From IMG/VR virus record IMGVR_UViG_3300005739_000025: DNA of 64,000 nt; one strand, written 5' to 3'. Every line of letters starts with the position of its first letter. Positions within the stretch are counted from its first letter, which is position 1. Both the position numbers and the translations under genes were made by a program. Source of the stretch: a virus. Taxonomy: Duplodnaviria; Caudoviricetes. Under the pieces are notes generated by a model that was given only the letters and a program-made list of their open reading frames with translations, was not told where the DNA came from and searched no databases. Below are positions 1-64,000 of this stretch, piece by piece.

Positions 1-542
1 ATTCTTTCCCAGAATCTTTTCATTACTGGATCATCTATACCCGCACCAGCGTTTGTTTGTTTTGATGTTTCTGACGATGGCTCTTCTTTGTCTAGCTTAT
101 CTGCATTTTTTAAAGTGTAATTTGTTAACTTTTCTACACCTTTTTGTGATGGTTTTTTATCCATAACAACCCCATCTCTTTCGTCTTTAAGTACCCCTGC
201 TGCTTTTAAAGCATTGTATAATACTCTAGCTGAGTATTTTGAATTAGTGTTATTGATAGATGGTTTAATTTCTCTAATAACTGGAGCCAACTCCATTTCA
301 TAAAAGTCCTTATATAGTTTTGGGGACTTTCCACCCTTAGCTTTAAATGTGGATAAGAATTTTGAAAATACTTGCGATGTTTCTTCAGGTGTTAAGTCGT
401 ATTTACCTTTAGCTAATTCTGGAAACTCAGCTTTTACCTCTTCCCCTGATCCTGAATAGTCACCCATCTCTACAGGTGCTAGTTCGTTTAATACGTTTTT
501 CTTTTTATAAGCTTCAAAAATTAGATATGAGTCTTTGTCCAT
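1..542 (-). CDS. Hypothetical late protein, truncated by window edge (MDKDSYLIFEAYKKKNVLNELAPVEMGDYSG...); candidate capsid-internal protein; absent from ORF track
   Basis: Hand translation: ATG at 542 and no stop to position 1; TATAAATA 5 nt upstream; N-terminal LIFEAY motif. Confidence 0.75.
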   Translation of the reverse strand, partial: MDKDSYLIFEAYKKKNVLNELAPVEMGDYSGSGEEVKAEFPELAKGKYDLTPEETSQVFSKFLSTFKAKGGKSPKLYKDFYEMELAPVIREIKPSINNTNSKYSARVLYNALKAAGVLKDERDGVVMDKKPSQKGVEKLTNYTLKNADKLDKEEPSSETSKQTNAGAGIDDPVMKRFWER

Positions 543-570
543 TTGATTATTTATATTTTAGACATATAAT
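543..570 (+). promoter_or_regulatory. sigma70-type promoter
   Basis: TTGATT(543-548)-N16-TATAAT(565-570); ATG 8 nt downstream. Confidence 0.65.
548..555 (-). promoter_or_regulatory. T4-type late promoter TATAAATA
   Basis: Exact T4 gp55 consensus, 5 nt before ATG at 542. Confidence 0.7.
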
Positions 571-578
571 ATACAGAA

Positions 579-1238
579 ATGGATACGGTAATTTGTAGTT
601 TAACGAGAAATAAGGATAGATCCAATACAATATTATGGAGATCGTTGCAGAAAATAGGCGAGATTAAAATTAATATAGAAGATAACAACACTAAAAAAGG
701 TTTAAGTCAGTACTATAATGAGTGTATCGAAAAATTTAAAGATAGTGATTGTATAGTTTTCGTTCATGATGATGTTGATATTATTAGTTCTGATCTTTTA
801 TATCAACTCCGGGAAGGTTTTAAACGTTTTGATGTTATTGGTGTCGCTGGGTGTGTTAATCCTAAAATTTTAGATAGAAATTTATGGCATTGGATGGCCG
901 GAGATAGATCAAACTGCCGTGGAATAGCCGGGCACCCATATAGTGATTCTGAATTTTTCGTAACATCTTTCGGTCCTACACCTTCTAGAGTAGTAATTAT
1001 AGATGGAGTTTTAATGGCAATTAAAACTAAAAAGATTTACAATTCCGGAATACGATTTGACGAACAGTTTAGATTTCATCATTATGATATAGATTTTAGC
1101 TTGACCTGTAACACTAAAAAAGCTAAAATAGGGGTCTGGCCAATACTTATAAACCACCAATCACCTGGGCTAAAGGATTTTGACACAACATGGAACGAAA
1201 GTAATCAAAAATTTATAGACAAATGGAAAAACAAATAG
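579..1238 (+). CDS. GT-A fold glycosyltransferase (GT2-like, Glyco_tranf_2_5 type)
   Basis: YNECI...IVFVHDDVDI (DxD-type), DVIGVAG, IIDGVLMA, FDEQFRFHHYDIDFSL. Confidence 0.75.
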   Translation: MDTVICSLTRNKDRSNTILWRSLQKIGEIKINIEDNNTKKGLSQYYNECIEKFKDSDCIVFVHDDVDIISSDLLYQLREGFKRFDVIGVAGCVNPKILDRNLWHWMAGDRSNCRGIAGHPYSDSEFFVTSFGPTPSRVVIIDGVLMAIKTKKIYNSGIRFDEQFRFHHYDIDFSLTCNTKKAKIGVWPILINHQSPGLKDFDTTWNESNQKFIDKWKNK

Positions 1239-2548
1239 ACCAAGACCTTTACGAGTATATTATCTTCTATAATTGTCTTGTAGATAAAACGTATCTCTCT
1301 AGTATTAGTGATTACGTCAAACCCAGCATTTTTAAAAATAAAGATATTAAAGCTGTAATAGGTATTATTCTAGACTTCTTTAAAAAGAACGGCAACTTAC
1401 CCACAAACACTGAAATAAAGGTTTACCTCACTGACGATGCTCTTAAACAAAGCTTTAAAGCTGTACTCACTAAGCTTGTAGATATAGATAAAAAGTTTGA
1501 TAAAGAAGAACTTTATAAAAATACTGAAACTTTTCTTAAGGAAAGGCACGTCTTTAATACATTATTACAAGCCGCTGAACATTTAGATTCCAAAAATTTA
1601 GATACACACAAGCTTTTAGCTAAGATTGAACACGCTGTTAATATAGATCTATCTACAAACTATGGTACAAACCTACTAATAGATATAGATAACTTTTTAA
1701 CAGAGTTAAACAGAGATGAACCAGTTATACCTACCGGTTGGAAGTGGATGGATAATAAGCTTGATGGAGGTTTTTTAGAGAAAGGTCGAGCGCTTTATCT
1801 GTTTATGGGCGAAACTAACGTGGGCAAGAGTATCTTTTTAGGTAATATTGCTACGAACATAGCATTACAAGGTAAAAAAGTCTTGCTACTTACATTTGAA
1901 ATGTCGGAAGTAATGTATTCAAAGAGGCTGGCATCTTCTATTACCAAGATTCCTATGTCAGATCTCAGAAAAGATCAACAAACACTTAAACAATTACTTG
2001 TTGAGACAAGAGAACAAAAGAAAAATTCTGCCATATTAATTAAAGAATTTCCCCCTTCAACAGTTTCCCCCGGACAAGTTAGTGCATTTATTAAAAAACT
2101 TATTCAATCAGGCTTTCAACCTGATGCTATAGTTTTAGATTATTTAAATCTACTTAATTCACCTCATGGTATTAACAGTTATGAGAGGGTTAAATACATT
2201 GCTGAAAAAGTTAGGGCTATGAGCTATGAATTTAATTGTCCTATTATTAGCGCTACACAGGTTAATAGATCAGGCTTTAATGTTGATCAACCTGGTTTAG
2301 AAACAATATCAGAAAGTACTGGTCTTGCTGCTACAGCAGATGCAATATTTACAATATGGCAGAAAGACGAGGATAAAGAGATGGGAATAGTTAATCTTGG
2401 TTGTGTTAAGAATAGATTTGGTCCTAATTTTGGTAATACAGTATTAAGAGTAGACTATTATACACTATCTCTTAAGGAAGACGAAATGATTTCCGGTACC
2501 GATGAAGCGCTGGACTTCTCAAAATCTATAAACGCTTTAGTTGAATGA
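1223..2548 (+). CDS. gp41: Replicative DNA helicase, T4 gp41/DnaB-like
   Basis: IPTGWKWMD, Walker A GETNVGKS, TFEMS, Walker B IVLDYLN, SATQVNRSG, SESTGL..TAD, KNRFG. Confidence 0.93.
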   Translation: MEKQIDQDLYEYIIFYNCLVDKTYLSSISDYVKPSIFKNKDIKAVIGIILDFFKKNGNLPTNTEIKVYLTDDALKQSFKAVLTKLVDIDKKFDKEELYKNTETFLKERHVFNTLLQAAEHLDSKNLDTHKLLAKIEHAVNIDLSTNYGTNLLIDIDNFLTELNRDEPVIPTGWKWMDNKLDGGFLEKGRALYLFMGETNVGKSIFLGNIATNIALQGKKVLLLTFEMSEVMYSKRLASSITKIPMSDLRKDQQTLKQLLVETREQKKNSAILIKEFPPSTVSPGQVSAFIKKLIQSGFQPDAIVLDYLNLLNSPHGINSYERVKYIAEKVRAMSYEFNCPIISATQVNRSGFNVDQPGLETISESTGLAATADAIFTIWQKDEDKEMGIVNLGCVKNRFGPNFGNTVLRVDYYTLSLKEDEMISGTDEALDFSKSINALVE

Positions 2549-2570
2549 TTTTAATATTGGAATATATATT
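2541..2570 (+). promoter_or_regulatory. Possible sigma70-type promoter (weaker)
   Basis: TTGAAT(2541-2546)-N18-TATATT(2565-2570); GTG 5 nt downstream. Confidence 0.4.
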
Positions 2571-2575
2571 ATACA

Positions 2576-3466
2576 GTGAATGCTAATTATATACACGTTT
2601 TTACAGATGCAGATCTAGATGGTGCCATAAGCTACTTAACACTTTGTTGGTTTATTGGGAAGGATTTGCCTGTAACAGCAACCACAGAAAAAGCTTTTGG
2701 AGAAGATTTTAAGAAATTTTCTCTTAGCAATGACATAAACAATTATACAAGAATTTATGTTCTTGATATAGACATTTGTAGTTACGCATCTCAATTAGAT
2801 AGACCTAATTTTAGTTTAGTCGATCACCATTTAGGTAGTATTGAATGTGGGTATAATTTTAAACACGCAAGACACAAGATAGAGGACAGTGGTAGTACAT
2901 GTAAGCTTTTATACAACGTATTAAAAAATCATTATAATAAGGATATTGATGCATCTAAAAAACTATTAGTGTCTATTGGTCATGATTATGATAGCTACAC
3001 ATTAAAAAATAGAGAGCTCTCTATTGGGTTAAATATGTTGTTTTGGAACTTGCAAGGCAATAGACTAGAAAAATTTAAAGAGAGATATAAAAACGGTTTT
3101 AAAGAATTTACCAACGAAGATTTAAAAATAATTTCTTTTTATAAAAATAAAATTAATAAACATTTACAAGATAATCATATTTTTTCTGGTGTGATTCCTA
3201 TGGGCGGAAAAAATGTAAAGGTTTCATCTGTATTTGCAGACTTTTGTATCAATGAAGTTGCACAAGAAGTTCTTACAAGAACAAATAGCGAAGTTGCAAT
3301 TATAGTTAATCCAAAAACTGAATCAGTATCTTTTAGAAAAGCTTCGGGGTCTGATTTAAATGTGGCTAAGCTTGCGGCAAAAATAGCTGACGGTGGTGGT
3401 CATCCAAGTGCTGCTGGGGGTAAAATAACAGAAAGCTTTATGGAGTTCACAAAATTACTAAAATGA
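2576..3466 (+). CDS. DHH/DHHA1 family phosphoesterase
   Basis: TDADLDG, VLDID, LVDHH, HDYD, SVSFR, GGGHPSAAG. Confidence 0.9.
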   Translation: MNANYIHVFTDADLDGAISYLTLCWFIGKDLPVTATTEKAFGEDFKKFSLSNDINNYTRIYVLDIDICSYASQLDRPNFSLVDHHLGSIECGYNFKHARHKIEDSGSTCKLLYNVLKNHYNKDIDASKKLLVSIGHDYDSYTLKNRELSIGLNMLFWNLQGNRLEKFKERYKNGFKEFTNEDLKIISFYKNKINKHLQDNHIFSGVIPMGGKNVKVSSVFADFCINEVAQEVLTRTNSEVAIIVNPKTESVSFRKASGSDLNVAKLAAKIADGGGHPSAAGGKITESFMEFTKLLK

Positions 3467-3741
3467 TTAATAAAGAATTAGAATATAGAGAAAATTTACA
3501 CCTATTCAGAACCTTTTGTAGTTTCTTGTGTATTGTTTACAGTAAAAAATATAATATGGCAAACATATTGTTATTATATCTACAGAACAAAGGTGTGAGA
3601 GACCTATTTAAGGAGCTTTTATCTGTTAATACAGATTTTGAATCTATCAAAATATTTTTAGAATTTGACCCTACACTTTATAAAAGTAAGTATATAATGA
3701 AGTATCTTAATAATTTTAAGAACAAAAGAATACTTCAATGA
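3463..3741 (+). CDS. Hypothetical protein
   Basis: 92-aa ORF overlapping both neighbours at start/stop (coupled). Confidence 0.65.
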   Translation: MINKELEYRENLHLFRTFCSFLCIVYSKKYNMANILLLYLQNKGVRDLFKELLSVNTDFESIKIFLEFDPTLYKSKYIMKYLNNFKNKRILQ

Positions 3742-4415
3742 GAAATACTGATATAAAGCATATCTATAATACATTTCTAAGAATATCTCGACAAAAACAA
3801 AATAAGCCCTTTAAGCTTAGATCGAACTGGGATGATTTTGAAAAATCTGATTTTTACTTACCTGTTTTAAAACTTAAAAACTTTTTTGATAGAAATTATA
3901 CGGTTAATATAGAGGATTATTTTTTATCTCCTTATGAAGTTTATGAAGAAAAAACTTACTACGATTTAGACTTCTATAATACTTTATCAGCTGTGAAGGT
4001 TTATAATATTTTTTGTGGTAAGAAAAATCAGTTAGACGCTGATAATGAAATACAGGTAAATTCTATTCTAAGAGGTTTAAAATTTATAAAAAAATTCTGT
4101 ATTGAAAAAAATATAAGCCTGTCAGATTATTTAAATTATCTAGAACCTGGAGCTGTTGTTAACAGCTTTATTATTCACTTAAAAGAAAAAAATATTAGCG
4201 TTTACAATCTTTTTACCTTTAAAGACTTTGACAAAATTTACTCCAGAAACGATTTTGATACTTTAAGATTCATATTGAACGATTTACCTTTAAAACTGTC
4301 CATTTTAAGAGCTAAATTTTATAACTCTAAAAAAGGTAAAAGCATAGCTATTAACGGTTTAAAAATTATTGAAAAAGAAATTAACCAAAATCTTCTTGAT
4401 AAATCGAAGAAATAG
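3738..4415 (+). CDS. Probable gp59-like helicase loader
   Basis: 225 aa, basic/aromatic, immediately upstream of gp32 as in T4 (59-32); call is mainly positional. Confidence 0.45.
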   Translation: MRNTDIKHIYNTFLRISRQKQNKPFKLRSNWDDFEKSDFYLPVLKLKNFFDRNYTVNIEDYFLSPYEVYEEKTYYDLDFYNTLSAVKVYNIFCGKKNQLDADNEIQVNSILRGLKFIKKFCIEKNISLSDYLNYLEPGAVVNSFIIHLKEKNISVYNLFTFKDFDKIYSRNDFDTLRFILNDLPLKLSILRAKFYNSKKGKSIAINGLKIIEKEINQNLLDKSKK

Positions 4416-4423
4416 TATACATT
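4396..4423 (+). promoter_or_regulatory. sigma70-type promoter of gp32
   Basis: TTGATA(4396-4401)-N16-TACATT(4418-4423); ATG 6 nt downstream. Confidence 0.55.
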
Positions 4424-4429
4424 TATAGT

Positions 4430-5290
4430 ATGAATAAATTCACTCCTTCAATGTTCGAAAGTATTAAAAATGCATTACAAAAAAATTCACAACAGTCTTC
4501 TTACAAAAACATTCTTAAGACAGAAGTGGGTAATTCTTATACCGTTAGACTTTTACCTAATGTAAAAGATCCTAGCAAGACTTTTTTCCACTTTTATTCT
4601 GTTGGTTGGACTTCTTTTGCTACTGGTCAGTATATTACATACTTGAGCCCATCTACTTTTGGTGAGCGTGACCCTGTCTTAGAAGCTAAGTATCGCATTC
4701 TTCGTAATGATAATGAAGACGAAGAGCTTAAGAAAAAAGCTAATGCTGTATTGCGTTCTGAAAAATGGCTAGTTAACGCCTATGTAGTTAAAGATCCCAA
4801 GACTCCTGAGAACGATGGTAAGGTTATGATCGTTCGTTATGGTAAACAGCTTCAAAAGATTATTATGGATGCTATTGAAGGTGAGGGTTCTGAAGATTTC
4901 GGTCCAAGAATCTTTGATCTATCCTCCAACGGTTGTAACTTTGTTATCAAGGTTGAGAAGCAAGGCGATTATCCAACCTATGTTAGTAGTAAGTTTGGTA
5001 TGCCTAAAGCTATTGAAGGTCTTGATGAAAGTAAGATCGAGTCAATCTATAACAGTACATCTGATTTGACCTCAGTACTTCCAGTTAAGAGCTTTGAAGA
5101 GATTCAAGGTCTTCTTAACGAACACTTCTATTGTAATGAAGATGTCCAAGAAAAAGTTACTTCGTCTGCTGTTGTTAGTACACCTTCAAAGACTATGTCT
5201 GATTCCGTTACCGTTACTGACAGTTCTGATGAGTTGGTGGATGAAAATAAGGTCAACGAACTCCTTAAAGGGCTTGACGAATTAGTCTAA
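4430..5290 (+). CDS. gp32: Single-stranded DNA-binding protein, T4 gp32-like
   Basis: VRLLP, DPV, NAYVVKDPKTPENDGKV..RYGKQL, FDLS.GCNFVIKVEKQG.YPTY..SKF, acidic C-terminal tail. Confidence 0.92.
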   Translation: MNKFTPSMFESIKNALQKNSQQSSYKNILKTEVGNSYTVRLLPNVKDPSKTFFHFYSVGWTSFATGQYITYLSPSTFGERDPVLEAKYRILRNDNEDEELKKKANAVLRSEKWLVNAYVVKDPKTPENDGKVMIVRYGKQLQKIIMDAIEGEGSEDFGPRIFDLSSNGCNFVIKVEKQGDYPTYVSSKFGMPKAIEGLDESKIESIYNSTSDLTSVLPVKSFEEIQGLLNEHFYCNEDVQEKVTSSAVVSTPSKTMSDSVTVTDSSDELVDENKVNELLKGLDELV

Positions 5291-5291
5291 T

Positions 5292-5771
5292 ATGGAAAAT
5301 GATGTACTAGATGTAGGTTCATTGCCTACCGATCCTAGAGAAATGGCTCTAAGGTTGTTAGGTATGACTGCTGCGGAGCTAAAAAGTATAGATGAAAAAG
5401 TTGTATCTGGTAGAAACTCTGTTGGTGGGATTAGAACAGATATTAATAAAATTGTTCAAGATTTTAATAATATCAAACCTACAACTAATACAATTCCTAC
5501 ACAGCAGGGTATATCAGCTCCTCCACAACCTGTTCAGGTAGTTCATCAACCTATAACACAACCAATATCTGCTCCTGCGGTTGTACAAGTAGAAGAGGAA
5601 AATAAAAATCAATTAGAATTTGACTTCTATAAGGCTATTAAACCAGAAGATCTAGAGTATAGATTGAGATTGATAGAGCAATCTCTTCAAGATATAACTG
5701 GAAAAATAGATTTAGTGATTAATATTATAAAAAAAAATACTCAGGACCTAAATGGAAGTCACGACGAATAA
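5292..5771 (+). CDS. Hypothetical protein with P/Q-rich linker, QLEFDF motif and C-terminal coiled coil
   Basis: 159-aa ORF between gp32 and gp45. Confidence 0.7.
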   Translation: MENDVLDVGSLPTDPREMALRLLGMTAAELKSIDEKVVSGRNSVGGIRTDINKIVQDFNNIKPTTNTIPTQQGISAPPQPVQVVHQPITQPISAPAVVQVEEENKNQLEFDFYKAIKPEDLEYRLRLIEQSLQDITGKIDLVINIIKKNTQDLNGSHDE

Positions 5772-6486
5772 TAAATTTTTTAAGAAACTTTTTCTCGAAC
5801 AAATAAGTAGAATTTCTGATAACGCGGTATTCGTACTAAGCAATAATTTGTTAGAGTGTAAAACTTGTACACCTGATAACTCTGTAATATTAGGCTTAAA
5901 GTTTAAAGTAATAACTAAAGATAATATTGATACTCCAATTACTATTAACGTAGGGGATATTAAAAAGTTAATACGTGCTTTTGATTGTATTGAAGATGAA
6001 AATATTACGTTTAAATTAGAAAATAACAATATCACTTACTCTGATAAAAATGTTAAATTTAAATACCATTTGCTAGAGAACGGTATTATTAATCAACCAA
6101 AAGTCAATCTTCAAAAACTTGATCAACTAGAGTTTGATGGTACATTTTCGTTGACAGATAAAACGCTAATCGATTTAATTAAAGCTAGTACTTTCTCTAC
6201 AGATTCAAATAAAATTTATATCTCGTCTAATGAAAATTTATTGAAAGGTAATCTAACTGATAAAGCAAAATATAATGTGGATAGTTTTGAAATTAATGTA
6301 TCAGATAATTATACAGGTAAATCAGTTGAAAATCTCTGCTTAAATTTTGAGGTATTTAGAATTCTTAGTACATCTAAAGTCAATAAGCTAGATTGTAAGA
6401 TTTCTTCCAAAGTTGGAGTTGTTTTATTTAGTTTTGAGAATAATATAATTACATCAAAGTATATAGTATCAGCTCTAACAAAATGA
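5752..6486 (+). CDS. gp45: Sliding clamp, T4 gp45-like
   Basis: 244 aa, two-lobed beta-rich pattern, FKYHLLENGII..P linker, CLNFEVFRIL, SKYIVSAL C-terminus; replication context. Confidence 0.75.
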   Translation: MEVTTNNKFFKKLFLEQISRISDNAVFVLSNNLLECKTCTPDNSVILGLKFKVITKDNIDTPITINVGDIKKLIRAFDCIEDENITFKLENNNITYSDKNVKFKYHLLENGIINQPKVNLQKLDQLEFDGTFSLTDKTLIDLIKASTFSTDSNKIYISSNENLLKGNLTDKAKYNVDSFEINVSDNYTGKSVENLCLNFEVFRILSTSKVNKLDCKISSKVGVVLFSFENNIITSKYIVSALTK

Positions 6487-6872
6487 AAAAGCCTAAAAAT
6501 ACAATTAGAACACCATCTTACTTTTGCAAAAGACTAAAGGATAATAATTTTATTGTTTTTAAGGTTTTTAATAATTATGGTAAACACGATCCAAGAAGAT
6601 GGACTGTGTTAGTTGATCCAGGTGGAGCCTCAGTGTTTATTACTTGTTACACAAACAAGGAATTCTCAGGGGATATTATGTTTGAATTTTCTGATGGTGG
6701 TCAAAGATTTCCAAAAAACTACAGCCTCAAGACAGAAAGTATTGAAGTGGTTATAAGTCACTTGATTAATAGGGGAGTTAGTAACAATGCTAAGCAGTCT
6801 CCTTTGTATTTTTTACCTAAATACTTTAGTAGTAATGTCAGAGAAACCGAACAAGAAGTCAAAAATGGATAA
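6483..6872 (+). CDS. Hypothetical protein
   Basis: 129-aa ORF, ATGA overlap with gp45. Confidence 0.7.
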   Translation: MKKPKNTIRTPSYFCKRLKDNNFIVFKVFNNYGKHDPRRWTVLVDPGGASVFITCYTNKEFSGDIMFEFSDGGQRFPKNYSLKTESIEVVISHLINRGVSNNAKQSPLYFLPKYFSSNVRETEQEVKNG

Positions 6873-7146
6873 GCTATCTGCTCCAGAAAAAGCTCACATT
6901 GAAGAACTGCTCAAAAGCGCAATGCAGGATTATGCAGTTCGTCAACACAAGTTTATAAAGGATAAAGAAGAGCTTGCCAAAAAGTTATCTAGCATTATTT
7001 CAGAATATCTTGGCCCGTTCATGATTATTGGATATGACACAAAAGGCGAACCCTTTAATATTTTACACACCTCTTCACAATTAGATCTTGATGCTCTAAT
7101 AACCGCAATAAATAAGTTCATATTTAATATTCATAACAACCAATGA
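6865..7146 (+). CDS. Hypothetical protein (start at 6865 or 6835 more likely than 6787)
   Basis: ATG 6865 overlaps upstream stop; ends in ATGA overlap with next gene. Confidence 0.6.
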   Translation: MDKLSAPEKAHIEELLKSAMQDYAVRQHKFIKDKEELAKKLSSIISEYLGPFMIIGYDTKGEPFNILHTSSQLDLDALITAINKFIFNIHNNQ

Positions 7147-8006
7147 AAACTATTTTACTCTTAGGCAACGGATTTTTAGGTAGTAACCTATCAAACTTTT
7201 TCTCACAAAACAATGTAGATTATAATATTTATAATAGGTCAATGTTAGATTATACTAACCCGGATGTACTTAATAATTTTTTAGATAATAATAAAGATAA
7301 ATTTTTTGCGGTCATCTCTTCTTTTGGTTACACTGGTAGACCCAACGTAGATGGATGTGAGGCAAATAAAGAAGATTGTTGGAATTTTAACGTTACATAT
7401 CCTCTAAACGTAGTTAAAGTTGCAAACGACCACAAACTACCCGTTATACATGTAAGTAGTGGTTGTATTTATAGTGGTTATGATAAAGTATATACTGAAG
7501 ATGATAAACCTAATTTTGGTTTGTTTTCTGATGACAGTAGTTTTTATAGTAAATGTAAACATGCCGGTGAACTGGCATTAGATGGTTATTGTGTTTATAT
7601 TTTAAGAATAAGAATACCTTTTACAAATACATTTGTACCTAAAAATTATTTTACTAAACTTTATAAGTATAACGACCTAATAGACATGTCAAATAGTGTT
7701 ACTAGTGTAACAGATTTTAATAATTTTGTTTTTAGATTTATGTATTTGCTTAGAGATTTGCCTGGCGGTATCTACAATACAGTTAATCCACAACCAGTAA
7801 AGGCATCTGAGGTTGTTGATATAATGAAAAAATATGGAATAGAAAATCCTAACTGGAACTTTATAGATGTTAAGGATTTAAATACTATAGCAAAAAGAAG
7901 CAATTGTGTTCTGAGTACAGAGAAGATAGAAAAATATAATCTTCCGTTCCCCAATACATTGGAATCATTAGAAAGAGATATTAAGGTTTTTAGAGGTTAT
8001 ATTTAA
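7143..8006 (+). CDS. NDP-4-keto-6-deoxyglucose 3,5-epimerase/4-reductase (NRS/ER, RmlD-like extended SDR)
   Basis: GNGFLG NAD(P) site, GYTGRPNVDGCE, SSGCIY, PNF..SFYSKCK (YxxxK), LRIRIP, NYFTKL. Confidence 0.85.
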   Translation: MKTILLLGNGFLGSNLSNFFSQNNVDYNIYNRSMLDYTNPDVLNNFLDNNKDKFFAVISSFGYTGRPNVDGCEANKEDCWNFNVTYPLNVVKVANDHKLPVIHVSSGCIYSGYDKVYTEDDKPNFGLFSDDSSFYSKCKHAGELALDGYCVYILRIRIPFTNTFVPKNYFTKLYKYNDLIDMSNSVTSVTDFNNFVFRFMYLLRDLPGGIYNTVNPQPVKASEVVDIMKKYGIENPNWNFIDVKDLNTIAKRSNCVLSTEKIEKYNLPFPNTLESLERDIKVFRGYI

Positions 8007-8359
8007 TGTTCTTTAAAAAGAGGTTTTTACCCACTAATAGAGGCTTCTACGCAGTTTTACATGGTACTTATAAAGGCAATTTTTTTGTTTTTATAAAACA
8101 AAACATTACCAGTTGTGTTTGTTTTACTTTACCAGATAAAGAAGTTCTTACTGTCCCGTTAAATGATTTTTCTAAGGCACTCTCTTCTGGAATTATAGAA
8201 TTTATAGAAAAACTACCTAAAAAGGTATATACAACAGTTGAAGAAGAATTTATTAAGATAAATAAGTTTAATGGATATAGTAGAGCCCAGAAAAATAACA
8301 AGCCCGATAAGCGGCTTACCAGTAGAGCCCAGAATTGTAACAATACAGCACGGAAATAA
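8006..8359 (+). CDS. Hypothetical protein
   Basis: 117-aa ORF, TAATG coupling to previous gene. Confidence 0.6.
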   Translation: MFFKKRFLPTNRGFYAVLHGTYKGNFFVFIKQNITSCVCFTLPDKEVLTVPLNDFSKALSSGIIEFIEKLPKKVYTTVEEEFIKINKFNGYSRAQKNNKPDKRLTSRAQNCNNTARK

Positions 8360-8450
8360 AATTGTTAAAGAGGCTCATTGGATAGATCCCGCTTCAGGGA
8401 CATTTATAAGAAAAGGTATTATTTCAGTAGAAGAAGTAAAACCTAGTTGA
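8271..8450 (+). CDS. Small late protein, 59 aa (MDIVEPRKITSPISGLPVEPRIV...HWIDPASGTFIRKGIISVEEVKPS); absent from ORF track
   Basis: ATAAATA at 8258-8264, 6 nt before ATG; fills the gap before primase. Confidence 0.7.
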   Translation: MDIVEPRKITSPISGLPVEPRIVTIQHGNKIVKEAHWIDPASGTFIRKGIISVEEVKPS

Positions 8451-8474
8451 TATATTCTATTATTTTTTTATAAT
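8447..8474 (+). promoter_or_regulatory. sigma70-type promoter of primase
   Basis: TTGATA(8447-8452)-N16-TATAAT(8469-8474); GTG 5 nt downstream. Confidence 0.65.
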
Positions 8475-8479
8475 AATAG

Positions 8480-9520
8480 GTGTTTTTACCGTTAACAGAA
8501 AACTATATCGCGAGTAAGTTTTTTCAAAACTGCGGTAAACCCTTTTATAATAGAACTCAGAAAACCTATCAAGGTTCTTGCCCTATTTGTAGAGAAGGTA
8601 GCTCTTGGCTTAAAAAAAGACGATGCTACTATATCGTTGATAAGAACGTAGTCTGCTGCCATAATTGTGGTTGGTACAGCAATCCATATAATTGGATTTT
8701 AAAAGTAACAGGTCTTAATTTTTCTGAAGTTAAAAAAGAATTAGAAAATTTTGATACACCTATATTTTCTGTAAATATAAAGCAAAAGGATAACAAAAAA
8801 GAACACAATATAACAGAGAACTTGCCTTCAGATAGTATTAACTTATTAGACGAAAATCAAACAGAGTATTATTCTCAAAACCAAACCATTAAACAGGCAC
8901 TAAGTTTACTTAGAAACAGAAGACTTATAAGCGCTATAAACAGACCTTTAACATTTTATATTTCACTAACTGACAAGGTACACGAAAATAGATTGGTGAT
9001 ACCTTTTTACAGTGATGATAATAAGATAATCCATTATCAAACAAGAACTGTTTTAGATACTGATACTAGACCAAAATATCTATCAAAAGTAGGGTCCGAA
9101 AAGTCTCTCTACGGTATTAATGCTGTAAATAGCGATCTCGAATATTTGTTTATTACAGAAGGTCCAATCGATGCTATGTTTTTACAAAATGGTATTGCAG
9201 TAGCAGGTATTAATGAGAGTAAGACAAGAAACTTTACCGAGACCCAAAAACAGCAACTTAATGGCTACCCTCTACATAAAAAGATATGGGTATTAGATAA
9301 TCAATATAGCGATAAAACAAGTAAACAAAAGACAAAGAACCTATTAGACGCAGGTGAAAACGTATTTATATGGCCTGAAAATCTAAAGAATTACAAAGAT
9401 TTAAACGAGTATTGTATAGATAAAAAGTGTGATAGTTTTGATAGAGATATTATTTTAAATAATACCTATTCAGGACTTAGAGGTAAGTTACTACTTACTA
9501 GTCGTTGCTGCCAGCAATAA
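8480..9520 (+). CDS. gp61: DNA primase, T4 gp61-like
   Basis: Zn ribbon CPICREG...CHNCG, RLVIPF, PKYLS, TOPRIM ITEGPIDA, VLDNQ, KDLNE. Confidence 0.93.
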   Translation: MFLPLTENYIASKFFQNCGKPFYNRTQKTYQGSCPICREGSSWLKKRRCYYIVDKNVVCCHNCGWYSNPYNWILKVTGLNFSEVKKELENFDTPIFSVNIKQKDNKKEHNITENLPSDSINLLDENQTEYYSQNQTIKQALSLLRNRRLISAINRPLTFYISLTDKVHENRLVIPFYSDDNKIIHYQTRTVLDTDTRPKYLSKVGSEKSLYGINAVNSDLEYLFITEGPIDAMFLQNGIAVAGINESKTRNFTETQKQQLNGYPLHKKIWVLDNQYSDKTSKQKTKNLLDAGENVFIWPENLKNYKDLNEYCIDKKCDSFDRDIILNNTYSGLRGKLLLTSRCCQQ

Positions 9521-9917
9521 GATAACCTTTAAGAGCTTCTGCTAATGCTGATAGATCAACCGCCACTCTAGAAATTCTCTTTGATTCAGAGCTGGCAATT
9601 TTTTCAAACATTGTATCACAGTCACAATTGTGTAGTTTGGTTTGAACAGAAGATTCATTAACTCCGTTTAAGTATTCTACAAATTCTTCAATTTTAGAAA
9701 TCCAATTAGTAAGCTCAGATTTTTGTGAATCTAGACTTTGTTGTTTTAAAGCTGCGATATCTTCGCCTGGCTTGATCCCAGCACCAAGATCTTCAGGAGC
9801 AACACCTGGCTCTAATTCACCTTGAAGAGCATCCTCTTCACCTGTGTCCTGAGGTGGCTTAATTTCTTCTTCATCTTGTTCTAATAGAACTTTGAAACGA
9901 TCTTTAAATAGTGACAT
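9498..9917 (-). CDS. Acidic hypothetical late protein, candidate capsid-internal protein
   Basis: N-terminus MSLFKDRFKVLLEQ; late-promoter variant ATAAGTA (9924-9930) 6 nt upstream. Confidence 0.7.
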   Translation of the reverse strand: MSLFKDRFKVLLEQDEEEIKPPQDTGEEDALQGELEPGVAPEDLGAGIKPGEDIAALKQQSLDSQKSELTNWISKIEEFVEYLNGVNESSVQTKLHNCDCDTMFEKIASSESKRISRVAVDLSALAEALKGYLIAGSND

Positions 9918-9944
9918 ATAAATTACTTATTCTAACCAAGCTAA

Positions 9945-9952
9945 AATAAATA
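9945..9952 (+). promoter_or_regulatory. Late promoter core AATAAATA
   Basis: 6 nt before ATG 9959. Confidence 0.55.
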
Positions 9953-9958
9953 ATTAAA

Positions 9959-10345
9959 ATGGGTAAAAATAATAAAATGATTAGCGAAGATGTTCAGAAC
10001 ATATATAACAAATGGGTGTCTGGAATAGCTAAAAGAGAAGCGCCACCAGAAGTAATAACAGCAGCTGATATTCAGAATAGATATAGAAATGGTTTAAACT
10101 ATACAGCGCCTCAATCGCTTCCTTATCCTTTAACTAATCTTTTAGATTTTTTAGGTAACTTATTTGTTAAGTCTGCTGAAATGAGACATTCTTTGGGAAG
10201 TGCTATTACGTATCCAGTAATTAAAGAAAAAAAATCTAGTGTAGATGCAATTAAAAAACTAAATGAAAAATTAAGAGAGATTCAGGACATTATATACTCT
10301 TGCACTGAAGAGCTTAATCAAATAGTTGAAAATAAAGAAAAGTAG
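9959..10345 (+). CDS. Hypothetical late protein
   Basis: 128 aa, N-terminal MISE motif, C-terminal coiled coil. Confidence 0.7.
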   Translation: MGKNNKMISEDVQNIYNKWVSGIAKREAPPEVITAADIQNRYRNGLNYTAPQSLPYPLTNLLDFLGNLFVKSAEMRHSLGSAITYPVIKEKKSSVDAIKKLNEKLREIQDIIYSCTEELNQIVENKEK

Positions 10346-10353
10346 AATATAAT
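10326..10353 (+). promoter_or_regulatory. sigma70-type promoter
   Basis: TTGAAA(10326-10331)-N16-TATAAT(10348-10353); GTG 6 nt downstream. Confidence 0.65.
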
Positions 10354-10359
10354 TATATT

Positions 10360-10815
10360 GTGATTTTACAAATAATTAAAAGTTTAATAATAACTTTTAC
10401 TGTAGCAGCAGCAATAGGATATTTTTTAACAACAGTAGGCATATCCTTTTTGCCAACTTTTTTCTTAGTTGTAATTTTGCAATTTTTGTTTTTTTATTTT
10501 TATGGTGAAATAGTAAAAAGAAGAAACGAAACACTACAAGTAGAAGCAGAGATTAATATAGCAAAAGAATTATCCCGTCAACAAGTCACTGTGACTTGTC
10601 CTTGCGATAGAAATATTCAAACTACTATTCCTGTTGATTTAAGCCGACAAAACAGTTATGTATGTCAAGGGTGTAATAAAGATATAAGCGTTTTTATAGA
10701 AACTAAAACAGCTCTCTCTACTAAGCCCGTTATGTCTAATCCATTAGACACACCTATAATGTTAGATGAAATACAGAAAGTTTTAAAAGATGATGCAAAT
10801 AGAAGAGAAAAATAG
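10360..10815 (+). CDS. Membrane protein (2 N-terminal TM helices) with CxC...CxxC putative Zn ribbon
   Basis: Hydrophobic stretches LIITFTVAAAIGYFL and FFLVVILQFLFFYFY; CPC and CQGC. Confidence 0.7.
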   Translation: MILQIIKSLIITFTVAAAIGYFLTTVGISFLPTFFLVVILQFLFFYFYGEIVKRRNETLQVEAEINIAKELSRQQVTVTCPCDRNIQTTIPVDLSRQNSYVCQGCNKDISVFIETKTALSTKPVMSNPLDTPIMLDEIQKVLKDDANRREK

Positions 10816-11170
10816 CTCATCCATACTACCTGTTAAGGAGATTAAACAAGAGTATAATATTGCTGATTTAAACAATATAATTACCCAGTTACTTGCAAAA
10901 ATAGATCCAAAGCTTTTAAAAACTTTTGATTTTTATTCTCTTAAAAACAATAGAGGTTTGGTTTTAGATTTATTTAATAATCTGGAAAATATTATTAAAG
11001 ATAAAAATTTAATTTCCGATAACCTGAACAATATAACAAAGATATTTGAAACAATAAAGATACAATTTCAGTTATTAGAAGAAATAAAAATAGATAAACC
11101 GGAAAATAATGAAATTTTTACCGTCTTTCTTGCTACAACTCTGTCATACTTAAAAAAATATTTTTCTTGA
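10790..11170 (+). CDS. Hypothetical protein
   Basis: 126-aa ORF overlapping previous gene. Confidence 0.6.
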   Translation: MMQIEEKNSSSILPVKEIKQEYNIADLNNIITQLLAKIDPKLLKTFDFYSLKNNRGLVLDLFNNLENIIKDKNLISDNLNNITKIFETIKIQFQLLEEIKIDKPENNEIFTVFLATTLSYLKKYFS

Positions 11171-11195
11171 CGTTCTTAAATATTTTTTATATACT
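11167..11195 (+). promoter_or_regulatory. sigma70-type promoter
   Basis: TTGACG(11167-11172)-N17-TATACT(11190-11195); ATG 6 nt downstream. Confidence 0.7.
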
Positions 11196-11201
11196 TTATT
11201 T

Positions 11202-11519
11202 ATGAGTAGTAAAAAATATGTAACATTTGAAACTAAAAAGAACGGAACCATTGCAATGTCAAAAGAAACATTCGCTAGATGGTTGTGTTTAATGGAAGCT
11301 TTTTATATCATTGAAAAGAAAGCAGAAGAACTAGAGGTCAATTTGACTGATAATGATCTAGTAAGACCCTTAGCATTTGAAAAATATATTGATCAGCGCT
11401 TTGAGAGCATGATGTTAGATCTCACACATGATGAAAAGAATAATTTACTTGGTAAAAATTTCGTACATTATTCAAACAACCCTGAAAGCGAAGAACTAGT
11501 AGTATCCACCATAAGTTAA
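11202..11519 (+). CDS. Hypothetical protein
   Basis: 105-aa ORF behind a near-consensus promoter. Confidence 0.7.
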   Translation: MSSKKYVTFETKKNGTIAMSKETFARWLCLMEAFYIIEKKAEELEVNLTDNDLVRPLAFEKYIDQRFESMMLDLTHDEKNNLLGKNFVHYSNNPESEELVVSTIS

Positions 11520-12245
11520 CGTGTTGTTAATATTCATATCAAATACCTGGAACCTAGACTGAGCTTCAGCATCTCCTGGATATGATGAAGTTCTAATAAC
11601 AGGTGTAGTTTGATTACTAGATAATATCCCGTAATAAGTATCATCATGTACTTGGGCACTACCCTTTTCAAATGTTATATCTGGCTCAAAAGAGTAATCA
11701 AAACGCTTAGCTTTTAACATCCACACATAGTGTCCCATAAGCGGATTAATTTGAGAATTGTCTTCATCACATCTTTCGGTGATTTCAAACATCTTACCGT
11801 CCCTTTCACCTGGTCTGTCGGACCCATATTCTAAAAGTTTAAAAACATCTCCAGATTTTGGTTCCCATGTTGGAGGAAACACAGCATAGAAACTACTTAT
11901 ATGTACATATGCTGTTACCGTGTCATCGCTTTGAAAACCAAACTTACTTAATACTAAGGCATTTTCAGCTAATTTAACTCCCATTATTAAAGGCTGAGGT
12001 GTTAAAAACCCCGCTAAAGGCTGTTCACCGTAAATGTTATCAGCAGTTTCTACATTATATTTGTTTCTATAATAAAGTACTTTTTGCCCATATAATTCTA
12101 TTTGCTCTTTCCACCAATTACTATACATTAGTCTTTCGCCATAATTGTTAGCCTTATCTGTATAACGTAAAGCGGTAGGGGTATATCCGTTATTTGGATA
12201 TGTTTGAATACAATTCATTCCCTCATATTTGTCTAGTGAAATCAT
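11496..12245 (-). CDS. gp14: Neck/head-closure protein, T4 gp14-like
   Basis: EQIELYGQKVLY, IYGE, SKFGFQSDD.V, PKSGDVF, MFEITE, GHYVW.LKAKRFDYS.E. Confidence 0.85.
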   Translation of the reverse strand: MISLDKYEGMNCIQTYPNNGYTPTALRYTDKANNYGERLMYSNWWKEQIELYGQKVLYYRNKYNVETADNIYGEQPLAGFLTPQPLIMGVKLAENALVLSKFGFQSDDTVTAYVHISSFYAVFPPTWEPKSGDVFKLLEYGSDRPGERDGKMFEITERCDEDNSQINPLMGHYVWMLKAKRFDYSFEPDITFEKGSAQVHDDTYYGILSSNQTTPVIRTSSYPGDAEAQSRFQVFDMNINNTLTYGGYY

Positions 12246-12613
12246 TTTTTAAGTGCAAAGGTTTTTAAGTTATTGTCCCAAACTATAGCTATACCCGTGT
12301 TTCCAAGCTTTCTAGGTACATCTTTAGTTACTTTATAAATTTTATATTTCTTACAAATTTGTTTTAATTGAACACCATTTAAGGGTTCATAGTGAGAGAA
12401 TTTGTTTTTAATTTTTTCTACTTTTTGAATGATATCTGGGTCCGGTTTAATATATTCCGGAACGGTTTGAAGATTTTTTCTTAATAAGGGGTTTCTGATA
12501 ATATTAGCTCTATGTCTATGACCTTTTTCTTGAGCAGGATCTTTTATAGGAGCAAAGAAATTAACGTAGCCGCCATTCCAGGTCTGTTCAAAAAATTTTT
12601 TAAACGTTAACAT
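12242..12613 (-). CDS. Basic hypothetical late protein, candidate internal protein
   Basis: N-terminus MLTFKKFFEQ resembles T4 IP targeting peptides; TAAATA (12620-12625) 6 nt upstream. Confidence 0.72.
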   Translation of the reverse strand: MLTFKKFFEQTWNGGYVNFFAPIKDPAQEKGHRHRANIIRNPLLRKNLQTVPEYIKPDPDIIQKVEKIKNKFSHYEPLNGVQLKQICKKYKIYKVTKDVPRKLGNTGIAIVWDNNLKTFALKK

Positions 12614-12628
12614 TTAAAGTATTTAGTC

Positions 12629-12658
12629 AAAAAAAATCCCCTAGCATAACTAGGGGAT
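12629..12658 (-). terminator. Rho-independent terminator
   Basis: 9-bp perfect stem ATCCCCTAG/CTAGGGGAT, 5-nt loop, followed by a T run on the minus strand; downstream of the 12686-13534 gene. Confidence 0.8.
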
Positions 12659-12685
12659 TAATTATTTTTTATTTTCTAGATTTGA

Positions 12686-13534
12686 TTATGAGAATAAGTT
12701 ATGTCCAGCTTTAATGGAACTACTTACTTTGTTATCTTTCTTTGTAAGAACGTGACCTTTGTCACCAAGAGCTGTTAAGTCAGAAGCTTTTGTTACGTCT
12801 GTTGAAGCTTTGCCTTTTGAAGCTTTGATGTTGCCAGCAGCGTCCATACCTTTTGTTAGCTTTTTGCCGTGCTCATCAGATAATTTTTCTGCTTCTACTT
12901 CTTCAGAATAACTATCTTCCTCTTCTTCATCTTCGTCTTCGACTTCTTCATCTTCGTCTTCTACTTCTTCTTCGTCTTCATCTTTGTTCTCTTCACCACC
13001 TTCTGTGTCGATTTCGAGATCTTCTAGGTCTGACTCTTCATCACTACCTAAATCTTCTTCACCACCAACTGCAGCTTGAAGAACGTCGATTAATGTTTGT
13101 GCTGTTTCTTTGTCTAAAGTAACTGTTACTTCGTTACCACCCATGTCTTCTTCACCACCGAAGTCGGTATCGACATCTGTATCAGATTCCATATCGCCTT
13201 CTGGACCGGCACTAGGACCGAGATCTAACTCGTCATCCATTACGTTTTCGAAAAGTTTATCAAATTTAGATTTCATAAAACTATTTATATTTTCGCGTAC
13301 ATTTTTTCTACTACTTTTTTTACTTTTTTTAACCTTTTTGAGACCTTTAACTTTTTCTGGGCCAGAATCTTTCATTGTTTTTGGCTCCTTAACAGTCTCA
13401 CCAGCTTTTGGAAATGTACCTTTAGGAAATTTTTTAGCTGATTTCTTTTCTTCTACTAATTCTGAACCACCTGTATTTTTGTACATTGATTCATATAGTG
13501 AACTGATGTCAGTAATAGATTTAATTCTTGTCAT
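12686..13534 (-). CDS. Lys-rich/acidic late protein, candidate prohead core/internal protein
   Basis: 282 aa; LYE motif near N-terminus; basic N- and C-terminal parts flanking a D/E-rich core; ATAAATA (13540-13546) 5 nt upstream. Confidence 0.8.
   Translation of the reverse strand: MTRIKSITDISSLYESMYKNTGGSELVEEKKSAKKFPKGTFPKAGETVKEPKTMKDSGPEKVKGLKKVKKSKKSSRKNVRENINSFMKSKFDKLFENVMDDELDLGPSAGPEGDMESDTDVDTDFGGEEDMGGNEVTVTLDKETAQTLIDVLQAAVGGEEDLGSDEESDLEDLEIDTEGGEENKDEDEEEVEDEDEEVEDEDEEEEDSYSEEVEAEKLSDEHGKKLTKGMDAAGNIKASKGKASTDVTKASDLTALGDKGHVLTKKDNKVSSSIKAGHNLFS
12922..12961. repeat. 21-nt-period tandem duplication encoding VEDEDEE
   Basis: cttcttcatcttcgtcttc at 12922-12940 and 12943-12961. 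Confidence 0.7.
13282..13289 (-). promoter_or_regulatory. Internal late promoter TATAAATA driving in-frame ATG at 13276
   Basis: TATAAATA-GTTTT-ATG, same geometry as other late genes. Confidence 0.6.
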
Positions 13535-13557
13535 ATAGTTATTTATTGCTAACGGTG

Positions 13558-13563
13558 TAAATA
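13558..13563 (+). promoter_or_regulatory. Late promoter core TAAATA (terminase)
   Basis: 6 nt before ATG 13570; back-to-back with minus-strand ATAAATA 13540-13546. Confidence 0.55.
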
Positions 13564-13569
13564 TTTACA

Positions 13570-15318
13570 ATGTCAAAGAATAAAGATTTAGGTACAGGGG
13601 AAAAGGCCTATCTCGGTAATAGTAATATTCCTGCTCCGGGTTCTAGATACGAATATACTCCGGAAATGATTGCAGAGATTAAAAAATGTAAAAAGTCTCT
13701 TTTACATTTTGCCGAAAATCATTTCTATATAGTTAACGTTGATGAGGGTAGACAACAAATTAAATTAAGAAAATATCAAAAAAGAATTCTCAAAACATTA
13801 AAAAACGATAGATTTGTTGTTTTATTAGCAAGTAGACAGATAGGTAAGAGTAGTATTCTTACTATATATATGTTGTGGGTAGCATTATTTAATGATGACC
13901 AAAATATCTTATTAGTAGCTAACAAAGAGGTAACAGCTAAAGAAATTTTTAAAAGAATTAAACTAGCGTATGAAATGTTGCCAAACTATTTAAAGTCACC
14001 TGTTGTAAAATATGCAGAGACATCAATGTCTTTAACAAATGGTAGCACAATTAGTATATCTACTACAACATCAGATACAGGTCGTGGTTCGTCTGTGTCA
14101 CTATTATGTCTTGACGAGCTTGCGTTTATTGAACCAGGAATGCTTGAAGCGTTTTGGGCTTCTGTTTACCCTGTAATTTCCTCATCTAAAAAGGCTAAAA
14201 TTTTAGCTGTTAGTACTCCAAATGGTGTTGGTAACCTATTTCATTCATTATATTCAGGAGCAATTAAGAAAGGGGATGATTGGAATGGGTGGAAGGCAGA
14301 AAGAGTGGACTGGTGGGAAGTACCTGATAGAGATGAAGAATGGAAGGAAAGAACTATTCGAACAATGGGTTCTCGTGAAAAATTCGCTCAAGAGTTTGAA
14401 TGTGTATTCTTATCTTCAGGGGAAAGCGCTCTCGATGAAGGTCTTTACGAAAACTTACAATTAAACATTTATGATCCGAAATATGTTTACGACGACGGGT
14501 CTTACTTAATCTGGGAGCAGCCATCAAATGATAAAATTTATGCAGTTGGAGTTGACGTCGGGGAGGGGTTAAAACTTAATGCATCTGTTGCTCAAATTTT
14601 AGATATTACCGATCTTTCTAATATTAAGCAAGTTGCGGAATATTACACTACATCTTTACCACCATATAATTTTACACAAAAATTACAAGAAGTTTTAACC
14701 CATTGGGGTAAACCTGTTGTAGCAATTGAAAGAAATAATTGTGGAGCGCAAGTTGTAGACAATTTAAGAAATGTTTATGGTTATGAAAATATTATAACTT
14801 GGGGTGCTAAGACTGAAGAAAAAAATATATACCAAAGATTAGGAATTGTATCTCATACTAATACCAAATATCGAGGCATTATGAATATGAGATATTGGGT
14901 TAATCAATTAAGAGTAGTAAAAATTCATGATATTAAAACATTAAATGAATTTAAAGATTTTGTAAGACACCCCAACAACACATGGTCAGGAAGAACAGCA
15001 AACACCTTGGACGATAGAGTAATGGCAATGGTATGGGCTTTAATTTGTCTTGAAAACGATATTTGTGCTAGATATTTTGAAATTATCAAACTAGACGACA
15101 ATATGAGACCAGAAGTTATAAAGAGCTTAGATTATGGTTTTAAAGGTATAGTAAGTCCAATTGGCGTTTACAATAATGAAGCAGATCAAATAGGGGTACA
15201 GCCGCTTCCTGTTGTGTATCAAACAAAAAATGATGATGCAGAACAATTTGATAATCCCGATTTAGAAGATTTGTATGAGCAGGGCTGGAGATTCCCAGAA
15301 CTAAATAATAGATACTAG
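13570..15318 (+). CDS. gp17: Terminase large subunit, T4 gp17-like
   Basis: ASRQIGKS Walker A, LCLDELAF Walker B, VSTPNG..N.F, FAQEFEC, GVDVGEG, IERNN, DDRVMA. Confidence 0.96.
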   Translation: MSKNKDLGTGEKAYLGNSNIPAPGSRYEYTPEMIAEIKKCKKSLLHFAENHFYIVNVDEGRQQIKLRKYQKRILKTLKNDRFVVLLASRQIGKSSILTIYMLWVALFNDDQNILLVANKEVTAKEIFKRIKLAYEMLPNYLKSPVVKYAETSMSLTNGSTISISTTTSDTGRGSSVSLLCLDELAFIEPGMLEAFWASVYPVISSSKKAKILAVSTPNGVGNLFHSLYSGAIKKGDDWNGWKAERVDWWEVPDRDEEWKERTIRTMGSREKFAQEFECVFLSSGESALDEGLYENLQLNIYDPKYVYDDGSYLIWEQPSNDKIYAVGVDVGEGLKLNASVAQILDITDLSNIKQVAEYYTTSLPPYNFTQKLQEVLTHWGKPVVAIERNNCGAQVVDNLRNVYGYENIITWGAKTEEKNIYQRLGIVSHTNTKYRGIMNMRYWVNQLRVVKIHDIKTLNEFKDFVRHPNNTWSGRTANTLDDRVMAMVWALICLENDICARYFEIIKLDDNMRPEVIKSLDYGFKGIVSPIGVYNNEADQIGVQPLPVVYQTKNDDAEQFDNPDLEDLYEQGWRFPELNNRY

Positions 15319-15902
15319 TGAATATTCCTATCCAAAATAACGCTTATTATCAAAGCTATTTAAACAAGACAAGAAAAGACAAATTTATTATGGTTTTTTC
15401 TTTACCAGAAACTTTAAAGGCTATAAAAGCTTCTGTTGGTAGAAGAAACAATAGTGTAATCCCAGATACAATGCAGTTTTCCATATATGGATCTGTAATA
15501 CCCACCTTTACTGTTCCTGAAAAAGAAGTTCCATACGACGGTCAAGTCATGAAAGTTACCAGCTATACAAGACCATCTTACCCTAAAAATGTTATTAATT
15601 TTACTGTTGACAACATGTTTAACAACTATTGGGTTATATACAAATGGTTACAAATATTTAATAGTGAAAAAGAGAGTATTTATAAATCAAAATTAGCAAA
15701 TGACACGGGTTCTCTTAAAAACTACGAAACCACTATTTCAGTTTTTGGCTTAGATGAGTATAATAATAGAGTTATTGAATTTAAATATTACCATGCTTTT
15801 CCCGTTTCTTTAGGAGGGATTACATATTCTGATAGAGATTCTAATGAACTGGAGTCTACTTTTGAATATGTTTATCATCAGTTTGAAGCAATTTTATTAT
15901 AG
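15318..15902 (+). CDS. Tail tube-fold protein, probable tail terminator (T4 gp3-like)
   Basis: DKFIMVF, FTVDNMFNNYWVIYKWL, FKYYHAFPVSLGGI pattern of gp3/gp19 fold. Confidence 0.6.
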   Translation: MNIPIQNNAYYQSYLNKTRKDKFIMVFSLPETLKAIKASVGRRNNSVIPDTMQFSIYGSVIPTFTVPEKEVPYDGQVMKVTSYTRPSYPKNVINFTVDNMFNNYWVIYKWLQIFNSEKESIYKSKLANDTGSLKNYETTISVFGLDEYNNRVIEFKYYHAFPVSLGGITYSDRDSNELESTFEYVYHQFEAILL

Positions 15903-15929
15903 TTTGTTAAAAAAGGGAGCAAAGAAATA

Positions 15930-15936
15930 ATAAATA
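15930..15936 (+). promoter_or_regulatory. Late promoter ATAAATA (sheath)
   Basis: ATAAATA-ATTTT-ATG. Confidence 0.65.
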
Positions 15937-15941
15937 ATTTT

Positions 15942-18359
15942 ATGGCAAGAACAATTCAATCACCAGGTGTAGAGATTAGAGAAATAGATTTCTCAATTAG
16001 ACCAGTAACAACAGAAGGAACATTTGTATTTTTACCAGGTTTTGCAAACCAAGGACCTATAGACGAAGTTTTGCAACCAGGTAGCATTTCAGAGTTTGAA
16101 CAAGTTTACGGTGCACCAACAAATGCAGCAGAACAATATTTTTATCAAACAGCAAAAGCAATACTTGGTTCATCCCCTGCAAAATTACTTACAACACGTT
16201 TACCATATGGTTCGAAAAAAGGTGATGGTTTTACAACTTGGAGATATAGTGCATTAGTTTATCCTGCCAGCGGTTTTATTACATCAAACACATCAACATC
16301 AGCTGCTACCGCTTTAACAGATGCGAATGTATATTTGTTTGGTAAGCCAACACACCTTGAATTGAGTGCAGAACAATATCAATCTATACTTGATAATAAT
16401 ATAGATTGGCAAAATTCAGTTTCAAACACATTTTTATCAGGCATCGATTACGGTAGTATAGAAAATGCAGGTTTAATCATATTAAACAAAGCACAAACAA
16501 CCGTTAATAACACATTCGAAGGTTACTATGTTGGTATTATTGATAACAATAATTATAACCCAGCAACTCCCTTCAACGGCGCTCTTAGGGTAAATGCAAT
16601 ACAATCTTCAAATACAACTATTTACAACTATTTACAAGTTCCCGAAGCTAGATTAAATTTTGCCTTAAGTGCAACAAAAGCTGGTGATGGTTCAAGTATT
16701 TCTGAAGTATTGGAGAATCTAGGTCAAACTGACCTAAATTCAAGATCATTTGACGATACTTTATCATTTGGCTTGTTTAAGCTAAGAAAGAGCATCTACA
16801 CTCCAGATACAATTTCACTTGACTACGTATTGTCTGAAAGTTATATCGGCTCTCTTGACTATCATAGACAAGTTGCCGATCAAACCGGTGGTCCAGCCAA
16901 AACATTCTACCTTGGCGCCCTTGCGGATAATTCCTCTAATGTTGTAGTAAAGGTCAACCCTTATATTAGTAGTAGATTTACCAATACCTGGATTGGTAGC
17001 GGTGGAAACCCTACTAAAAAGGTTCGCTTTTTGAGTACACAACTTGCAACTCCATTAAACGATACTGGTTTTATTGATACCTCAGCAACTTACCTAACAA
17101 GAGTTGGTATGACAAGTGCTTCAGTAAGTGCAGCGCTTGACAAAATGGGGGGCACAGATGCAATATACGCTTTAGGGGTATATTCAAACACAGTTTCTAA
17201 CGATAAATCAATTGGTGGTCTACCATCAAAACTTGAAAGAGCTTTTGAATTGGTTGAGAACCCTGATATATATCCAATTAATCTAGCTGTTGAAGCAGGT
17301 TTAGGAACTGTTTATGTAAATTCAATTTACCAAACAGCATCAGCTCCATCGGATGTTGTTAATGATCAAACAGCTGGACCGTTCGTAGATTCAAAACCAC
17401 TTAACGCTTTAAGTGCTTTCTACGTAACAAACTCAGATGGTTTAGGTGATGAAGGTACAAATCTAAGAAGTTATTACAACGCGGTGGCAAATGTATTTGT
17501 TAATGCAGCTGAAAAGCAAAGAAAAGACTTCATGGTAATTCTTGATCCTATTAGAAACATTTTTGTTCAGGGTCAAAATTCAAAAGTAATTAATGCTAAG
17601 AAGACGTGGGGCCCAAATGCAGGTATTGATCCAGATCCATACGCTGCAGGTTATGTTACTACAAACTTCAGCCAACATGTTTACTGGCCATTAAGACATC
17701 AATTCTCTACAATTAATTCATCATATGCAACAACATATGGCCAATTTGCACAAGTAATTGATTCAACATCAAATAGACAAATGTGGGTTCCGTTCTCCGG
17801 ATTTGCAGCGGCCGCGATGGCTAACACAGATAGTTTATTTCAGCCATGGTTTGCACCAGCTGGCTTTACACGTGGTGTAATTACAAATGCTACTGATCTT
17901 GCTGTTTACCCGAAACAAAAACAACGCGATCAACTTTATAAAGTATCAATTAACCCAGTTGCGTTCTTCCCAGCAGAAGGTTTCGTAATCTTTGGTCAAA
18001 AGACCTTGCTCAAGAAACCATCAGCATTCGATAGAATTAACGTTCGTAGATTGTTCTTAAATCTCGAGGTACAAACTCGTGATACAGTTAAGTTCTTCGT
18101 ATTTGAGCCAAATACATTCTTTACAAGAACCCAAATTGTTAATACTCTATCACCTATATTTGATAGAGCTAAGAACACAGAAGGTTTATATGACTACTTG
18201 ATTGTCTGCGACGAAAGAAATAACACACCTGACGTTATTGACAACAATGAGTTAAAAGTTGATATTTATATTAAACCGGTTCGTACTGCAGAGTTTATCT
18301 TAGTATCCTTCTACGCGACACGTACAGGACAAGATTTTCAGGAGCTAATTGGTTTATAA
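15942..18359 (+). CDS. gp18: Contractile tail sheath protein
   Basis: SPGVEIREID, PWFAPAGFTRG, INPV..F, FGQKTL..PSAFDRINVRRLF, IYIKPVRTAEFI. Confidence 0.96.
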   Translation: MARTIQSPGVEIREIDFSIRPVTTEGTFVFLPGFANQGPIDEVLQPGSISEFEQVYGAPTNAAEQYFYQTAKAILGSSPAKLLTTRLPYGSKKGDGFTTWRYSALVYPASGFITSNTSTSAATALTDANVYLFGKPTHLELSAEQYQSILDNNIDWQNSVSNTFLSGIDYGSIENAGLIILNKAQTTVNNTFEGYYVGIIDNNNYNPATPFNGALRVNAIQSSNTTIYNYLQVPEARLNFALSATKAGDGSSISEVLENLGQTDLNSRSFDDTLSFGLFKLRKSIYTPDTISLDYVLSESYIGSLDYHRQVADQTGGPAKTFYLGALADNSSNVVVKVNPYISSRFTNTWIGSGGNPTKKVRFLSTQLATPLNDTGFIDTSATYLTRVGMTSASVSAALDKMGGTDAIYALGVYSNTVSNDKSIGGLPSKLERAFELVENPDIYPINLAVEAGLGTVYVNSIYQTASAPSDVVNDQTAGPFVDSKPLNALSAFYVTNSDGLGDEGTNLRSYYNAVANVFVNAAEKQRKDFMVILDPIRNIFVQGQNSKVINAKKTWGPNAGIDPDPYAAGYVTTNFSQHVYWPLRHQFSTINSSYATTYGQFAQVIDSTSNRQMWVPFSGFAAAAMANTDSLFQPWFAPAGFTRGVITNATDLAVYPKQKQRDQLYKVSINPVAFFPAEGFVIFGQKTLLKKPSAFDRINVRRLFLNLEVQTRDTVKFFVFEPNTFFTRTQIVNTLSPIFDRAKNTEGLYDYLIVCDERNNTPDVIDNNELKVDIYIKPVRTAEFILVSFYATRTGQDFQELIGL

Positions 18360-18371
18360 CAAAATTAATGA

Positions 18372-18378
18372 ATAAATA
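18372..18378 (+). promoter_or_regulatory. Late promoter ATAAATA (tube)
   Basis: ATAAATA-ATTTT-ATG. Confidence 0.65.
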
Positions 18379-18383
18379 ATTTT

Positions 18384-18986
18384 ATGGCACAACTAACAGA
18401 TCTACTAATAAACAATTTTTACGACAGAGCAATTGCTGTTGATTTTTCAAGAGACATCAATTTCAAAGTTGTAGCAATTGTACCTGGTGCACAATACGGC
18501 ACTTTAGGCAACAATTTTATAACAACTAACGACTTAGTTTATGCAAAATCAGCTAAGTTGCCAGGCAGAAACATAACAAACGTTGAAGCCAAATATATGG
18601 GCTTGGCATTTAATTTACCTGGAATTGTTGAGTACCCAGATAGCGCTAGCTACCAAGTTCAATTTTATTGTGACAAAAACAGTCAATTAAGAAATAAATT
18701 CGAACAATGGAGTAGATTGTTATTCAACGATGAAAACTCAACAGGTGTTTATTCAATACCTCAACGTTCTTCTTATATTCAATTAGCTCAATTAGATCCT
18801 GCTAAAAATATTATGCAGCAATATAGACTTATTGGTGCAAGCGTTCGCAATCTAGGTGATATTGAATATAATATGGCTGAAGGTACAGGTGCAATAATGT
18901 CGTTTAACGTTACATTTGCTTATCATTATTACGTTCTAACATCAGACGAGTCAGCGGATACAGCAATTAACGCTGGTGGCCCGTAG
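18384..18986 (+). CDS. gp19: Tail tube protein
   Basis: Follows sheath; AKLPGRNI, LPG..EY, FEQW, QLAQLD, FNVTFAYHYY. Confidence 0.85.
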   Translation: MAQLTDLLINNFYDRAIAVDFSRDINFKVVAIVPGAQYGTLGNNFITTNDLVYAKSAKLPGRNITNVEAKYMGLAFNLPGIVEYPDSASYQVQFYCDKNSQLRNKFEQWSRLLFNDENSTGVYSIPQRSSYIQLAQLDPAKNIMQQYRLIGASVRNLGDIEYNMAEGTGAIMSFNVTFAYHYYVLTSDESADTAINAGGP

Positions 18987-19025
18987 TATTAATCAATAAC
19001 TAATCGTGCCTATTAAATAATATTA

Positions 19026-19907
19026 ATGGCCGTATCAAACACATTTTTAAATGGCGCTTCTAATGTAGTAAGGTCTATATTAGGTAATTTAGGTGGTTTA
19101 GTTAACGGTCAGAATCCACCAACCCAACCTCAAATAGGAAACCTCATAGGTTTTAATATACCTGCTGCACCACTAGTAAGCACTAGGGATTATTTTTTAT
19201 CTCAATTAAATTCTTGGGTATCTACACCTTCTTTACAATCTCAGTGGATTGCTATTATAGATAGATTTCCACCAGCGTTAAACTCAGCAATTTTAAAAAA
19301 CTTAGAGAGAACAGTAGGTAATAATAATGCGTTTGAAATAAACGCAGCTAAAACCATATTAACGTCCTACCCCTTTCAATATGTAACGGGATGTATTTTT
19401 TGCAATTCTTTTGAAATGCCAGAAGAAAAATACACTGTCGAAACAGCGACATTAAGAAACAATAGAGGTTTTATACCTGGGGTATTAGGAGGTGCGAGAG
19501 CGAGTTACGCTGATACACCTCTTGTGCTTGGGTTTTACGACAATAATACTTCTTTTATGGATTTTATTATTAGGCCTTGGGTAATGCTAGCAAGTCATTA
19601 CGGACACGTAACAAGAAGAGATGCTAGATATAGTGTTAAGTGTAATATTACTCTTTTATCGTATAGTAAAACCTACGCTAATATTAGTATGGTTCCAAGA
19701 AAAGTGTTTACGTTTTTTAATTGTGTACCAACTACAGTATCTAGACAAAACTATGAATACGACGAGCCTAACGAGGTAAAATCGTATACTGCTAATTTTT
19801 CTTTTACAAATTATACAATACAAAATAATATGTATTTACCATTACCTGGTATAATAAATTCTATAAGAAGTAATCAACCATTTTTTAGTAATCCATTAAC
19901 CTTTTAA
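19026..19907 (+). CDS. Baseplate-tail tube initiator (gp54-like, tube fold)
   Basis: Tube-fold motifs (FEMP, LGFYD..FMD..IRPW, FFNCVPTTV, YTANFSF); TAAATA 19014-19019 upstream. Confidence 0.5.
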   Translation: MAVSNTFLNGASNVVRSILGNLGGLVNGQNPPTQPQIGNLIGFNIPAAPLVSTRDYFLSQLNSWVSTPSLQSQWIAIIDRFPPALNSAILKNLERTVGNNNAFEINAAKTILTSYPFQYVTGCIFCNSFEMPEEKYTVETATLRNNRGFIPGVLGGARASYADTPLVLGFYDNNTSFMDFIIRPWVMLASHYGHVTRRDARYSVKCNITLLSYSKTYANISMVPRKVFTFFNCVPTTVSRQNYEYDEPNEVKSYTANFSFTNYTIQNNMYLPLPGIINSIRSNQPFFSNPLTF

Positions 19908-19909
19908 CT

Positions 19910-20692
19910 GTGAACGATTATAAAATAAAAACGATTGTACCTAGCTTATCAACTACAGTATATTTAAATCAAATAAAAAATAAAAACTTATTTGATATAA
20001 GCAAATTTATCTCATCAAACGATGATACCGGGTTAGCTTATTATCTAGAAAACTTAGTTAAAAAAATACCAACAGATAATAACTTTGACAAAACTTTTGC
20101 TTTGTTAAATTTAAGAATGGTGTGTATAAGTAATGAATTAAAAATTAAAATATCACAAGGTAGTACACCAATAAATTATAAATTTAATATTAATAATATT
20201 CTTCTTAATTTGTTAAACAATGTTAATGAACCTATTACAAAATATGTTAAAGAAGATTTAGAACTAGAATTAAAACACCCAAGCAAACTCTATTATAGTA
20301 ATTTTATAGAATTTTTAATAGATATAATAGTTGATTTAAAAATAAAAAAAGTAGAAATAGACTATAAAAAATTATCTATTAAAAATAAAAGTAAATTATT
20401 GACAACATTGAAAAAGGAAATAATAAAAGAAATAAAAGATTATTTAAAACTGAACCAAAAAATTTACACAACACTAGTTTTTGAAAATAGTGAAAGAAAA
20501 ATTTCCTTTTATGACAATACTTTTTTTTATTTTATAAAATTTCTATTTAATTACAATCTTTCTAATTTATATAATAAAATGTTTTTAACTTGTAGTGCTT
20601 TAAAGTTAACCTATAGTGAGTATAAAAGTTTAACTCCTGCAGAAACAGACGTACTAATAGCTATATACAAAAAGAATAATAATATTAAATAA
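19910..20692 (+). CDS. Baseplate hub assembly protein, probable gp26-gp51-like fusion
   Basis: N-part VPSLSTTVY...FALLNLRMVC (gp26-like); C-terminal LSNLYNKMF...KLTYSEYKSLTPAETDVLI (gp51-like). Confidence 0.45.
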   Translation: MNDYKIKTIVPSLSTTVYLNQIKNKNLFDISKFISSNDDTGLAYYLENLVKKIPTDNNFDKTFALLNLRMVCISNELKIKISQGSTPINYKFNINNILLNLLNNVNEPITKYVKEDLELELKHPSKLYYSNFIEFLIDIIVDLKIKKVEIDYKKLSIKNKSKLLTTLKKEIIKEIKDYLKLNQKIYTTLVFENSERKISFYDNTFFYFIKFLFNYNLSNLYNKMFLTCSALKLTYSEYKSLTPAETDVLIAIYKKNNNIK

Positions 20693-20696
20693 TTAA

Positions 20697-22118
20697 GTGG
20701 ACAATATCGTAAGTTTACCAGAAAAATATTTTGATGTTAATTCATTTAACAATCAAGAGGATTTAGAGGGTGATAATTTAGAGTATAGAGTTGAAGATCC
20801 CCTAACTCTATCTGAAGATTATGCAATGCCAGGAGAAACAAGAGGGATAATTTCTAAACCCGCGACACCCACAAGGTCGTATGCCAATAACGATACTGTA
20901 ACTAAAGATGAAAATGAAGAATCTTTAGATAACAACACTGTTAATAATACTAATGTTTATCAAGCTCAAGACAACACAGAATTATTAAATGAAATAAAAC
21001 AGTTAGATGAAAAAATAAAAAATCTTCAAAACGAGATACAAATAACGCCAACACAAGAAATAAAACAAAATATTGTTAATACTAATTTAGAAGATTCAGA
21101 TTCTACCGTAAATGTGGTAAATAAGGATTTTTTTAATAACAATCTACAAAATACAGATAATGTTTTTAATGAATTGTCTTCCGAATCAATCAACAATTTA
21201 CAAAACAATAATGCAGACAATACAAATATAGTTCAAAATACTAAATCAAATATTAACAATAATGATCAAGTTCTTCAAAGAGAAATAAACAATTTACTAG
21301 AAAAAAGAGAACAACTATTAAACCAATTTTATTTTAAAGAAGCTCAAAATCAAAACGTCTTTGACACTACCAACGTTAATAATTCTAATACAGAATCTAG
21401 AGTACTAGTTGATAACTTTACACCTAATTTTGCTTTTGTTTCAGAAGAGCAACAAGAAGCTATAGATAGAAGTGTAGAAGCTGAAAATGCGTTTGGCAGT
21501 GACCCAAAATTAGTTAGTGATAGTTTTGGTAATCCTGCAGTTATAAGTGAAGATCAAGTAGATCTTAATACCGCTATTGATCAACACGGTGGTGTGGATA
21601 ATGCTATACAGGATTCAGTAAATCAGCAACAATACTTAAACAACGGTAATTTACAATCAGGAGAAACTTTAGAAGAAAACAATACTTTTAATAATGATTC
21701 TAAATCTACTATAAAAGAAGGTGATAGTGCGCTAAGCGAAGAAAATAATTATGAAAATATTGATAATAGTTTTTATGGCATAGGCAAAGACGATAGTTCT
21801 GAGGCTATAAAAAGCTCAGGTAAGCAGACTGTTGATGCAATAAACAAATTAGCAAATCAGTTTAATAATTTAGCAAAAGCTATAACAAGCGGTTTTAATT
21901 CTGTTAATGGTAAAATAAAGGATATTGGTAATCAATCTCAAAACAACGTTACTAATAATTACAAAAATGAATCATCTGGAAGTTCACCTCAAATGGGATC
22001 AAAAAATAAAAGTAATATATCACCGGAAATAAGAGGAGACACGCCATTAAAGCAACATTTTCCTAGTAATATGGATTTAAATAATTTACATGGAAATAAC
22101 TTATTTACAAGAGTATGA
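20697..22118 (+). CDS. N/Q-rich low-complexity protein, possible tape measure/gp29-like hub
   Basis: 473 aa, coiled-coil and Asn-rich; position among hub genes; TAAATA 20686-20691 upstream. Confidence 0.35.
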   Translation: MDNIVSLPEKYFDVNSFNNQEDLEGDNLEYRVEDPLTLSEDYAMPGETRGIISKPATPTRSYANNDTVTKDENEESLDNNTVNNTNVYQAQDNTELLNEIKQLDEKIKNLQNEIQITPTQEIKQNIVNTNLEDSDSTVNVVNKDFFNNNLQNTDNVFNELSSESINNLQNNNADNTNIVQNTKSNINNNDQVLQREINNLLEKREQLLNQFYFKEAQNQNVFDTTNVNNSNTESRVLVDNFTPNFAFVSEEQQEAIDRSVEAENAFGSDPKLVSDSFGNPAVISEDQVDLNTAIDQHGGVDNAIQDSVNQQQYLNNGNLQSGETLEENNTFNNDSKSTIKEGDSALSEENNYENIDNSFYGIGKDDSSEAIKSSGKQTVDAINKLANQFNNLAKAITSGFNSVNGKIKDIGNQSQNNVTNNYKNESSGSSPQMGSKNKSNISPEIRGDTPLKQHFPSNMDLNNLHGNNLFTRV

Positions 22119-23350
22119 GTAATTTATATAGTTTTACAAATAATAAATGTGAAAATGCAGGTGCACCTATGTTAACACCCGCAGGTGGTTTTACTGCATC
22201 ATTTAATGGTTCAAATTATATTGGTAGAGATAGTTTAAATTTTTCTTCTGGTTTTATAGATGTAGTGAACAACTTTCAATGGACTCACTCACCTCCTGGT
22301 ACACAATCAAGACAAGAAGTACCAGGTATAACACTAAGAGAAAAGAGACTTAGAACTAATTCACTAATAGCTGGTGCTGCTTATTTTCTTTCTTCAGCTT
22401 CTTCTTCATTAGGTACTCTAGATGCAAGAATAGGATCCGTGTTTGGTCAATCAATCGGTGGTGTATTAAGTAACATAGCTTCAAACCCTGGACTACAAAG
22501 TACTTTTTCTACAATTGGTAATATTTTTAATCAAAATCTTTTAAATTCAGTTGCAACTCTTACAACTGGAAATTCTGATATTAATAGTATATTGGGCGCT
22601 ACTATTGAAGGTCTAAACAGCAAATATCTAAGACCGTATGAAGGTCTCTATATAACAGAAGATACCAAATTTACTTATTATCTACCTTATTTTGCAGATC
22701 AATTAAATAACGTTTTAAACAGATTTACAGAAAATGATCAACAACTGTCAAATTCCATTATGGGTCAAGGTGTAAATGAAATTTATAACGCAGCTTCTGC
22801 TTTAGCTAGATTTGCACATTTTAAGGAACCAGGCATTTATATTGAAAGACCAAAATTTTATAATTTTACCAATACAGGTGAAAGTATAGAATTAGAATTT
22901 CCGTTAGTTAATACCGGTTGGGCTACATATGATGATGTGAGAAGAAATTGGCAATTATGTTTTATGCTTACATATCAAAATAGACCAAATAGAAGATCAA
23001 GAGAGCTTATTGATCCAGCTTGTATATATGAAGTCAACATACCAGGGGTTAAATATATGCCTTATGCTTTTATAAGTCAATTAAAAATAGACTTTATGGG
23101 TTCAAGAAGAATGATGCCTTTAGAAGTTCCAGGGGGTACCATTAATACAATCGTACCAGACGCATATAAAATTTATATGCTTATAGAAGGGCTATTACCA
23201 GAATCTCAAAACTTCTTAGCTTCTATGCTTTCTGATAAACAGGATATAGTCAATGTAGTAAGCAATGATCGTTACAACCCATTTGGTGAAATTTTTAATA
23301 GCTATGAAAATTCTTTTAGAAATGAAAGTGCATCTTTAAGAACCCAGTAA
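22115..23350 (+). CDS. Baseplate tail-tube cap protein (gp48-like)
   Basis: Tube-fold C-half (LEFPLVN, CIYEVNIPG, FISQLKIDFMG); precedes gp53. Confidence 0.45.
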   Translation: MSNLYSFTNNKCENAGAPMLTPAGGFTASFNGSNYIGRDSLNFSSGFIDVVNNFQWTHSPPGTQSRQEVPGITLREKRLRTNSLIAGAAYFLSSASSSLGTLDARIGSVFGQSIGGVLSNIASNPGLQSTFSTIGNIFNQNLLNSVATLTTGNSDINSILGATIEGLNSKYLRPYEGLYITEDTKFTYYLPYFADQLNNVLNRFTENDQQLSNSIMGQGVNEIYNAASALARFAHFKEPGIYIERPKFYNFTNTGESIELEFPLVNTGWATYDDVRRNWQLCFMLTYQNRPNRRSRELIDPACIYEVNIPGVKYMPYAFISQLKIDFMGSRRMMPLEVPGGTINTIVPDAYKIYMLIEGLLPESQNFLASMLSDKQDIVNVVSNDRYNPFGEIFNSYENSFRNESASLRTQ

Positions 23351-23354
23351 TATT

Positions 23355-23753
23355 ATGATTATCACAAATCAACAAAGCATTTCAGCTGTAGGACCTTTTC
23401 AAAAAGATGTTCCTTATTTACCTACTTTAGATGAATTTTCGTTTGAAAATTTTTTAAGATTATATTTAACTAAAGATAATCAATTTTTTTATAATCTTCT
23501 AACCACACAAGTGGTTATTGATGGAGAATTAGACGCTAGCACGTTTTATACAATTACAGTAACAAAATCTATACCGTGGACAACTATTAGTTATAACGAA
23601 TATAGAAATATGAACTTGTGGTGGTTAATAATGGCAACTAATAAGATTAGAAACCCTATTGAATATCCGGTACCGGGAACTCAACTTAAAATACTATACC
23701 CCCAATTTGTTAGATATGTTGTTGATCAAATAATAGAAAAACAAAAAACATGA
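23355..23753 (+). CDS. gp53: Baseplate wedge protein gp53-like (LysM-type)
   Basis: PWTTISYNEYRNMNLWWLIMATNKIRNP..PGTQLKI. Confidence 0.8.
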   Translation: MIITNQQSISAVGPFQKDVPYLPTLDEFSFENFLRLYLTKDNQFFYNLLTTQVVIDGELDASTFYTITVTKSIPWTTISYNEYRNMNLWWLIMATNKIRNPIEYPVPGTQLKILYPQFVRYVVDQIIEKQKT

Positions 23754-25402
23754 TAAAAGGTATTTTCAGCAATTTAACTTCTGGTGGCGCAAAAAAGGAT
23801 AACGTTGAGCAAATTGGCGATAACGTATATATTTTTAACTTAAAACTTTTTAACGGAACTTCTGAAGTAGGTTTAAAATTTAGCGCAGTAGAGGATTTAC
23901 AAATTGTAGATGACTTAAGGTTCTTTTATGTTTATGGAACTTTAACAATTAACTACAACAATGATGTTTTAGAAGCGTTTGAAAGTTTAGGTAGTAGCAT
24001 GGGAACAGGTGGTGGTAATGCGCAGTCGTATCAATTTAGAGGTGATGGTAGAGATATTTTAAAAATAGATATAATGCCTCAAATAAAAGAGCAAAAATGT
24101 TTGGAGGTTTATGCTTCAGAAAGTGACAGAAAAAAATATAATATTAAACACGAATGTAGTATATACAAATATGAAGATATAACTTCGAGTAAGGGAAATA
24201 AACAGAGAAAATTTTATTTTTGGGACAGAGATTTTCAAATATTAAGCGATGTAACAATAGACTACTCTACAGGAGACAAAACAAAAAGTGGTACAGGTTC
24301 GTCTCCTAAGGGTGGTTCTGCAAAAACAGGCGCTGGTGCTGCAGCTGCAGCATCTAACCCAGCAACAAGATCTACTACAAGCGGTACCCAGGCTGGTAAT
24401 AAAAAAGCTTCAAACTCGAATACAGAAAATAGTGTATTAACTAGTGAAGCTATGGAGGATATATTAAAGAAAGCTTTAGTAGAAATATCTGGACAAAAAT
24501 TTAAAAAGGGTTTGTGGGATACCGGGGAATCAAAAATAATGTATTATAGCACAAGCAGCAACAAAGCTGTACAAGATCTGTCTTATGTGTTATCACTACA
24601 TATTAGTGATAAAAGTAATAACAACTTACCGTGTTTGCTAAAAAAAGAAAGATATACAGACAAATATGATTTAAAACCTATAAACAAGTATTATTCTGGG
24701 GGTACCGGTCTGAGTTTGGGTACTTTGTTAAACGCTAATGATCAAGAGGATTTTTACATAGGTAAAATAGATCCATCTTCTTCTGGACTACAACGAGGTA
24801 GTATGAAGGGTTCCAGAGGAGGTAAGATGAACGTTTCTGATTACAACTTGATAGACGATTATACTTTCACTAAAATAAATGCTAAAGACCTACAAAAGTA
24901 TCTAGCAACATCTATAGTTCATAGTAATGATCCAAGAGGTTTTTTTACATCAGATTTTAAAGAAAATAACTTTCAAAGCGCTACTAAGTTATACGAAAAA
25001 ACTTATTTAAAATCAGGAAATTACTCTAGTGGTTCTAGTACAAATACCCCTGTTAATAAATTAAGAAAAACTCACAAGACTATAACACATGATTATATTC
25101 CAGATAACGTAAGTAAAGAACAAAGAAAAAGTTATGGTGTTAATAAAGGTATGTTAAATTTATTTTTTAAAAATACATCTATATCTTTTAGAGCTAGAGG
25201 TAATACAATGAGACAAACAGGTAAATTTTTCACAATAAATAGAATGGATAGTAACATAAGTACTTCATATGATAACAATGTTTTAGGAAAGTATATGACA
25301 ACGTACGTGATACATCAATTTGGAAAAGGCGGATATACTAATACTATTCACGGGGTCAAACCGTATGTAGATAAAAAACAAAACTTTACGGAGGAAGTCT
25401 AA
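23750..25402 (+). CDS. Baseplate hub protein (gp27-like)
   Basis: After gp53; C-terminal GNTMRQTGKFF...GKYMTTYVIHQF pattern of gp27/VgrG hubs. Confidence 0.5.
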   Translation: MIKGIFSNLTSGGAKKDNVEQIGDNVYIFNLKLFNGTSEVGLKFSAVEDLQIVDDLRFFYVYGTLTINYNNDVLEAFESLGSSMGTGGGNAQSYQFRGDGRDILKIDIMPQIKEQKCLEVYASESDRKKYNIKHECSIYKYEDITSSKGNKQRKFYFWDRDFQILSDVTIDYSTGDKTKSGTGSSPKGGSAKTGAGAAAAASNPATRSTTSGTQAGNKKASNSNTENSVLTSEAMEDILKKALVEISGQKFKKGLWDTGESKIMYYSTSSNKAVQDLSYVLSLHISDKSNNNLPCLLKKERYTDKYDLKPINKYYSGGTGLSLGTLLNANDQEDFYIGKIDPSSSGLQRGSMKGSRGGKMNVSDYNLIDDYTFTKINAKDLQKYLATSIVHSNDPRGFFTSDFKENNFQSATKLYEKTYLKSGNYSSGSSTNTPVNKLRKTHKTITHDYIPDNVSKEQRKSYGVNKGMLNLFFKNTSISFRARGNTMRQTGKFFTINRMDSNISTSYDNNVLGKYMTTYVIHQFGKGGYTNTIHGVKPYVDKKQNFTEEV

Positions 25403-26247
25403 TGGTACCAACAGCAACATTTTACACGCTTTTGAGAAATTATAACCCGGTAAATGAGCTTATAGCTCCCCAATTAAAAGAAATTTTTGGTCAATACGGG
25501 CCCGAGGTTTTAGATACATTTAAAGCACACTGGGATGCCAAAAATTCCAATAAGCCAGTTGAAAGACTTGCTGATTTCTTTTCAAAACTAGACGGTCAGT
25601 TAAAAAATATAGATGATCCAGGTATAGTCGAAGGTTGGAGATCCCACTTTAAATCACAATCACCTTTAATTAAATCTGAGACACTTAGAAAATTACCAAA
25701 ACCCACATTTTTGGGGGTAAATTTACCAAAATTGGGCCCGGTTGATCCTAGAAATTTATTTCAAGCAGCAACTACACCATTTTTTAATACAGCTGGAGGG
25801 GGTGGCGCTCCTCCTAACTTTACAAATATAGGAGTTAGACTTAGTCCTACGTTAGAGGCCAATATGGCATCTGCATTGAAAATAGTAGGTACTATCTCAA
25901 ACAAAAACTTAACCCCTATTATAGGGTCATTGGCTAAAAGCACAATGAATCACGGTACTAATTTAGTTTTAGATAGTGAACACGTAAAAAGGGTTGGAGA
26001 GGTAATTACTTCTTACACAAAAAAATTACAAGAGGTAGTAGGTGATGCGTCTAGCTTTTTACTCAAATCTATAAACTTTAATAAGTTTGGAGTACAAAAC
26101 GTTGACATAAGTTCACCCGCAATTGCGTTTACTAACGTGGTGGAAGGTCTTAATACAGTTGTAGATGGTGTAGGTAAAGATATTGTAAGTAAGCTTCCGA
26201 TTAATGTTAAAGACTTTGCTTCACCAAAACCTTCTAATCTTGTTTAA
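25402..26247 (+). CDS. Hypothetical protein
   Basis: 281-aa ORF coupled (TAATG) to hub gene; no recognised motif. Confidence 0.65.
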   Translation: MVPTATFYTLLRNYNPVNELIAPQLKEIFGQYGPEVLDTFKAHWDAKNSNKPVERLADFFSKLDGQLKNIDDPGIVEGWRSHFKSQSPLIKSETLRKLPKPTFLGVNLPKLGPVDPRNLFQAATTPFFNTAGGGGAPPNFTNIGVRLSPTLEANMASALKIVGTISNKNLTPIIGSLAKSTMNHGTNLVLDSEHVKRVGEVITSYTKKLQEVVGDASSFLLKSINFNKFGVQNVDISSPAIAFTNVVEGLNTVVDGVGKDIVSKLPINVKDFASPKPSNLV

Positions 26248-26728
26248 TATCTAACGGTTCAAATTCAGCTTCTATAACTTCTGACTTTTCTATAAGTTTT
26301 TTAAGAACTTCATCTCTAGTTAACAAATATTTTTGTGGTATATCTTCTTTGCTTGCTTCCTTAAGCTCTTTTTTTGCTTTAATGTCCATTTCTTTTAACT
26401 CTTTGTTATTTTCTATTTTTGAATTTGCAACTTGTATATCCTTAAGAACTGATAATGCACTGCTTACCGCTTTGAACGCTTGAGAAAGTGATTCGATTTC
26501 TTCTGCATTTGGATTACTTACAAATATAGACTTAAGCTCTTTAATTGTATCAAGACCCTCTACAACTAATTCGCCTGTTTTTTCTAATATAAATTTTTCT
26601 AAATTATCTTTTTTAAGAGTATCAACTTCAGATTTATATTCTTTGTTTTTTGTATTAACATTATCAACTTGCTCTTTAAGCTTTTCCGTTAACTCGTTTA
26701 CAGTAATGTAATTAGAATCATCTTCCAT
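26234..26728 (-). CDS. Probable terminase small subunit (gp16-like)
   Basis: Helical core GELVVEGLDTIKEL...PNAEEIESLSQAFKAVSSALSVLKDIQ and C-terminal TRDEVLKKL match gp16 pattern; late variant ATAACTA 5 nt upstream. Confidence 0.55.
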   Translation of the reverse strand: MEDDSNYITVNELTEKLKEQVDNVNTKNKEYKSEVDTLKKDNLEKFILEKTGELVVEGLDTIKELKSIFVSNPNAEEIESLSQAFKAVSSALSVLKDIQVANSKIENNKELKEMDIKAKKELKEASKEDIPQKYLLTRDEVLKKLIEKSEVIEAEFEPLDIKQD

Positions 26729-26744
26729 TTAATTAGTTATTATG

Positions 26745-26772
26745 TTGATTAAGTTAATCTATAATTTATAAT
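26745..26772 (+). promoter_or_regulatory. sigma70-type promoter of dut-gp44
   Basis: TTGATT(26745-26750)-N16-TATAAT(26767-26772); ATG 6 nt downstream. Confidence 0.65.
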
Positions 26773-26778
26773 AAGGTT

Positions 26779-27225
26779 ATGATTCAGTCTATTCTTAAAA
26801 AACCCGTTATGAGATTTGCTAAAACTCATCAAGACGCTCAATTACCAAAAAAAAATCATTCTGACGATGCTGGCTGGGATTTATTTTCTGTAGAAAATAA
26901 AATTATTAAAGCTAAAGAGAAAGCAGTCGTTGATGTCGGCTTACAACTAGCTTATTTAGAGCCTGGTTATTGGATTAGAGTTGCTTCAAGATCTGGATTA
27001 TCATTTAAGAATGGTATTTTAGCTCATCCTGGTGTTATTGATACGGGATATAGAGGTACTCTTGGAGTACTATTGTATAATCATGATTTAGTTGATCACG
27101 AAGTTAAAGTAGGTGATAGAATTGCCCAAATAGTTGTACATTTTAACGTTGACTTAGACGTGGAATGGGGTAATATAGAAACTACAGAACGAGGTGAAAA
27201 AGGTTTTGGTTCTTCTGGAAGATAA
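26779..27225 (+). CDS. dut: Trimeric dUTPase
   Basis: All five motifs: DAGWDL, SRSGL, GVIDTGYRG, GDRIAQ, RGEKGFGSSG. Confidence 0.96.
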   Translation: MIQSILKKPVMRFAKTHQDAQLPKKNHSDDAGWDLFSVENKIIKAKEKAVVDVGLQLAYLEPGYWIRVASRSGLSFKNGILAHPGVIDTGYRGTLGVLLYNHDLVDHEVKVGDRIAQIVVHFNVDLDVEWGNIETTERGEKGFGSSGR

Positions 27226-28160
27226 TGGAAAATAACTTAGAAAATCTTTGGATTGAGAAATATCGTCCAAAGCTAATTAGTGATCTTGTCTTATCTGATG
27301 AAAACAGAAAGATAATAGATAAATTTATTACTAGCGATGAAATACCGAATTTACTTTTATACGGTAATGCTGGCACAGGTAAGACTTCATTAGCTAAGAT
27401 TTTGGTAAATGTATTGGATGCAGAGCATTTATTATTGAACTGCTCCGAGGTTGGTATTGATACAGTTAGAACAACTATCACACAATTTAGTCAGACCAAA
27501 AGCTTTAACGGTAAAATGAAAATCGTTATATGCGATGAAATAGATTCCGCTTCTAGTGATGCTCAAAGAGGTTTAAGAAATACAATGGAAGAAAACGCGG
27601 GTTATTGTAGGTATATCTTAACCTGTAATTATGTTAATAGAGTCATACAACCTCTACAAAGTAGATGTCAATCGTTTTTACTAACCCCACCTATTGCAGG
27701 TATCGTTAAAAGAATAGGTCATATTTTAAAAGTCGAAAACATTACTCTGGACGAAGATAATAAGAAAAAGTTGGTTTTACTTGTAAAGAGACTTTACCCT
27801 GATACGAGAAAGAGTATTAATGAAGTTCAAAAGTTCTGTGTTGAGGGTTCGTTAGCTTTGCCAGAAGTTAATATAGTAGATAATTTTGCTACCGAAATAG
27901 TAAATTTAATTATTAAAGGCAAAGCATTAGATGCTAGAAAGTATGTTATCGAGAACGAAGCAGGATTCAATGCTGACTACCAGCAGCTTTTGAACACGTT
28001 GTTTGATATGGTCTGTAATCAGAATTTACCGATAACAGAGCTGCAGAAAAAGATGTGGCTTATTACTATAGGGGAATATATGTATAGAAGTGCATTTGTG
28101 GTTGATCCTGAAATTAACTTCTATTGTCTTATTTTAGCCCTATCAGAAATAAGGGATTAA
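27225..28160 (+). CDS. gp44: Clamp loader AAA+ subunit, T4 gp44/RFC-like
   Basis: LWIEKYRP, PNLLLYGNAGTGKT, ICDEID, AQRGLRNTME, TCNY, PLQSRC. Confidence 0.94.
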   Translation: MENNLENLWIEKYRPKLISDLVLSDENRKIIDKFITSDEIPNLLLYGNAGTGKTSLAKILVNVLDAEHLLLNCSEVGIDTVRTTITQFSQTKSFNGKMKIVICDEIDSASSDAQRGLRNTMEENAGYCRYILTCNYVNRVIQPLQSRCQSFLLTPPIAGIVKRIGHILKVENITLDEDNKKKLVLLVKRLYPDTRKSINEVQKFCVEGSLALPEVNIVDNFATEIVNLIIKGKALDARKYVIENEAGFNADYQQLLNTLFDMVCNQNLPITELQKKMWLITIGEYMYRSAFVVDPEINFYCLILALSEIRD

Positions 28161-28765
28161 CGACTCTTGGGCATGTAACGTGCTGTGTAGCTTGCTACTG
28201 CTGGATCTTTATCTCCTTCGGCTGGACTTGAAGGAATTTTTACGTTTTGGGTAGGAAGACTTATATTAGATTTAGAATCTCTACCATCACCAGTATCTGT
28301 TGTATTTGTTTGCCTGTAAGGTGATAGGTATGAAGTTGGATCCTGTTTTGTTGTTATTTCTTCTGGATCTATAACTTCATTATTATGTCTTCTTAATGCA
28401 TCCGGAACTGGAGCTAGATTAATACCTGTATCTACGTACTCTAATACATGCGCCGGTACAGTTACGAATTGATAGTATAATCCTGGAGCCGTTTCTAAAA
28501 CAATGTCCACTAAGAAAGATTCAGCCTCGTTCTGAATATTACCTGGTTTGTAAGAGCTGGGATAAACTGCTTTAACAGCAGAGACCCTTATATTAAGTCC
28601 TGATTTAACAAATTCATCGATCTTTTGAAGATAATTAACAGCTTGTTTTTTAAAGAATTCATCTCCTTGAAAACCTTCTTTAAATTTTACCAAATCTCCA
28701 ACTAGAAAGCCACCTCTAGTATATCTTTGAATAGCTGATTCGTACAGTTTTATAAACTTTCCCAT
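28157..28765 (-). CDS. Hypothetical late protein, candidate capsid-internal protein
   Basis: N-terminus MGKFIKLYESAI; TATAAATA (28771-28778) 5 nt upstream. Confidence 0.75.
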   Translation of the reverse strand: MGKFIKLYESAIQRYTRGGFLVGDLVKFKEGFQGDEFFKKQAVNYLQKIDEFVKSGLNIRVSAVKAVYPSSYKPGNIQNEAESFLVDIVLETAPGLYYQFVTVPAHVLEYVDTGINLAPVPDALRRHNNEVIDPEEITTKQDPTSYLSPYRQTNTTDTGDGRDSKSNISLPTQNVKIPSSPAEGDKDPAVASYTARYMPKSR

Positions 28766-28770
28766 ATAGT

Positions 28771-28811
28771 TATTTATATTACCAGGTATAAAAAACTAAT
28801 AGTCATAAATA
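28771..28811. promoter_or_regulatory. Divergent pair of late promoters
   Basis: Minus TATAAATA 28771-28778 and plus ATAAATA 28805-28811, each 5 nt from an ATG. Confidence 0.65.
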
Positions 28812-28816
28812 ATTTT

Positions 28817-29287
28817 ATGTCATCTATAGTAATTGATACCCTTAAAGTGAAAGATAAGGGTAAACCTATTTATGTTGATATTGAGCTGGATTTAAAGCAA
28901 AATTACGCTAAAAGTCCTAGATTAAACAGTAAAAACGTTTTAAAAGATTTAGTAGCTTCTTTTGATGTAGATGCGGTAAAAAATAGCTTATTCAATCTAT
29001 TTACTACCATACCCGGACAAAAGATTTTAAATCCTATTTATGGTTTGAACCTTTTACAATTTGTTTTTACAGGTATAACTGAAATAAACGCAAACTTAAT
29101 GGGCAATTTAATTTTAGAGGGTATTAATAAATTTGAACCGAGATTAGAAGTTAAAAAGATTTTTATTTTTCCAGATATAGAAAATCAAACTTATGAAATT
29201 GGTCTTAGATTAGATGTACCTTCGTTAAATATATTAGGTATTACCTTACAGGGTAAACTATCAGAATCAGGATTTTATTTTAACTAA
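28817..29287 (+). CDS. gp25: Baseplate wedge subunit gp25-like
   Basis: DVDAVKNSLFNLFTT.PGQKI.NP.YG.NL, I.KFEPRL. Confidence 0.9.
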   Translation: MSSIVIDTLKVKDKGKPIYVDIELDLKQNYAKSPRLNSKNVLKDLVASFDVDAVKNSLFNLFTTIPGQKILNPIYGLNLLQFVFTGITEINANLMGNLILEGINKFEPRLEVKKIFIFPDIENQTYEIGLRLDVPSLNILGITLQGKLSESGFYFN

Positions 29288-29289
29288 AA

Positions 29290-31164
29290 ATGAGCGACAC
29301 AAACAAACAAAGACCATTTGACCAGGAGTTTCCGTTATCTTATAACGCGTATGCTGCTTTTGACGCGCAAAGCTTAAAGCTATTAATGCAGCAACGTCTT
29401 ACTGAAAACGGGGTTTTTACAGATCAAATTTTTGAAGGAAGCAATTTTAATAATTTACTTGATGTGGTGGCGTACAGTTATAATGTGTTGCTCTACTATT
29501 TAAATCAAACAAGTAATGAGAGTTTATTTTCAAATGTTACTCTTTATGAGAACATGAGCAAAATAGTAAAATTATTAAATTATAAACCAATTGGGCTACA
29601 TTCTTCTGTTTTGAGCTTTCAGGCAGAGGCAAATGAATTGTTAGAACCAGGGGTATATACAATTCCTAGGTTTTCTTACTTTACGGTAAATGATATTATT
29701 TACAGTGTTAATAACGACCTTACATTTGTCAAAAGTTCAACAGGGGTTGAAACATTAAACGAACTTAGTGATTTTTCCTTACTTTATCAAGGGGAATTTA
29801 TTGAATATCCAATTTATGTTTCAACAGGTGAAAACTTTGAAGAAGTAAATATAGTATCCGTAGATTCAGATGGTAATAACGAGCCTATAGATCACAGCAA
29901 CTTTTACGTATTTGTTAGAAATGAAACAGGTAAATGGAGAGAGTGGAAGAGAGTAGAATCTCTCTATTTACAAAACGGTAGTAATGAGTGTTTTGAGGTT
30001 AGATTGAACGAAAATCAAAGATATACAGTAAAGTTCGGTAACAGCGTTACAGGTAAAAAATTAATTGCAGGTAATTTAGTAGCAATTTATTATTTAAGAT
30101 CGGATAAAGACTCTGGGTTTATAGGACCCAATACACTAGATAATAATAAAATGTTCTTTTATTCTACAGAACAATATAACGCTATTGTAAATGATATTAG
30201 AGATGCTAAAACTAGATTAATAACTTTAGAAGAAGTTAGTAATATTAATTTTACAAACACAGAAGCTTCATCACCTTATTCTGATGTAGAAACAGTAGCT
30301 CAAATAAGACAAAATGCACCAAACACATTTAGACAACAAAATAGATTAGTTACTATAGAAGATTTTGAATCTTACATTCATACAAATTTTGGCAATATAT
30401 TAACAGATGTAAAAGTGGTAAATAACTGGGATTATTTAGACGAGCATATTAGATATTTGTATAATATAGGTTTAAAAGAACCGTCATTAGATAGTAGGGT
30501 ATTGTTAAATCAGGTAAGATTTGCTGATAGTTGTAATTTTAACAACATTTACATTTATGGTATACCTAAAAAATTAATTACTAATAATTTTACTTTTGAT
30601 AGAGGATTTTTAAGTGAAGGTATTAAAGACTATATATTAAACAAAATTAATGCCTTAAAAATGTCTACAACAGAAATAGTATTTCAAGACCCTGTTTTTT
30701 TTGCTGTAGGTTTTGGGGTTGCAACCCAAGAAGAAATTTTTAACAACAATTTGACTACAGATATAGTTAAACAAAGCAAACTAGTAGTAAGTAGATCCGC
30801 TTCTAGTAATTTAAGTATAAGCGAAATAAAAAATCAAATAAAACAAACAATACTGGATTACTTTTCATTTTCTAATACTAGACTTGGTCAAGAGATAGAC
30901 TTACAACTATTAACCCAACAGATTTACAATTTAGGGGGGGTTAAAAATATATTTACAACAAGAGATGGGGTGGTTACCCCGGGTTTAAATTTATTAGGAT
31001 TTAATCCAGTATATAATTTTAAAAATGAAGATATAGGTATAATAGCTCAAAATACTAAACTACCATTTTTTAAAATCCCATATTGGTATGATGTGTCAGG
31101 TTTAGATTCGCAGATAGAAGTAATATCTTCTGACTATTTAATAAACAGTAAAAGAGAGTATTAA
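29290..31164 (+). CDS. gp6: Baseplate wedge subunit gp6-like
   Basis: FTD..FEGSN...LLDVVAY, YTVKFGNSVTGKKL, IRQNAP..F..QNRLVTIEDFE. Confidence 0.92.
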   Translation: MSDTNKQRPFDQEFPLSYNAYAAFDAQSLKLLMQQRLTENGVFTDQIFEGSNFNNLLDVVAYSYNVLLYYLNQTSNESLFSNVTLYENMSKIVKLLNYKPIGLHSSVLSFQAEANELLEPGVYTIPRFSYFTVNDIIYSVNNDLTFVKSSTGVETLNELSDFSLLYQGEFIEYPIYVSTGENFEEVNIVSVDSDGNNEPIDHSNFYVFVRNETGKWREWKRVESLYLQNGSNECFEVRLNENQRYTVKFGNSVTGKKLIAGNLVAIYYLRSDKDSGFIGPNTLDNNKMFFYSTEQYNAIVNDIRDAKTRLITLEEVSNINFTNTEASSPYSDVETVAQIRQNAPNTFRQQNRLVTIEDFESYIHTNFGNILTDVKVVNNWDYLDEHIRYLYNIGLKEPSLDSRVLLNQVRFADSCNFNNIYIYGIPKKLITNNFTFDRGFLSEGIKDYILNKINALKMSTTEIVFQDPVFFAVGFGVATQEEIFNNNLTTDIVKQSKLVVSRSASSNLSISEIKNQIKQTILDYFSFSNTRLGQEIDLQLLTQQIYNLGGVKNIFTTRDGVVTPGLNLLGFNPVYNFKNEDIGIIAQNTKLPFFKIPYWYDVSGLDSQIEVISSDYLINSKREY

Positions 31165-31166
31165 TA

Positions 31167-34100
31167 ATGATAAGCTTAACAGGTGTAAAGATAAAAACTA
31201 CCACTTATCCGGATTTTGCGGCTATACAAAGTTTTTTTAGTTATACTTTGTCAAATACTCCATTTTATTTTAAATTACAGTGGGTTTCTAATGATGAAAA
31301 TTATAGAAACTTATTTAGTAGAAATCAAATTTTATGGGATTTTGGTGATGGTGAGTTTTACGTAGGTGAGACAGCAGAACATTATTACAAATGGCCTGGG
31401 TCGTATTTGGTTACAGCCACAATTTATGATGTAGAGGGTAATACCTACACCCTACAAGTAGATAATTTTTTACAAGTTTATAATGCTGTTCCTGATTTGG
31501 TATCTATAGGAGATCTTGGAGGGTCAGTAGCATATCCTATTGAAGCGGGTAAAAAAACCCCACCTCTAAAAATTTTTAGAAGCAATAGCTGGCAATATGA
31601 TAGCTTTTTAAATGGAAAAAATTATACTGTTAATTTATACGCCTCAGGTTGTAGAAGCAATTTTATAAGTGTAAGTTCATATTATTCTAATTCTTGGTCA
31701 CATCTTAAAACATATTTTGGCTTTATTGAAACAACGGTTAATGTTAATAATATTTTAGAAGATAAAATAATTGATTCCACAACAACAACAAGCGCTAGCG
31801 TTTATGCTGAGAGAATTAACACAGGGTTTATTAACAATAGCTGGGATGTAAAATTAAAATTTTACAGTTATCCAGAAAAAAATACAGTTTTTTGTGGAAC
31901 GACCGGAGCTCTTTCAAACGATAAAATATTAACATTTGTAGATCAAAGAGCTAATCTTGACAACATTTATAGTTTTGATATTTTATACGCATCTTTTGAC
32001 TCTACCATTTTTAAAGATGCAAATTATTTAAAATATAATTATAATTCAGATGACCCCTATGGTTTTATAAACTATCCTTACACAGCTCAATTTATCAAGT
32101 CTTTATTCAATCCTGCTACAGGTATAAAAATAACATCCAACGGCATTTCTGTAGAAGGTCCTGTAGAAGAATCAAATGATAGATTTCAAAGAAACTATTC
32201 ATTTGATATATACCCTATAAAATATACCGATTCTAAAATAAATTTTGTATGCACATTTAAAGATAAAGACAATTTTACAACAAAATGCTATCCACCTTTA
32301 AAATTAAATCAAAATAAAGCATTAGAATTAAACGACATAAGAGTTACATTAATGGAATATAATGGCATCTCTTCCACGCCAATTACCGGTGTAAATATAT
32401 ATAAAAACATTGATATACCCGATTATAATAATAGTGGTAGCTATTTTGCTGGGATATTAGAAAGCAAAGAAGAAAGGTCAGTTGTAGCATTATCAGCTAT
32501 ATCTTACATAGTAGATGAGGCTTATACACTTCCAACATTAAACTATGGCTATATAATGCAGCCAGGTTTAAATCAATTTAGGAGAATAAAAAATGAATTT
32601 AATTACGGTTATTATAACAATTCAGAAAAATTTAAAACTGGTGTAAAAAGTAAATTAGACACCTATAAAGCAAATGTTAGCGGCGGTGTAAACATCACTT
32701 ACGCGCCTTTGTTTATAAAAGACCCCTTATCGGGAGGATTTGTATGGATAACAAACAGTGCCAATGATTCATTACTATTATTTGACACGGAGGGTCAACA
32801 AAAAGGTATAGTGTTTTTTAGAAGATTGAGGGTTTTTAGACCTAGTCCGTCCGGCATAGGCGGATCAGCCCCTATTATAAATGCATTGGGGGATAATAGA
32901 AGTGCTTCACCCTGTAATATCGCTATTGATAGCAACGGTGATGCTTGGGTTACCTTAAGAGATACAATTACTTCATTTAAGCTGGATAAAAATACTTTGA
33001 TTGCTACTAAAGTGATAATACCCTCAGTCAAAAGCTTTCCATTTTACAGTAGTGATACAGATTATCTTTCTTTATGTGGTTTTGCGGGTGAAGATTCTGT
33101 TTTACCTTCTAGTATAGATGTAGATAGAAATGACAATGTTTATATTTCTTACACAAATACACTTTGCAGCTTTATAGCAAAATATGACAAAGATGGGAAA
33201 GAATTGTTAAAAATTCCATTTTTATTCCCGTACACAATAAAACAACTATTAATTGACACAGAAAATAATATTTGGGCTACCTCTTTTAATAACGCGGGTT
33301 TATTAGACGAATTAAACGTTCCCCAAACAACGAATATTGTTAATAGAGTAGATTTACTATATTATATAGATCAAAAAAATCCGCTAAACAACTTTGTTAA
33401 AAGATTTTCAATGTTAGGCGACCTAACAATGGATAGTGGTGGTAACGTTTGGGTCAACAGTCAAAACAATACTATTAACAGAATAACAAAAGATGGCAAT
33501 GTAATAAGTTTTTTAATGGGTAACCCTGAAAGTGTAACCGATTATATTCAAGATTTTGGAGGGCTGGCCGGAGATTTGGATGGAAATCTTTGGGTAATAA
33601 ACAATTCAGAAGGATTAATACAATTTTTTGATACAAAAAATCCTCGACAGCTTGATCCATCAGATTACAGTAGCACTATAATACCTGGTATTTTGCCAGC
33701 AATTGTATTACCGGATACATTTAAAACCGTATCCGAGGAAGGTACCTTTGCATATTACCAGACTATTGGTGATTTTACAGGTATTAGATGGGCGTTAAAA
33801 AATAGAGTGAGAACAACGACCGCCCCGAGAATTGTTACAGGTACAAGTAATTACTTTACAATTAGAAAACCTGAATCTATAGTAGTAAAGAAAAACGAAA
33901 ATTATGATTTAGCTACCACAATAAGAAGTTATGCTTTACAGGAATCGCTATATAATAGTACAGACTTTTTTAATAATTTTTTAACCCCAATACTTAACGG
34001 TAATACAGGTAATGTTGATGAATTGGGTAAAGTCATATACGAAAAAATTACCAATTTTGTTGATAATAATTCTGATATAGACAAATGCAATCTAAGAAGT

Positions 34101-34697
34101 TTACAATCTATTTACGAAATGTTTGGTGAAGAATTTACAGATTTTTATTTTTCCGCGCCACCGTTTATGAGAAGAGTAATTGACTTACTATCAATTAAAA
34201 AATGTATATTATATGGCAATTTTAATACCTTTAACAGACAGTTTATCTTATCTTCTTTTGAATATTCTATCGATTCAAATTTAGGTGCAGAGATAGATAT
34301 TGAAACCGGAAAATTTACACCCGGGTTGCCAATAATCACTTACGAGTATTTTAGTAAAAAATATAATTTAGTTCATAATACTTTAGTAAAGGCACCTGGA
34401 TTAAGTGCATTTAAACCCTATCCCCTATCAGCTATAAATTATAATTGGGGGTGGGGTTTAATTACAGGAAATATAGAACAAGATTACAGGGAAATTAAAA
34501 ATTATTATAAATTTTTTGCTTTTAAACCTACAAACAATAAAGATCTTTATGACGGCTTAATAGACTTTGATGATAGTCTTACTAGACTTGAAAAAGAAAT
34601 AATCGATTTTAATGAATGGAAATCGTATGCAGGTACGATGGAGTATATAATTGGTGGTAATTTGTATAAAAACCTTAAACAGTTTAAAATACAGTAA
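31167..34697 (+). CDS. Large baseplate/wedge protein with PKD domain and beta-propeller (gp7-like position)
   Basis: WDFGDG...HYYKWPGSYLV (PKD); repeated IAIDSNGDAWV / IDVDRNDNVY / MDSGGNVWV blades. Confidence 0.6.
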   Translation: MISLTGVKIKTTTYPDFAAIQSFFSYTLSNTPFYFKLQWVSNDENYRNLFSRNQILWDFGDGEFYVGETAEHYYKWPGSYLVTATIYDVEGNTYTLQVDNFLQVYNAVPDLVSIGDLGGSVAYPIEAGKKTPPLKIFRSNSWQYDSFLNGKNYTVNLYASGCRSNFISVSSYYSNSWSHLKTYFGFIETTVNVNNILEDKIIDSTTTTSASVYAERINTGFINNSWDVKLKFYSYPEKNTVFCGTTGALSNDKILTFVDQRANLDNIYSFDILYASFDSTIFKDANYLKYNYNSDDPYGFINYPYTAQFIKSLFNPATGIKITSNGISVEGPVEESNDRFQRNYSFDIYPIKYTDSKINFVCTFKDKDNFTTKCYPPLKLNQNKALELNDIRVTLMEYNGISSTPITGVNIYKNIDIPDYNNSGSYFAGILESKEERSVVALSAISYIVDEAYTLPTLNYGYIMQPGLNQFRRIKNEFNYGYYNNSEKFKTGVKSKLDTYKANVSGGVNITYAPLFIKDPLSGGFVWITNSANDSLLLFDTEGQQKGIVFFRRLRVFRPSPSGIGGSAPIINALGDNRSASPCNIAIDSNGDAWVTLRDTITSFKLDKNTLIATKVIIPSVKSFPFYSSDTDYLSLCGFAGEDSVLPSSIDVDRNDNVYISYTNTLCSFIAKYDKDGKELLKIPFLFPYTIKQLLIDTENNIWATSFNNAGLLDELNVPQTTNIVNRVDLLYYIDQKNPLNNFVKRFSMLGDLTMDSGGNVWVNSQNNTINRITKDGNVISFLMGNPESVTDYIQDFGGLAGDLDGNLWVINNSEGLIQFFDTKNPRQLDPSDYSSTIIPGILPAIVLPDTFKTVSEEGTFAYYQTIGDFTGIRWALKNRVRTTTAPRIVTGTSNYFTIRKPESIVVKKNENYDLATTIRSYALQESLYNSTDFFNNFLTPILNGNTGNVDELGKVIYEKITNFVDNNSDIDKCNLRSLQSIYEMFGEEFTDFYFSAPPFMRRVIDLLSIKKCILYGNFNTFNRQFILSSFEYSIDSNLGAEIDIETGKFTPGLPIITYEYFSKKYNLVHNTLVKAPGLSAFKPYPLSAINYNWGWGLITGNIEQDYREIKNYYKFFAFKPTNNKDLYDGLIDFDDSLTRLEKEIIDFNEWKSYAGTMEYIIGGNLYKNLKQFKIQ

Positions 34698-34736
34698 ATA
34701 GGTATAAAAACGGGTGTATTATTTTAAATAATAATG

Positions 34737-37700
34737 ATGTCAGATTACTCAAAAGCATTACTGTTTAAATCATCAGGTCCTGCGACTTTTTTAAATTGGT
34801 TAGAATTACAAGAGACAGTGTCTCCTAATTTTTCAGTTAATTTAAAAAATTATCAATCTTACATAAAAGAATGGGGTGTACTCAAAAACAGTAAAAAAGG
34901 TTCGTCTGATAAGTTTTTTTCCGATCTTTACATTAATCTGTTAAGAGAAATAACTTTAAACTTTTCAACAGAAGAAGAAAGAAGATTTATTGTAAATTTT
35001 GATTTTACAAAAACAGATAATTTAGACACAATATTACCATTTTTTATTGAAAAAATAAAAAGTATATGTTTATACTATTGCGGTAAAAGAGACAAATTAA
35101 AACAAAAGATATCCCTATTACCTTTTAAAGGAACAACTTTTTCTGTACAAAAAGCAATAAAAACTATAATTTTGGAAGATATAGAATCAGGTAATGTTTT
35201 AAAATTCGCTGAAGGTAGAGTAAATTTTCCATCTCTTAGTTCAATAAATAAAAATTTAAGTGTTAAAGTAGAAGAAATTTATGATAGTACTGACTATTTT
35301 AATACAAACACGGTTTACGAAAATGTATCCTCTTATGGTTTTAATGAAATAGATCCAAATTTATATATAGATTTCAAAGAGTCTATTATTAACGCCATAA
35401 ATCAATATCCGTTATTTTTAACTAATATAAGAAACTCCTTATCATTAAGTTACAATTTAAGTGGTAATGAGCTCTATTATCTAAAAGAAAGGGATTTTTT
35501 AAATTATATTTTTTCTCTTAGTTCAGAGGATTTAAAACTTAATTTAAAACAAAAACTTGCACCTAAATACGCGAGTTGTGATTTTTATTATCTTTCTGTA
35601 GGTTCAACAATAAATGATATTTTTTCAGGGGTATTGTTTACAACCAAACCTCTCACCGGTGCAAATACTCAAAATCTTTCTAACAGAGATAAATCTGCTT
35701 TTGCAACAGTTCAAAGTCTTGATCAAATTTATACAACTTATGAAATGGGTAAATTTTTTATACCATCAAACACAGGTGTATTACAATATAACACAATAGA
35801 TAAAAAAATAGCTATTAATTATAAAAAATTATCTCCTAACGGGGTTTATGTATTTCCTGATCCTGGGGTAGTTGAGAGCTCTGATTTAGATTATCCAATA
35901 ATTTATAGAGTAAACTTATCCTGGAATAAGGAATCCTTAGAAAGTGGATTTAAATTAGGAGATGTAATTTCCAATAGTTATTATCAAAGATTTTACCCGT
36001 ATGAGAGCTATTCACAAGATGTTGTAAACCAACCTTACGGCCTTTCTTTAGCTAAAGATAATGTAGATTTTTGGAATGGTGAGAAAGACAGTGTATGGAC
36101 AGATAGCGATTTATGGCCTGGGTTAAATGAGATAGAATCATTACCATTAGACACCAGATTAAATTCCCTCTTGCAAGATAAAGGGTTTTTAACTGAATGG
36201 TATACAGATATTTACGGTAACGAATTTGGTCTATATAAAAGGGTAAGTGAAAACGAAAATATATTTAATAAAAGAAAATTTATACAGGGCGATCTTTATG
36301 TAAAAAATTCTTTAACAGGGTTGGTTTCTTCTGCTAACCATTTCTTCAATAATATATTTTTAAAATATCCTACAGAAATTCAGAAAGAGTTATTTAATAA
36401 ACATCTGTCTTTTTATTTAATTAAAAACGTGTTTGTTGTAGAGACAGAAAATTACGTAATTGTTGATTCATATAATTTTGAATTTAGTACTGGTAAATTT
36501 TTAAATACCCTATTACCTGGTATATACATACCAAAATATACAATAAATTCTAATTTAGAAAAATATATTAATAGTTACTATGTTGAAAGTACTAATAAAC
36601 TGTATTTGTGTTTTGTAAAATTATTACCCTCCCTATCAGCATCAAATTATAAAAATGTATACCCTACTATATATGAACTTGATGTAGATAGTTTAGAATT
36701 TAAACAAAAATACCCCGGGCTACAATTAGATGTATCTATTCACACTCTATCATCTTTTAAATATGATAACTTTCCAGAAGTAGATATTAGATACATAGAA
36801 GGTGCTAAATTTTCTTACAAAGAAAAATTTAACTTATTTAATTTAACATATTGCGGTTACAATTTAAATGGGATACCTTTTTACATAAACGAACAATTTT
36901 CTATAAGTGATGGTAGCGGGGATATTGTTTCTTATTTTCCTATATTAAACAAACCATATTTTTATACTAGAGATATAAATTTTTCAAACCCTAATCCTGA
37001 TTATAAGTTTAGATTTACTGGTAATTATTCTGAACCAGCTGGTTTTAATGATTTAGAGAATTTTAATTTTGATAAATTAAACATAGACTATAACAACTTT
37101 CATTACAATACTAAAGTAAACCCTGTTTTTATAAACATTCCAGGGTCACACTATGTTCATTTTGATTTCGATCAATATATTTTTGGTAACGTTTATATAG
37201 GTTGTGAAAATTTAAAGGTTACAAAAATAGATAATTTTAATTTTTTAGAGTTTATAACTGAGCAAAATGATTTGACTTCACTAAGAATATCATCAGATGA
37301 GATTTGGTATAAGGTTAGAAACTACTCATTTAATAACTATACTTTTAGTTTATCTGTTTTAAGACCAAAAAATACCAACGGAGCTGTGTTAAAATTTAAT
37401 GCTTCAACATCTTTATCAGGTTTTTCAGGTGTATTTTGTAAAAATTTATATTCTGTGTATAGAAATGTAAAGATAGTAAAAAGCGGAACAGGAAACGGTA
37501 TAGTTACTAGCGATCCATTCTGTTTGGATTGCGGAAATTTGTGTGAGTTTTTATATCCAATAAACGGTACTTTAACCTTAATTCCTTCCGCTGGTTTTAG
37601 ATCCGTATTTGGTGGGTGGTTGGGTGCACCATGTCAAGGTTTAGCTAGTAACTGTTTTTTAGCAATTACCGATAATACTACAATAACTGCTATATTTACT

Positions 37701-39131
37701 AAAATACCAGAATATACATTACAATTATCGACTAATTTACCAGGTACATCAGCCTTTACAATAGATGGTAAAATATCTTGTGGTAACACGTGTTCAGCTA
37801 TATACTTAGACGGTGACTTTGCTATATTATCAGCAACTAAAGCTCCTGCAGGCTATTTCTTCGAAGGATTTAAAGGAGGTCCATGCGGTGGTAACAACCC
37901 TTGTGGTCTGCCAATGACTCAAAACTACTATTTAACCGCTACTTATCTTTCTGGCAATTCAGAAATATTACTTACTAAAGATTTTAATGGTTTAGAATAT
38001 GGTCCTATATTAGGTAGAATAAACAATGTAGCTATTGAATTATTAGATTCTAACGAGAATACCGTATGTTACAATGATGGTCCATATGACTTTGGCTCTA
38101 TTGTATGTTCACTATCACCGTCGTTGGAAATTTATGGGTTTAAGACTATTGTAGCGCCTAGAAACGAATTTGTTTTAATTTCTGCAAATATAATGGCACC
38201 TTATGTTTTGGAAAAGTACGAAGGTTCGCCCTGTCAAAACTTTACAGATGTTTGCGGATTTTTTGCAGAAACTAATACATATAACATTACCGCGTTTTTA
38301 AATGCACCAATTTATACAATTAATATTCTAAATTCTGGTAGTGGTCTTTTTTATACACAATCAACAGATGGTAATATAAATTGCGGATCACTAAGTTTAG
38401 CAAACTTTAGAGATAAATGTGCGTTTAGTTATTTATCAGGTACTATGATAACCCTGTCAGGTATTGCTTTAGGCGCTTCTAAAATGATACAATTAAATGC
38501 GGAAGATTATGTATCATATGCTTCAAACTTAGTTACTGGAGATCAAGAATTACAGTTAACTTTTCCTGTAACTAAAAATTTAGCAGTAACAGCTGCCGGG
38601 GTAGGAAATACCTTTAGAACTTTAACAATTATTAAATCAGGTTTCAATACTCTCACCACCGCCTACAACGATGCAATAGTAACAATAGATAATTATGGTG
38701 AATTGATTAATGTAAACTCAGGCGTTTCGGCTCAAACGTTTAATTTTATAGATACTTCAGAGTTAAAATTATTTCCAAGATTTACCCCGGCCTCAAATAA
38801 TTATCTTTATACAATTGGTTCTTCTGCGCTTTATTATATTTTATCTTCCGGTCCGGGATTAGTTTTTTCTGACGGTAACCCGATAACGGTATTTCAATCA
38901 GACACCGTTTTATCAAATAGTTTGTTTAATTTAATACCTAACCCTGGTAATTTTCCTCTATTTGTAAATAGTATTGATGCGTACGTTACTTTTTCTAATC
39001 CGGTAACATATGTTACTATGACAGAACCAATAACAGCTATTTTTGTTTATTCAGACGCTGGACGTCTAGTAACAGAAGAAAATATTGACTTAGATATTCT
39101 AACAGAAAGATTACAGTTAATATATATATAA
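34737..39131 (+). CDS. Large virion structural protein with C-terminal Cys-containing InlB B-like repeats
   Basis: Repeats such as SGTGNG.V.S...CG..C...F.GW.G.PC; TAAATA 34725-34730 favours the second ATG (34737). Confidence 0.65.
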   Translation: MSDYSKALLFKSSGPATFLNWLELQETVSPNFSVNLKNYQSYIKEWGVLKNSKKGSSDKFFSDLYINLLREITLNFSTEEERRFIVNFDFTKTDNLDTILPFFIEKIKSICLYYCGKRDKLKQKISLLPFKGTTFSVQKAIKTIILEDIESGNVLKFAEGRVNFPSLSSINKNLSVKVEEIYDSTDYFNTNTVYENVSSYGFNEIDPNLYIDFKESIINAINQYPLFLTNIRNSLSLSYNLSGNELYYLKERDFLNYIFSLSSEDLKLNLKQKLAPKYASCDFYYLSVGSTINDIFSGVLFTTKPLTGANTQNLSNRDKSAFATVQSLDQIYTTYEMGKFFIPSNTGVLQYNTIDKKIAINYKKLSPNGVYVFPDPGVVESSDLDYPIIYRVNLSWNKESLESGFKLGDVISNSYYQRFYPYESYSQDVVNQPYGLSLAKDNVDFWNGEKDSVWTDSDLWPGLNEIESLPLDTRLNSLLQDKGFLTEWYTDIYGNEFGLYKRVSENENIFNKRKFIQGDLYVKNSLTGLVSSANHFFNNIFLKYPTEIQKELFNKHLSFYLIKNVFVVETENYVIVDSYNFEFSTGKFLNTLLPGIYIPKYTINSNLEKYINSYYVESTNKLYLCFVKLLPSLSASNYKNVYPTIYELDVDSLEFKQKYPGLQLDVSIHTLSSFKYDNFPEVDIRYIEGAKFSYKEKFNLFNLTYCGYNLNGIPFYINEQFSISDGSGDIVSYFPILNKPYFYTRDINFSNPNPDYKFRFTGNYSEPAGFNDLENFNFDKLNIDYNNFHYNTKVNPVFINIPGSHYVHFDFDQYIFGNVYIGCENLKVTKIDNFNFLEFITEQNDLTSLRISSDEIWYKVRNYSFNNYTFSLSVLRPKNTNGAVLKFNASTSLSGFSGVFCKNLYSVYRNVKIVKSGTGNGIVTSDPFCLDCGNLCEFLYPINGTLTLIPSAGFRSVFGGWLGAPCQGLASNCFLAITDNTTITAIFTKIPEYTLQLSTNLPGTSAFTIDGKISCGNTCSAIYLDGDFAILSATKAPAGYFFEGFKGGPCGGNNPCGLPMTQNYYLTATYLSGNSEILLTKDFNGLEYGPILGRINNVAIELLDSNENTVCYNDGPYDFGSIVCSLSPSLEIYGFKTIVAPRNEFVLISANIMAPYVLEKYEGSPCQNFTDVCGFFAETNTYNITAFLNAPIYTINILNSGSGLFYTQSTDGNINCGSLSLANFRDKCAFSYLSGTMITLSGIALGASKMIQLNAEDYVSYASNLVTGDQELQLTFPVTKNLAVTAAGVGNTFRTLTIIKSGFNTLTTAYNDAIVTIDNYGELINVNSGVSAQTFNFIDTSELKLFPRFTPASNNYLYTIGSSALYYILSSGPGLVFSDGNPITVFQSDTVLSNSLFNLIPNPGNFPLFVNSIDAYVTFSNPVTYVTMTEPITAIFVYSDAGRLVTEENIDLDILTERLQLIYI

Positions 39132-39134
39132 ATA
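39127..39134 (+). promoter_or_regulatory. Late promoter TATAAATA (fibre 1)
   Basis: 7 nt before ATG 39142. Confidence 0.6.
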
Positions 39135-39141
39135 AAAAAAT

Positions 39142-40404
39142 ATGGCAGCAGGTATTAAAATTTCTCAATTAGCAGGCGGTGGTAGTGCGCTTGAAGGTGA
39201 TACAATACCTATTGCAAGAGGTGGCAATACCTTTAAACTTACTGTAGGTGATATAGCAGGTTCTTTAACCGCAGCAAGCAACTCAATAAAGGGTAATCCT
39301 ACAGCAGCTACTGCAAAAGCTATAGATATTTCTTTAGCTAATCATAGTATATTAGCAAGAACAGGTAGTAATATAGAAAATATTTTAGCTAACCCTAATA
39401 CTGTACTTTGCAGATTAGAGTCTGACTCAACTTTAGCTTTTAGATCATTTACAGGAGATTTAATTCAAAATAATACAATTTCAAACGCAAAGCTTTCGCA
39501 AATGGCTGCTTATACCATAAAGCTTAATAACACGGGAAATACCGCAAACGCATCAGATTTTGCTATAGCAGATAATTCCGTTTTAGTAAGAAGTGGTAAT
39601 TTTACTAGTTTGGTTGCAAACAACAACACGATATTAAGAAGACTTGGTGGTACCTCTACCTTAGAGTTTGGTCAGGTTACAACAGATTTAATAGTTAATG
39701 GTGCTATTAATTCAGATAAATTGGCAGCGGGCTCGGTAACAAATAATGCTATAACTGACAATACAATTTCCGGTAATAAACTTGTAGCAAACTCAGTTAA
39801 TTTAGATAGAATACAGCAAATAGCTGGACAAACAGTCTTGGGTAATGTTGGTACTGGATTAGGCAATACTGCTGCGGTAAAAGTTACACCAAATCTACTT
39901 TCAACCGGTGCTCCTAGTTGGGACGCTGACGGGAATGTAACTGCTAACGGGAATGTAACAGTTGTTAAAAATTTACAAATAGGTAGCGGTTCTTTTGCTA
40001 CAACTATTAATTCTTCATCAATTACAAGTATAGTAACAAGAAGAATAGAGTGTGATAGAATTAACGTTGATAGGCCTGTAGAAACAAAAGTAGTAGTGCC
40101 GATTGTAAATAATGCTATTGAAATTGATTTAAATAGAGGCACCGTTTTTGTGGTGGAAAATAAAAATGTTAATATTGATTCTATAACTACCACTAACAAT
40201 CAATCTATTGATGAAGTGGTTAGCTTTATACTACAAATTGTTAGTGGAGGTAATACAGTAATTTCATGGCCAGCATCTTTTAAATGGACAAATGGATTTT
40301 CACCTTTTCTGTCGCCAACTGCAGGCAAAACTGATACATTTGGATTTTTTTCTTACAATAGTGGTAATACATGGTGGGCTTTTACATTAGGTTTAAATGC
40401 ATAA
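39142..40404 (+). CDS. Tail fibre protein 1
   Basis: KISQL anchor, short beta-helix-like repeats (NGAINSDKLAAGSVTNNAI), C-terminal fibre cap IDLNRG...WPASFKW..G..P.LS.TAGKTD. Confidence 0.7.
   Translation: MAAGIKISQLAGGGSALEGDTIPIARGGNTFKLTVGDIAGSLTAASNSIKGNPTAATAKAIDISLANHSILARTGSNIENILANPNTVLCRLESDSTLAFRSFTGDLIQNNTISNAKLSQMAAYTIKLNNTGNTANASDFAIADNSVLVRSGNFTSLVANNNTILRRLGGTSTLEFGQVTTDLIVNGAINSDKLAAGSVTNNAITDNTISGNKLVANSVNLDRIQQIAGQTVLGNVGTGLGNTAAVKVTPNLLSTGAPSWDADGNVTANGNVTVVKNLQIGSGSFATTINSSSITSIVTRRIECDRINVDRPVETKVVVPIVNNAIEIDLNRGTVFVVENKNVNIDSITTTNNQSIDEVVSFILQIVSGGNTVISWPASFKWTNGFSPFLSPTAGKTDTFGFFSYNSGNTWWAFTLGLNA
39151..39905 (+). repeat. Direct repeat copy 1 (~755 bp, fibre N-terminal module)
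   Basis: Aligns without apparent gaps to 41869-42623 (offset 2718). Confidence 0.9.
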
Positions 40405-41834
40405 TGTCTACGTTATCTAAATTGTTTCGTTCAACACCGCTTGTTGGTACAATGTGGGAAAGAATAGCCTTACCCTCGTTAGGTACGTGGTACGGGGCTG
40501 TTGGCGGTAACGGTAAATATATTGCTGTTCGTGGTCAAGCAGAAAGAACAAATATAGGAGCTTTTAGTAGCGATGGTTATATTTGGCAGGGTATAACTTT
40601 GACGTCTACATCGTTAGAAAAATATGATATAGCATATGGTAATGGTAGATTTATAACTATGGGGTTTAACACCAATACTTTTATAACCTCTTTAAATGGA
40701 ACTGACTGGACGTCAGGCACGTTGGGAGCTAGTCGTTCTTGGGTTAGTTTGGCATACGGAAACGGAAGATGGGTAATAATATCTTACCAAAATACTAACG
40801 TTTCTACTTCTACAAATGGAACTTCTTTTTCAATAAATTCAAATTTACCCGCTACCAGGGATTGGTGGAGAGTGAGATTTGGAAATGGTATGTTTATTGC
40901 TACCGCTTTAAACTCAACATCGTACGCCACTTCTACTGATGGTTTAAATTGGACCTCTAGAACGTTTCCCACAGTTCCTAGTTGTAATACATGGAGAGGT
41001 ATAGCGTATGGCAATGGTGTTTGGATAATAGTTGGTGCTAACTCTGGTTCGAATAATAATATAGCACTTAGAAGTAGTGATGGTATAAATTGGACACAAG
41101 TAACACTACCTAGTAGTAGAGGGTGGACAGCTGTTATTTTTACAGGCAGGTTGTTTGTTGCTATTTCTTTTGGTGGTGTAACTGTTGTATCGAGTGATGG
41201 TTTAAATTGGAAAGTAGTAGATAACTTACCAGCTAATTCGTGTAATTTTATAAGTATGTCTTATGATAGTGCAGGGGATAAAATTGTTGCAACAGGCTTT
41301 GGTGGAACACAAATTGTGTCGCCAGCTGAAGATCAGAAAATAATAGCTCAAGGTTCAGTTACAGGTGGTAGTTCTAGTTATTCTAAAACTATCCAAAGCT
41401 TTATTAATGAATACGGTCCCCGGTTACAATATATTGGAGGTGGCACAGGGGGTGGTGGCGCAGGAAGTGGAACAACATCTGCAGGTACTTTTACAACATC
41501 TTCAGGTAGGTGGTCTGGTGCTGCTTTAGTTTTTACTGATATAAGACTACAAAATGGTAGACTTATAGCTAACGTGAGATATGGCTCTGCTGGAGCTGAG
41601 GGTTTTAATTCATTAGCAGGAGCTCGTACAGCTATTCAAAACGGTAGAAATGCTGCTATTAGTAATAGTAATGTAGATATAACAGATATGACTTTGTCTC
41701 TTACTTTTGGTAGTAGTACTAGTACGAATTCAGCTTCATATGCTGTTGTAATAGGAATAGGACCTTTAACAGATGGTTTAACCGACACAGGGGGTAATAT
41801 TTTGTGGGTATCTCCTCCTAGAGGCTTAGCTTAA
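40404..41834 (+). CDS. Beta-propeller receptor-binding/tip protein (start at 40404 by TAATG coupling)
   Basis: Repeated AYGNG.W/F and S.DG.NWT blades; Gly/Ser-rich C-part. Confidence 0.65.
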   Translation: MSTLSKLFRSTPLVGTMWERIALPSLGTWYGAVGGNGKYIAVRGQAERTNIGAFSSDGYIWQGITLTSTSLEKYDIAYGNGRFITMGFNTNTFITSLNGTDWTSGTLGASRSWVSLAYGNGRWVIISYQNTNVSTSTNGTSFSINSNLPATRDWWRVRFGNGMFIATALNSTSYATSTDGLNWTSRTFPTVPSCNTWRGIAYGNGVWIIVGANSGSNNNIALRSSDGINWTQVTLPSSRGWTAVIFTGRLFVAISFGGVTVVSSDGLNWKVVDNLPANSCNFISMSYDSAGDKIVATGFGGTQIVSPAEDQKIIAQGSVTGGSSSYSKTIQSFINEYGPRLQYIGGGTGGGGAGSGTTSAGTFTTSSGRWSGAALVFTDIRLQNGRLIANVRYGSAGAEGFNSLAGARTAIQNGRNAAISNSNVDITDMTLSLTFGSSTSTNSASYAVVIGIGPLTDGLTDTGGNILWVSPPRGLA

Positions 41835-41859
41835 TTTTTATTATAAATAAATATATTAT

Positions 41860-43713
41860 ATGTCCCAAGGTATTAAAATTTCTCAATTAACAGGCGGTGG
41901 TAGTGCGCTTGAAGGTGATACAATACCTATTGCAAGAGGTGGCAATACCTTTAAACTTACTGTAGGTGATATAGCAGGTTCTTTAACCGCAGCAAGCAAC
42001 TCAATAAAGGGTAATCCCACTTTATCTCTTGCAAAGGCAGTAGATATAGTCTTATCACCCCATAGCATACTTGCAAGAACTAGCTCAACAATAGAAAATT
42101 TAATTGCAGAAACTAATACAGTTTTATGTAGACTTGATGCTAACTCAACTTTAGCTTTTAGATCATTTACAGGAGATTTAATTCAAAATAATACAATATC
42201 TAATACAAAATTATCACAAGCACCTGCTTATACCATAAAGCTTAATAACACGGGAAATACCGCAAACGTTGGCGATTTTGCTATAGCAGATAATTCCGTT
42301 TTAGTAAGAAGTGGTAATTTTACTAGTTTAGTTGCTGGTAATAATACCATACTAAGAAGACTTGGTGGTACCTCTACCTTAGAGTTTGGTCAGGTTACAA
42401 CAGATTTAATTGATAACAATGCCATAACTTCTGATAAATTAAATATCGGGTCTGTAACAAATAATGCTATAACTGACAATACAATTTCCGGTAATAAACT
42501 TGTAGCAAACTCAGTTAATTTAGATAGAATTCAGCAAATAACCGGTCAATCTGTTTTAGGAAACGTTGGTACTGGATTGGGCAATATTGGTGCGGTAAAA
42601 GTTACACCAGGTTTGCTGTCAACAGGAGGCCCTTCATGGAATACGTTAGGCGATTTAACACCCTCATCTGGTAAATTAATAGGCAATGCAGATACAGCTA
42701 CAAGTTTGCAAACTGCTAGAAATATTACTGTTGGAGGTACTAGTAGATCGTTTGATGGGTCTAGTAATATTTCATGGACATTAGATAATATTATTCAAGG
42801 ACAAGCAGATATATTAGCATTTAATAATGGAGGGTTTGGAACTGTTACAACAAGAACAGATGGAACTTATAAGTATTACATTTTTAAAGTTAATGATTCT
42901 ATAAGTGATTTTACATGGATACAAGCAGGTTTTTTAGTTATAACAAACTGTATATCTATACCTGTAGAGTTATTTTTAGTAGGAGGAGGGGGTGGAGGAG
43001 GTTCTAGGCTCTATGCTGGAGGTGGAGGAGGGGGTGACGCGCGATTTTTTTATGGCGTTTTAGGAGCGAATACTTATGTTGCTAATGTGGGTTGTGGTGG
43101 TTTTGGAGGTGGTCGTCGTTTTTCAAACCCAACAACGATCGAGTACATGCCAGGTGAAAATGGTGGTCCTACTGAATTTGCTGGTTATACCGTATTGGGT
43201 GGTGGAGGTGGAGGATCTTCTAATGATAACGTTACAGCTATGAATGGCACACCTAGCATGGGTCGTCCGGGTGGTAGTGCAGGTGGTGCTAGTGGTTATG
43301 CGCCATATTTCCTACCAAGCAGTATAGGTTTTGGTACACGAGGTGGTAGAGGTGGGTTATATGGCGGAGGAGGTGGTGGAGGTGCTCTTTCCCCAGGAGA
43401 TTCCGGGACAAATAGTGTAGGGGGTAGAGGTGGTGAAGGTAACACAAGTAACCGAGAAACAGGTAGTGATTTAGTCTACGGATCGGGTGGAGGTGGGGGT
43501 GGTTATAGTAATAGTGGCGGCAACAATAATTGGGGACTTGGTGGTACAAGAGCAGGTAGAGGTGGTGGTAATAATCAAGCTCCATTAAATGGTGTAAATT
43601 CTTCGGGTGGTGGAGGGGGTGGTGCAAATAATTTGGGTCCTGGTGGTACCGGTGGACACGGCATTATAGTAGTTAGGATAAATAATATACACATTAAATC
43701 ATCAAATATATGA
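41860..43713 (+). CDS. Tail fibre protein 2 (paralog of fibre 1 N-terminus) with glycine-rich C-terminal domain
   Basis: Same KISQL module; LVGGGGGGG...GSGGGGG...GGHGIIVVR glycine-rich domain; TAAATA 41848-41853 upstream. Confidence 0.75.
   Translation: MSQGIKISQLTGGGSALEGDTIPIARGGNTFKLTVGDIAGSLTAASNSIKGNPTLSLAKAVDIVLSPHSILARTSSTIENLIAETNTVLCRLDANSTLAFRSFTGDLIQNNTISNTKLSQAPAYTIKLNNTGNTANVGDFAIADNSVLVRSGNFTSLVAGNNTILRRLGGTSTLEFGQVTTDLIDNNAITSDKLNIGSVTNNAITDNTISGNKLVANSVNLDRIQQITGQSVLGNVGTGLGNIGAVKVTPGLLSTGGPSWNTLGDLTPSSGKLIGNADTATSLQTARNITVGGTSRSFDGSSNISWTLDNIIQGQADILAFNNGGFGTVTTRTDGTYKYYIFKVNDSISDFTWIQAGFLVITNCISIPVELFLVGGGGGGGSRLYAGGGGGGDARFFYGVLGANTYVANVGCGGFGGGRRFSNPTTIEYMPGENGGPTEFAGYTVLGGGGGGSSNDNVTAMNGTPSMGRPGGSAGGASGYAPYFLPSSIGFGTRGGRGGLYGGGGGGGALSPGDSGTNSVGGRGGEGNTSNRETGSDLVYGSGGGGGGYSNSGGNNNWGLGGTRAGRGGGNNQAPLNGVNSSGGGGGGANNLGPGGTGGHGIIVVRINNIHIKSSNI
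41869..42623 (+). repeat. Direct repeat copy 2 (fibre N-terminal module)
   Basis: See copy 1. Confidence 0.9.
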
Positions 43714-43964
43714 TAGTCAAAGATTATATCAACGTTATTTTAAATGATGTTTCTGTTGTCGGAGCTGGCTGGTCCCACATAAAAAGAAGAAGAGATTTCA
43801 TTTTACAGTTAACAGATTGGACTCAAAGTGCCGATAGCCCGTTATCTGAAGAGTTAAAAGAAAAATATAGAATATACAGAAAAGAACTTAGAGAGTTACC
43901 CCAAAAATATCCAAACCCCGACGATGTAATTTGGCCTGTTTCCCCTACTGATAAATACATATAA
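43710..43964 (+). CDS. Tail fibre assembly chaperone
   Basis: RRDFILQLTDWTQ..DSPL...YRIYRKELRELPQ.....VIWP. Confidence 0.88.
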   Translation: MIVKDYINVILNDVSVVGAGWSHIKRRRDFILQLTDWTQSADSPLSEELKEKYRIYRKELRELPQKYPNPDDVIWPVSPTDKYI

Positions 43965-43982
43965 GTTGTTAAATAATATTAT

Positions 43983-45968
43983 ATGCTTTTCAACCAAGAA
44001 AAGGCTCTTGTAGCGTGGAACAATGATAATCTAGATACATATCATGACGTAATTGTAAGTTTTGATTATGCTAGATTTTCTAGAAGAAATATACCTTCTG
44101 GTGGTTTTTGTGTTGTTTTCTTCTCATCTAAACAAGATGTTCCTACTATTGGCGGGCCAGGGGCAAGCTTAGGTTATTTGCCTAGTAGTCAGAGTGATTA
44201 TTGTTTTAATAGAGGGTATGAAGGTTTTGTAGGAGCAACATTAGGTGTTGGGTTTGATTTAAATGGTGAGTTTGGATTAAAAAATAATTTAGTAGATGGA
44301 TTAGATACACCCATTACAAATTCATGTAGTATAAGAGGCTCAGAAACAGAAAATTACAAATATTATACTACTAGTAAGAATTTTGCTTCCACCCCTAAAC
44401 GCATATCAATAGCAGACACTTTAGATTCAGACGATCCGATTCAATATAAATCTGTAAGAATAATAATAAGCAAAGCCTTTTCAAATATAGAGGTACAAAT
44501 AAAAAATAGAGAAGATACAGAGTTTTATACTGTTTTAAATCAAAGAATACCTGTTAAGAGAAGAACTGCTGTAAGAATAGGCATAACTCATACATCTACT
44601 GATTCTTACACCAGATTTGTTCTAAAAAATTTTAATGTAGCGGGTTTCCCCGGGGTAGTAGCGGATCCAGAGTTAGATGACTGCGCAACTATTAATACAG
44701 TAAATAATATACAAGGCAATACAATTGTATCTGCTAATGACTTTTGTGCTGTGCCCGTGAATGGTAATGTTCATGTTTATGAAGTTAGAGGGGGTAGTTT
44801 TTCACTTAAACAACTTATTCAAGAAGAGAGTGACGCGTATTTATTAGGGGGCAATGAGCGATTTTTATTTTTAAATAAAACTAACACATATGAGGTAGAT
44901 GTTTATTATAAAGCTAGCAATAATTTTTTAAAAATACAAACAATAGACTTGTATGGAGATGTAAGTTTTGATATAGGTGAGGATTTAATCGGTGGGTATC
45001 CTACATGTGCAGATACAAATAGTAGATTTTTAGTGGTAGGCAATAATAAAAATGTTTTTGTGTGGCAATTTTTTACAGGGGTTGGTACGTTTGGAGTTTT
45101 CGGATATACACAAACTTTATCTTATGATATTTCTGGGGGAATAGGATACTCAGTACAAATTGATGGTACTAAAATGCTTACAGGTGGGGGCAAGCCAAGA
45201 TTGACAGGTAGAATTAACAGCTTTGTTAATGCATACGAATACAATGGAATTATTTGGGACGATGAACCAAAACAAACAATTATATCACCTATTACCGGTA
45301 ATATATATGATGAATTTGGAACATCAATAAGCATGCAAGGCAACGAGGCTATTATAGGATCCCCCAATGAAAGAAGAAGAAATAGAGAAACGTTAGGCCA
45401 TGGTGAAGCATATCACTACGTGTATGTTACTAACAGACAGAGAGGAAGAAAAGAATGGAGAAGCGCTATGGGTTTAGGTACTTTCTTTAATATAGACACT
45501 CCTGGTGGTAACCTAGGTACATCTGTAAATTTTTTAGGAAATTATTTGCTTGTTTCTGCTCCTTATGAAAATTATCATTTCCCACCAGATAAAGTTTTTG
45601 AAGATAAACCTAACGCGGGTAGAGTTTATTTGTTTAGAAAGAGTTCTGTAGGCACATTTACCCAGTCTGCAATATTGGCGCCTGATCCATTTAGAGTTAA
45701 AGAAAATATGTACTTTGGAAGATATGTAGGATTTTTAGGTAGAGTTGCTGCGGTGGTAGGAGTACCGTATAAAAATAATTTATTGGTTGCAGCTGAACTA
45801 GACGTTTACAAGATAGGTTGTATATTTGATCTACCACCTAGACATTTGCCCATAAGTATAGATTCTATAGCCCTTTATGATTCTAGTGGTTATACTATAG
45901 ATATTTCTAGTTTCACATACTTACAATTATTGGAAAAACAATTTAATACGGGGAATAATTTACAATGA
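43983..45968 (+). CDS. Virion adhesin: L-type lectin-like domain + FG-GAP beta-propeller
   Basis: GFCVVF..GASLGY..GVGFD (lectin); FGTSISM...IGSP, LGTSV..LLVSAP, NAGRVYLF, FGRYV (FG-GAP); TAAATA 43970-43975. Confidence 0.7.
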   Translation: MLFNQEKALVAWNNDNLDTYHDVIVSFDYARFSRRNIPSGGFCVVFFSSKQDVPTIGGPGASLGYLPSSQSDYCFNRGYEGFVGATLGVGFDLNGEFGLKNNLVDGLDTPITNSCSIRGSETENYKYYTTSKNFASTPKRISIADTLDSDDPIQYKSVRIIISKAFSNIEVQIKNREDTEFYTVLNQRIPVKRRTAVRIGITHTSTDSYTRFVLKNFNVAGFPGVVADPELDDCATINTVNNIQGNTIVSANDFCAVPVNGNVHVYEVRGGSFSLKQLIQEESDAYLLGGNERFLFLNKTNTYEVDVYYKASNNFLKIQTIDLYGDVSFDIGEDLIGGYPTCADTNSRFLVVGNNKNVFVWQFFTGVGTFGVFGYTQTLSYDISGGIGYSVQIDGTKMLTGGGKPRLTGRINSFVNAYEYNGIIWDDEPKQTIISPITGNIYDEFGTSISMQGNEAIIGSPNERRRNRETLGHGEAYHYVYVTNRQRGRKEWRSAMGLGTFFNIDTPGGNLGTSVNFLGNYLLVSAPYENYHFPPDKVFEDKPNAGRVYLFRKSSVGTFTQSAILAPDPFRVKENMYFGRYVGFLGRVAAVVGVPYKNNLLVAAELDVYKIGCIFDLPPRHLPISIDSIALYDSSGYTIDISSFTYLQLLEKQFNTGNNLQ

Positions 45969-47638
45969 TTTTTAATAGCGAAAACATTTTTACACTATCA
46001 GGTACTAATTTTGGGCTTTTAAGTACATACGAAAAAGCGAGATATTTTGATGGCTATTTTTTTAATGATATATATCTAAACACCGATATTTCTTATTCAA
46101 GAGAGTTATCAACTTTTACATTACTAGATTTTTATACTAATGCTGAAATTTTAAATTTGTCAGGGCTAAAATTGTGGCTCGATGCTCAGGATACTAGTAC
46201 CTGGAAGACATCATCTATTTCTACTACAGCATTGGCAATTACAGGAATATCTGACAAATCAACCAATTCGTTTTATTTTACATGTTTTAGAAACCCAACA
46301 GCAATTTCCAACGAAGCTTTATCTGCGTATTGGCCTAGATACAGTTTACCACTCTCATCTTCTTCTTTACCAGGAAGACCATGTATTAAAATGAATTTGT
46401 ATAGTATTTTTAATAACCCTGACTTTAAAATAGATATAAATTCACCTTTTTCAATTTATTTTGTATGGAGAGATTTAAATACCTTTAATTACAGTGTACC
46501 GTTTTCTATAAAAACGGTATATAATACAGTAACTAGTGAAATCGCAGCGATAAACCAATATCAAACAAACTATCTGTACCCAGAACAATTACTCTGGGGA
46601 TTAAGGGATTTTGATTTTGGAATAAGAGTTCCTAATTTATCAGGATTATTTTTTAAAGAAAATCTTTTAAATTGGAGATATGACGGGTCAGAATTTAGTA
46701 GTATAAGCAGTAAGTCTTTACTTGTAAATAATCTTTCAGTTGTTATCACCGACAATATTATTTTATCAAGCGAACCCATAAACATACTCTCTGGTACCAA
46801 TATAGGTTATTATCAAAATAATTATAATGACTTTTATTTTGGAGAAATGTTAATTTTTAACAGAATTTTAAATGATAGAGAAAATATTTTATTATTAAAC
46901 TATCTTTATAATAAATGGAATTTATATGACCTAATGACTGATAATGTTACTATTACAGCAAATTTGAGTGCTGGGTTTTTAACTAATACAGCATATGAGG
47001 ATTTTTCTGTATTAACTTCACGCATATCCTTACCAATACAGAGTTGCATTAACAAATTAACTATAAATTTAGAAAGTTTTGATCAAACTGTTTCAAAAAT
47101 AAGTAAAGTACAGTATATTCATAATGATAACTTTATTGAAATACCATCAACATTTACCATTATTTTAACTGATGTACAAATAGACTTAAGTCAAAAGAGA
47201 ACAGATTTTATATTAGTTCCGGATAAGGATAAACAAGTTTCAACTTACTATGTATATCTATCCGTTTACAGGTACGATTCTACTGTTAATAAATTTATAC
47301 TCTCAGGCAATTTAACTAAATGTAGTATAACCGATTACTATAATAATACTGTTTTAGTAGATGCGCAGGTTTTAGATAATTCTAAAGAAGTTTTATTAGT
47401 TTCTGAAAATAGAGATAAATCTACAATATTCACTAATACCATAAACGTAACGGTGCCTGTTCAAGCTTTAACCGGTGGTGAAGTTCAAGAATTAGTTAAT
47501 AACGAAGTTGTACAAGAAGATGAAGGGTTAATATTGTTAGCGGATTTATTAGAAGAAGAGCAAGTAAAGGAAACATTCAAATTACCGGGTCTAGTGCCTA
47601 CACCAGCCCCAAGAATAAATCCTATAAAACCGGTGTAG
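45965..47638 (+). CDS. Virion protein with LamG/ConA-like domain
   Basis: GLKLWLDAQD...GEMLIFNRILNDRE...YLYNKW. Confidence 0.7.
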   Translation: MIFNSENIFTLSGTNFGLLSTYEKARYFDGYFFNDIYLNTDISYSRELSTFTLLDFYTNAEILNLSGLKLWLDAQDTSTWKTSSISTTALAITGISDKSTNSFYFTCFRNPTAISNEALSAYWPRYSLPLSSSSLPGRPCIKMNLYSIFNNPDFKIDINSPFSIYFVWRDLNTFNYSVPFSIKTVYNTVTSEIAAINQYQTNYLYPEQLLWGLRDFDFGIRVPNLSGLFFKENLLNWRYDGSEFSSISSKSLLVNNLSVVITDNIILSSEPINILSGTNIGYYQNNYNDFYFGEMLIFNRILNDRENILLLNYLYNKWNLYDLMTDNVTITANLSAGFLTNTAYEDFSVLTSRISLPIQSCINKLTINLESFDQTVSKISKVQYIHNDNFIEIPSTFTIILTDVQIDLSQKRTDFILVPDKDKQVSTYYVYLSVYRYDSTVNKFILSGNLTKCSITDYYNNTVLVDAQVLDNSKEVLLVSENRDKSTIFTNTINVTVPVQALTGGEVQELVNNEVVQEDEGLILLADLLEEEQVKETFKLPGLVPTPAPRINPIKPV

Positions 47639-47654
47639 TATTAAATAATATAAG

Positions 47655-50600
47655 ATGTATTCAAAATATATTTTATCTAGTAATTGGAAAAGTTTGTCCA
47701 GCGAATATGCTTTTGATAAGGATTTAAACTTTAATAACGTTTCAATTTATATTGACGGTAATATTGATTTAAATTTTGCTCCTACTTTGTCAGGTTTAAG
47801 TGATTACAATAACAATAACTATTCTTTATTTTTTTTAACTAAAAATACTAATGTTAATAATTTTATTACAAAAGAATATCCTATATTAGATATTAATAAA
47901 CAAACAGTTTTGTTGGCTACTGATTTTAGAAATAATCTAGTTTCTGATATAACGTTGTTTTTAAAATTAGAAAATGACAATTTATCTTTTGTTAAAATTA
48001 CGGAATTAAATAACGATAACTTTTTTGAAATTGATTATGTAACTGCAAATGAGCTTTACGTCTATACAGTAAAAAAAGGAATTTTTTATTATATTTGTGT
48101 AGATGATATAACAACTTCTATATCAGTATTATCATCAGATAATCCAAACAATCTTACAAATTTTCAAAAAAATAAAATTAGACTTAACTATCTATTTGAC
48201 AAAAAAAGAAAGAGCATAGTACTCTATAAAGTAATACAAAATGATACATATGTATTAACAAAAGACCCATTAAACGTATTCGTTTTATTAAAAATCCAAT
48301 TAAATGATGTAATTGAACAAAATTTTTTAAATTTGGTAAAAATTAACGAGTTGCCTCCTTCCAGTTTATTAGTGAATTGGGTGTCTTATTTAGACGATGT
48401 TAATAAAAATTCTAATACAATAAATAGCTCCAGATCACTCTATAATATATCAAATAATTATTTAATTCATAGTGAGTACAACACTATAAGAAATAACTTT
48501 ATACAACACAATATAATAACCCTTAAAAATCAATCTGATGTTGATGGTCAATTTTTAAGAAATAATATTAACAATAATTTTAGAGAATATAGAACTATAT
48601 TAGGGGGTGGAAATCGCGAAGAAGGCTATAACAATATTTCATTAGGCTATACCTCAAAGTACTACCCTTTAAAAATTTACAGCGATAAAACTACGTGGTT
48701 TCATATACCATACAACAAAGAAATAATTTCAACAAATATAAACAATTCAAATTTTAAAATAAACGGTGCTATACCAGGCACAGCTCCAATTTACAGCGAT
48801 AAAATTTTTAAAAAAGCAGCAAATTATGCATTTAACTCTAACATGGGAAATTCTGAAGATGATGAACAGTCTGGTACTTGGCTTTGTGCCTGGTTAAGCG
48901 GTGGACCTCTAAATTCTGTTTGGGTTGATCGTTATTACAATCCTGATACGTTTACAGCTTTTGCAGCCGCTAAATATTCTACCAATGTTTCTTATACACC
49001 AAAATATCTAGGAAAGTATAAAGCTGGTATTACAGACGTAGTAAGTAACCTAACATTAGAACCTGGAGTTTGGTACGCATATAGTAGAATTGGTAAAAAA
49101 ACTGCTAATAATATAATAAACGGTTTAAATGGTAGCTTAATATCAAAAGGCTTTTCATTATATCAAACAAAAAATAAATCAAATATATTACAAAACACTG
49201 ATACTGAAGGCGAAGCTTCTTACAATTTTAATAAAAATACCTTTGCTTCTACTTCTATAGAAAAACTTACAAGTTTTAACAACTTTACTATATCGTTTTT
49301 TGGTGCTAGAGAAAACTGGGATAATTACGATACCTTTCAAATGTTAGGCAATTATCTTGATAGTGGTTTTGGAGTGTTTAATGATTTATCTATTAACCCT
49401 AATTTGTATTATGTTAATGGTAAAATATTATATATATTAAATAAGAATTATAAAAATATACTCACCATAGATACAAACTACTATTTAAATGTTAGTGGGT
49501 ATAATATAAAAGGTTTTTTTAGAAGAGATTTAAACAGTAACGTTCACGTTATAACAGACAACAATTATTTATTGGAATTTAATGCGAACGGGACTATTGT
49601 AGATTTAAGCAATTTATCAAACGTTTTAAGCGGTAATATTACTTCTGTAACAAATAATAATATAAACGGCTATATATACACAGATCAAAGAAGGGTTTAT
49701 CAGATAAATTTATTTTCCAATTTTGTTAAAGATATCACTAATGATTTAAGAGTAAAGACTGGTATAAACTTTAATTATCAAAACAGTAATACAAATTTTA
49801 ATATAGTAACCGATGTTTACGACAATGTATATATAATAAATGGTATATATCCCATTTTAAAAGGAACAAACATATATTTTAAATCTCCTGATTCTTTATT
49901 TTTACAAGTTTACGATATAAACGAAAATTCGATAAATATCTTTTTATCTGGTTCAAATAGTGAAAAAATAATGTCGTATAATTTTGACAATAGTGGATTT
50001 ACTTATTTATTATACAAAAATAGAATATCTGAATATGACGCATTAGGTAATTACATTAAGGACTTGTATATAAATGTAAAAAATCGAAGCTTGTCAGGTC
50101 TTAATTTTATAGTACAGAATATAGGTGGTAATAGTCACCTATCCGTACATGTTATTGATAGGTTTGATAGAAATCTAATGTATAATGTCTCTTTGAGTTC
50201 AGTAACATTAGTTGATGAAAACTATAACAATGTTTTTAATTTGAGTGGCGCAGATTTGCAAGATAAAATTTATGACATTTCCAATTACAATTATAATCAA
50301 GGTATTATTACAAGTAACTCTCCAATAGCTAGTTACAAGTTTATATTAAAATTGTTTAATCAACTAAACTATGAAGACGCTAGAATCCTAACCCATAACG
50401 TATTAGGCGAATATTTAAATACTGGTGAGCATCATTTTGCAATAACTTTAAATACCATAAAAGGCGAATACAATTTATATATTGATGGTAAATTATTCAG
50501 TAAAAAGACTTTCACACCTAAAAAATATAGTTTCACAAAATTACTAACAGACACTATTTTAGCTGGCGCTACACCTTTTTATGGAGGTGTTTTATATAGT

Positions 50601-51029
50601 GATTATTATAACGTAGATAAAGACTTTTTATTTGTAAATGACTTTAAAATAGATAAGTTTAAAATTTATGATGAAGAATTAACCGCAGAAGAAATTAGAC
50701 TGTTATATTTTCAAAAATACCCCCCTAAAGATGTTAGTATTAGTATTCCTATAGGAGAAAGAAATTATTTAGATACTATTACAAGAACATTTAGACATAA
50801 AATGCAGGGTAGTAAATCTAATTTAATCAATTTATTTATTAATGATAGTTTAATAACTGATAAATCAATACAAAAAATATATGAGTTGAAGATCTTAGAC
50901 GAGATTAAAAGGGTGTTACCAAGTTATATAAAAATTAACTCAATCACGTGGTTAAATAATAAAGAAGGTGACGAAAAAATGATAGAGGGCAACTTTAATG
51001 TAAGAAACACTGTAACAGACACACTATAA
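47655..51029 (+). CDS. Large virion structural protein with split LamG-like elements and propeller region
   Basis: FTISFF, HHFAITL..GEYNLYIDG, IDKFKIYDEELTAEEI; TAAATA 47642-47647. Confidence 0.6.
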   Translation: MYSKYILSSNWKSLSSEYAFDKDLNFNNVSIYIDGNIDLNFAPTLSGLSDYNNNNYSLFFLTKNTNVNNFITKEYPILDINKQTVLLATDFRNNLVSDITLFLKLENDNLSFVKITELNNDNFFEIDYVTANELYVYTVKKGIFYYICVDDITTSISVLSSDNPNNLTNFQKNKIRLNYLFDKKRKSIVLYKVIQNDTYVLTKDPLNVFVLLKIQLNDVIEQNFLNLVKINELPPSSLLVNWVSYLDDVNKNSNTINSSRSLYNISNNYLIHSEYNTIRNNFIQHNIITLKNQSDVDGQFLRNNINNNFREYRTILGGGNREEGYNNISLGYTSKYYPLKIYSDKTTWFHIPYNKEIISTNINNSNFKINGAIPGTAPIYSDKIFKKAANYAFNSNMGNSEDDEQSGTWLCAWLSGGPLNSVWVDRYYNPDTFTAFAAAKYSTNVSYTPKYLGKYKAGITDVVSNLTLEPGVWYAYSRIGKKTANNIINGLNGSLISKGFSLYQTKNKSNILQNTDTEGEASYNFNKNTFASTSIEKLTSFNNFTISFFGARENWDNYDTFQMLGNYLDSGFGVFNDLSINPNLYYVNGKILYILNKNYKNILTIDTNYYLNVSGYNIKGFFRRDLNSNVHVITDNNYLLEFNANGTIVDLSNLSNVLSGNITSVTNNNINGYIYTDQRRVYQINLFSNFVKDITNDLRVKTGINFNYQNSNTNFNIVTDVYDNVYIINGIYPILKGTNIYFKSPDSLFLQVYDINENSINIFLSGSNSEKIMSYNFDNSGFTYLLYKNRISEYDALGNYIKDLYINVKNRSLSGLNFIVQNIGGNSHLSVHVIDRFDRNLMYNVSLSSVTLVDENYNNVFNLSGADLQDKIYDISNYNYNQGIITSNSPIASYKFILKLFNQLNYEDARILTHNVLGEYLNTGEHHFAITLNTIKGEYNLYIDGKLFSKKTFTPKKYSFTKLLTDTILAGATPFYGGVLYSDYYNVDKDFLFVNDFKIDKFKIYDEELTAEEIRLLYFQKYPPKDVSISIPIGERNYLDTITRTFRHKMQGSKSNLINLFINDSLITDKSIQKIYELKILDEIKRVLPSYIKINSITWLNNKEGDEKMIEGNFNVRNTVTDTL

Positions 51030-52801
51030 TGAATAGTATAATAAAAGAATTTAATAAATCGGGGTTAATACTCGATAAGACTACACAGTCTTTAACAGCT
51101 TTACCTTATGATTATATAAACGTAAAATTTAAGTCAAACTCATACGTTACTTCTAAAAACTTTAACGAGGCTATAGATAAATTATATTACAATTTAATGT
51201 ATATTTATAGAGGGTGTAAAGTTGGGTCTTTTAATCTTTTTCAAACTTATTTTTATACCATATCTACTAATAAAATATCTCCTAATTATTCTGGAATTCA
51301 AAATAATTACGAACCTACTACTATATCATTAGAAGAACTTTCTGCATCTAAGGTTGGGCATATTTTACCTTATGATATAGTAAGAAGAGGTACGTATTTA
51401 TTTTTTGCTAGCGGTGGTTTAATGACCTGTTTATTTACTAGTAGAGATATTAATAAGCTAATTTTTAGTACATCTAATATAGATCCGTTGTCTGGTGATA
51501 TAAAATTTAGAAACATTTCAGATATAAAATCTGATTATTATGAAAATTTATATGTAGTTGATTCAGAGTATAACAATATATATCAATATAGAATAGATAA
51601 TTTTATATCTAGAGAAAACATATACAGAGAAAGATTATTTATTAAAAATTTAATAGGCGGTCAAGGCGAGTCAAAAGACAATAATAAATTCTTTAAGTTA
51701 AAAAATGTAGCGGTAAATAAAAATTATGTTGTGGCTCAAGACGTTGGAAATCAATCATTTAAAATATTTGATAAAAATTTAAATTGGAAAAGTACAAACG
51801 TTTTTAAAAAGTTGTTTGATAAATACGAATATTTTGATGATATTTTATTAGATGATGCTAATAATTTAATTTGTGCAAAATCCAATATTATTATTTTATT
51901 AAAATATGACAACGGTTTTTTTAGAACGTATAGTGAAAATAAAATAACTCAATATTTACAAAGTGATGAATATATAAAACAGTTAATTTTATCGCCGTCA
52001 GATAAAAATGTAATTTATATTGTAACTAATTTAACAGTAAAAAAAGCTTGGACCACTAATTTAAATTATGTAATAGGTAGTTTTAATTATAATTCACAAT
52101 CAAATATAAACGTAAAATGGATGTCAGTATCACCTGGTGGTAATAACAACGACATAGTTGCTCTGTATTCTCATATAGGCGATAAAGAACAGCTAAGTGT
52201 AAGTTTTGATTCTATAAATTATAGCTCCTTATTTAATGTTGAAGATTTTAACATATATACAAAAGATGAGGTAAAATTAAACAAAGATGAATATGTTCAG
52301 AGTTGGACTATTATAAAAAATTTACAAAAAATATACTATAACTGCTTAATTGTAATACAAAATATTAAATACAAATTTATTGAAAAAGAAGGTATTAATT
52401 ACCCTGTAATAAGTGATAAACTTTATAACACAAGCTTTTTAGCCTATTCTTCTCCTATAGAATTTGAAAAAGATTTTGATATAGGTATAAATGAAATTTT
52501 TCAAGCAGAAGTAATTAATAGATGTATTAAAATTTTGGTTGAGCTTCAAAGTGTTATTTTGATTTATATTATTAATAATAAAAATAATAAAAAGTACTAT
52601 TCACCGGAACCTGAAAAGAGCGGCCTACCAGTAAAAAAGTATTTATACTTTGCTGACGAAAGTTTAATTTTAATTCCAAACCCAGCAAAGCTGGATATTT
52701 TTCAAGAAATAACCCCAGGAGCGGGCATATTAAATAGCTTAGGAGGTGCCCCATACTCTGGTATAGAAGGTATTAGTATAACAGACGGGGTGGTTATCTA
52801 A
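51029..52801 (+). CDS. Virion protein with NHL-like repeats
   Basis: ISDIKSDYYENLYVVDSEYN.IY, VAVNKNYVVAQDVGN..FKIFD. Confidence 0.55.
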   Translation: MNSIIKEFNKSGLILDKTTQSLTALPYDYINVKFKSNSYVTSKNFNEAIDKLYYNLMYIYRGCKVGSFNLFQTYFYTISTNKISPNYSGIQNNYEPTTISLEELSASKVGHILPYDIVRRGTYLFFASGGLMTCLFTSRDINKLIFSTSNIDPLSGDIKFRNISDIKSDYYENLYVVDSEYNNIYQYRIDNFISRENIYRERLFIKNLIGGQGESKDNNKFFKLKNVAVNKNYVVAQDVGNQSFKIFDKNLNWKSTNVFKKLFDKYEYFDDILLDDANNLICAKSNIIILLKYDNGFFRTYSENKITQYLQSDEYIKQLILSPSDKNVIYIVTNLTVKKAWTTNLNYVIGSFNYNSQSNINVKWMSVSPGGNNNDIVALYSHIGDKEQLSVSFDSINYSSLFNVEDFNIYTKDEVKLNKDEYVQSWTIIKNLQKIYYNCLIVIQNIKYKFIEKEGINYPVISDKLYNTSFLAYSSPIEFEKDFDIGINEIFQAEVINRCIKILVELQSVILIYIINNKNNKKYYSPEPEKSGLPVKKYLYFADESLILIPNPAKLDIFQEITPGAGILNSLGGAPYSGIEGISITDGVVI

Positions 52802-52810
52802 ATATAATAT

Positions 52811-53608
52811 ATGGCAGGTAGCTTTACATTTCATAGTAAATTTCATAGAGCAAATCACCACTCTCTATCATCTTTCGATATAGTAGATTCTGGATTTGAT
52901 CCTATAGCATCTAGAAAATTTCCTTTTTTAGGTATATTTTACAATAAGCTTACCGACGAAAAAAGAACATTTGATATAAACACTAACAGTTATGATTGGT
53001 GGTCTGGGTTTACAACTATGTTTACCTATTCTGCCATATGGATGCCAACACTGTCACTTTATACCACGGTAAAAACTTTAAGTGATAATTGGAACTTAGG
53101 TTACTCTGGATATACTACATTAAAAGCTAATAGTGGTAGATATGAGAGTACTTATACCACTGTATGTTCTTATAGTGCCGAGTGGGGATCACCCTACTTA
53201 ATGTTTACAAACAAAGTTCAAGAGTACACCCACGCTAAAACATTTTCAGGTCAAGAATTGTTTCCTAATACAGAAATACCAGGATTATCTGTGTATGACT
53301 GGGACTTAGATAAACAACAAGTAGCGTTTATAAAAATTAAAAATGATATACAGATAAAAGCTCCGGTAGAAGGTACTATGATAACCGGTGGTCTTTATAC
53401 TTTGGTTATTTATCAAAACAATGAAGACGTACAAAATGTAGGATATACTGTAGATTTTGAGCCTGTTTATAGATTTAACGAAAGATTTACTGGGGAGGAA
53501 GAAACAATAAATGTAAATAAGTCGCTTTCGGGCATTACAATGTATAACTTTTTGGCTGTAGGCGATTACATGTATGGGGATGTGACATTCCTTAGCGGTA
53601 ATTATTAA
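52811..53608 (+). CDS. Fibre-associated protein, short paralog of the next gene's N-terminus
   Basis: FHSKFHRANHH...DPIAS..FPFLG; WNLGYSGYTTL; GGLYTLVI; TAAATA 52799-52804. Confidence 0.65.
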   Translation: MAGSFTFHSKFHRANHHSLSSFDIVDSGFDPIASRKFPFLGIFYNKLTDEKRTFDINTNSYDWWSGFTTMFTYSAIWMPTLSLYTTVKTLSDNWNLGYSGYTTLKANSGRYESTYTTVCSYSAEWGSPYLMFTNKVQEYTHAKTFSGQELFPNTEIPGLSVYDWDLDKQQVAFIKIKNDIQIKAPVEGTMITGGLYTLVIYQNNEDVQNVGYTVDFEPVYRFNERFTGEEETINVNKSLSGITMYNFLAVGDYMYGDVTFLSGNY

Positions 53609-53610
53609 AA

Positions 53611-56600
53611 ATGTCAAACGCAATTTTTCATAATAAATGGCACTCGTTTAACCACTATACATTACCTCTTGAAGGTTACCCTGATAGTGCTACAGATCCT
53701 ATTGCTTCTAAAGAATACCCTTTTAGAGGTACCTTTTTTAATGTTATATCTGGCGACTATGGATTTACAACCACAGGGTTAACTATAACTGACTTTGGTT
53801 CTGGGTTCACCACTACTCCCAGTGTTTCATTGCGTACATTAAACGAAGGCGATGTTATTTTTCAACCGGAATTTAATATAGGTGTTGATGTTGTTACAAG
53901 AAAGCTATCTTCATTTACAATAAAATACGGGGGAATAACAAAATCTTATGGTAGTTTAGTTTTTACCCCCAAAAATGGAGATGTAATAAGAATAAGACCG
54001 GAAATATTTTTAGAATTCTCTTCTATAAGTGCTATTTCTAATAGTTCAGGTTGGGAATTTTATACTTCTCTTACAAGAAATAATTCTGCAGACTGGGGTA
54101 AATATTTTATTGTAAGAGATACAACTATTAGTTTATCTAGTATATGGGATTTAGGGTTTGTGGGTTATACTCACTTAAGAGCTACTTCTGGTAAGTATAC
54201 TTCTGTTTATACACAAACTTCTTCTTTGTCACCCGCTGGTGTATATAATTTTTTTGGTAGAGAGCCTGTTGACAATTTTAATTTAGTTGGTGGCACGGGT
54301 TGGCATATAGCCCTATCTAGTGCAACCCATAGAACAAATATCGGTTATCAAGTAGATAGTAGACAAAAAGTTGCCGTACCTGTAAGAGTGTTTGAAAATA
54401 ATTTAAGAAATATCGTTTGGGACTTATCGGCTCAGACAGTATATCACAATTTAACTAGCAGTAATAGTCTAACGGCCCGTGGACTTATTAACCCTAAAAA
54501 AGGTGGTAAGTATACTATGTGGATTTATGTTGATAGTTGCCCTGTTGAAACGACTAATTTTGTATTTGATAAAAGAGATTATAACATACAATTAAAACAG
54601 CTTGACGGTACTACCCGTTTTACTAATAATATATTAGCTTTAACTGCTAACTTTGTTACTCGAGTAGATTGTGTTTATGACGGTAATAAGATGTTGTGTA
54701 AAGCTACAAGATATAGAATTTTTAAGGCAACAGACGATGATTTATATTTTCAAGGCACAGGTATAAGATTTGTAGATCCAAGAAGCTTTGCTAATAAATC
54801 ACCTGTATACGTAAATCCTACTAAAGAAAATGTTTTTGGTCCAGGCTCTCCTTCTGATCCAATAATAGGAGGAGGGGGTATTAATATTCTTTCAGCTTCT
54901 AACGAATTTACAGAAACATCATCTTTTTATATACCTGGAACGGGGTTAAATTTTAAATTTTTAAATAGTGATTTTAGATATTTTAGTTATAACTTAATTA
55001 ATGCTGAATGGCCTTCAAAAACAGATTTGACATTTAATAAAGAATTGACAGGTTCATTTGATAGAGTTATAGGAACTCTATCAGCTGGAGACTGGACATT
55101 GCCTCAATTTGCAATCAACTTGATAGCTTCTCCTAATGAAAACGCAGTTACAGATAATATATTATTAAGTGCTTATCCAACTTCTGCTTATGGAGGTCCA
55201 TGGGAGCTTGCAACTTCAAATATAAGATCAGTTGTAACCTGCACTAGCTCTTACATAATAGAAATTTATTCAGGTAGAGATAGAGATATTTCTTCTATGT
55301 TTATAAATGATATCCGCGTATTTCCTGAACCCAAATTTTTAAGTGGTATGTATCAACCATTTAATTATAGAAACGAAAGAACGGCTAGAATTAAATTTGA
55401 AAGAATACAACAGGATTATTCTATTGATGTAATTTATGGTCCTCAGGCACCTTTAACAGTCAATGGCGGTGTGCTTTGGTTTAATTCAATGAATGATTTT
55501 ACTATTAATAGAACTGCGACAAATACTTTAACTACTTGGAATAATAATACTAGATATTCTAATTTGCCAAGAGTAGGGGAAAACTCAGCATTTGTAGGTT
55601 TTGCTGCCTCTACCAGTACAGCTGGTAGAGATAACCACTGGATACATAATTTTAATTGGTCTAGTAGTCTAAATGAGTTGCCTTTTCAAAAGTTTTTGGG
55701 TAAATCCACTTTACAAAATGCAACTTTATCTTCTACATATGCAAGTTTAACCAGTATTAGATTAACACCAAATCTTACTAATAGAAGAGGTGCAATATTT
55801 TATAATGTGCCTGTTTATTTTACTGACAGCAAAGGACTACCAATTAGTTGGTCCTGTAATTTCACCTTCTCCATAGGTGGCGGTATTACACGCGGAGAAG
55901 GTTTATCGTTTATAATACAGGGTGTATCAAAAAATACTATTGGTGGTATTGCAAACGGTATGGGATATAGTGGTATACCTAACAGTTTATCTATAAGCTT
56001 TGATACTTTAGCTAATGGCTCATATGATCCTGATGACAACCATATAGAATTAAACATTAACGGTGACGTTACAAATCCAAATGGAGATTTACCTATTAAT
56101 AATAACATAAACGGGGTAGATATAGAGCTACGTGGAACTAATGGAGTTAGTGACTTAAGGTATTGTTGGATTGATTATGATGCAAGCAACTCTACAATGT
56201 TTGTATACTTAACTAGTGTAAATATAAAACCTTTTTCACCTGTATTGCAATACGCTGGTAGTATAGTAGATATTATAAAAAATAATGATAACCCAGAAAC
56301 TGTTTTTAAACTAGAAAGTAGAAATGTTTCAACAGCTCCAGCTCTTTCAACAAATAGAAGTTTAAGAGGTTTAGTATTAAGCGCTGATAAGTTTTTAGAA
56401 TCAAATTATGATATAACACCCCTAAGTTCTAACTCATCCTTTTTTAATAGCTTTACTACATTTACTGTTTTTGAAACCCCACAAACATTTCCTCTAAGCT
56501 CTGTTATATGGTGGATTGGAGATTATAGTTATGATAGAGTAACAAAAGGTTACGGTTTAATATTGTCTGGTAGACAGTTATACACAATAGGTAATTTTAA

Positions 56601-56949
56601 TGATAGATATACTTCTTTTACAAATTTACTATCAACAGATTCAACATATTTGTCGGCAAATAAAAAGTACGTAGTAGTAACTAGATTTAACGCCAAAAAC
56701 CCTTCTAGACAAATTATATATGTCAATAATAGAACATCTCAGTATATTAATACTTTTAGAGGAAATACTGTTACTATTCCTTCAAGCTCGTATTTTTTAA
56801 CTGTTGGTAAAAATCCGGCAGAAAATGGTGGGTTTTCAAATGTTAGGTTGTATGAATATTATCTTTATGATAGATATCTCGACTTATCTGAGGTAAGAAA
56901 AATAAGTAACTTCTTAATTACGAAGTACGATGATTATAAAATTGGATAA
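53611..56949 (+). CDS. Large fibre/adhesin with permuted L-type lectin inserted in a C-terminal LamG domain
   Basis: FHNKWHSFNH..DPIAS; lectin motifs RLTP..GAIFY, GEGLSF, SISFDT..N..DPDDNH, WIDYD; LamG LYEYYLYDRYL. Confidence 0.75.
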   Translation: MSNAIFHNKWHSFNHYTLPLEGYPDSATDPIASKEYPFRGTFFNVISGDYGFTTTGLTITDFGSGFTTTPSVSLRTLNEGDVIFQPEFNIGVDVVTRKLSSFTIKYGGITKSYGSLVFTPKNGDVIRIRPEIFLEFSSISAISNSSGWEFYTSLTRNNSADWGKYFIVRDTTISLSSIWDLGFVGYTHLRATSGKYTSVYTQTSSLSPAGVYNFFGREPVDNFNLVGGTGWHIALSSATHRTNIGYQVDSRQKVAVPVRVFENNLRNIVWDLSAQTVYHNLTSSNSLTARGLINPKKGGKYTMWIYVDSCPVETTNFVFDKRDYNIQLKQLDGTTRFTNNILALTANFVTRVDCVYDGNKMLCKATRYRIFKATDDDLYFQGTGIRFVDPRSFANKSPVYVNPTKENVFGPGSPSDPIIGGGGINILSASNEFTETSSFYIPGTGLNFKFLNSDFRYFSYNLINAEWPSKTDLTFNKELTGSFDRVIGTLSAGDWTLPQFAINLIASPNENAVTDNILLSAYPTSAYGGPWELATSNIRSVVTCTSSYIIEIYSGRDRDISSMFINDIRVFPEPKFLSGMYQPFNYRNERTARIKFERIQQDYSIDVIYGPQAPLTVNGGVLWFNSMNDFTINRTATNTLTTWNNNTRYSNLPRVGENSAFVGFAASTSTAGRDNHWIHNFNWSSSLNELPFQKFLGKSTLQNATLSSTYASLTSIRLTPNLTNRRGAIFYNVPVYFTDSKGLPISWSCNFTFSIGGGITRGEGLSFIIQGVSKNTIGGIANGMGYSGIPNSLSISFDTLANGSYDPDDNHIELNINGDVTNPNGDLPINNNINGVDIELRGTNGVSDLRYCWIDYDASNSTMFVYLTSVNIKPFSPVLQYAGSIVDIIKNNDNPETVFKLESRNVSTAPALSTNRSLRGLVLSADKFLESNYDITPLSSNSSFFNSFTTFTVFETPQTFPLSSVIWWIGDYSYDRVTKGYGLILSGRQLYTIGNFNDRYTSFTNLLSTDSTYLSANKKYVVVTRFNAKNPSRQIIYVNNRTSQYINTFRGNTVTIPSSSYFLTVGKNPAENGGFSNVRLYEYYLYDRYLDLSEVRKISNFLITKYDDYKIG

Positions 56950-56958
56950 ATATAACAT

Positions 56959-57960
56959 ATGATGGATTGTACAACATCTTTGCCCACTTCAGCTTTCTAT
57001 TCAACGAATTTAAGTACTATAGTTGATTCCTATACTAGAATGGGTCAAAGAATAAGCAGAACTCTTGGTGCACCCATGGTGAGTATAGAAATTCATCAAG
57101 ATCAACTTAATGAAAATATAGCTATAGCTTGTGAAATGTTTACAAAGTATGCAGGTTATACAAGAGAGTTTTTAGTCTTTAATTCTGATTTATATGAAAA
57201 AGATAAAGGTATAAGATTAGACGCTTTGTTTTCTATTTCTAAAGACTTTAATGCTAGATTAACCTTTAAAGACGTTCCTGACGACGTTAGAGCTGCTTAT
57301 ACGATAGCAAAAATGATTATTGGTGATCCCAACAAACCTTACATATATCAAGTAGCAGATCCGGATAGTGATTCGTTAAAATTGTTAAACAGTTATGATT
57401 ATCTGGTTAAAGATTATAGAAAAGTAATTTCTGTTTTAGACTTCGAAGAAGGTAGCTCGACCGGGGTTAATACACTCTTTACTATAGAACAATCGCTTGC
57501 ACAACAAACTTATTTTTCCTATTCTATGGGTAATTACGGGTTTGATCTTATTAGCTGGGTTGTATTAAAAAATTGGCTAGATACAAGGGAAAAAGTCTTA
57601 TCATTAAGAAGAAGTGTTTTGTTTGATGAAAGAACCCAATATATGAGAATGGTTCCTCAACCTAAACAAGGTTCATCTTCTCAATTTTATGGTGTGGTAT
57701 CATGTTATGTTGAAAGACCATTACAAGATATAATCAAAGAGCCTTGGGTTTATCAATACGCTTTAGCTTTAAGTAAAATTATATTAGGTAATAATAGAGG
57801 TAAATATCAAAACGTAGCTCTATTCGGTGGTGGTTCAATAAACTTTAATGATATTTTATCGCAAGGTTTAGAAGAGAAAAAGACATTAGAAGAAAGACTA
57901 TTTACTGGTGCCTCGCCAGGTTTTGGCGATGCAGAGCCTGTTGACTTTTTTGTTGGGTAA
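56959..57960 (+). CDS. gp13: Neck protein, T4 gp13-like
   Basis: RTLGAPMVSIEIHQDQL, WVYQYALALSK..LG..RGKY...LFGG..IN, E...LEE..G; ATAAATA 56946-56952. Confidence 0.9.
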   Translation: MMDCTTSLPTSAFYSTNLSTIVDSYTRMGQRISRTLGAPMVSIEIHQDQLNENIAIACEMFTKYAGYTREFLVFNSDLYEKDKGIRLDALFSISKDFNARLTFKDVPDDVRAAYTIAKMIIGDPNKPYIYQVADPDSDSLKLLNSYDYLVKDYRKVISVLDFEEGSSTGVNTLFTIEQSLAQQTYFSYSMGNYGFDLISWVVLKNWLDTREKVLSLRRSVLFDERTQYMRMVPQPKQGSSSQFYGVVSCYVERPLQDIIKEPWVYQYALALSKIILGNNRGKYQNVALFGGGSINFNDILSQGLEEKKTLEERLFTGASPGFGDAEPVDFFVG

Positions 57961-57972
57961 TTAATTAATTTT

Positions 57973-58155
57973 ATGGTTCATATTGAACGGGATTCAAAAT
58001 TCAAAAATTTTGAAAATCAAGTAACTGATCAATTATTAGACATTATAAAAACTATAGAGCCAGAAAAAAAAGAAGTATCAAGTTCTCTTTCAGTTAATTT
58101 TGTATCAATTGAGGACGCTGCAAAAGAGCTTCTACAAATGGGTGTAAAAGCATGA
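57973..58155 (+). CDS. Hypothetical protein
   Basis: 60 aa; TAATTA-ATTTT-ATG (late-like); ATGA overlap with gp4. Confidence 0.55.
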   Translation: MVHIERDSKFKNFENQVTDQLLDIIKTIEPEKKEVSSSLSVNFVSIEDAAKELLQMGVKA

Positions 58156-58628
58156 AGCTACAAACTAAAAATCCTAGATTTAAGCAAGGAATTTATGTTC
58201 CTCAAAATAAACAAAAATATAAGGGAAGAGATTATCCCAGATATTTGTCATCTTGGGAATTAAAATTGTTTAGATTTTGTGATTGTAATAAAGATGTTTT
58301 AGAGTGGGGGTCAGAAAGTATAGTCATACCTTACATAAACCCTATAGATAATAAAGTACATAATTATATTGTTGATGCAATTATAAAATTGAGAACTAAT
58401 GAGGGTATAAAAAAATTTTTAGTAGAGGTTAAACCCTATAAGCAAACTATTAAACCGGTTAATAGATTGACCAAAACTAATAAGGTACCTAAGTCCCTTT
58501 TATATGAACAGCTCAGTTATATCAAAAATACAGCTAAGTGGAATGCAGCAAGAGAGTGGTGTAAAAAGAGAGATATGGAGTTTACTATTTTAACAGAACA
58601 CCAGTTAAATATAAGAAAATACATATAA
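58152..58628 (+). CDS. gp4: Head completion nuclease, T4 gp4-like
   Basis: NKQKYKG, YLSSWE..F.FCD.N.DVLEWGSE..IPY, Y.VD, VEVKP, N.AKW.AA.EWC, F.ILTE. Confidence 0.92.
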   Translation: MKLQTKNPRFKQGIYVPQNKQKYKGRDYPRYLSSWELKLFRFCDCNKDVLEWGSESIVIPYINPIDNKVHNYIVDAIIKLRTNEGIKKFLVEVKPYKQTIKPVNRLTKTNKVPKSLLYEQLSYIKNTAKWNAAREWCKKRDMEFTILTEHQLNIRKYI

Positions 58629-58633
58629 ATAAG

Positions 58634-58640
58634 ATAAATA
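58634..58640 (+). promoter_or_regulatory. Late promoter ATAAATA (gp21), with a second TATAAATA at 58624-58631
   Basis: ATAAATA-ATTTT-ATG. Confidence 0.65.
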
Positions 58641-58645
58641 ATTTT

Positions 58646-59320
58646 ATGGCATTAAAACTTTTAGTTGAACAACCTGCTCCGGAAGAAGAATACCAGTATG
58701 TAGTTGAGGAGCAAAATAATAACAAACCAGCTAATTTATACATTACAGGACCTTACATGCAATGTGAGACTGTAAACAAGAATAAAAGAATTTATAGTGA
58801 AGGTGAAATGGATAGAGAGATTAACCGTTATATCTCTGAAATGGTTAAAACAAAAAGAGCTATGGGTGAGTTAAACCATCCCACAAAAGCCGAAGTTGAT
58901 TTAGAGAGAGCATGTCACTTAGTAGTTGATTTGAGAAAAGAAGGTAACACCTATTACGGCAAATCAAAAGTCTTGTCTACACCAACAGGTTTAATTGTTA
59001 AGTCATTAATCAATGATGGTGTTAAAGTCGGTATGTCTTCTAGAGCGTTAGGAAAGCTATCTGAGCAATCAAATGGTATTAATCGTGTCTCAGAATTTAG
59101 ATTAGTTGCTGTTGATTGTGTTGCTGATCCTTCTTGTCCATCAGCATTTGTAAATGGTATTTTAGAGTCAAAACAATTCGTTTTAAGGGAAGATGGTAGA
59201 CTAGAAGAACACTATGACAGATTTAGTGAGTCACTTTCTTCATTACCTAAAAAAGATGTTGAGGCATTTTTAAAGGAACAAATTTTAAGCTTTATATCAA
59301 AAATAAGCAGAGTGCTATAA
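58646..59320 (+). CDS. gp21: Prohead protease
   Basis: YITGPYMQ..NKNKRIY, GELNHP, GVKVGMSSRALG, AVDCVADPS.PSAFV.GILE. Confidence 0.96.
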   Translation: MALKLLVEQPAPEEEYQYVVEEQNNNKPANLYITGPYMQCETVNKNKRIYSEGEMDREINRYISEMVKTKRAMGELNHPTKAEVDLERACHLVVDLRKEGNTYYGKSKVLSTPTGLIVKSLINDGVKVGMSSRALGKLSEQSNGINRVSEFRLVAVDCVADPSCPSAFVNGILESKQFVLREDGRLEEHYDRFSESLSSLPKKDVEAFLKEQILSFISKISRVL

Positions 59321-59337
59321 TAAATACTTTTATACAA

Positions 59338-59499
59338 ATGAGTAATCAATCACAATTATCAACAGGTGAGAAAAAATTAATATCTCAATTTATACTCAAT
59401 TTGGGTAGTAAAAATTATAACAACGCCCATAAATATTTACGTAAAATTGTTGAGCAAAAACTCAATAAAAGAATAGAAAAAACAATAAATAATTTTTAA
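59338..59499 (+). CDS. Small prohead core protein, gp67-like (53 aa; absent from ORF track)
   Basis: ISQFILNLGSKNYNNAHKYLRKIVEQKLNKRI fits the gp67 helical pattern; ATAAATA 59320-59326 upstream. Confidence 0.65.
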   Translation: MSNQSQLSTGEKKLISQFILNLGSKNYNNAHKYLRKIVEQKLNKRIEKTINNF

Positions 59500-59500
59500 T

Positions 59501-60379
59501 ATGGCTATATCAGATCTTCTCAAAAACGCAACAAATGAGATTCTTTCAGAAGAAGTTCTAAAAGAAATCGAAAATGCATTTAACAAATCCGTTCAGGACA
59601 AAGTTAAAATTCACGTAGAAAAAGCTCTTGCAGAACAAGACGCTGATTACGCAGATAAATTAAAAAATCTTTTAGAAGTAGTCGACAAAGATCACACAAA
59701 TAAACTTCTAAAAGTTGTAGAAGCTATTGATACAAATCATAGCCATAAATTAAAACTTCTCGTTAATAAGTTCAATAAAGAGCTTAACAACAATGCCCAA
59801 TCATTTAAAGAGGGTATGATCAATAATATCTCAACATATTTGGAGGCTTACTTAGATGAAAGCATTCCTGCTGAGAAATTAAATGAAGCTGTTAAAGCTA
59901 AAAAAGCACAAGTTGTGCTAGAACAAATTAGAGAGATTTTAGGCGTAGATGCCGCAATCGCTAAAAAAGCTGTCAAAGACGCAATTATCGATGGCAAACG
60001 CCAAATTGATGAAGCTCACAAAAAGCTTGAAGCTGCTCAGAAAGAGTTACAGCAAATTAAAGAAGAATATTCTGTATCAAAAGCAGAGTTAGTTTTAGAG
60101 AAAAAGCTAACTTCTGTTGATGGTAAGAAAAAAGAATATATCAAAAAAGTAATGAAAGGTAAATCAGCAGATTTCATCTCTGAGAACTTTGATTACGCTG
60201 TAAATCTATTCGATAAATCCGAATCTGAGAGGCTTCAAACTCTTAAAGAAGAGGCCATTACTGACACAGAATCACAAAGAGTTGATCGTCCAGTAATTGA
60301 AGAAGAAGTACAAGTTCCACAAGAATTTAATACAGCTTCTTACATGTCACCTTATCTTCAAGAGCTAAACAAATTTTAG
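59501..60379 (+). CDS. gp22: Prohead scaffolding protein
   Basis: Coiled-coil, between gp21 and gp23; ISTYLEAY, C-terminal MSPYLQEL; ATAAATA 59485-59491. Confidence 0.88.
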   Translation: MAISDLLKNATNEILSEEVLKEIENAFNKSVQDKVKIHVEKALAEQDADYADKLKNLLEVVDKDHTNKLLKVVEAIDTNHSHKLKLLVNKFNKELNNNAQSFKEGMINNISTYLEAYLDESIPAEKLNEAVKAKKAQVVLEQIREILGVDAAIAKKAVKDAIIDGKRQIDEAHKKLEAAQKELQQIKEEYSVSKAELVLEKKLTSVDGKKKEYIKKVMKGKSADFISENFDYAVNLFDKSESERLQTLKEEAITDTESQRVDRPVIEEEVQVPQEFNTASYMSPYLQELNKF

Positions 60380-60407
60380 TAATTGAGGTTGTAACCTGAT
60401 TTAATGT

Positions 60408-60445
60408 CGTAAAAACATTCGTTTTTACGGGTCGAAAAGGAAAGG
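60408..60445 (+). promoter_or_regulatory. Leader hairpin and purine-rich SD-like tract before gp23
   Basis: CGTAAAAAC-ATTC-GTTTTTACG perfect 9-bp stem; AAGGAAAGG 60437-60445. Confidence 0.55.
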
Positions 60446-60458
60446 TAAATTTATTCTA

Positions 60459-61967
60459 ATGAAAGTTAGACCTACTGAATCATATATTGATGAATCACGC
60501 GCAAAAATGCTCGTCGAAAAATGGGCTCCAGTTCTTGACTACAGTTCAGACACTGTAAAGCCTATCGAAGATGACCATCGTCGTTTAAGCACAGCAATGC
60601 TTCTTGAGAACCAAGAGCAATGGTGCATTAACGAAGCTAACGTTGCTGGTGGCACAGGTTCCGTCTTTGGCGGTGCTTATGCTGGTGCTGGTGGCGCAGG
60701 CTACAACGGTGGCGCATTCGGCAATTCCACACCTGCTGGTGACTGGTATGCTAGTGGCGATGCTCGTTTGCCAAAGATTCTCATACCAATGATTCGCCGT
60801 ACCTTCCCTGAGTTAATTACTAACGAAATCGTAGGCGTTCAACCAATGGGTGGCCCAGTTGGTTTAGCATTCGCTCTCCGTTACAAGTATCTTGCCGACG
60901 CACTCGGTTATGATGCTGCTGGTACCGGTTTAGACGCATCGCTAAATTCAAATCTCGGCAACCCACAAGCCGCTGCTGGTGGTAAAGAGTTAGGTTATCA
61001 ATACTTAAATACAGCATTCACTGGAACTTCTTCCAGTGCATTGTCTGGTTTAGGTGCAAATGATGATCCTTCAAACCCATTCCCATTCATCGGCTCTGAC
61101 GCTGGCGTAGCTCAAGTTCTTAAGAACTTCGAGTTAACTTCCAAGATTCCACAAATCGAAGTTTCCTTCGAGAAAACAGCTGTTGAAGCTGGTACAAGAA
61201 GATTGGCAGCGCGCTGGTCAGTTGAGTTAGAGCAAGACCTTAAGAACATGAACGGTATCGACATCGACACCGAGTTGACAAACGCAATGAGCTATGAGCT
61301 CCAAGCTGAAATCGACCGTGAGATGATCATCCGCATGATCCAAGTCGCTCTTAACGCTGGTTACGGTGTTGGTTATTCTGTCTGGTCCCCAGCCTCAGCT
61401 GATGGACGTTGGTTAGTCGAGAGAAATCGCGACTTCTATCAACGTTTAATCATCGAAGCTAATCGTATTGCTATCCGCAACCGTCGTGGCGCTGCAAACT
61501 TTGTTGTTTGTACACCACGTGTTGCCGCAATCCTCGAAATGCTTCCTGAGTTCCAATGGGTACCTGTACAAGGTAACGTAAACACACAACCAGTTGGCGT
61601 CGCAAAAGTTGGTAACCTCGGTGGAAGATTCAATGTTTACCGCGACACTCGCACAGAGGCTCAATACGAAATGGGCAGAAGCTCATACGTTCCAGGTAAC
61701 CCTTCGGCACGTAACCGTCGTATCGAGTACGCATTGTTAGGCTATAAAGGTCCTGAGTATTACGATACCGGTATCATTTATTGTCCTTACATCCCTGTGA
61801 TGGTTCAACGCACCATTGGTCCTAACGACTTCTCACCACGTGTTGGTTTACTAACACGTTACGGAGTTGTTGACAACATCTTTGGCGCTGCTCTTTACTA
61901 TCACGTAATCCTCTTGAGTGGTCTCGGCGAAGCATTCACCCCGGCTAATCAATCGGTATACTTCTAA
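60459..61967 (+). CDS. gp23: Major capsid protein, T4 gp23-like
   Basis: EKWAPVLD, LLENQE, LIPMIRR.FP.LI..EIVGVQPMGGPVGLAFALR, R.LAARWSVELEQDLKNMNGID, YCPYIP, RYG. Confidence 0.98.
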   Translation: MKVRPTESYIDESRAKMLVEKWAPVLDYSSDTVKPIEDDHRRLSTAMLLENQEQWCINEANVAGGTGSVFGGAYAGAGGAGYNGGAFGNSTPAGDWYASGDARLPKILIPMIRRTFPELITNEIVGVQPMGGPVGLAFALRYKYLADALGYDAAGTGLDASLNSNLGNPQAAAGGKELGYQYLNTAFTGTSSSALSGLGANDDPSNPFPFIGSDAGVAQVLKNFELTSKIPQIEVSFEKTAVEAGTRRLAARWSVELEQDLKNMNGIDIDTELTNAMSYELQAEIDREMIIRMIQVALNAGYGVGYSVWSPASADGRWLVERNRDFYQRLIIEANRIAIRNRRGAANFVVCTPRVAAILEMLPEFQWVPVQGNVNTQPVGVAKVGNLGGRFNVYRDTRTEAQYEMGRSSYVPGNPSARNRRIEYALLGYKGPEYYDTGIIYCPYIPVMVQRTIGPNDFSPRVGLLTRYGVVDNIFGAALYYHVILLSGLGEAFTPANQSVYF

Positions 61968-61992
61968 GATTTTAGAAGTTAGGCAAATCACT

Positions 61993-62026
61993 AACCCTGG
62001 TTCGAAAGAGCCGGGGTTATTTTTTT
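61993..62026 (+). terminator. Rho-independent terminator after gp23
   Basis: AACCCTGGTTC-GAAA-GAGCCGGGGTT stem (with G-U pairs) + T7. Confidence 0.88.
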
Positions 62027-62777
62027 ACATATTACTAACAATACGCTTTAATGTATTATTAAAGCTAAGACTTTCCATAAAAAACTTATCGTAAGCACTA
62101 TTAATTAAATCAATAAGTTTATCTATTACATGTTTACTTCTCAGTCTTTTAAATAAAAGATTTTCTAAAGCAAATTCTCCGCTTTTTGTAAGAGCCTCTT
62201 TTCTTATTTTTACTATTTTATCTTTTAGTATTTTGCCCTTTTTATATATTAGTCTAATTTCATCTTTTGTATTAGCTCTATTAAGCCTATCTACCAATCT
62301 GTTTATCAAATCTATATAATAAAATTCTTTGTTGGATAATAATTGTTCATCAATTTTCTGAGGTGGATCATATTTTGGTTTTTTAATCCATTTATCAAAC
62401 TTTAAACTATAAACCCCAGTAGATATATGTGCTTCACCTTCATCTTCAAAATACATCTCAACTTCATGACCTCTAATAAAAATATTATGCCTTAAGTTCC
62501 AAACAAAGCGTAAGCCATTTAATGCTTCCTTTACAACATCTGTGTCTCCGCTTATTTCACTAAATTTAGTAATGATATGTATGTCTAGGTCAGAAAACTT
62601 GTTATAATTGAAATTCGCAAGGGATCCGGTTAGTCTAATATCAGTTACTGGTATGTTTAAATCGCTTTCTTTAATAAAGTTATCTACTATCTTAAGTATT
62701 TTTCTTCTGATACTTTTATCAAATTTAAAATTTTTAAAATAAGATGGATTTAATGTTTTTTTATAAAAAACGCTCAT
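62025..62777 (-). CDS. Pol-beta superfamily nucleotidyltransferase
   Basis: LTGSLANFNY...SDLDIH (GS..DxD), third acidic residue in EVEMY; TATAAATA 62784-62791 6 nt upstream. Confidence 0.85.
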   Translation of the reverse strand: MSVFYKKTLNPSYFKNFKFDKSIRRKILKIVDNFIKESDLNIPVTDIRLTGSLANFNYNKFSDLDIHIITKFSEISGDTDVVKEALNGLRFVWNLRHNIFIRGHEVEMYFEDEGEAHISTGVYSLKFDKWIKKPKYDPPQKIDEQLLSNKEFYYIDLINRLVDRLNRANTKDEIRLIYKKGKILKDKIVKIRKEALTKSGEFALENLLFKRLRSKHVIDKLIDLINSAYDKFFMESLSFNNTLKRIVSNM

Positions 62778-62797
62778 TATTATTATTTATATGTAAT

Positions 62798-62825
62798 TTG
62801 AATTTTTAAATTTTTATTATATAAT
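62798..62825 (+). promoter_or_regulatory. sigma70-type promoter
   Basis: TTGAAT(62798-62803)-N16-TATAAT(62820-62825); ATG 7 nt downstream. Confidence 0.6.
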
Positions 62826-62832
62826 TATATTG

Positions 62833-63019
62833 ATGAACGTTTTATCCATAGTACCAGGTTTCATAGAGAAACCATCAGGTGGACTAGGAGAGCAATATAG
62901 AAATTTTTATAAGTGTTTATCCGTCAGAAAATTTATTTATAACATTAGAAAAATTGTATGATTTATACAAAGAGGTAAAAGACTTACCTTACATTTCCAA
63001 TAAATTCAATTATCCTTGA
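62833..63019 (+). pseudogene. Probable internally deleted GT4-type glycosyltransferase remnant
   Basis: MNVLSIVPGFIEKPSGGLGEQYRNF (GT4 N-terminal pattern) stops at 62961; +1 frame gives TLEKLYDLYKEV, resembling a GT-B C-terminal helix. Confidence 0.5.
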
Positions 63020-64000
63020 TCTTCAGTCCAAGATACTCTTGCTCGCGTTAGAGCTTTATAATCTTCAAATGTTTTTACACTTAAAGTTAATATATCAGGC
63101 CCGTCTGGGTATACAAAATTCCCACCTATAATACTATTTCCTAAATCTCGTACAACCTCAATATCATAATCTTGACTTATATATGTAGGGTCTCTATAAG
63201 TTGTAGTGGCTGGAGTACCGGGAGCAAGAAAGAACGAGCCAATTAAATCTCCTCCAGTTCCTGATACGGGAAAAGTACCACTGGTAGTATGATCCCAGTA
63301 CTGGGCAATACTACCATTGCCTCCAGGCTGCCAGCCTGAAGAAGTTCTAAATAATGTACTGTCACAATTTAGACGAATAAAAATTTGAACGGGGTTAGTT
63401 GTTACTATGCCAATACTCTTTAAGCGCATTGAAGAATGATTAATTAAATTTCTTACTCCAAAAGGTGCAGTTATACCATAATCAACAGAAGGGGCAAGAC
63501 GAATGCTAAGAACTGCAGCCTCATGCTGATCTGCAATTAAATAACCATCACTTGCACCAGTAAATAAATACGATTTATCTTCATTAAAGCCACCATCAAT
63601 TAGTGCAGCAACGCCCCAATGACTTAATGCTGGTGAACAGTTTTGGTTAAAAGACAAATAACTATCATTTTCGTTTATACTAGGTACTGATAGTAATCCG
63701 TTAGCATTTCTTCTTTTAATAATTAAATCTATATTTTCTTTAAACTTACTACCTTTTTCATAATCTATATATTCATCTTTTACGATAAGTCTTCCTTTTC
63801 CCGGTAAGTAATAAGCATCTTCTTCCGATACTCTCAAGACATTTTGAGACGCTCCTGCAAAAACAGTTATATTACTTGTAGTATTCGGTGGCATACTTCC
63901 AAACTCATCTAGTGATTCTATTTCATATCTTACCGTAGTTATGTCATCCCCCGCATCATATGTTCTGGATAGGGGGTTAAATGTTCCTATAGCCAAACTG
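63010..64000 (-). CDS. C-terminal part of a large virion structural/fibre protein (open at window edge)
   Basis: HWGVAALIDGGFNEDKSYLF, SIRLAPSVD, PDGPDILTL motifs I recall from T4-like cyanophage structural proteins; frame still open at 64000. Confidence 0.55.
   Translation of the reverse strand, partial: SLAIGTFNPLSRTYDAGDDITTVRYEIESLDEFGSMPPNTTSNITVFAGASQNVLRVSEEDAYYLPGKGRLIVKDEYIDYEKGSKFKENIDLIIKRRNANGLLSVPSINENDSYLSFNQNCSPALSHWGVAALIDGGFNEDKSYLFTGASDGYLIADQHEAAVLSIRLAPSVDYGITAPFGVRNLINHSSMRLKSIGIVTTNPVQIFIRLNCDSTLFRTSSGWQPGGNGSIAQYWDHTTSGTFPVSGTGGDLIGSFFLAPGTPATTTYRDPTYISQDYDIEVVRDLGNSIIGGNFVYPDGPDILTLSVKTFEDYKALTRARVSWTEDQG

Follow-up and report, generated by a model that had tools for sequence, protein, structure and literature searches.

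T4-type late promoter boxes at start codons suggest leaderless late mRNAs in an uncultured freshwater phage

Late promoters of phage T4 consist of an (A)TAAATA core without a −35 element and head the virion genes; they work with the sigma factor gp55, the co-activator gp33 and the sliding clamp gp45. gp55 flips the bases at −12, −9 and −8, which indicates that the octamer TATAAATA spans −13 to −6 (PMC7892883, PMC2988020). The T4 box lies approximately 20–30 nt before the ATG and is followed by a leader with a Shine-Dalgarno (SD) motif. The relaxed consensus NATAAATA describes the late promoters of the T4-like cyanophages S-PM2 and Syn9 and of the Methylophilales phage Melnitz (PMC2984593), aquatic members of the same wider group as the phage studied here; the boxes of Syn9 and Melnitz are located 15–30 nt upstream. 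In pelagimyophage genomes, late-promoter prediction failed (PMC7029224).

Much is known about late transcription in T4 and about leaderless translation, but from separate lines of work. Phage P23-45 produces leaderless middle and late mRNAs. In Thermus phage phiYS40, the later temporal classes (middle and late mRNAs) are mostly leaderless (PMC3594737); its promoters are read by the host sigma-A with phage modifiers and by no gp55-type factor. phiYS40 is a precedent for a leaderless phage programme, although it is an unrelated phage of a thermophilic host and its leaderless ends were mapped experimentally, whereas those proposed below are predicted from sequence. Leaderless genes of bacteria (Actinobacteria, Deinococcus-Thermus) carry a −10 box ~10 bp before the start codon (PMC3160421, PMC12340547).

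The phage analysed here is an uncultured, T4-like freshwater phage, in which the two systems would be fused: a gp55-type promoter at the start codon probably yields leaderless or near-leaderless late mRNAs, with early units built alike, as a genome-wide design. We did not find this arrangement described in the literature on leaderless mRNA, late promoters, gp55, T4-like phages, cyanophages and pelagimyophages. The window is a 64,000-nt stretch of IMGVR_UViG_3300005739_000025; the full record comprises 148.8 kb (~149 kb) with 145 gene starts and is incomplete (CheckV ~70%). GenBank phages contain no near DNA match to the window, and Rfam gives 0 matches in it. Public sequencing runs searched for the sequence returned four DNA runs with ≤10% of its words and 0 RNA runs. 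The two tRNAs of the record are phage-type in appearance.

Position of the TAAATA box at gene starts

TAAATA followed by 5–7 nt and an ATG occurs 25 times in the window, compared with 9.59 ± 3.23 times in 100 dinucleotide shuffles of it, none of which reached 25. Nineteen of the matches are called gene starts (Table 1); a twentieth start, at 20686, has GTG and is outside the ATG pattern. The other matches are one at a 59-aa ORF, one in-frame internal start and four that are out of frame inside genes. The enrichment before start codons that the initial annotation expected is thereby borne out, and the 22 TAAATA sites and three one-mismatch variants that it listed are correct in coordinates and strands, with 5–7 nt to the ATG or GTG. 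The list nevertheless requires amendment: the box at 34725 precedes two ATG codons, at 3 and 6 nt, that at 8258 is followed only by a 59-aa ORF, 13282(-) belongs to an in-frame internal start (Met87), and two sites with 9-nt spacers were omitted (59486, ATG 59501; 15303, GTG 15318). The Met87 box of gene 12686–13534(-) may give rise to a short isoform, and Met87 is likely the ancestral start.

Throughout the record, TAAATA is located 3–10 nt before 48 of the 145 gene starts, most commonly at 5 nt. To ORF-called starts, the spacer measures 5 nt in 20 cases, 6 nt in 13, 7 nt in 6 and 8 nt in 5, which amounts to 44/145 starts at 5–8 nt. A count that is independent of start calling gave 43 ATG at offset 5–7 after TAAATA in the 148.8-kb record, against 19.5 ± 4.0 expected from a second-order Markov null (z ~6). 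This enrichment is absent in the other 14 A4T2 hexamers, except for the shifted register ATAAAT. A chance product of A/T-rich DNA and longest-ORF picking might be suspected in a genome of 32% G+C, in which 4/25 window matches are out of frame inside genes. Such an origin has next to no probability: no shuffle reached the observed count, the start-independent excess is as large as stated above, hexamers of the same composition behave differently, and the pattern is kept across 80 related contigs. In our view, the shuffles and the conservation together refute it.

The bases next to the start codon are also informative. Pyrimidines make up 94% of the bases at −1 of spacer-5 sites (75% T, 19% C), compared with 47% at starts without a box. 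RNA polymerase prefers a pyrimidine at −1 and a purine at +1, and the base at spacer-5 sites matches this preference. With TATAAATA at −13 to −6, a 5-nt spacer would place +1 on the A of the ATG. Spacers of 6–8 nt show the base pattern YAT-ATG, which suggests a start 1–2 nt before the AUG and hence a near-leaderless, not a strictly leaderless, form for some mRNAs. The late messages therefore most likely begin at the AUG or ≤2 bases before it, and the octamer position in T4 (−13 to −6; PMC7892883) agrees with the earlier proposal that the spacing sets +1 on the start codon or 1–2 nt before it.

The boxes stand in very compact intergenic regions, with no space for a leader. A stop codon of the upstream gene lies inside the box in three cases (39129, 52799 and 56947), tandem gaps measure 8–40 nt, and the start codons of divergent gene pairs are 35–51 bp apart. 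In the 35-bp gap, the boxes 13532..13545(-) and 13558..13572(+) are arranged back-to-back. The stop codon, the promoter (~8 bp, without a −35 element) and the start codon can be packed into 13–16 bp. It speaks against the proposed design that no TAAATA box is found at the major head gene.

Table 1. TAAATA boxes, one-mismatch variants and associated features, in window coordinates.
Feature	Position	Strand	Gene and remarks
TAAATA + 5 nt + ATG	540..553	-	gene 3-542(-), extends beyond window
TAAATA + 6 nt + ATG	8259..8273	+	59-aa ORF 8271-8450 only, overlaps end of 8006-8359; doubtful gene
variant TAAGTA + 6 nt + ATG	9915..9930	-	gene 9498-9917(-)
TAAATA + 6 nt + ATG	9947..9961	+	gene 9959-10345, 128 aa
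TAAATA + 6 nt + ATG	12611..12625	-	gene 12242-12613(-); box begins 3 nt past terminator T-run
intrinsic terminator CCCCTAG..CTAGGGG + T8, dG -16.4	12629..12656	-	15 nt to next ATG
TAAATA + 5 nt + ATG, in-frame internal (Met87)	13274..13287	-	inside gene 12686-13534(-)
TAAATA + 5 nt + ATG	13532..13545	-	gene 12686-13534(-), 282 aa
TAAATA + 6 nt + ATG	13558..13572	+	large terminase gene 13570-15318
TAAATA + 9 nt + GTG	15303..15320	+	gene 15318-15902, tail-tube-like; weaker case
TAAATA + 5 nt + ATG	15931..15944	+	tail sheath gene 15942-18359
TAAATA + 5 nt + ATG	18373..18386	+	tail tube gene 18384-18986
TAAATA + 6 nt + ATG	19014..19028	+	gene 19026-19907, weak tail-tube match
TAAATA + 5 nt + GTG	20686..20699	+	gene 20697-22118; preceding gene's stop codon overlaps box end
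variant TAACTA + 5 nt + ATG	26726..26740	-	gene 26234-26728(-)
gp44-type clamp loader gene, no own TAAATA box	27225..28160	+	
TAAATA + 5 nt + ATG	28763..28776	-	gene 28157-28765(-), 202 aa
TAAATA + 5 nt + ATG	28806..28819	+	baseplate wedge subunit gene 28817-29287
TAAATA + 3 nt (first ATG) / 6 nt (second ATG), ATGATG	34725..34739	+	gene 34734-39131, 1465 aa
TAAATA + 7 nt + ATG	39129..39144	+	tail-fibre gene 39142-40404; box TAA = upstream gene's stop
TAAATA + 6 nt + ATG	41848..41862	+	gene 41860-43713
TAAATA + 7 nt + ATG	43970..43985	+	gene 43983-45968
TAAATA + 7 nt + ATG	47642..47657	+	gene 47655-51029, 1124 aa
TAAATA + 6 nt + ATG	52799..52813	+	gene 52811-53608; box TAA = upstream stop
TAAATA + 6 nt + ATG	56947..56961	+	head-tail adaptor gene 56959-57960; box TAA = upstream stop
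variant TAATTA + 5 nt + ATG	57962..57975	+	60-aa ORF 57973-58155
TAAATA + 5 nt + ATG	58635..58648	+	prohead protease gene 58646-59320
TAAATA + 9 nt + ATG	59486..59503	+	gene 59501-60379
TAAATA + 6 nt + ATG	62775..62789	-	gene 62025-62777(-)

The box as a probable gp55-type late promoter

The phage encodes a gp55 homologue close to the window but outside it (G000, 127123-127671(-)). It matches T4 gp55 (phmmer, E 2.5e-9), phrog_234 'late sigma transcription factor' (E 8e-26) and, weakly, Sigma70_r2. The gene is flanked by a helicase-size gene and by gp47/gp46-size genes, an arrangement that HTVC008M shares. In a logo of 46 sites, in which TAAATA itself is fixed by site selection, an A precedes the box in 31/46, and no conservation is detected from −30 to −2, with no −35 element. 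At the first two positions of the T4 octamer the phage is less strict, and the full octamer is rare in the window, with 3 copies on the plus and 12 on the minus strand. Boxes head the genes for terminase, sheath, tube, baseplate, fibre, adaptor and protease; the genes for helicase, SSB, primase, polymerase, UvsX, ThyX and dUTPase are unboxed. The gp55 homologue, the lack of a −35 element and the virion genes headed by the box support the assignment of TAAATA to the T4-type late promoters, as the initial annotation had suggested. (A)TAAATA would then be a −10-like core that is read by the host RNA polymerase with the phage gp55-like sigma factor.

The gp44 clamp loader, a part of the late-transcription and replication apparatus of T4, is present in the window. 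T4 has gp33 and gp45 as well, and neither was detected in the accessible 149 kb of the incomplete record, where phmmer with T4 gp45 and the Pfam models PF09116 and PF02916 gave no match to gp45, and phmmer with Syn9 gp33 gave none to gp33. Of the two regulators named earlier, gp55 and gp33, the first was thus found. The cyanophage gp33 gene sits near the SSB gene, and a 92-aa ORF (3463-3741) lies upstream of the SSB gene in the phage; this positional candidate and a second one (3738-4415) have no detectable similarity by BLASTP, PHROGs or Pfam.

TAAATA is the only A4T2 hexamer that is depleted within genes, with ratios of 0.58 in sense (z −5.5) and 0.63 in antisense (z −5.8). Depletion on both strands is predicted for a signal at the DNA level. 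This bears on a reading in which TAAATA and its A/T-only spacer form an RNA-level, SD-independent ribosome-binding or enhancer element (A/U-rich, S1-type) and no promoter. The fixed distance to the start codon and the A/U-rich context without SD motifs would suit such an element, and A-rich upstream contexts replace the SD in some bacterial groups (PMC3160421). Selection on RNA should however leave avoidance in the sense strand only, and the antisense avoidance is equally strong. In addition, the motif equals the late consensus of the T4 family in a phage that encodes a gp55 homologue, and the box is limited to virion genes. Relatives and HTVC008M also place it 16–25 nt upstream and then use an SD, and early genes show the same spacing with a −10-type motif of an unrelated kind that is accompanied by a −35 TTG at N17. 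We consider the RNA element very improbable.

Shine-Dalgarno motifs, terminators and early promoters

SD-like 4-mers (AGGA, GGAG or GAGG at −18 to −4) are found at 4.8% of starts, compared with 5.9% of random 15-mers, which is the background level. None occurs at the box-adjacent starts (0/48), in agreement with the earlier observation that boxed starts lack an SD. Terminator-like sites are present upstream of only 4 of the 145 genes, and most late genes are therefore probably transcribed by read-through too, as internal cistrons. A further 51 genes are coupled by stop/start overlap without an SD, which requires that the host can initiate internally in an SD-independent way. In two places, a terminator leaves no space for a leader. 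The terminator 15 nt before the ATG at 12613(-) means that gene 12242-12613(-) must start from its TAAATA box, and thyX has a terminator followed by TTGCAT-N17-TATAAT-5 nt-ATG.

The same features permit a second reading, in which the late promoter is real, its closeness to the ATG is a by-product of gene packing, and ribosomes make most late protein on long read-through transcripts, where they re-initiate or initiate internally without an SD, with little contribution from the 5´-terminal AUG form. The scarcity of terminators, the stop codons embedded in the box, the tight tandem gaps and the 51 overlapping genes without an SD are what it would lead one to expect. Packing alone does not predict the sharp 5-nt peak or the 94% pyrimidine at −1, and read-through cannot serve the genes of divergent gaps or the gene behind the terminator. 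The sites of HTVC008M moreover fall into two discrete classes (5 nt without an SD or 16–22 nt with an SD) and form no continuum. Gene packing is an unlikely explanation on these grounds, if a good deal less so than the RNA element.

The support for leaderless late mRNAs is good, if indirect. We infer the position of the transcription start and the mode of ribosome loading as follows. The last base of the box, 5 nt (less often 6–7 nt) before the start codon, would set +1 on the A of the ATG or 1–2 nt earlier; ribosomes would load at the 5´-terminal AUG of the resulting leaderless or near-leaderless late mRNAs without SD pairing; and downstream genes of a unit would be served by re-initiation through stop/start overlap. 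Early and middle units would use sigma70-type promoters (TTGnnn-N17-TAnnnT) at an equal distance from the ATG. This element is found 5–7 nt before the ATG of the helicase, SSB, primase, polymerase, UvsX and ThyX genes. Counted loosely, the raw pattern exceeds its null only slightly (57 vs 45.9 ± 6.8), and the evidence for early promoters comes from the operon-head genes, 19 of which carry the pattern at 4–8 nt. Equal spacing at early sigma70-type promoters suggests an SD-less, promoter-at-ATG design throughout the genome and no switch in late infection. A late-specific, unusual or phage-imposed mode of initiation, as proposed in the initial annotation, is not supported, given the 5–7 nt spacing shared by early and middle promoters and the 51 coupled genes.

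The translation factors to which the initial annotation had pointed gave no lead: homologues of S21, S1, IF1 and IF3 are absent from the accessible 149 kb. A single SD-led 64-aa basic protein was considered as S21 and rejected, as Pfam gives no S21. Bacterial leaderless genes resemble those of the phage in having a TAnnnT-type element beside the ORF and no SD. They differ in that the −10 element is that of the host, whereas the late genes of the phage use a phage-sigma box, and the design extends to nearly every transcription unit.

Relatives, controls and hosts

The same design is found across dozens of aquatic relatives. In 868 kb from the 80 related contigs, TAAATA precedes the first ATG of an ORF 487 times, with spacers of 5 nt (172), 6 nt (97) and 7 nt (48), and SD-like motifs are absent from the near sites (0/345). 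Among 50 distinct contexts of sheath orthologues (43–77% identity), 41 keep the box and its spacing, with varying letters in the spacer. Only four sheath contexts have an SD-like motif, and all four are among the five in which the box is absent or >12 nt away.

Four other phages served as controls. T4 has 0 sites at 4–8 nt and 37 at 12–45 nt, 29 of which carry an SD-like motif, which confirms that T4 uses SD-bearing leaders. At the same distance of 4–8 nt from ORF starts, Melnitz has three boxes and Syn9 none. The Pelagibacter phage HTVC008M, a cultured SAR11 myophage, shows 16 near and 12 distant sites, and 9/12 of the distant ones have an SD-like motif. Thirteen of its units read ATAAATA-N5-ATG without an SD, as in the phage studied here, with a pyrimidine at −1 in 12/13; baseplate and tail-completion genes are included. 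Unlike in our phage, this is the minority mode in HTVC008M: SD-like motifs occur at 41% of its starts, and many late genes have the box 16–22 nt upstream together with AAGGAG.

The design suggests that the host copes well with leaderless mRNA. Early promoters with a −35 TTG and N17 argue against a Bacteroidota host, considering the promoter features of that group; by analogy with HTVC008M, our guess would be a SAR11-like host. More broadly, and tentatively, a large marine and freshwater clade of T4-like phages could have dropped SD-led initiation, with transcription of all units, early and late, beginning on their start codons and stop/start coupling for the other genes; the 5´-terminal AUG might then be the main route of initiation in planktonic hosts. 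Should 5´ mapping confirm the proposed starts, they would give a reason for the failed late-promoter prediction in pelagimyophage genomes and provide gene finders with a strong signal for start codons in an aquatic phage group of great abundance. Efficient translation of leaderless mRNA by the hosts would follow; the hosts of the relatives include SAR11. The 13 such units in cultured HTVC008M open the idea to bench testing.

Phage genome and late promoter

The phage is a distant T4-like myovirus. The window corresponds to the minus strand of 50417–114416 in an IMG/VR virus record of 148,804 bp (G000), which is linear, has 32% G+C and is ~70% complete according to CheckV. The large terminase (13570–15318) shares 31–38% identity with those of T4-like phages of Pseudoalteromonas, Sinorhizobium, Methylophilales and Pelagibacter. 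PHROGs matches identify structural genes (sheath, tube, baseplate wedge, tail fibre, head-tail adaptor, prohead protease, major head protein and head closure) and replication and nucleotide genes (gp41-type helicase, gp32-type SSB, gp61-type primase, dUTPase and gp44-type clamp loader), and DNA polymerase, UvsX, UvsY, ThyX, QueC and a gp55 homologue are encoded directly beyond the window. A ferredoxin-dependent oxidoreductase-like auxiliary gene (phrog_7278; G000 115400–116062, L120:1401–2063), which neighbours QueC and an amidotransferase-like gene, is a possible clue to the host.

Alignment of the TAAATA sites (the box) yields (A)TAAATA(A)(T) with no conservation at the upstream positions, as in the late promoters of the T4 family, whose consensus has no −35 element. 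The gp55 homologue matches phrog_234 (E 8e-26) and T4 gp55 (E 2.5e-9), with a faint match to Sigma70 region 2. The box heads virion genes, and replication and nucleotide-metabolism genes carry TTGnnn-N17-TAnnnT instead. Inside genes, TAAATA occurs at 0.58 times the expected frequency in the sense and at 0.63 times in the antisense orientation. The other 14 hexamers of the same composition range from 0.75 to 1.28, only the overlapping ATAAAT being clearly low. This avoidance on both strands fits a signal at the DNA level and not a translation signal at the RNA level. No homologue of gp33 or gp45 was found in the incomplete 148,804-bp record. The DNA polymerase (G000 119608–122172) ends in ...DLFDLLSFDS, which we take to resemble a clamp-binding tail, and an 84-aa protein (G000 6412–6666) ends in ...LHSFFSID, a resemblance by which it may act as a factor that binds the clamp, perhaps an analogue of gp33.

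Box-to-start spacing in the phage and its relatives

The sites listed in the initial annotation as TAAATA shortly before a start codon are all present on the strand stated, with spacers (nucleotides between box and start codon) of 5–7 nt, and three details were corrected: the box at 34725 precedes ATGATG, which gives a spacer of 3 or 6 nt, that at 8258 heads merely a 59-aa ORF, and that at 13282(−) serves an in-frame internal start. The gene containing this internal start (12686–13534(−)) holds two nested late units, in which the outer box heads a 282-aa form and the inner TAAATA-N5-ATG at Met87 (13274–13287(−)) would yield a 196-aa form. More distant orthologues align only from residue 80–83, which suggests that the inner start is ancestral; the Lys-rich N-terminal 86 aa look like an add-on.

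The enrichment over a shuffled background also held, as TAAATA-N5–7-ATG occurs 25 times in the window versus 9.6 ± 3.2 in dinucleotide shuffles, none of which reached 25. Of the 145 ORF-called starts in the entire record, 48 have a box 3–10 nt upstream, with a sharp peak at 5 nt (20 starts, followed by 13 at 6 nt, 6 at 7 nt and 5 at 8 nt). Independently of gene calls, 43 ATGs lie at an offset of 5–7 from TAAATA (19.5 ± 4.0 expected), an excess that no other A4T2 hexamer shows, apart from ATAAAT, its shifted register. The gene for the major head protein (60459–61967), the most abundant late protein, has no TAAATA box in the upstream 60380–60458; TAAATT is found there at 7 nt and the purine-rich AAAGGAAAGG farther up.

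The sheath protein as query retrieved 80 related IMG/VR contigs (43–77% identity) from marine and freshwater samples. Among 50 distinct sheath-gene upstream contexts, the box lies 5–7 nt from the ATG in 41, which differ in their spacer letters and contain no Shine-Dalgarno (SD) sequence, and 8–12 nt from it in 4. In the remaining 5 contexts the box is missing or >12 nt away, and SD-like motifs are confined to 4 of these. The 868 kb of these contigs contain 487 boxes upstream of the first ATG of an ORF; the spacer is 5 nt in 172 of them, 6 nt in 97 and 7 nt in 48. Per related contig, 14–67% of the ORF starts are box-adjacent and 0–23% have an SD-like motif.

Predicted transcription starts and leaderless messages

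T4 gp55 flips out bases −12, −9 and −8, which places TATAAATA at −13 to −6 in T4 (PMC7892883), and the T4 late box lies about one helical turn upstream of the start site (PMC2988020). With this geometry, a spacer of 5 nt makes the A of the ATG +1. The late messages should thus be leaderless, as initially proposed, with start sites predicted from sequence (among public sequencing runs, the searches found no RNA run holding the phage), and four independent observations agree with +1 at the ATG: the base at −1, the absence of SD, the lack of room and the spacing of early promoters. In the phage and its relatives, base −1 at spacer-5 sites is a pyrimidine in 94%, versus 47% at box-less starts, which matches the preference of bacterial RNA polymerase for a pyrimidine at −1 and a purine at +1. 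Where the spacer is 7 nt, A occupies the sixth position past the box in 86% and follows a pyrimidine, which predicts a 2-nt leader, so that some units would be near-leaderless and not strictly leaderless. SD-like motifs (AGGA, GGAG or GAGG at −18 to −4) precede 4.8% of starts (background, 5.9%) and none of the box-adjacent ones.

A strong terminator ends 15 nt upstream of the ATG at 12613(−), and the box sits within that gap. In divergent pairs, 35–51 bp separate the start codons, and the gap holds little beyond two outward-facing boxes (late/late or late/sigma70-type). At three sites, the upstream reading frame stops at the TAA of the box itself. Since terminators are few, late genes probably also occur as internal cistrons, and the main rival to the leaderless reading is that most late protein is made from these, with a small share from the leaderless forms.

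In early and middle genes, TTGnnn-N16–18-TAnnnT ends 5–7 nt upstream of the start codon; the genes with such a sigma70-type box include the helicase operon, DHH phosphoesterase, SSB, primase, dUTPase, polymerase, UvsX, ThyX and QueC. At thyX, a terminator is directly followed by TTGCAT-N17-TATAAT-5 nt-ATG. That a promoter of a different type keeps the same distance to the ATG indicates that the common factor is the transcription start and not a shared RNA motif, and the early and middle mRNAs are predicted to be leaderless too. In computational work, a −10 box adjoining an ORF is the accepted sign of a leaderless gene (PMC3160421; PMC12340547).

Coordinates of promoters and related features
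Feature	Sequence	Coordinates	Remark
Divergent gaps	window	543–578; 9918–9958; 13535–13569; 26729–26778; 28766–28816
Box TAA = upstream stop codon	window	39129–39131; 52799–52801; 56947–56949	13–16 nt accommodate the stop, the promoter and the following start codon
Early/middle promoters	window; G000	window 543–578, 2540–2575, 4395–4429, 8445–8479, 10325–10359, 11165–11201, 26745–26778; G000 114–133 kb
gp55 homologue	G000	127123–127671	outside window
ATGs of ATAAATA-N5-ATG units	HTVC008M (NC_020484)	6280, 7562, 11972, 19456, 31132, 49760, 75559, 75830, 142360	others besides

The initial annotation had suggested that the host translates in an unusual way or that the phage imposes a mode of initiation; neither is supported. 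The design is not specific to late genes, as the early units share it and 51 genes are stop/start coupled. Bacterial ribosomes are normally able to translate leaderless mRNA, and other phages have leaderless programmes, such as phiYS40, in which changes in IF2 and IF3 levels were proposed to favour them (PMC3594737). The suggested search for translation factors found no homologue of S21, S1, IF1 or IF3 in the accessible part of the genome. Most simply, the host would be one in which leaderless mRNA is translated well. The sole gene with a clear SD (AAAGGAG, 22-nt leader) lies outside the window (G000 135289–135483, L121:1389–1583); its 64-aa basic product has no Pfam match and was not recognised as ribosomal protein S21.

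Comparison with reference phages

The NATAAATA consensus has been described in cyanophages (PMC2984593), and late-promoter prediction is stated to have failed in pelagimyophages (PMC7029224). The literature searched yielded no account of a gp55-type promoter directly adjoining a start codon.

T4, Syn9, Melnitz and HTVC008M were analysed with the same script. T4 has no near sites (box 4–8 nt before an ORF start) and 37 distant sites (12–45 nt), 29 of which have an SD-like motif, as do ~54% of T4 starts. Syn9 also has no near sites, and Melnitz has 3. HTVC008M, a cultured SAR11 phage, has 16 near sites, with a spacer of exactly 5 nt in 13 and a pyrimidine at −1 in 12 of these 13, and 12 distant sites, 9 with an SD-like motif. 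The box-at-start design is therefore not seen in the classical models, serves as a minority mode in HTVC008M and dominates in this clade. The 13 ATAAATA-N5-ATG units of HTVC008M, of which no mention was found in the literature searched, lack an SD and stand alongside SD-led late genes, and this phage is a ready test system.

Follow-up and report, generated by a model that had tools for sequence, protein, structure and literature searches.

Legume (L-type) lectins end with strands that carry the pattern VGFS.ST..H.I..W, and circular permutation was first recognised in this family, in concanavalin A. The family is represented in Pfam by PF00139 (Lectin_legB) and PF18483, and the lectin module described here, from the phage fibre-like protein P0001, shares with it both the sequence family and the sandwich, its nearest solved structures being the lectin domain of Methanocaldococcus jannaschii (7ELV) and pea lectin (2BQP and 5T7P). 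Canonical L-type lectins, in which the VGFSA...SWSF strands come last, are found in plant, bacterial, and archaeal proteins, whereas in the P0001 lectin the gene starts with the ~40 residues that are normally C-terminal, and the surrounding protein belongs to a phage.

In concanavalin A and other Diocleinae lectins, the permutation is introduced after translation by asparaginyl endopeptidase (doi 10.1101/2020.10.28.360099); for concanavalin A, it is credited to Cunningham 1979 and Carrington 1985, as cited in PMC2395249. Concanavalin A and the P0001 lectin belong to the same domain family and both have the canonical C-terminal strand joined directly to the N-terminal strand, and the join in concanavalin A indicates that the native termini are adjacent and that joining them is tolerated. 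The two differ in the means and in the site: the new ends of concanavalin A lie near the middle of the domain, so that its N-terminal half becomes C-terminal, while the P0001 lectin has its order in the DNA, with new ends ~40 residues before the canonical C-terminus. This contrast was drawn already in the initial annotation, and the permuted order is present in the open-reading frame itself and in 26 other clusters. Within the wider concanavalin A-like lectin/glucanase superfamily, a gene-encoded circular permutation is on record for a GH16 enzyme (2003, as cited in PMC2395249). That protein, unlike the P0001 lectin, is an enzyme and not an L-type lectin, and it is neither a phage module nor nested in another domain. 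The domain that houses the P0001 lectin resembles the Laminin_G_3 (PF13385) domains of phage and bacterial adhesins in fold and in a C-terminal motif of the D.Y.Y.R.L type but, unlike them, has 251 aa inserted in one of its loops. The open-access literature, searched for gene-encoded permuted L-type lectins and for L-type lectins in phage fibres, yielded neither.

P0001 is encoded in a T4-like structural gene block

P0001 is the product of an open frame on the plus strand (53611..56949; 1112 aa plus stop) in a 64-kb stretch of viral DNA, referred to here as the window. Genes for terminase, sheath, baseplate wedge, fibre-like, gp13-like, protease, and Gp23 proteins are found in the window, and the gene for P0001 lies among the structural genes of a T4-like myovirus, with the gp13-like gene just downstream. 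The source is an uncultured, distantly T4-like marine myovirus. Full-length orthologues of 778–1042 aa are encoded on related phage contigs and are 40–56% identical to P0001 over aa 1–~650, with their variation located at the C-terminal domain. The conserved body (53611..55407, plus strand; aa 1–599) includes an N-terminal motif of ~45 aa that is also present in the upstream ORF. Pfam, PHROGs, and NCBIfam hold no family for aa 1–599, PHROGs and NCBIfam hold none for P0001, and blastn and tblastn searches with the gene or protein found no match in 50,697 GenBank phage records. A feature search of aa 1–600 against the ESM Atlas gave scores of 0.75, which are leads only. With its place in a virion structural module and a modular, variable C-terminal end, P0001 has the marks of a tail fibre or receptor-binding protein, and it is likely a fibre-like virion protein that would be present in the virion and act in adsorption.

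The lectin is encoded in permuted order

The permuted L-type lectin module occupies aa 648–898 together with short linkers (55552..56304, plus strand), a segment of 251 aa. Its two canonical C-terminal strands (VGF...H.I..W), which include the sugar-specificity loop D, are encoded first (55567..55680, plus strand; aa 653–690) and are followed, after hardly any linker, by the canonical N-terminal and central part, which extends up to the strand that canonically precedes VGFSA (55684..56283, plus strand; aa 692–891). Pfam Lectin_legB matches aa 692–889 with model positions 6–207 of 250 (E 2.9e-21; 76.6 bits against a cut-off of 26.3), and the permutation cut falls at about position 207 of that model; PF18483 scores 47.4 bits on the lectin, under its cut-off of 78.3. 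With Pfam, aa 640–900 gave two stretches, while a scan of the C-terminal piece alone (aa 610–700) returned no match, which was probably lost to HMMER filters. An HMM built from 36 normal-order lectin domains matched P0001 twice, with its positions 181–220 on aa ~652–691 (i-E 8.8e-4) and its positions 19–187 on aa ~710–891 (i-E 3.8e-45). Likewise, hhalign placed columns 46–232 of the permuted-family profile on columns 3–188 of the normal-order profile (E 2.8e-51) and columns 10–48 on columns 185–223 (probability 94%, E 1.2e-07). The initial annotation had predicted two such out-of-order partial matches for Lectin_legB. An HMM of the C-terminal piece matched aa 653–690 with E 2e-18.

Since its C-terminal strands come ahead of the N-terminal part, the P0001 lectin is a permuted variant and not a canonical member of the family. 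The motifs from which a permuted lectin was originally proposed are all present, in the order given, in the translation of 53611–56949, and the proposed start at 55465 corresponds to aa 619. Sequence, profile, model, and comparative evidence agree with that proposal and support an L-type lectin in P0001 that is circularly permuted at the level of the gene and inserted in a ConA-like/LamG-type domain. Other copies of the permuted lectin were absent from both the 64-kb window and the 148.8-kb virus record. A different ORF, at 43983–45968, had been put forward as a lectin in normal order, which is not confirmed: Pfam reports FG-GAP_2 alone, the lectin HMMs have no match, and hhalign aligns 25 columns with a probability of 1.2%. 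The N-terminus of that ORF has lectin-like motifs by eye alone.

Structure models and binding residues of the lectin module

AlphaFold (AF2) modelled aa 648–898 as one domain (pLDDT 87.2, pTM 0.88), in which the displaced strands (aa 653–690) have the highest pLDDT, 91–97. Aligned with VIA-align, residues 39–244 of the model superimpose on residues ~2–205 of legume lectins with Z of 17–19.1 and rmsd of 2.1–2.8 Å among the matches listed. Concanavalin A does not figure among the 50 matches listed. The aligned length is 175–184 residues, and the first 38 residues of the model and the last ~30 of the lectins are left unaligned, as is expected of a permutation under a sequential aligner. The best target-normalised Foldseek scores were obtained with the pea and lentil beta chains, both of which are without the C-terminal strands. 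A shape search of the ESM Atlas returned normal-order lectins only, over model residues ~38–244 with TM of 0.63–0.69, and no large cluster of permuted topology, and a fold search of BFVD with the lectin model gave nothing at E <= 0.001. The pLDDT and pTM values, the aligned ranges, and the logic of the family support a model in which the VGF strands are placed within the lectin sheet. The initial annotation also considered that the VGF strand might belong to the LamG sheet or to a domain of its own. Neither placement is borne out, because the module, VGF strands first, also occurs in proteins that have no LamG host and because in isolation it is modelled as a single confident domain. The ends of the module should be close together in space, given that the cut lies in a hairpin, and this would allow the module to enter a loop on the surface of a different domain.

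Several residues of the lectin binding site are retained. Within the permuted family, Asp798 is kept in 23 of 23 members, Asn802 in 22, and Asp806 and His811 in 18 each; all four are present in P0001, as are the loop-B glycines (20/23). G663 and F664 are invariant, and the T and H of the C-terminal piece are found in 20 of 23. In loop A, P0001 alone has Glu (Glu763) where 22 of the 23 members, and legume lectins, have Asp, the residue that binds sugar in legume lectins, and the position of the Mn-ligand Glu is Ser796 in P0001. With Glu763 and Ser796, the lectin of P0001 could bind differently or not at all. The architecture could then be as described with a lectin that does not bind carbohydrate and instead acts as a structural spacer, makes a protein–protein contact (for instance to a chaperone or a second fibre), or binds a ligand other than a glycan. 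Non-sugar roles are established for some L-type lectin folds, and the two substitutions at near-invariant or metal-ligand positions would fit such a role. Against this, the change from Asp to Glu is conservative, P0001 keeps Asp798, Asn802, Asp806, and His811 along with the loop-B glycines and loop D, and modules of this family lie distally in fibre-like proteins, which is where a receptor-binding domain would be expected. We, therefore, regard a non-binding lectin as unlikely, although it deserves to be taken seriously. The likely function is Ca2+-dependent binding of a host-surface glycan, which would make the lectin an added or alternative receptor-binding head.

The permuted module forms a family found mainly on phage contigs

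Among the 150 best-scoring cluster representatives, 27 clusters, including P0001, have the C-terminal piece directly before the N-terminal piece; normal order is found in 36 singles and in all 47 fully alternating arrays. The order is permuted at 13 of 16 IMG/VR loci and at none of 52 bacterial loci, and a scan of bacterial genomes with two peptide patterns found no C-before-N arrangement, an absence that is provisional since the scan covered those two patterns. The P0001 module can be aligned over its full length to 22 permuted modules, and the boundaries of the C+N unit are identical across the 27 clusters and the 13 viral loci. In most cases, the module is the last domain of a long fibre-like protein. 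The full-length members P0003 (629 aa), P0156 (1754 aa), and P0157 (2054 aa) end right after it; in P0156, Lectin_legB positions 18–207 fall at residues 1573–1751, and in P0003, the region upstream of the VGF strands is PKD-like and holds no lectin.

The recurrence of the unit bears on a reading in which the VGF...W piece is left over, without function, from the upstream repeat of a decayed tandem array, with a truncated lectin downstream and no permuted fold. The closest non-permuted relatives are in fact tandem arrays, where a C-terminal piece precedes the next N-terminal piece across a short spacer, and the sequential structure aligners do leave residues 1–38 unaligned. A remnant, however, sits poorly with a C-terminal piece that ranks with the best-conserved segments of the family and whose pLDDT is the highest in a one-domain model of pTM 0.88, or with a C+N unit that recurs with identical boundaries in proteins that stop right after the N-terminal piece, and a lectin sandwich without two core strands and loop D is not expected to fold. 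This reading is very improbable.

A tree constrained to a single origin of the permuted order was better by 75.8 lnL (p-AU 0.983), and the order label needs 2 changes on the tree compared to 23.4 in shuffles; in the free tree, two permuted clusters (P0082 and P0132) are placed outside the main clade. These results are compatible with a single origin. The permuted lectin represents a module family that has not been described so far and is seen almost solely in phage contigs, and the distribution supports the view that one copy of a module found mainly on such contigs was later inserted here. Of the initial proposal that permutation and insertion had both taken place, the two events stand, but the permutation did not arise in the gene for P0001, which has inherited the order of a pre-existing module family.

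The module interrupts a ConA-like/LamG_3-like domain

The first strands of the host domain, a ConA-like/LamG_3-like jelly roll, are encoded immediately upstream of the module (55408..55551, plus strand; aa 600–647; host HMM positions 1–58), and the rest of the domain, including a C-terminal helix, is encoded downstream (56305..56946, plus strand; aa 899–1112; host HMM positions 44–266, E 3e-71). Orthologues align to aa 1–~650 and to aa 894–1110 with the two blocks abutting, as expected from the initial claim that the lectin lies inside the host domain. The 251-aa segment is missing from 10 orthologue clusters. The flanks form one contiguous domain in P0002, P0005, P0159, and other orthologues, indicating that the 251 aa were inserted into a jelly-roll loop. 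P0159 occupies the same syntenic slot, upstream of the gp13-like, TnsA-like, S77 protease, and Gp23 genes.

The host domain was modelled on orthologue P0002 (residues 505–782, 42–46% identical to P0001; pLDDT 76.7, pTM 0.80), the remaining four host-domain models having pLDDT of 52–57. The insertion point maps to loop 50–56 of this model, between the third and fourth strands (44–49 and 57–59). The P0002 model matches ConA-like jelly rolls at Z of 13–18, which places the orthologue in that fold, and its neighbours in this range are the Pan3 tailspike, AbnA domain 4, the lectin domain of a trans-sialidase, CBM40, and pentraxins. The Pan3 tailspike, from a cyanopodophage, is entry 9VYH. Laminin_G_3 (PF13385) matches 4 of 11 orthologue domains, below threshold (best E 3.7e-05), Pfam gives no PF13385 match on P0001 itself, and a PDB profile match of the host domain to the CBM40 of NanA is weak (E 0.14). 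The original designation of the host as a LamG domain, thus, holds at the level of fold and superfamily, from the jelly roll and the sub-threshold orthologue matches, but does not extend to a Pfam-threshold match of P0001.

In three orthologues (P0006, P0007, and P0059), a different insert of ~180 aa is found at the same loop. A loop that is empty in most orthologues and carries an unrelated insert in three appears to be a permissive plug-in site. The H1-C-N-H2 architecture was seen in P0001 alone among the 1.84 billion representatives searched. At the insertion junctions, AATAATAATA upstream was compared to AATAATGATA at the end of the insert and judged insignificant in DNA of 31% GC; the GC content is 0.34–0.36 inside the insert compared to 0.29–0.31 in the flanks, with no clear signal. 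That the 251 aa are instead ancestral and were deleted in the orthologues, a reading left room by a direction set by parsimony from the presence/absence comparison, is scarcely credible given ten orthologue clusters that lack the segment, three with an unrelated insert, an H1-C-N-H2 arrangement confined to P0001 among the representatives searched, module relatives that are terminal domains of unrelated proteins, and a host domain that is a complete jelly roll without the segment.

Proposed origin and significance

We consider it highly probable that P0001 carries a permuted lectin nested in a loop of the host jelly roll, that this lectin comes from a pre-existing module family found mainly on phage contigs, and that it constitutes a putative glycan-binding head. 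Duplication and deletion are a route to circular permutation, and the likeliest origin of the permuted module would be an off-register excision from tandem lectin arrays, its nearest relatives. The module would then have spread mainly on phage contigs, mostly as a C-terminal domain, and one copy would have dropped into the permissive surface loop of a LamG-like tip, where the inserted lectin would diversify host recognition. Taken as a whole, an account in which a phage-borne permuted lectin arose once from arrays, circulated as a plug-in module, and was captured by a permissive LamG-like loop is plausible but tentative.

These findings give the legume lectin family a permutation that is in the gene itself and at a site other than that of concanavalin A. 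Because the whole permuted clade can be compared to normal-order arrays, which are plausible intermediates, the family offers a clean natural case of the origin and spread of a permutation. Domain models report a truncated Lectin_legB match alone, so that the permuted family is systematically mis-described in annotation. For phages, an L-type lectin module is added to the repertoire of fibre tips, neither the 50,697 GenBank phage records nor BFVD having yielded one. Within a LamG-like tip, one specific loop is seen to tolerate the insertion of a whole domain, which is useful for understanding how receptor specificity diversifies and, with laboratory phages, for studying it. The tip may be a two-headed glycan-binding one, as first suggested, and if this is true, P0001 would represent a naturally occurring scaffold in which an inserted domain switches or adds specificities for host glycans, with two binding sites in one tip.

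A gene-encoded circularly permuted lectin in P0001

The 1112-residue, fibre-like protein P0001, encoded by a single ORF (53611-56949, + strand) that holds the entire finding, contains at aa 648-898 a legume-type (L-type) lectin module in which the C-terminal piece (C-piece, aa 653-690) stands before the N-terminal piece (N-piece, aa 692-891). Every motif listed in the initial annotation is present in the translation in the order stated, and the two out-of-order partial lectin matches that it predicted were borne out by Pfam, a normal-order HMM and profile-profile alignment. Lectin_legB (Pfam) matched aa 692-889 with model positions 6-207 of 250 (E 2.9e-21), and two stretches were counted by Pfam when aa 640-900 were scanned separately. 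The normal-order HMM, built from 36 normal-order lectin domains, matched the C-piece (HMM 181-220, aa ~652-691, i-E 8.8e-4) and the N-piece (HMM 19-187, aa ~710-891, i-E 3.8e-45). When the profile of A1, an alignment of 23 modules of permuted order, was compared with the normal-order profile, A1 columns 46-232 corresponded to normal-order columns 3-188 (E 2.8e-51), and a second, non-overlapping alignment paired A1 columns 10-48 with normal-order columns 185-223 of 228 (probability 94%, E 1.2e-07, 41% identity).

AlphaFold2 with A1 predicted aa 648-898 to form one domain (pLDDT 87.2, pTM 0.88), with the displaced strands (insert residues 11-40) at pLDDT 91-97. VIA-align superposed residues 39-244 of the model on 7ELV and, at residues ~2-205, on many legume lectins (Z 16.4-19.1, rmsd 2.1-2.9 Å, 161-184 residues aligned), leaving the first 38 model residues and the last ~30 lectin residues unaligned, which is exactly what a sequential aligner must leave with a permutant. 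In Foldseek, the best target-normalised scores went to the beta chains of pea, lentil and Lathyrus, equivalent to the N-part alone. The observation of a gene-encoded permutation of an L-type lectin in P0001 is confirmed, and its core interpretation is supported. A normal-order lectin also annotated in ORF 43983-45968 found no backing from Pfam, lectin HMMs or hhalign (probability 1.2%). An FG-GAP_2 repeat was recognised in this 661-aa ORF (Pfam E 2.6e-10), and its N-terminal ~230 aa, which show lectin-like motifs by eye (GGF.VVFF, GG.G.SLGY, LGVGFD, VRIGITHTS...F.LKNFNV), could be a very divergent ConA-like domain.

In concanavalin A the permutation is post-translational and moves the N-terminal half to the C-terminal end (doi 10.1101/2020.10.28.360099), whereas the phage module is already encoded in permuted order, with its cut ~40 residues away from the canonical C-terminus. 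The Fibrobacter succinogenes glucanase is a gene-encoded permutation in the same superfamily (Tsai 2003, as cited in PMC2395249). Searches of the open-access literature turned up neither a gene-encoded permutation of an L-type lectin nor any report of such lectins, permuted or not, in the fibres of phages, and no relative of P0001 was found among GenBank phages or of the permuted lectin in BFVD.

Insertion into a second jelly roll

Orthologues share 40-56% identity with P0001 over aa 1-~650 and then 30-48% over aa ~894-1110, and in ten orthologue clusters these two blocks abut (e.g., P0002 residues 556/560, P0005 648/644, P0159 664/662). When the query was searched with an HMM of the uninterrupted orthologue domain, the match broke at aa ~654 and ~887. 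Of the top 150 representatives, the query alone has the architecture host-C-N-host. Multidomain proteins commonly contain inserted domains (PMC13114784). Three clusters carry a different ~180-aa insert at the identical point (P0006:558-738, P0007:562-742, P0059:554-737), for which no Pfam match was found, and insertions seem to recur at this loop of the LamG-like domain as at a hot spot. A second indel of ~98 aa (53743-54036, aa 45-142) is present in the query, P0005, P0016, P0004 and P0159 and absent from P0002, P0006, P0007, P0059 and P0073.

The host domain of P0002, which lacks the insert, was modelled together with 11 orthologues (pLDDT 76.7, pTM 0.80) and is predicted to form a ConA-like jelly roll followed by a helix at the C-terminus; the insertion point maps to its loop 50-56, between strands 44-49 and 57-59. 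The model matched the cyanopodophage Pan3 tailspike with Z 18.2 but an rmsd of 6.3 Å; other structural neighbours were GH54 arabinofuranosidase, AbnA domain 4, the trans-sialidase lectin domain, the jelly-roll subdomain of clostridial toxin binding regions, the PilC lectin module, CBM40 domains, pentraxins, and the ERGIC-53 and VIP36 lectin domains. These neighbours reflect a common fold, nothing more. The label LamG originally given to this host domain (aa 600-647 and 899-1112) thus holds at the level of superfamily and fold, from the orthologue model and Laminin_G_3 (Pfam) matches to 4 of 11 orthologue host domains, all below threshold (best E 3.7e-05).

Distribution and origin of the permuted order

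Searching 1.84 billion cluster representatives exhaustively with HMMER gave 1882 matches, the best 150 of which were classed with separate C-piece and N-piece HMMs. Among these 150, the C-piece lay directly before the N-piece in 27 clusters (query counted), a class that includes several short 'proteins' that are fragments at contig ends; 36 clusters were single domains in normal order, and 47 were tandem arrays with full alternation of the pieces, every one of them in normal register. Full-length permuted members are long (P0003, 629 aa; P0156, 1754 aa; P0157, 2054 aa), and in these three the module is the final domain, with a stop codon within a few residues. P0003 has a PKD-like region, and no lectin, ahead of its VGF strands, so the leading strands cannot belong to the end of another lectin in front of them. 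Judged from these sequences, the permuted order is a trait of the family beyond P0001. Gene neighbourhoods of permuted modules, with gp25-type baseplate, PKD and LamG proteins, resemble the structural regions of phage genomes. Permuted order was found at 13 of 16 related loci in IMG/VR and at none of 52 loci (0/52) in a pattern-limited scan of 185,579 prokaryotic species, one genome per species.

Other arrangements were also observed. P0105 (619 aa) is C-N-C-N, with permuted units in tandem, P0085 (348 aa) is C-N-C, and P0051 (409 aa) is C-N-N, the N-part of its permuted module being interrupted by ~165 aa, possibly a further nested insertion. In three IMG/VR contigs (L010:1525-4089, L014:736-4149, L015:1525-3984), the permuted lectin is internal, unlike the usual terminal position; Cys-rich stretches and long poly-Thr linkers come after it in L010 and L014.

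In a tree of N-parts, one group holds 24 of 26 permuted rows, the query among them, and the permuted label requires 2 changes compared with 23.4 in shuffles. Forcing all 26 rows into one clade improved the likelihood (+75.8 lnL, p-AU 0.983), so a single origin is not rejected. The closest relatives include normal-order tandem arrays with short C-to-N spacers; circular permutation by the duplication/deletion model, as cited in PMC2395249, would be expected to pass through such intermediates. The permuted module may have derived from such arrays by duplication and deletion.

Gene and phage setting

The window encodes a terminase large subunit (13570-15318), tail sheath (15942-18359), baseplate wedge (29290-31164), fibre-like genes (39142-40404), a prohead protease of family S77 (58646-59320) and a Gp23 major capsid protein (60459-61967) with only ~33% identity to that of cyanomyophages. 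The source record is a 148.8-kb IMG/VR virus contig, ~70% complete (CheckV), and a 244-kb contig also carries the P0001 protein. From the structural gene set, the capsid identity and the contig sizes, the source is an uncultured large myovirus, distantly T4-like and of ~31% GC. A syntenic orthologue occupies the corresponding slot in a related 110-kb phage contig (L003), 5′ of gp13-like, TnsA-like, S77 protease and Gp23 genes. The gene for a TnsA-like endonuclease N-terminal domain (58152-58628; PF08722, E 3.6e-19), between the gp13-like and prohead protease genes, has a counterpart at the matching place in that contig (L003:13896-14327), which marks it as conserved and not a recent mobile insertion.

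A 265-aa ORF 5′ of P0001 (52811-53608) shares with it (53611-53760) an N-terminal motif of ~45 aa of the type HNKWH..NH...DSA.DPIAS (phmmer E 6e-11), also present in a 1121-aa protein adjoining the orthologue in the related phage (L003:6606-9971; 51% over 43 aa); this looks like a shared N-terminal anchor of several adjacent fibre-like proteins. Nearby, a 1124-aa ORF (47655-51029) has a sub-threshold Laminin_G_3 match at aa 922-1014 (E 3.9e-05); the P0001 host-domain HMM detected no similarity in it, making it a second, unrelated LamG-like fibre protein within one block.

Binding residues and putative function

Canonical legume lectin sites were transferred via sequence alignments onto the family alignment of 23 modules. 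The Mn/Ca Asp (query Asp798) is Asp in 23/23, the Ca/sugar Asn (Asn802) is Asn in 22/23, and the Ca/Mn Asp (Asp806) and Mn His (His811) are each conserved in 18/23, as are the loop-B glycines (Gly783 and Gly785) in 20/23 each. The loop-A sugar-binding Asp is present in 22/23, the single Glu being that of the query (Glu763), and the Mn-ligand Glu position is variable (Glu in 4/23; query Ser796). Loop D lies within the displaced piece, which is therefore needed to complete the binding site. The module of P0001 belongs to a permuted subfamily within a classic lectin family, seen mainly in phage contigs; in this protein it sits inside a second jelly roll, at a loop accepting different inserts. Its most likely role, which we favour by a modest measure, would be to bind a glycan of the host surface in a Ca2+-dependent manner, at the distal end of the fibre-like protein and besides whatever the LamG-like domain binds, and a putative 'two-headed tip' of lectin and LamG-like domain is plausible.
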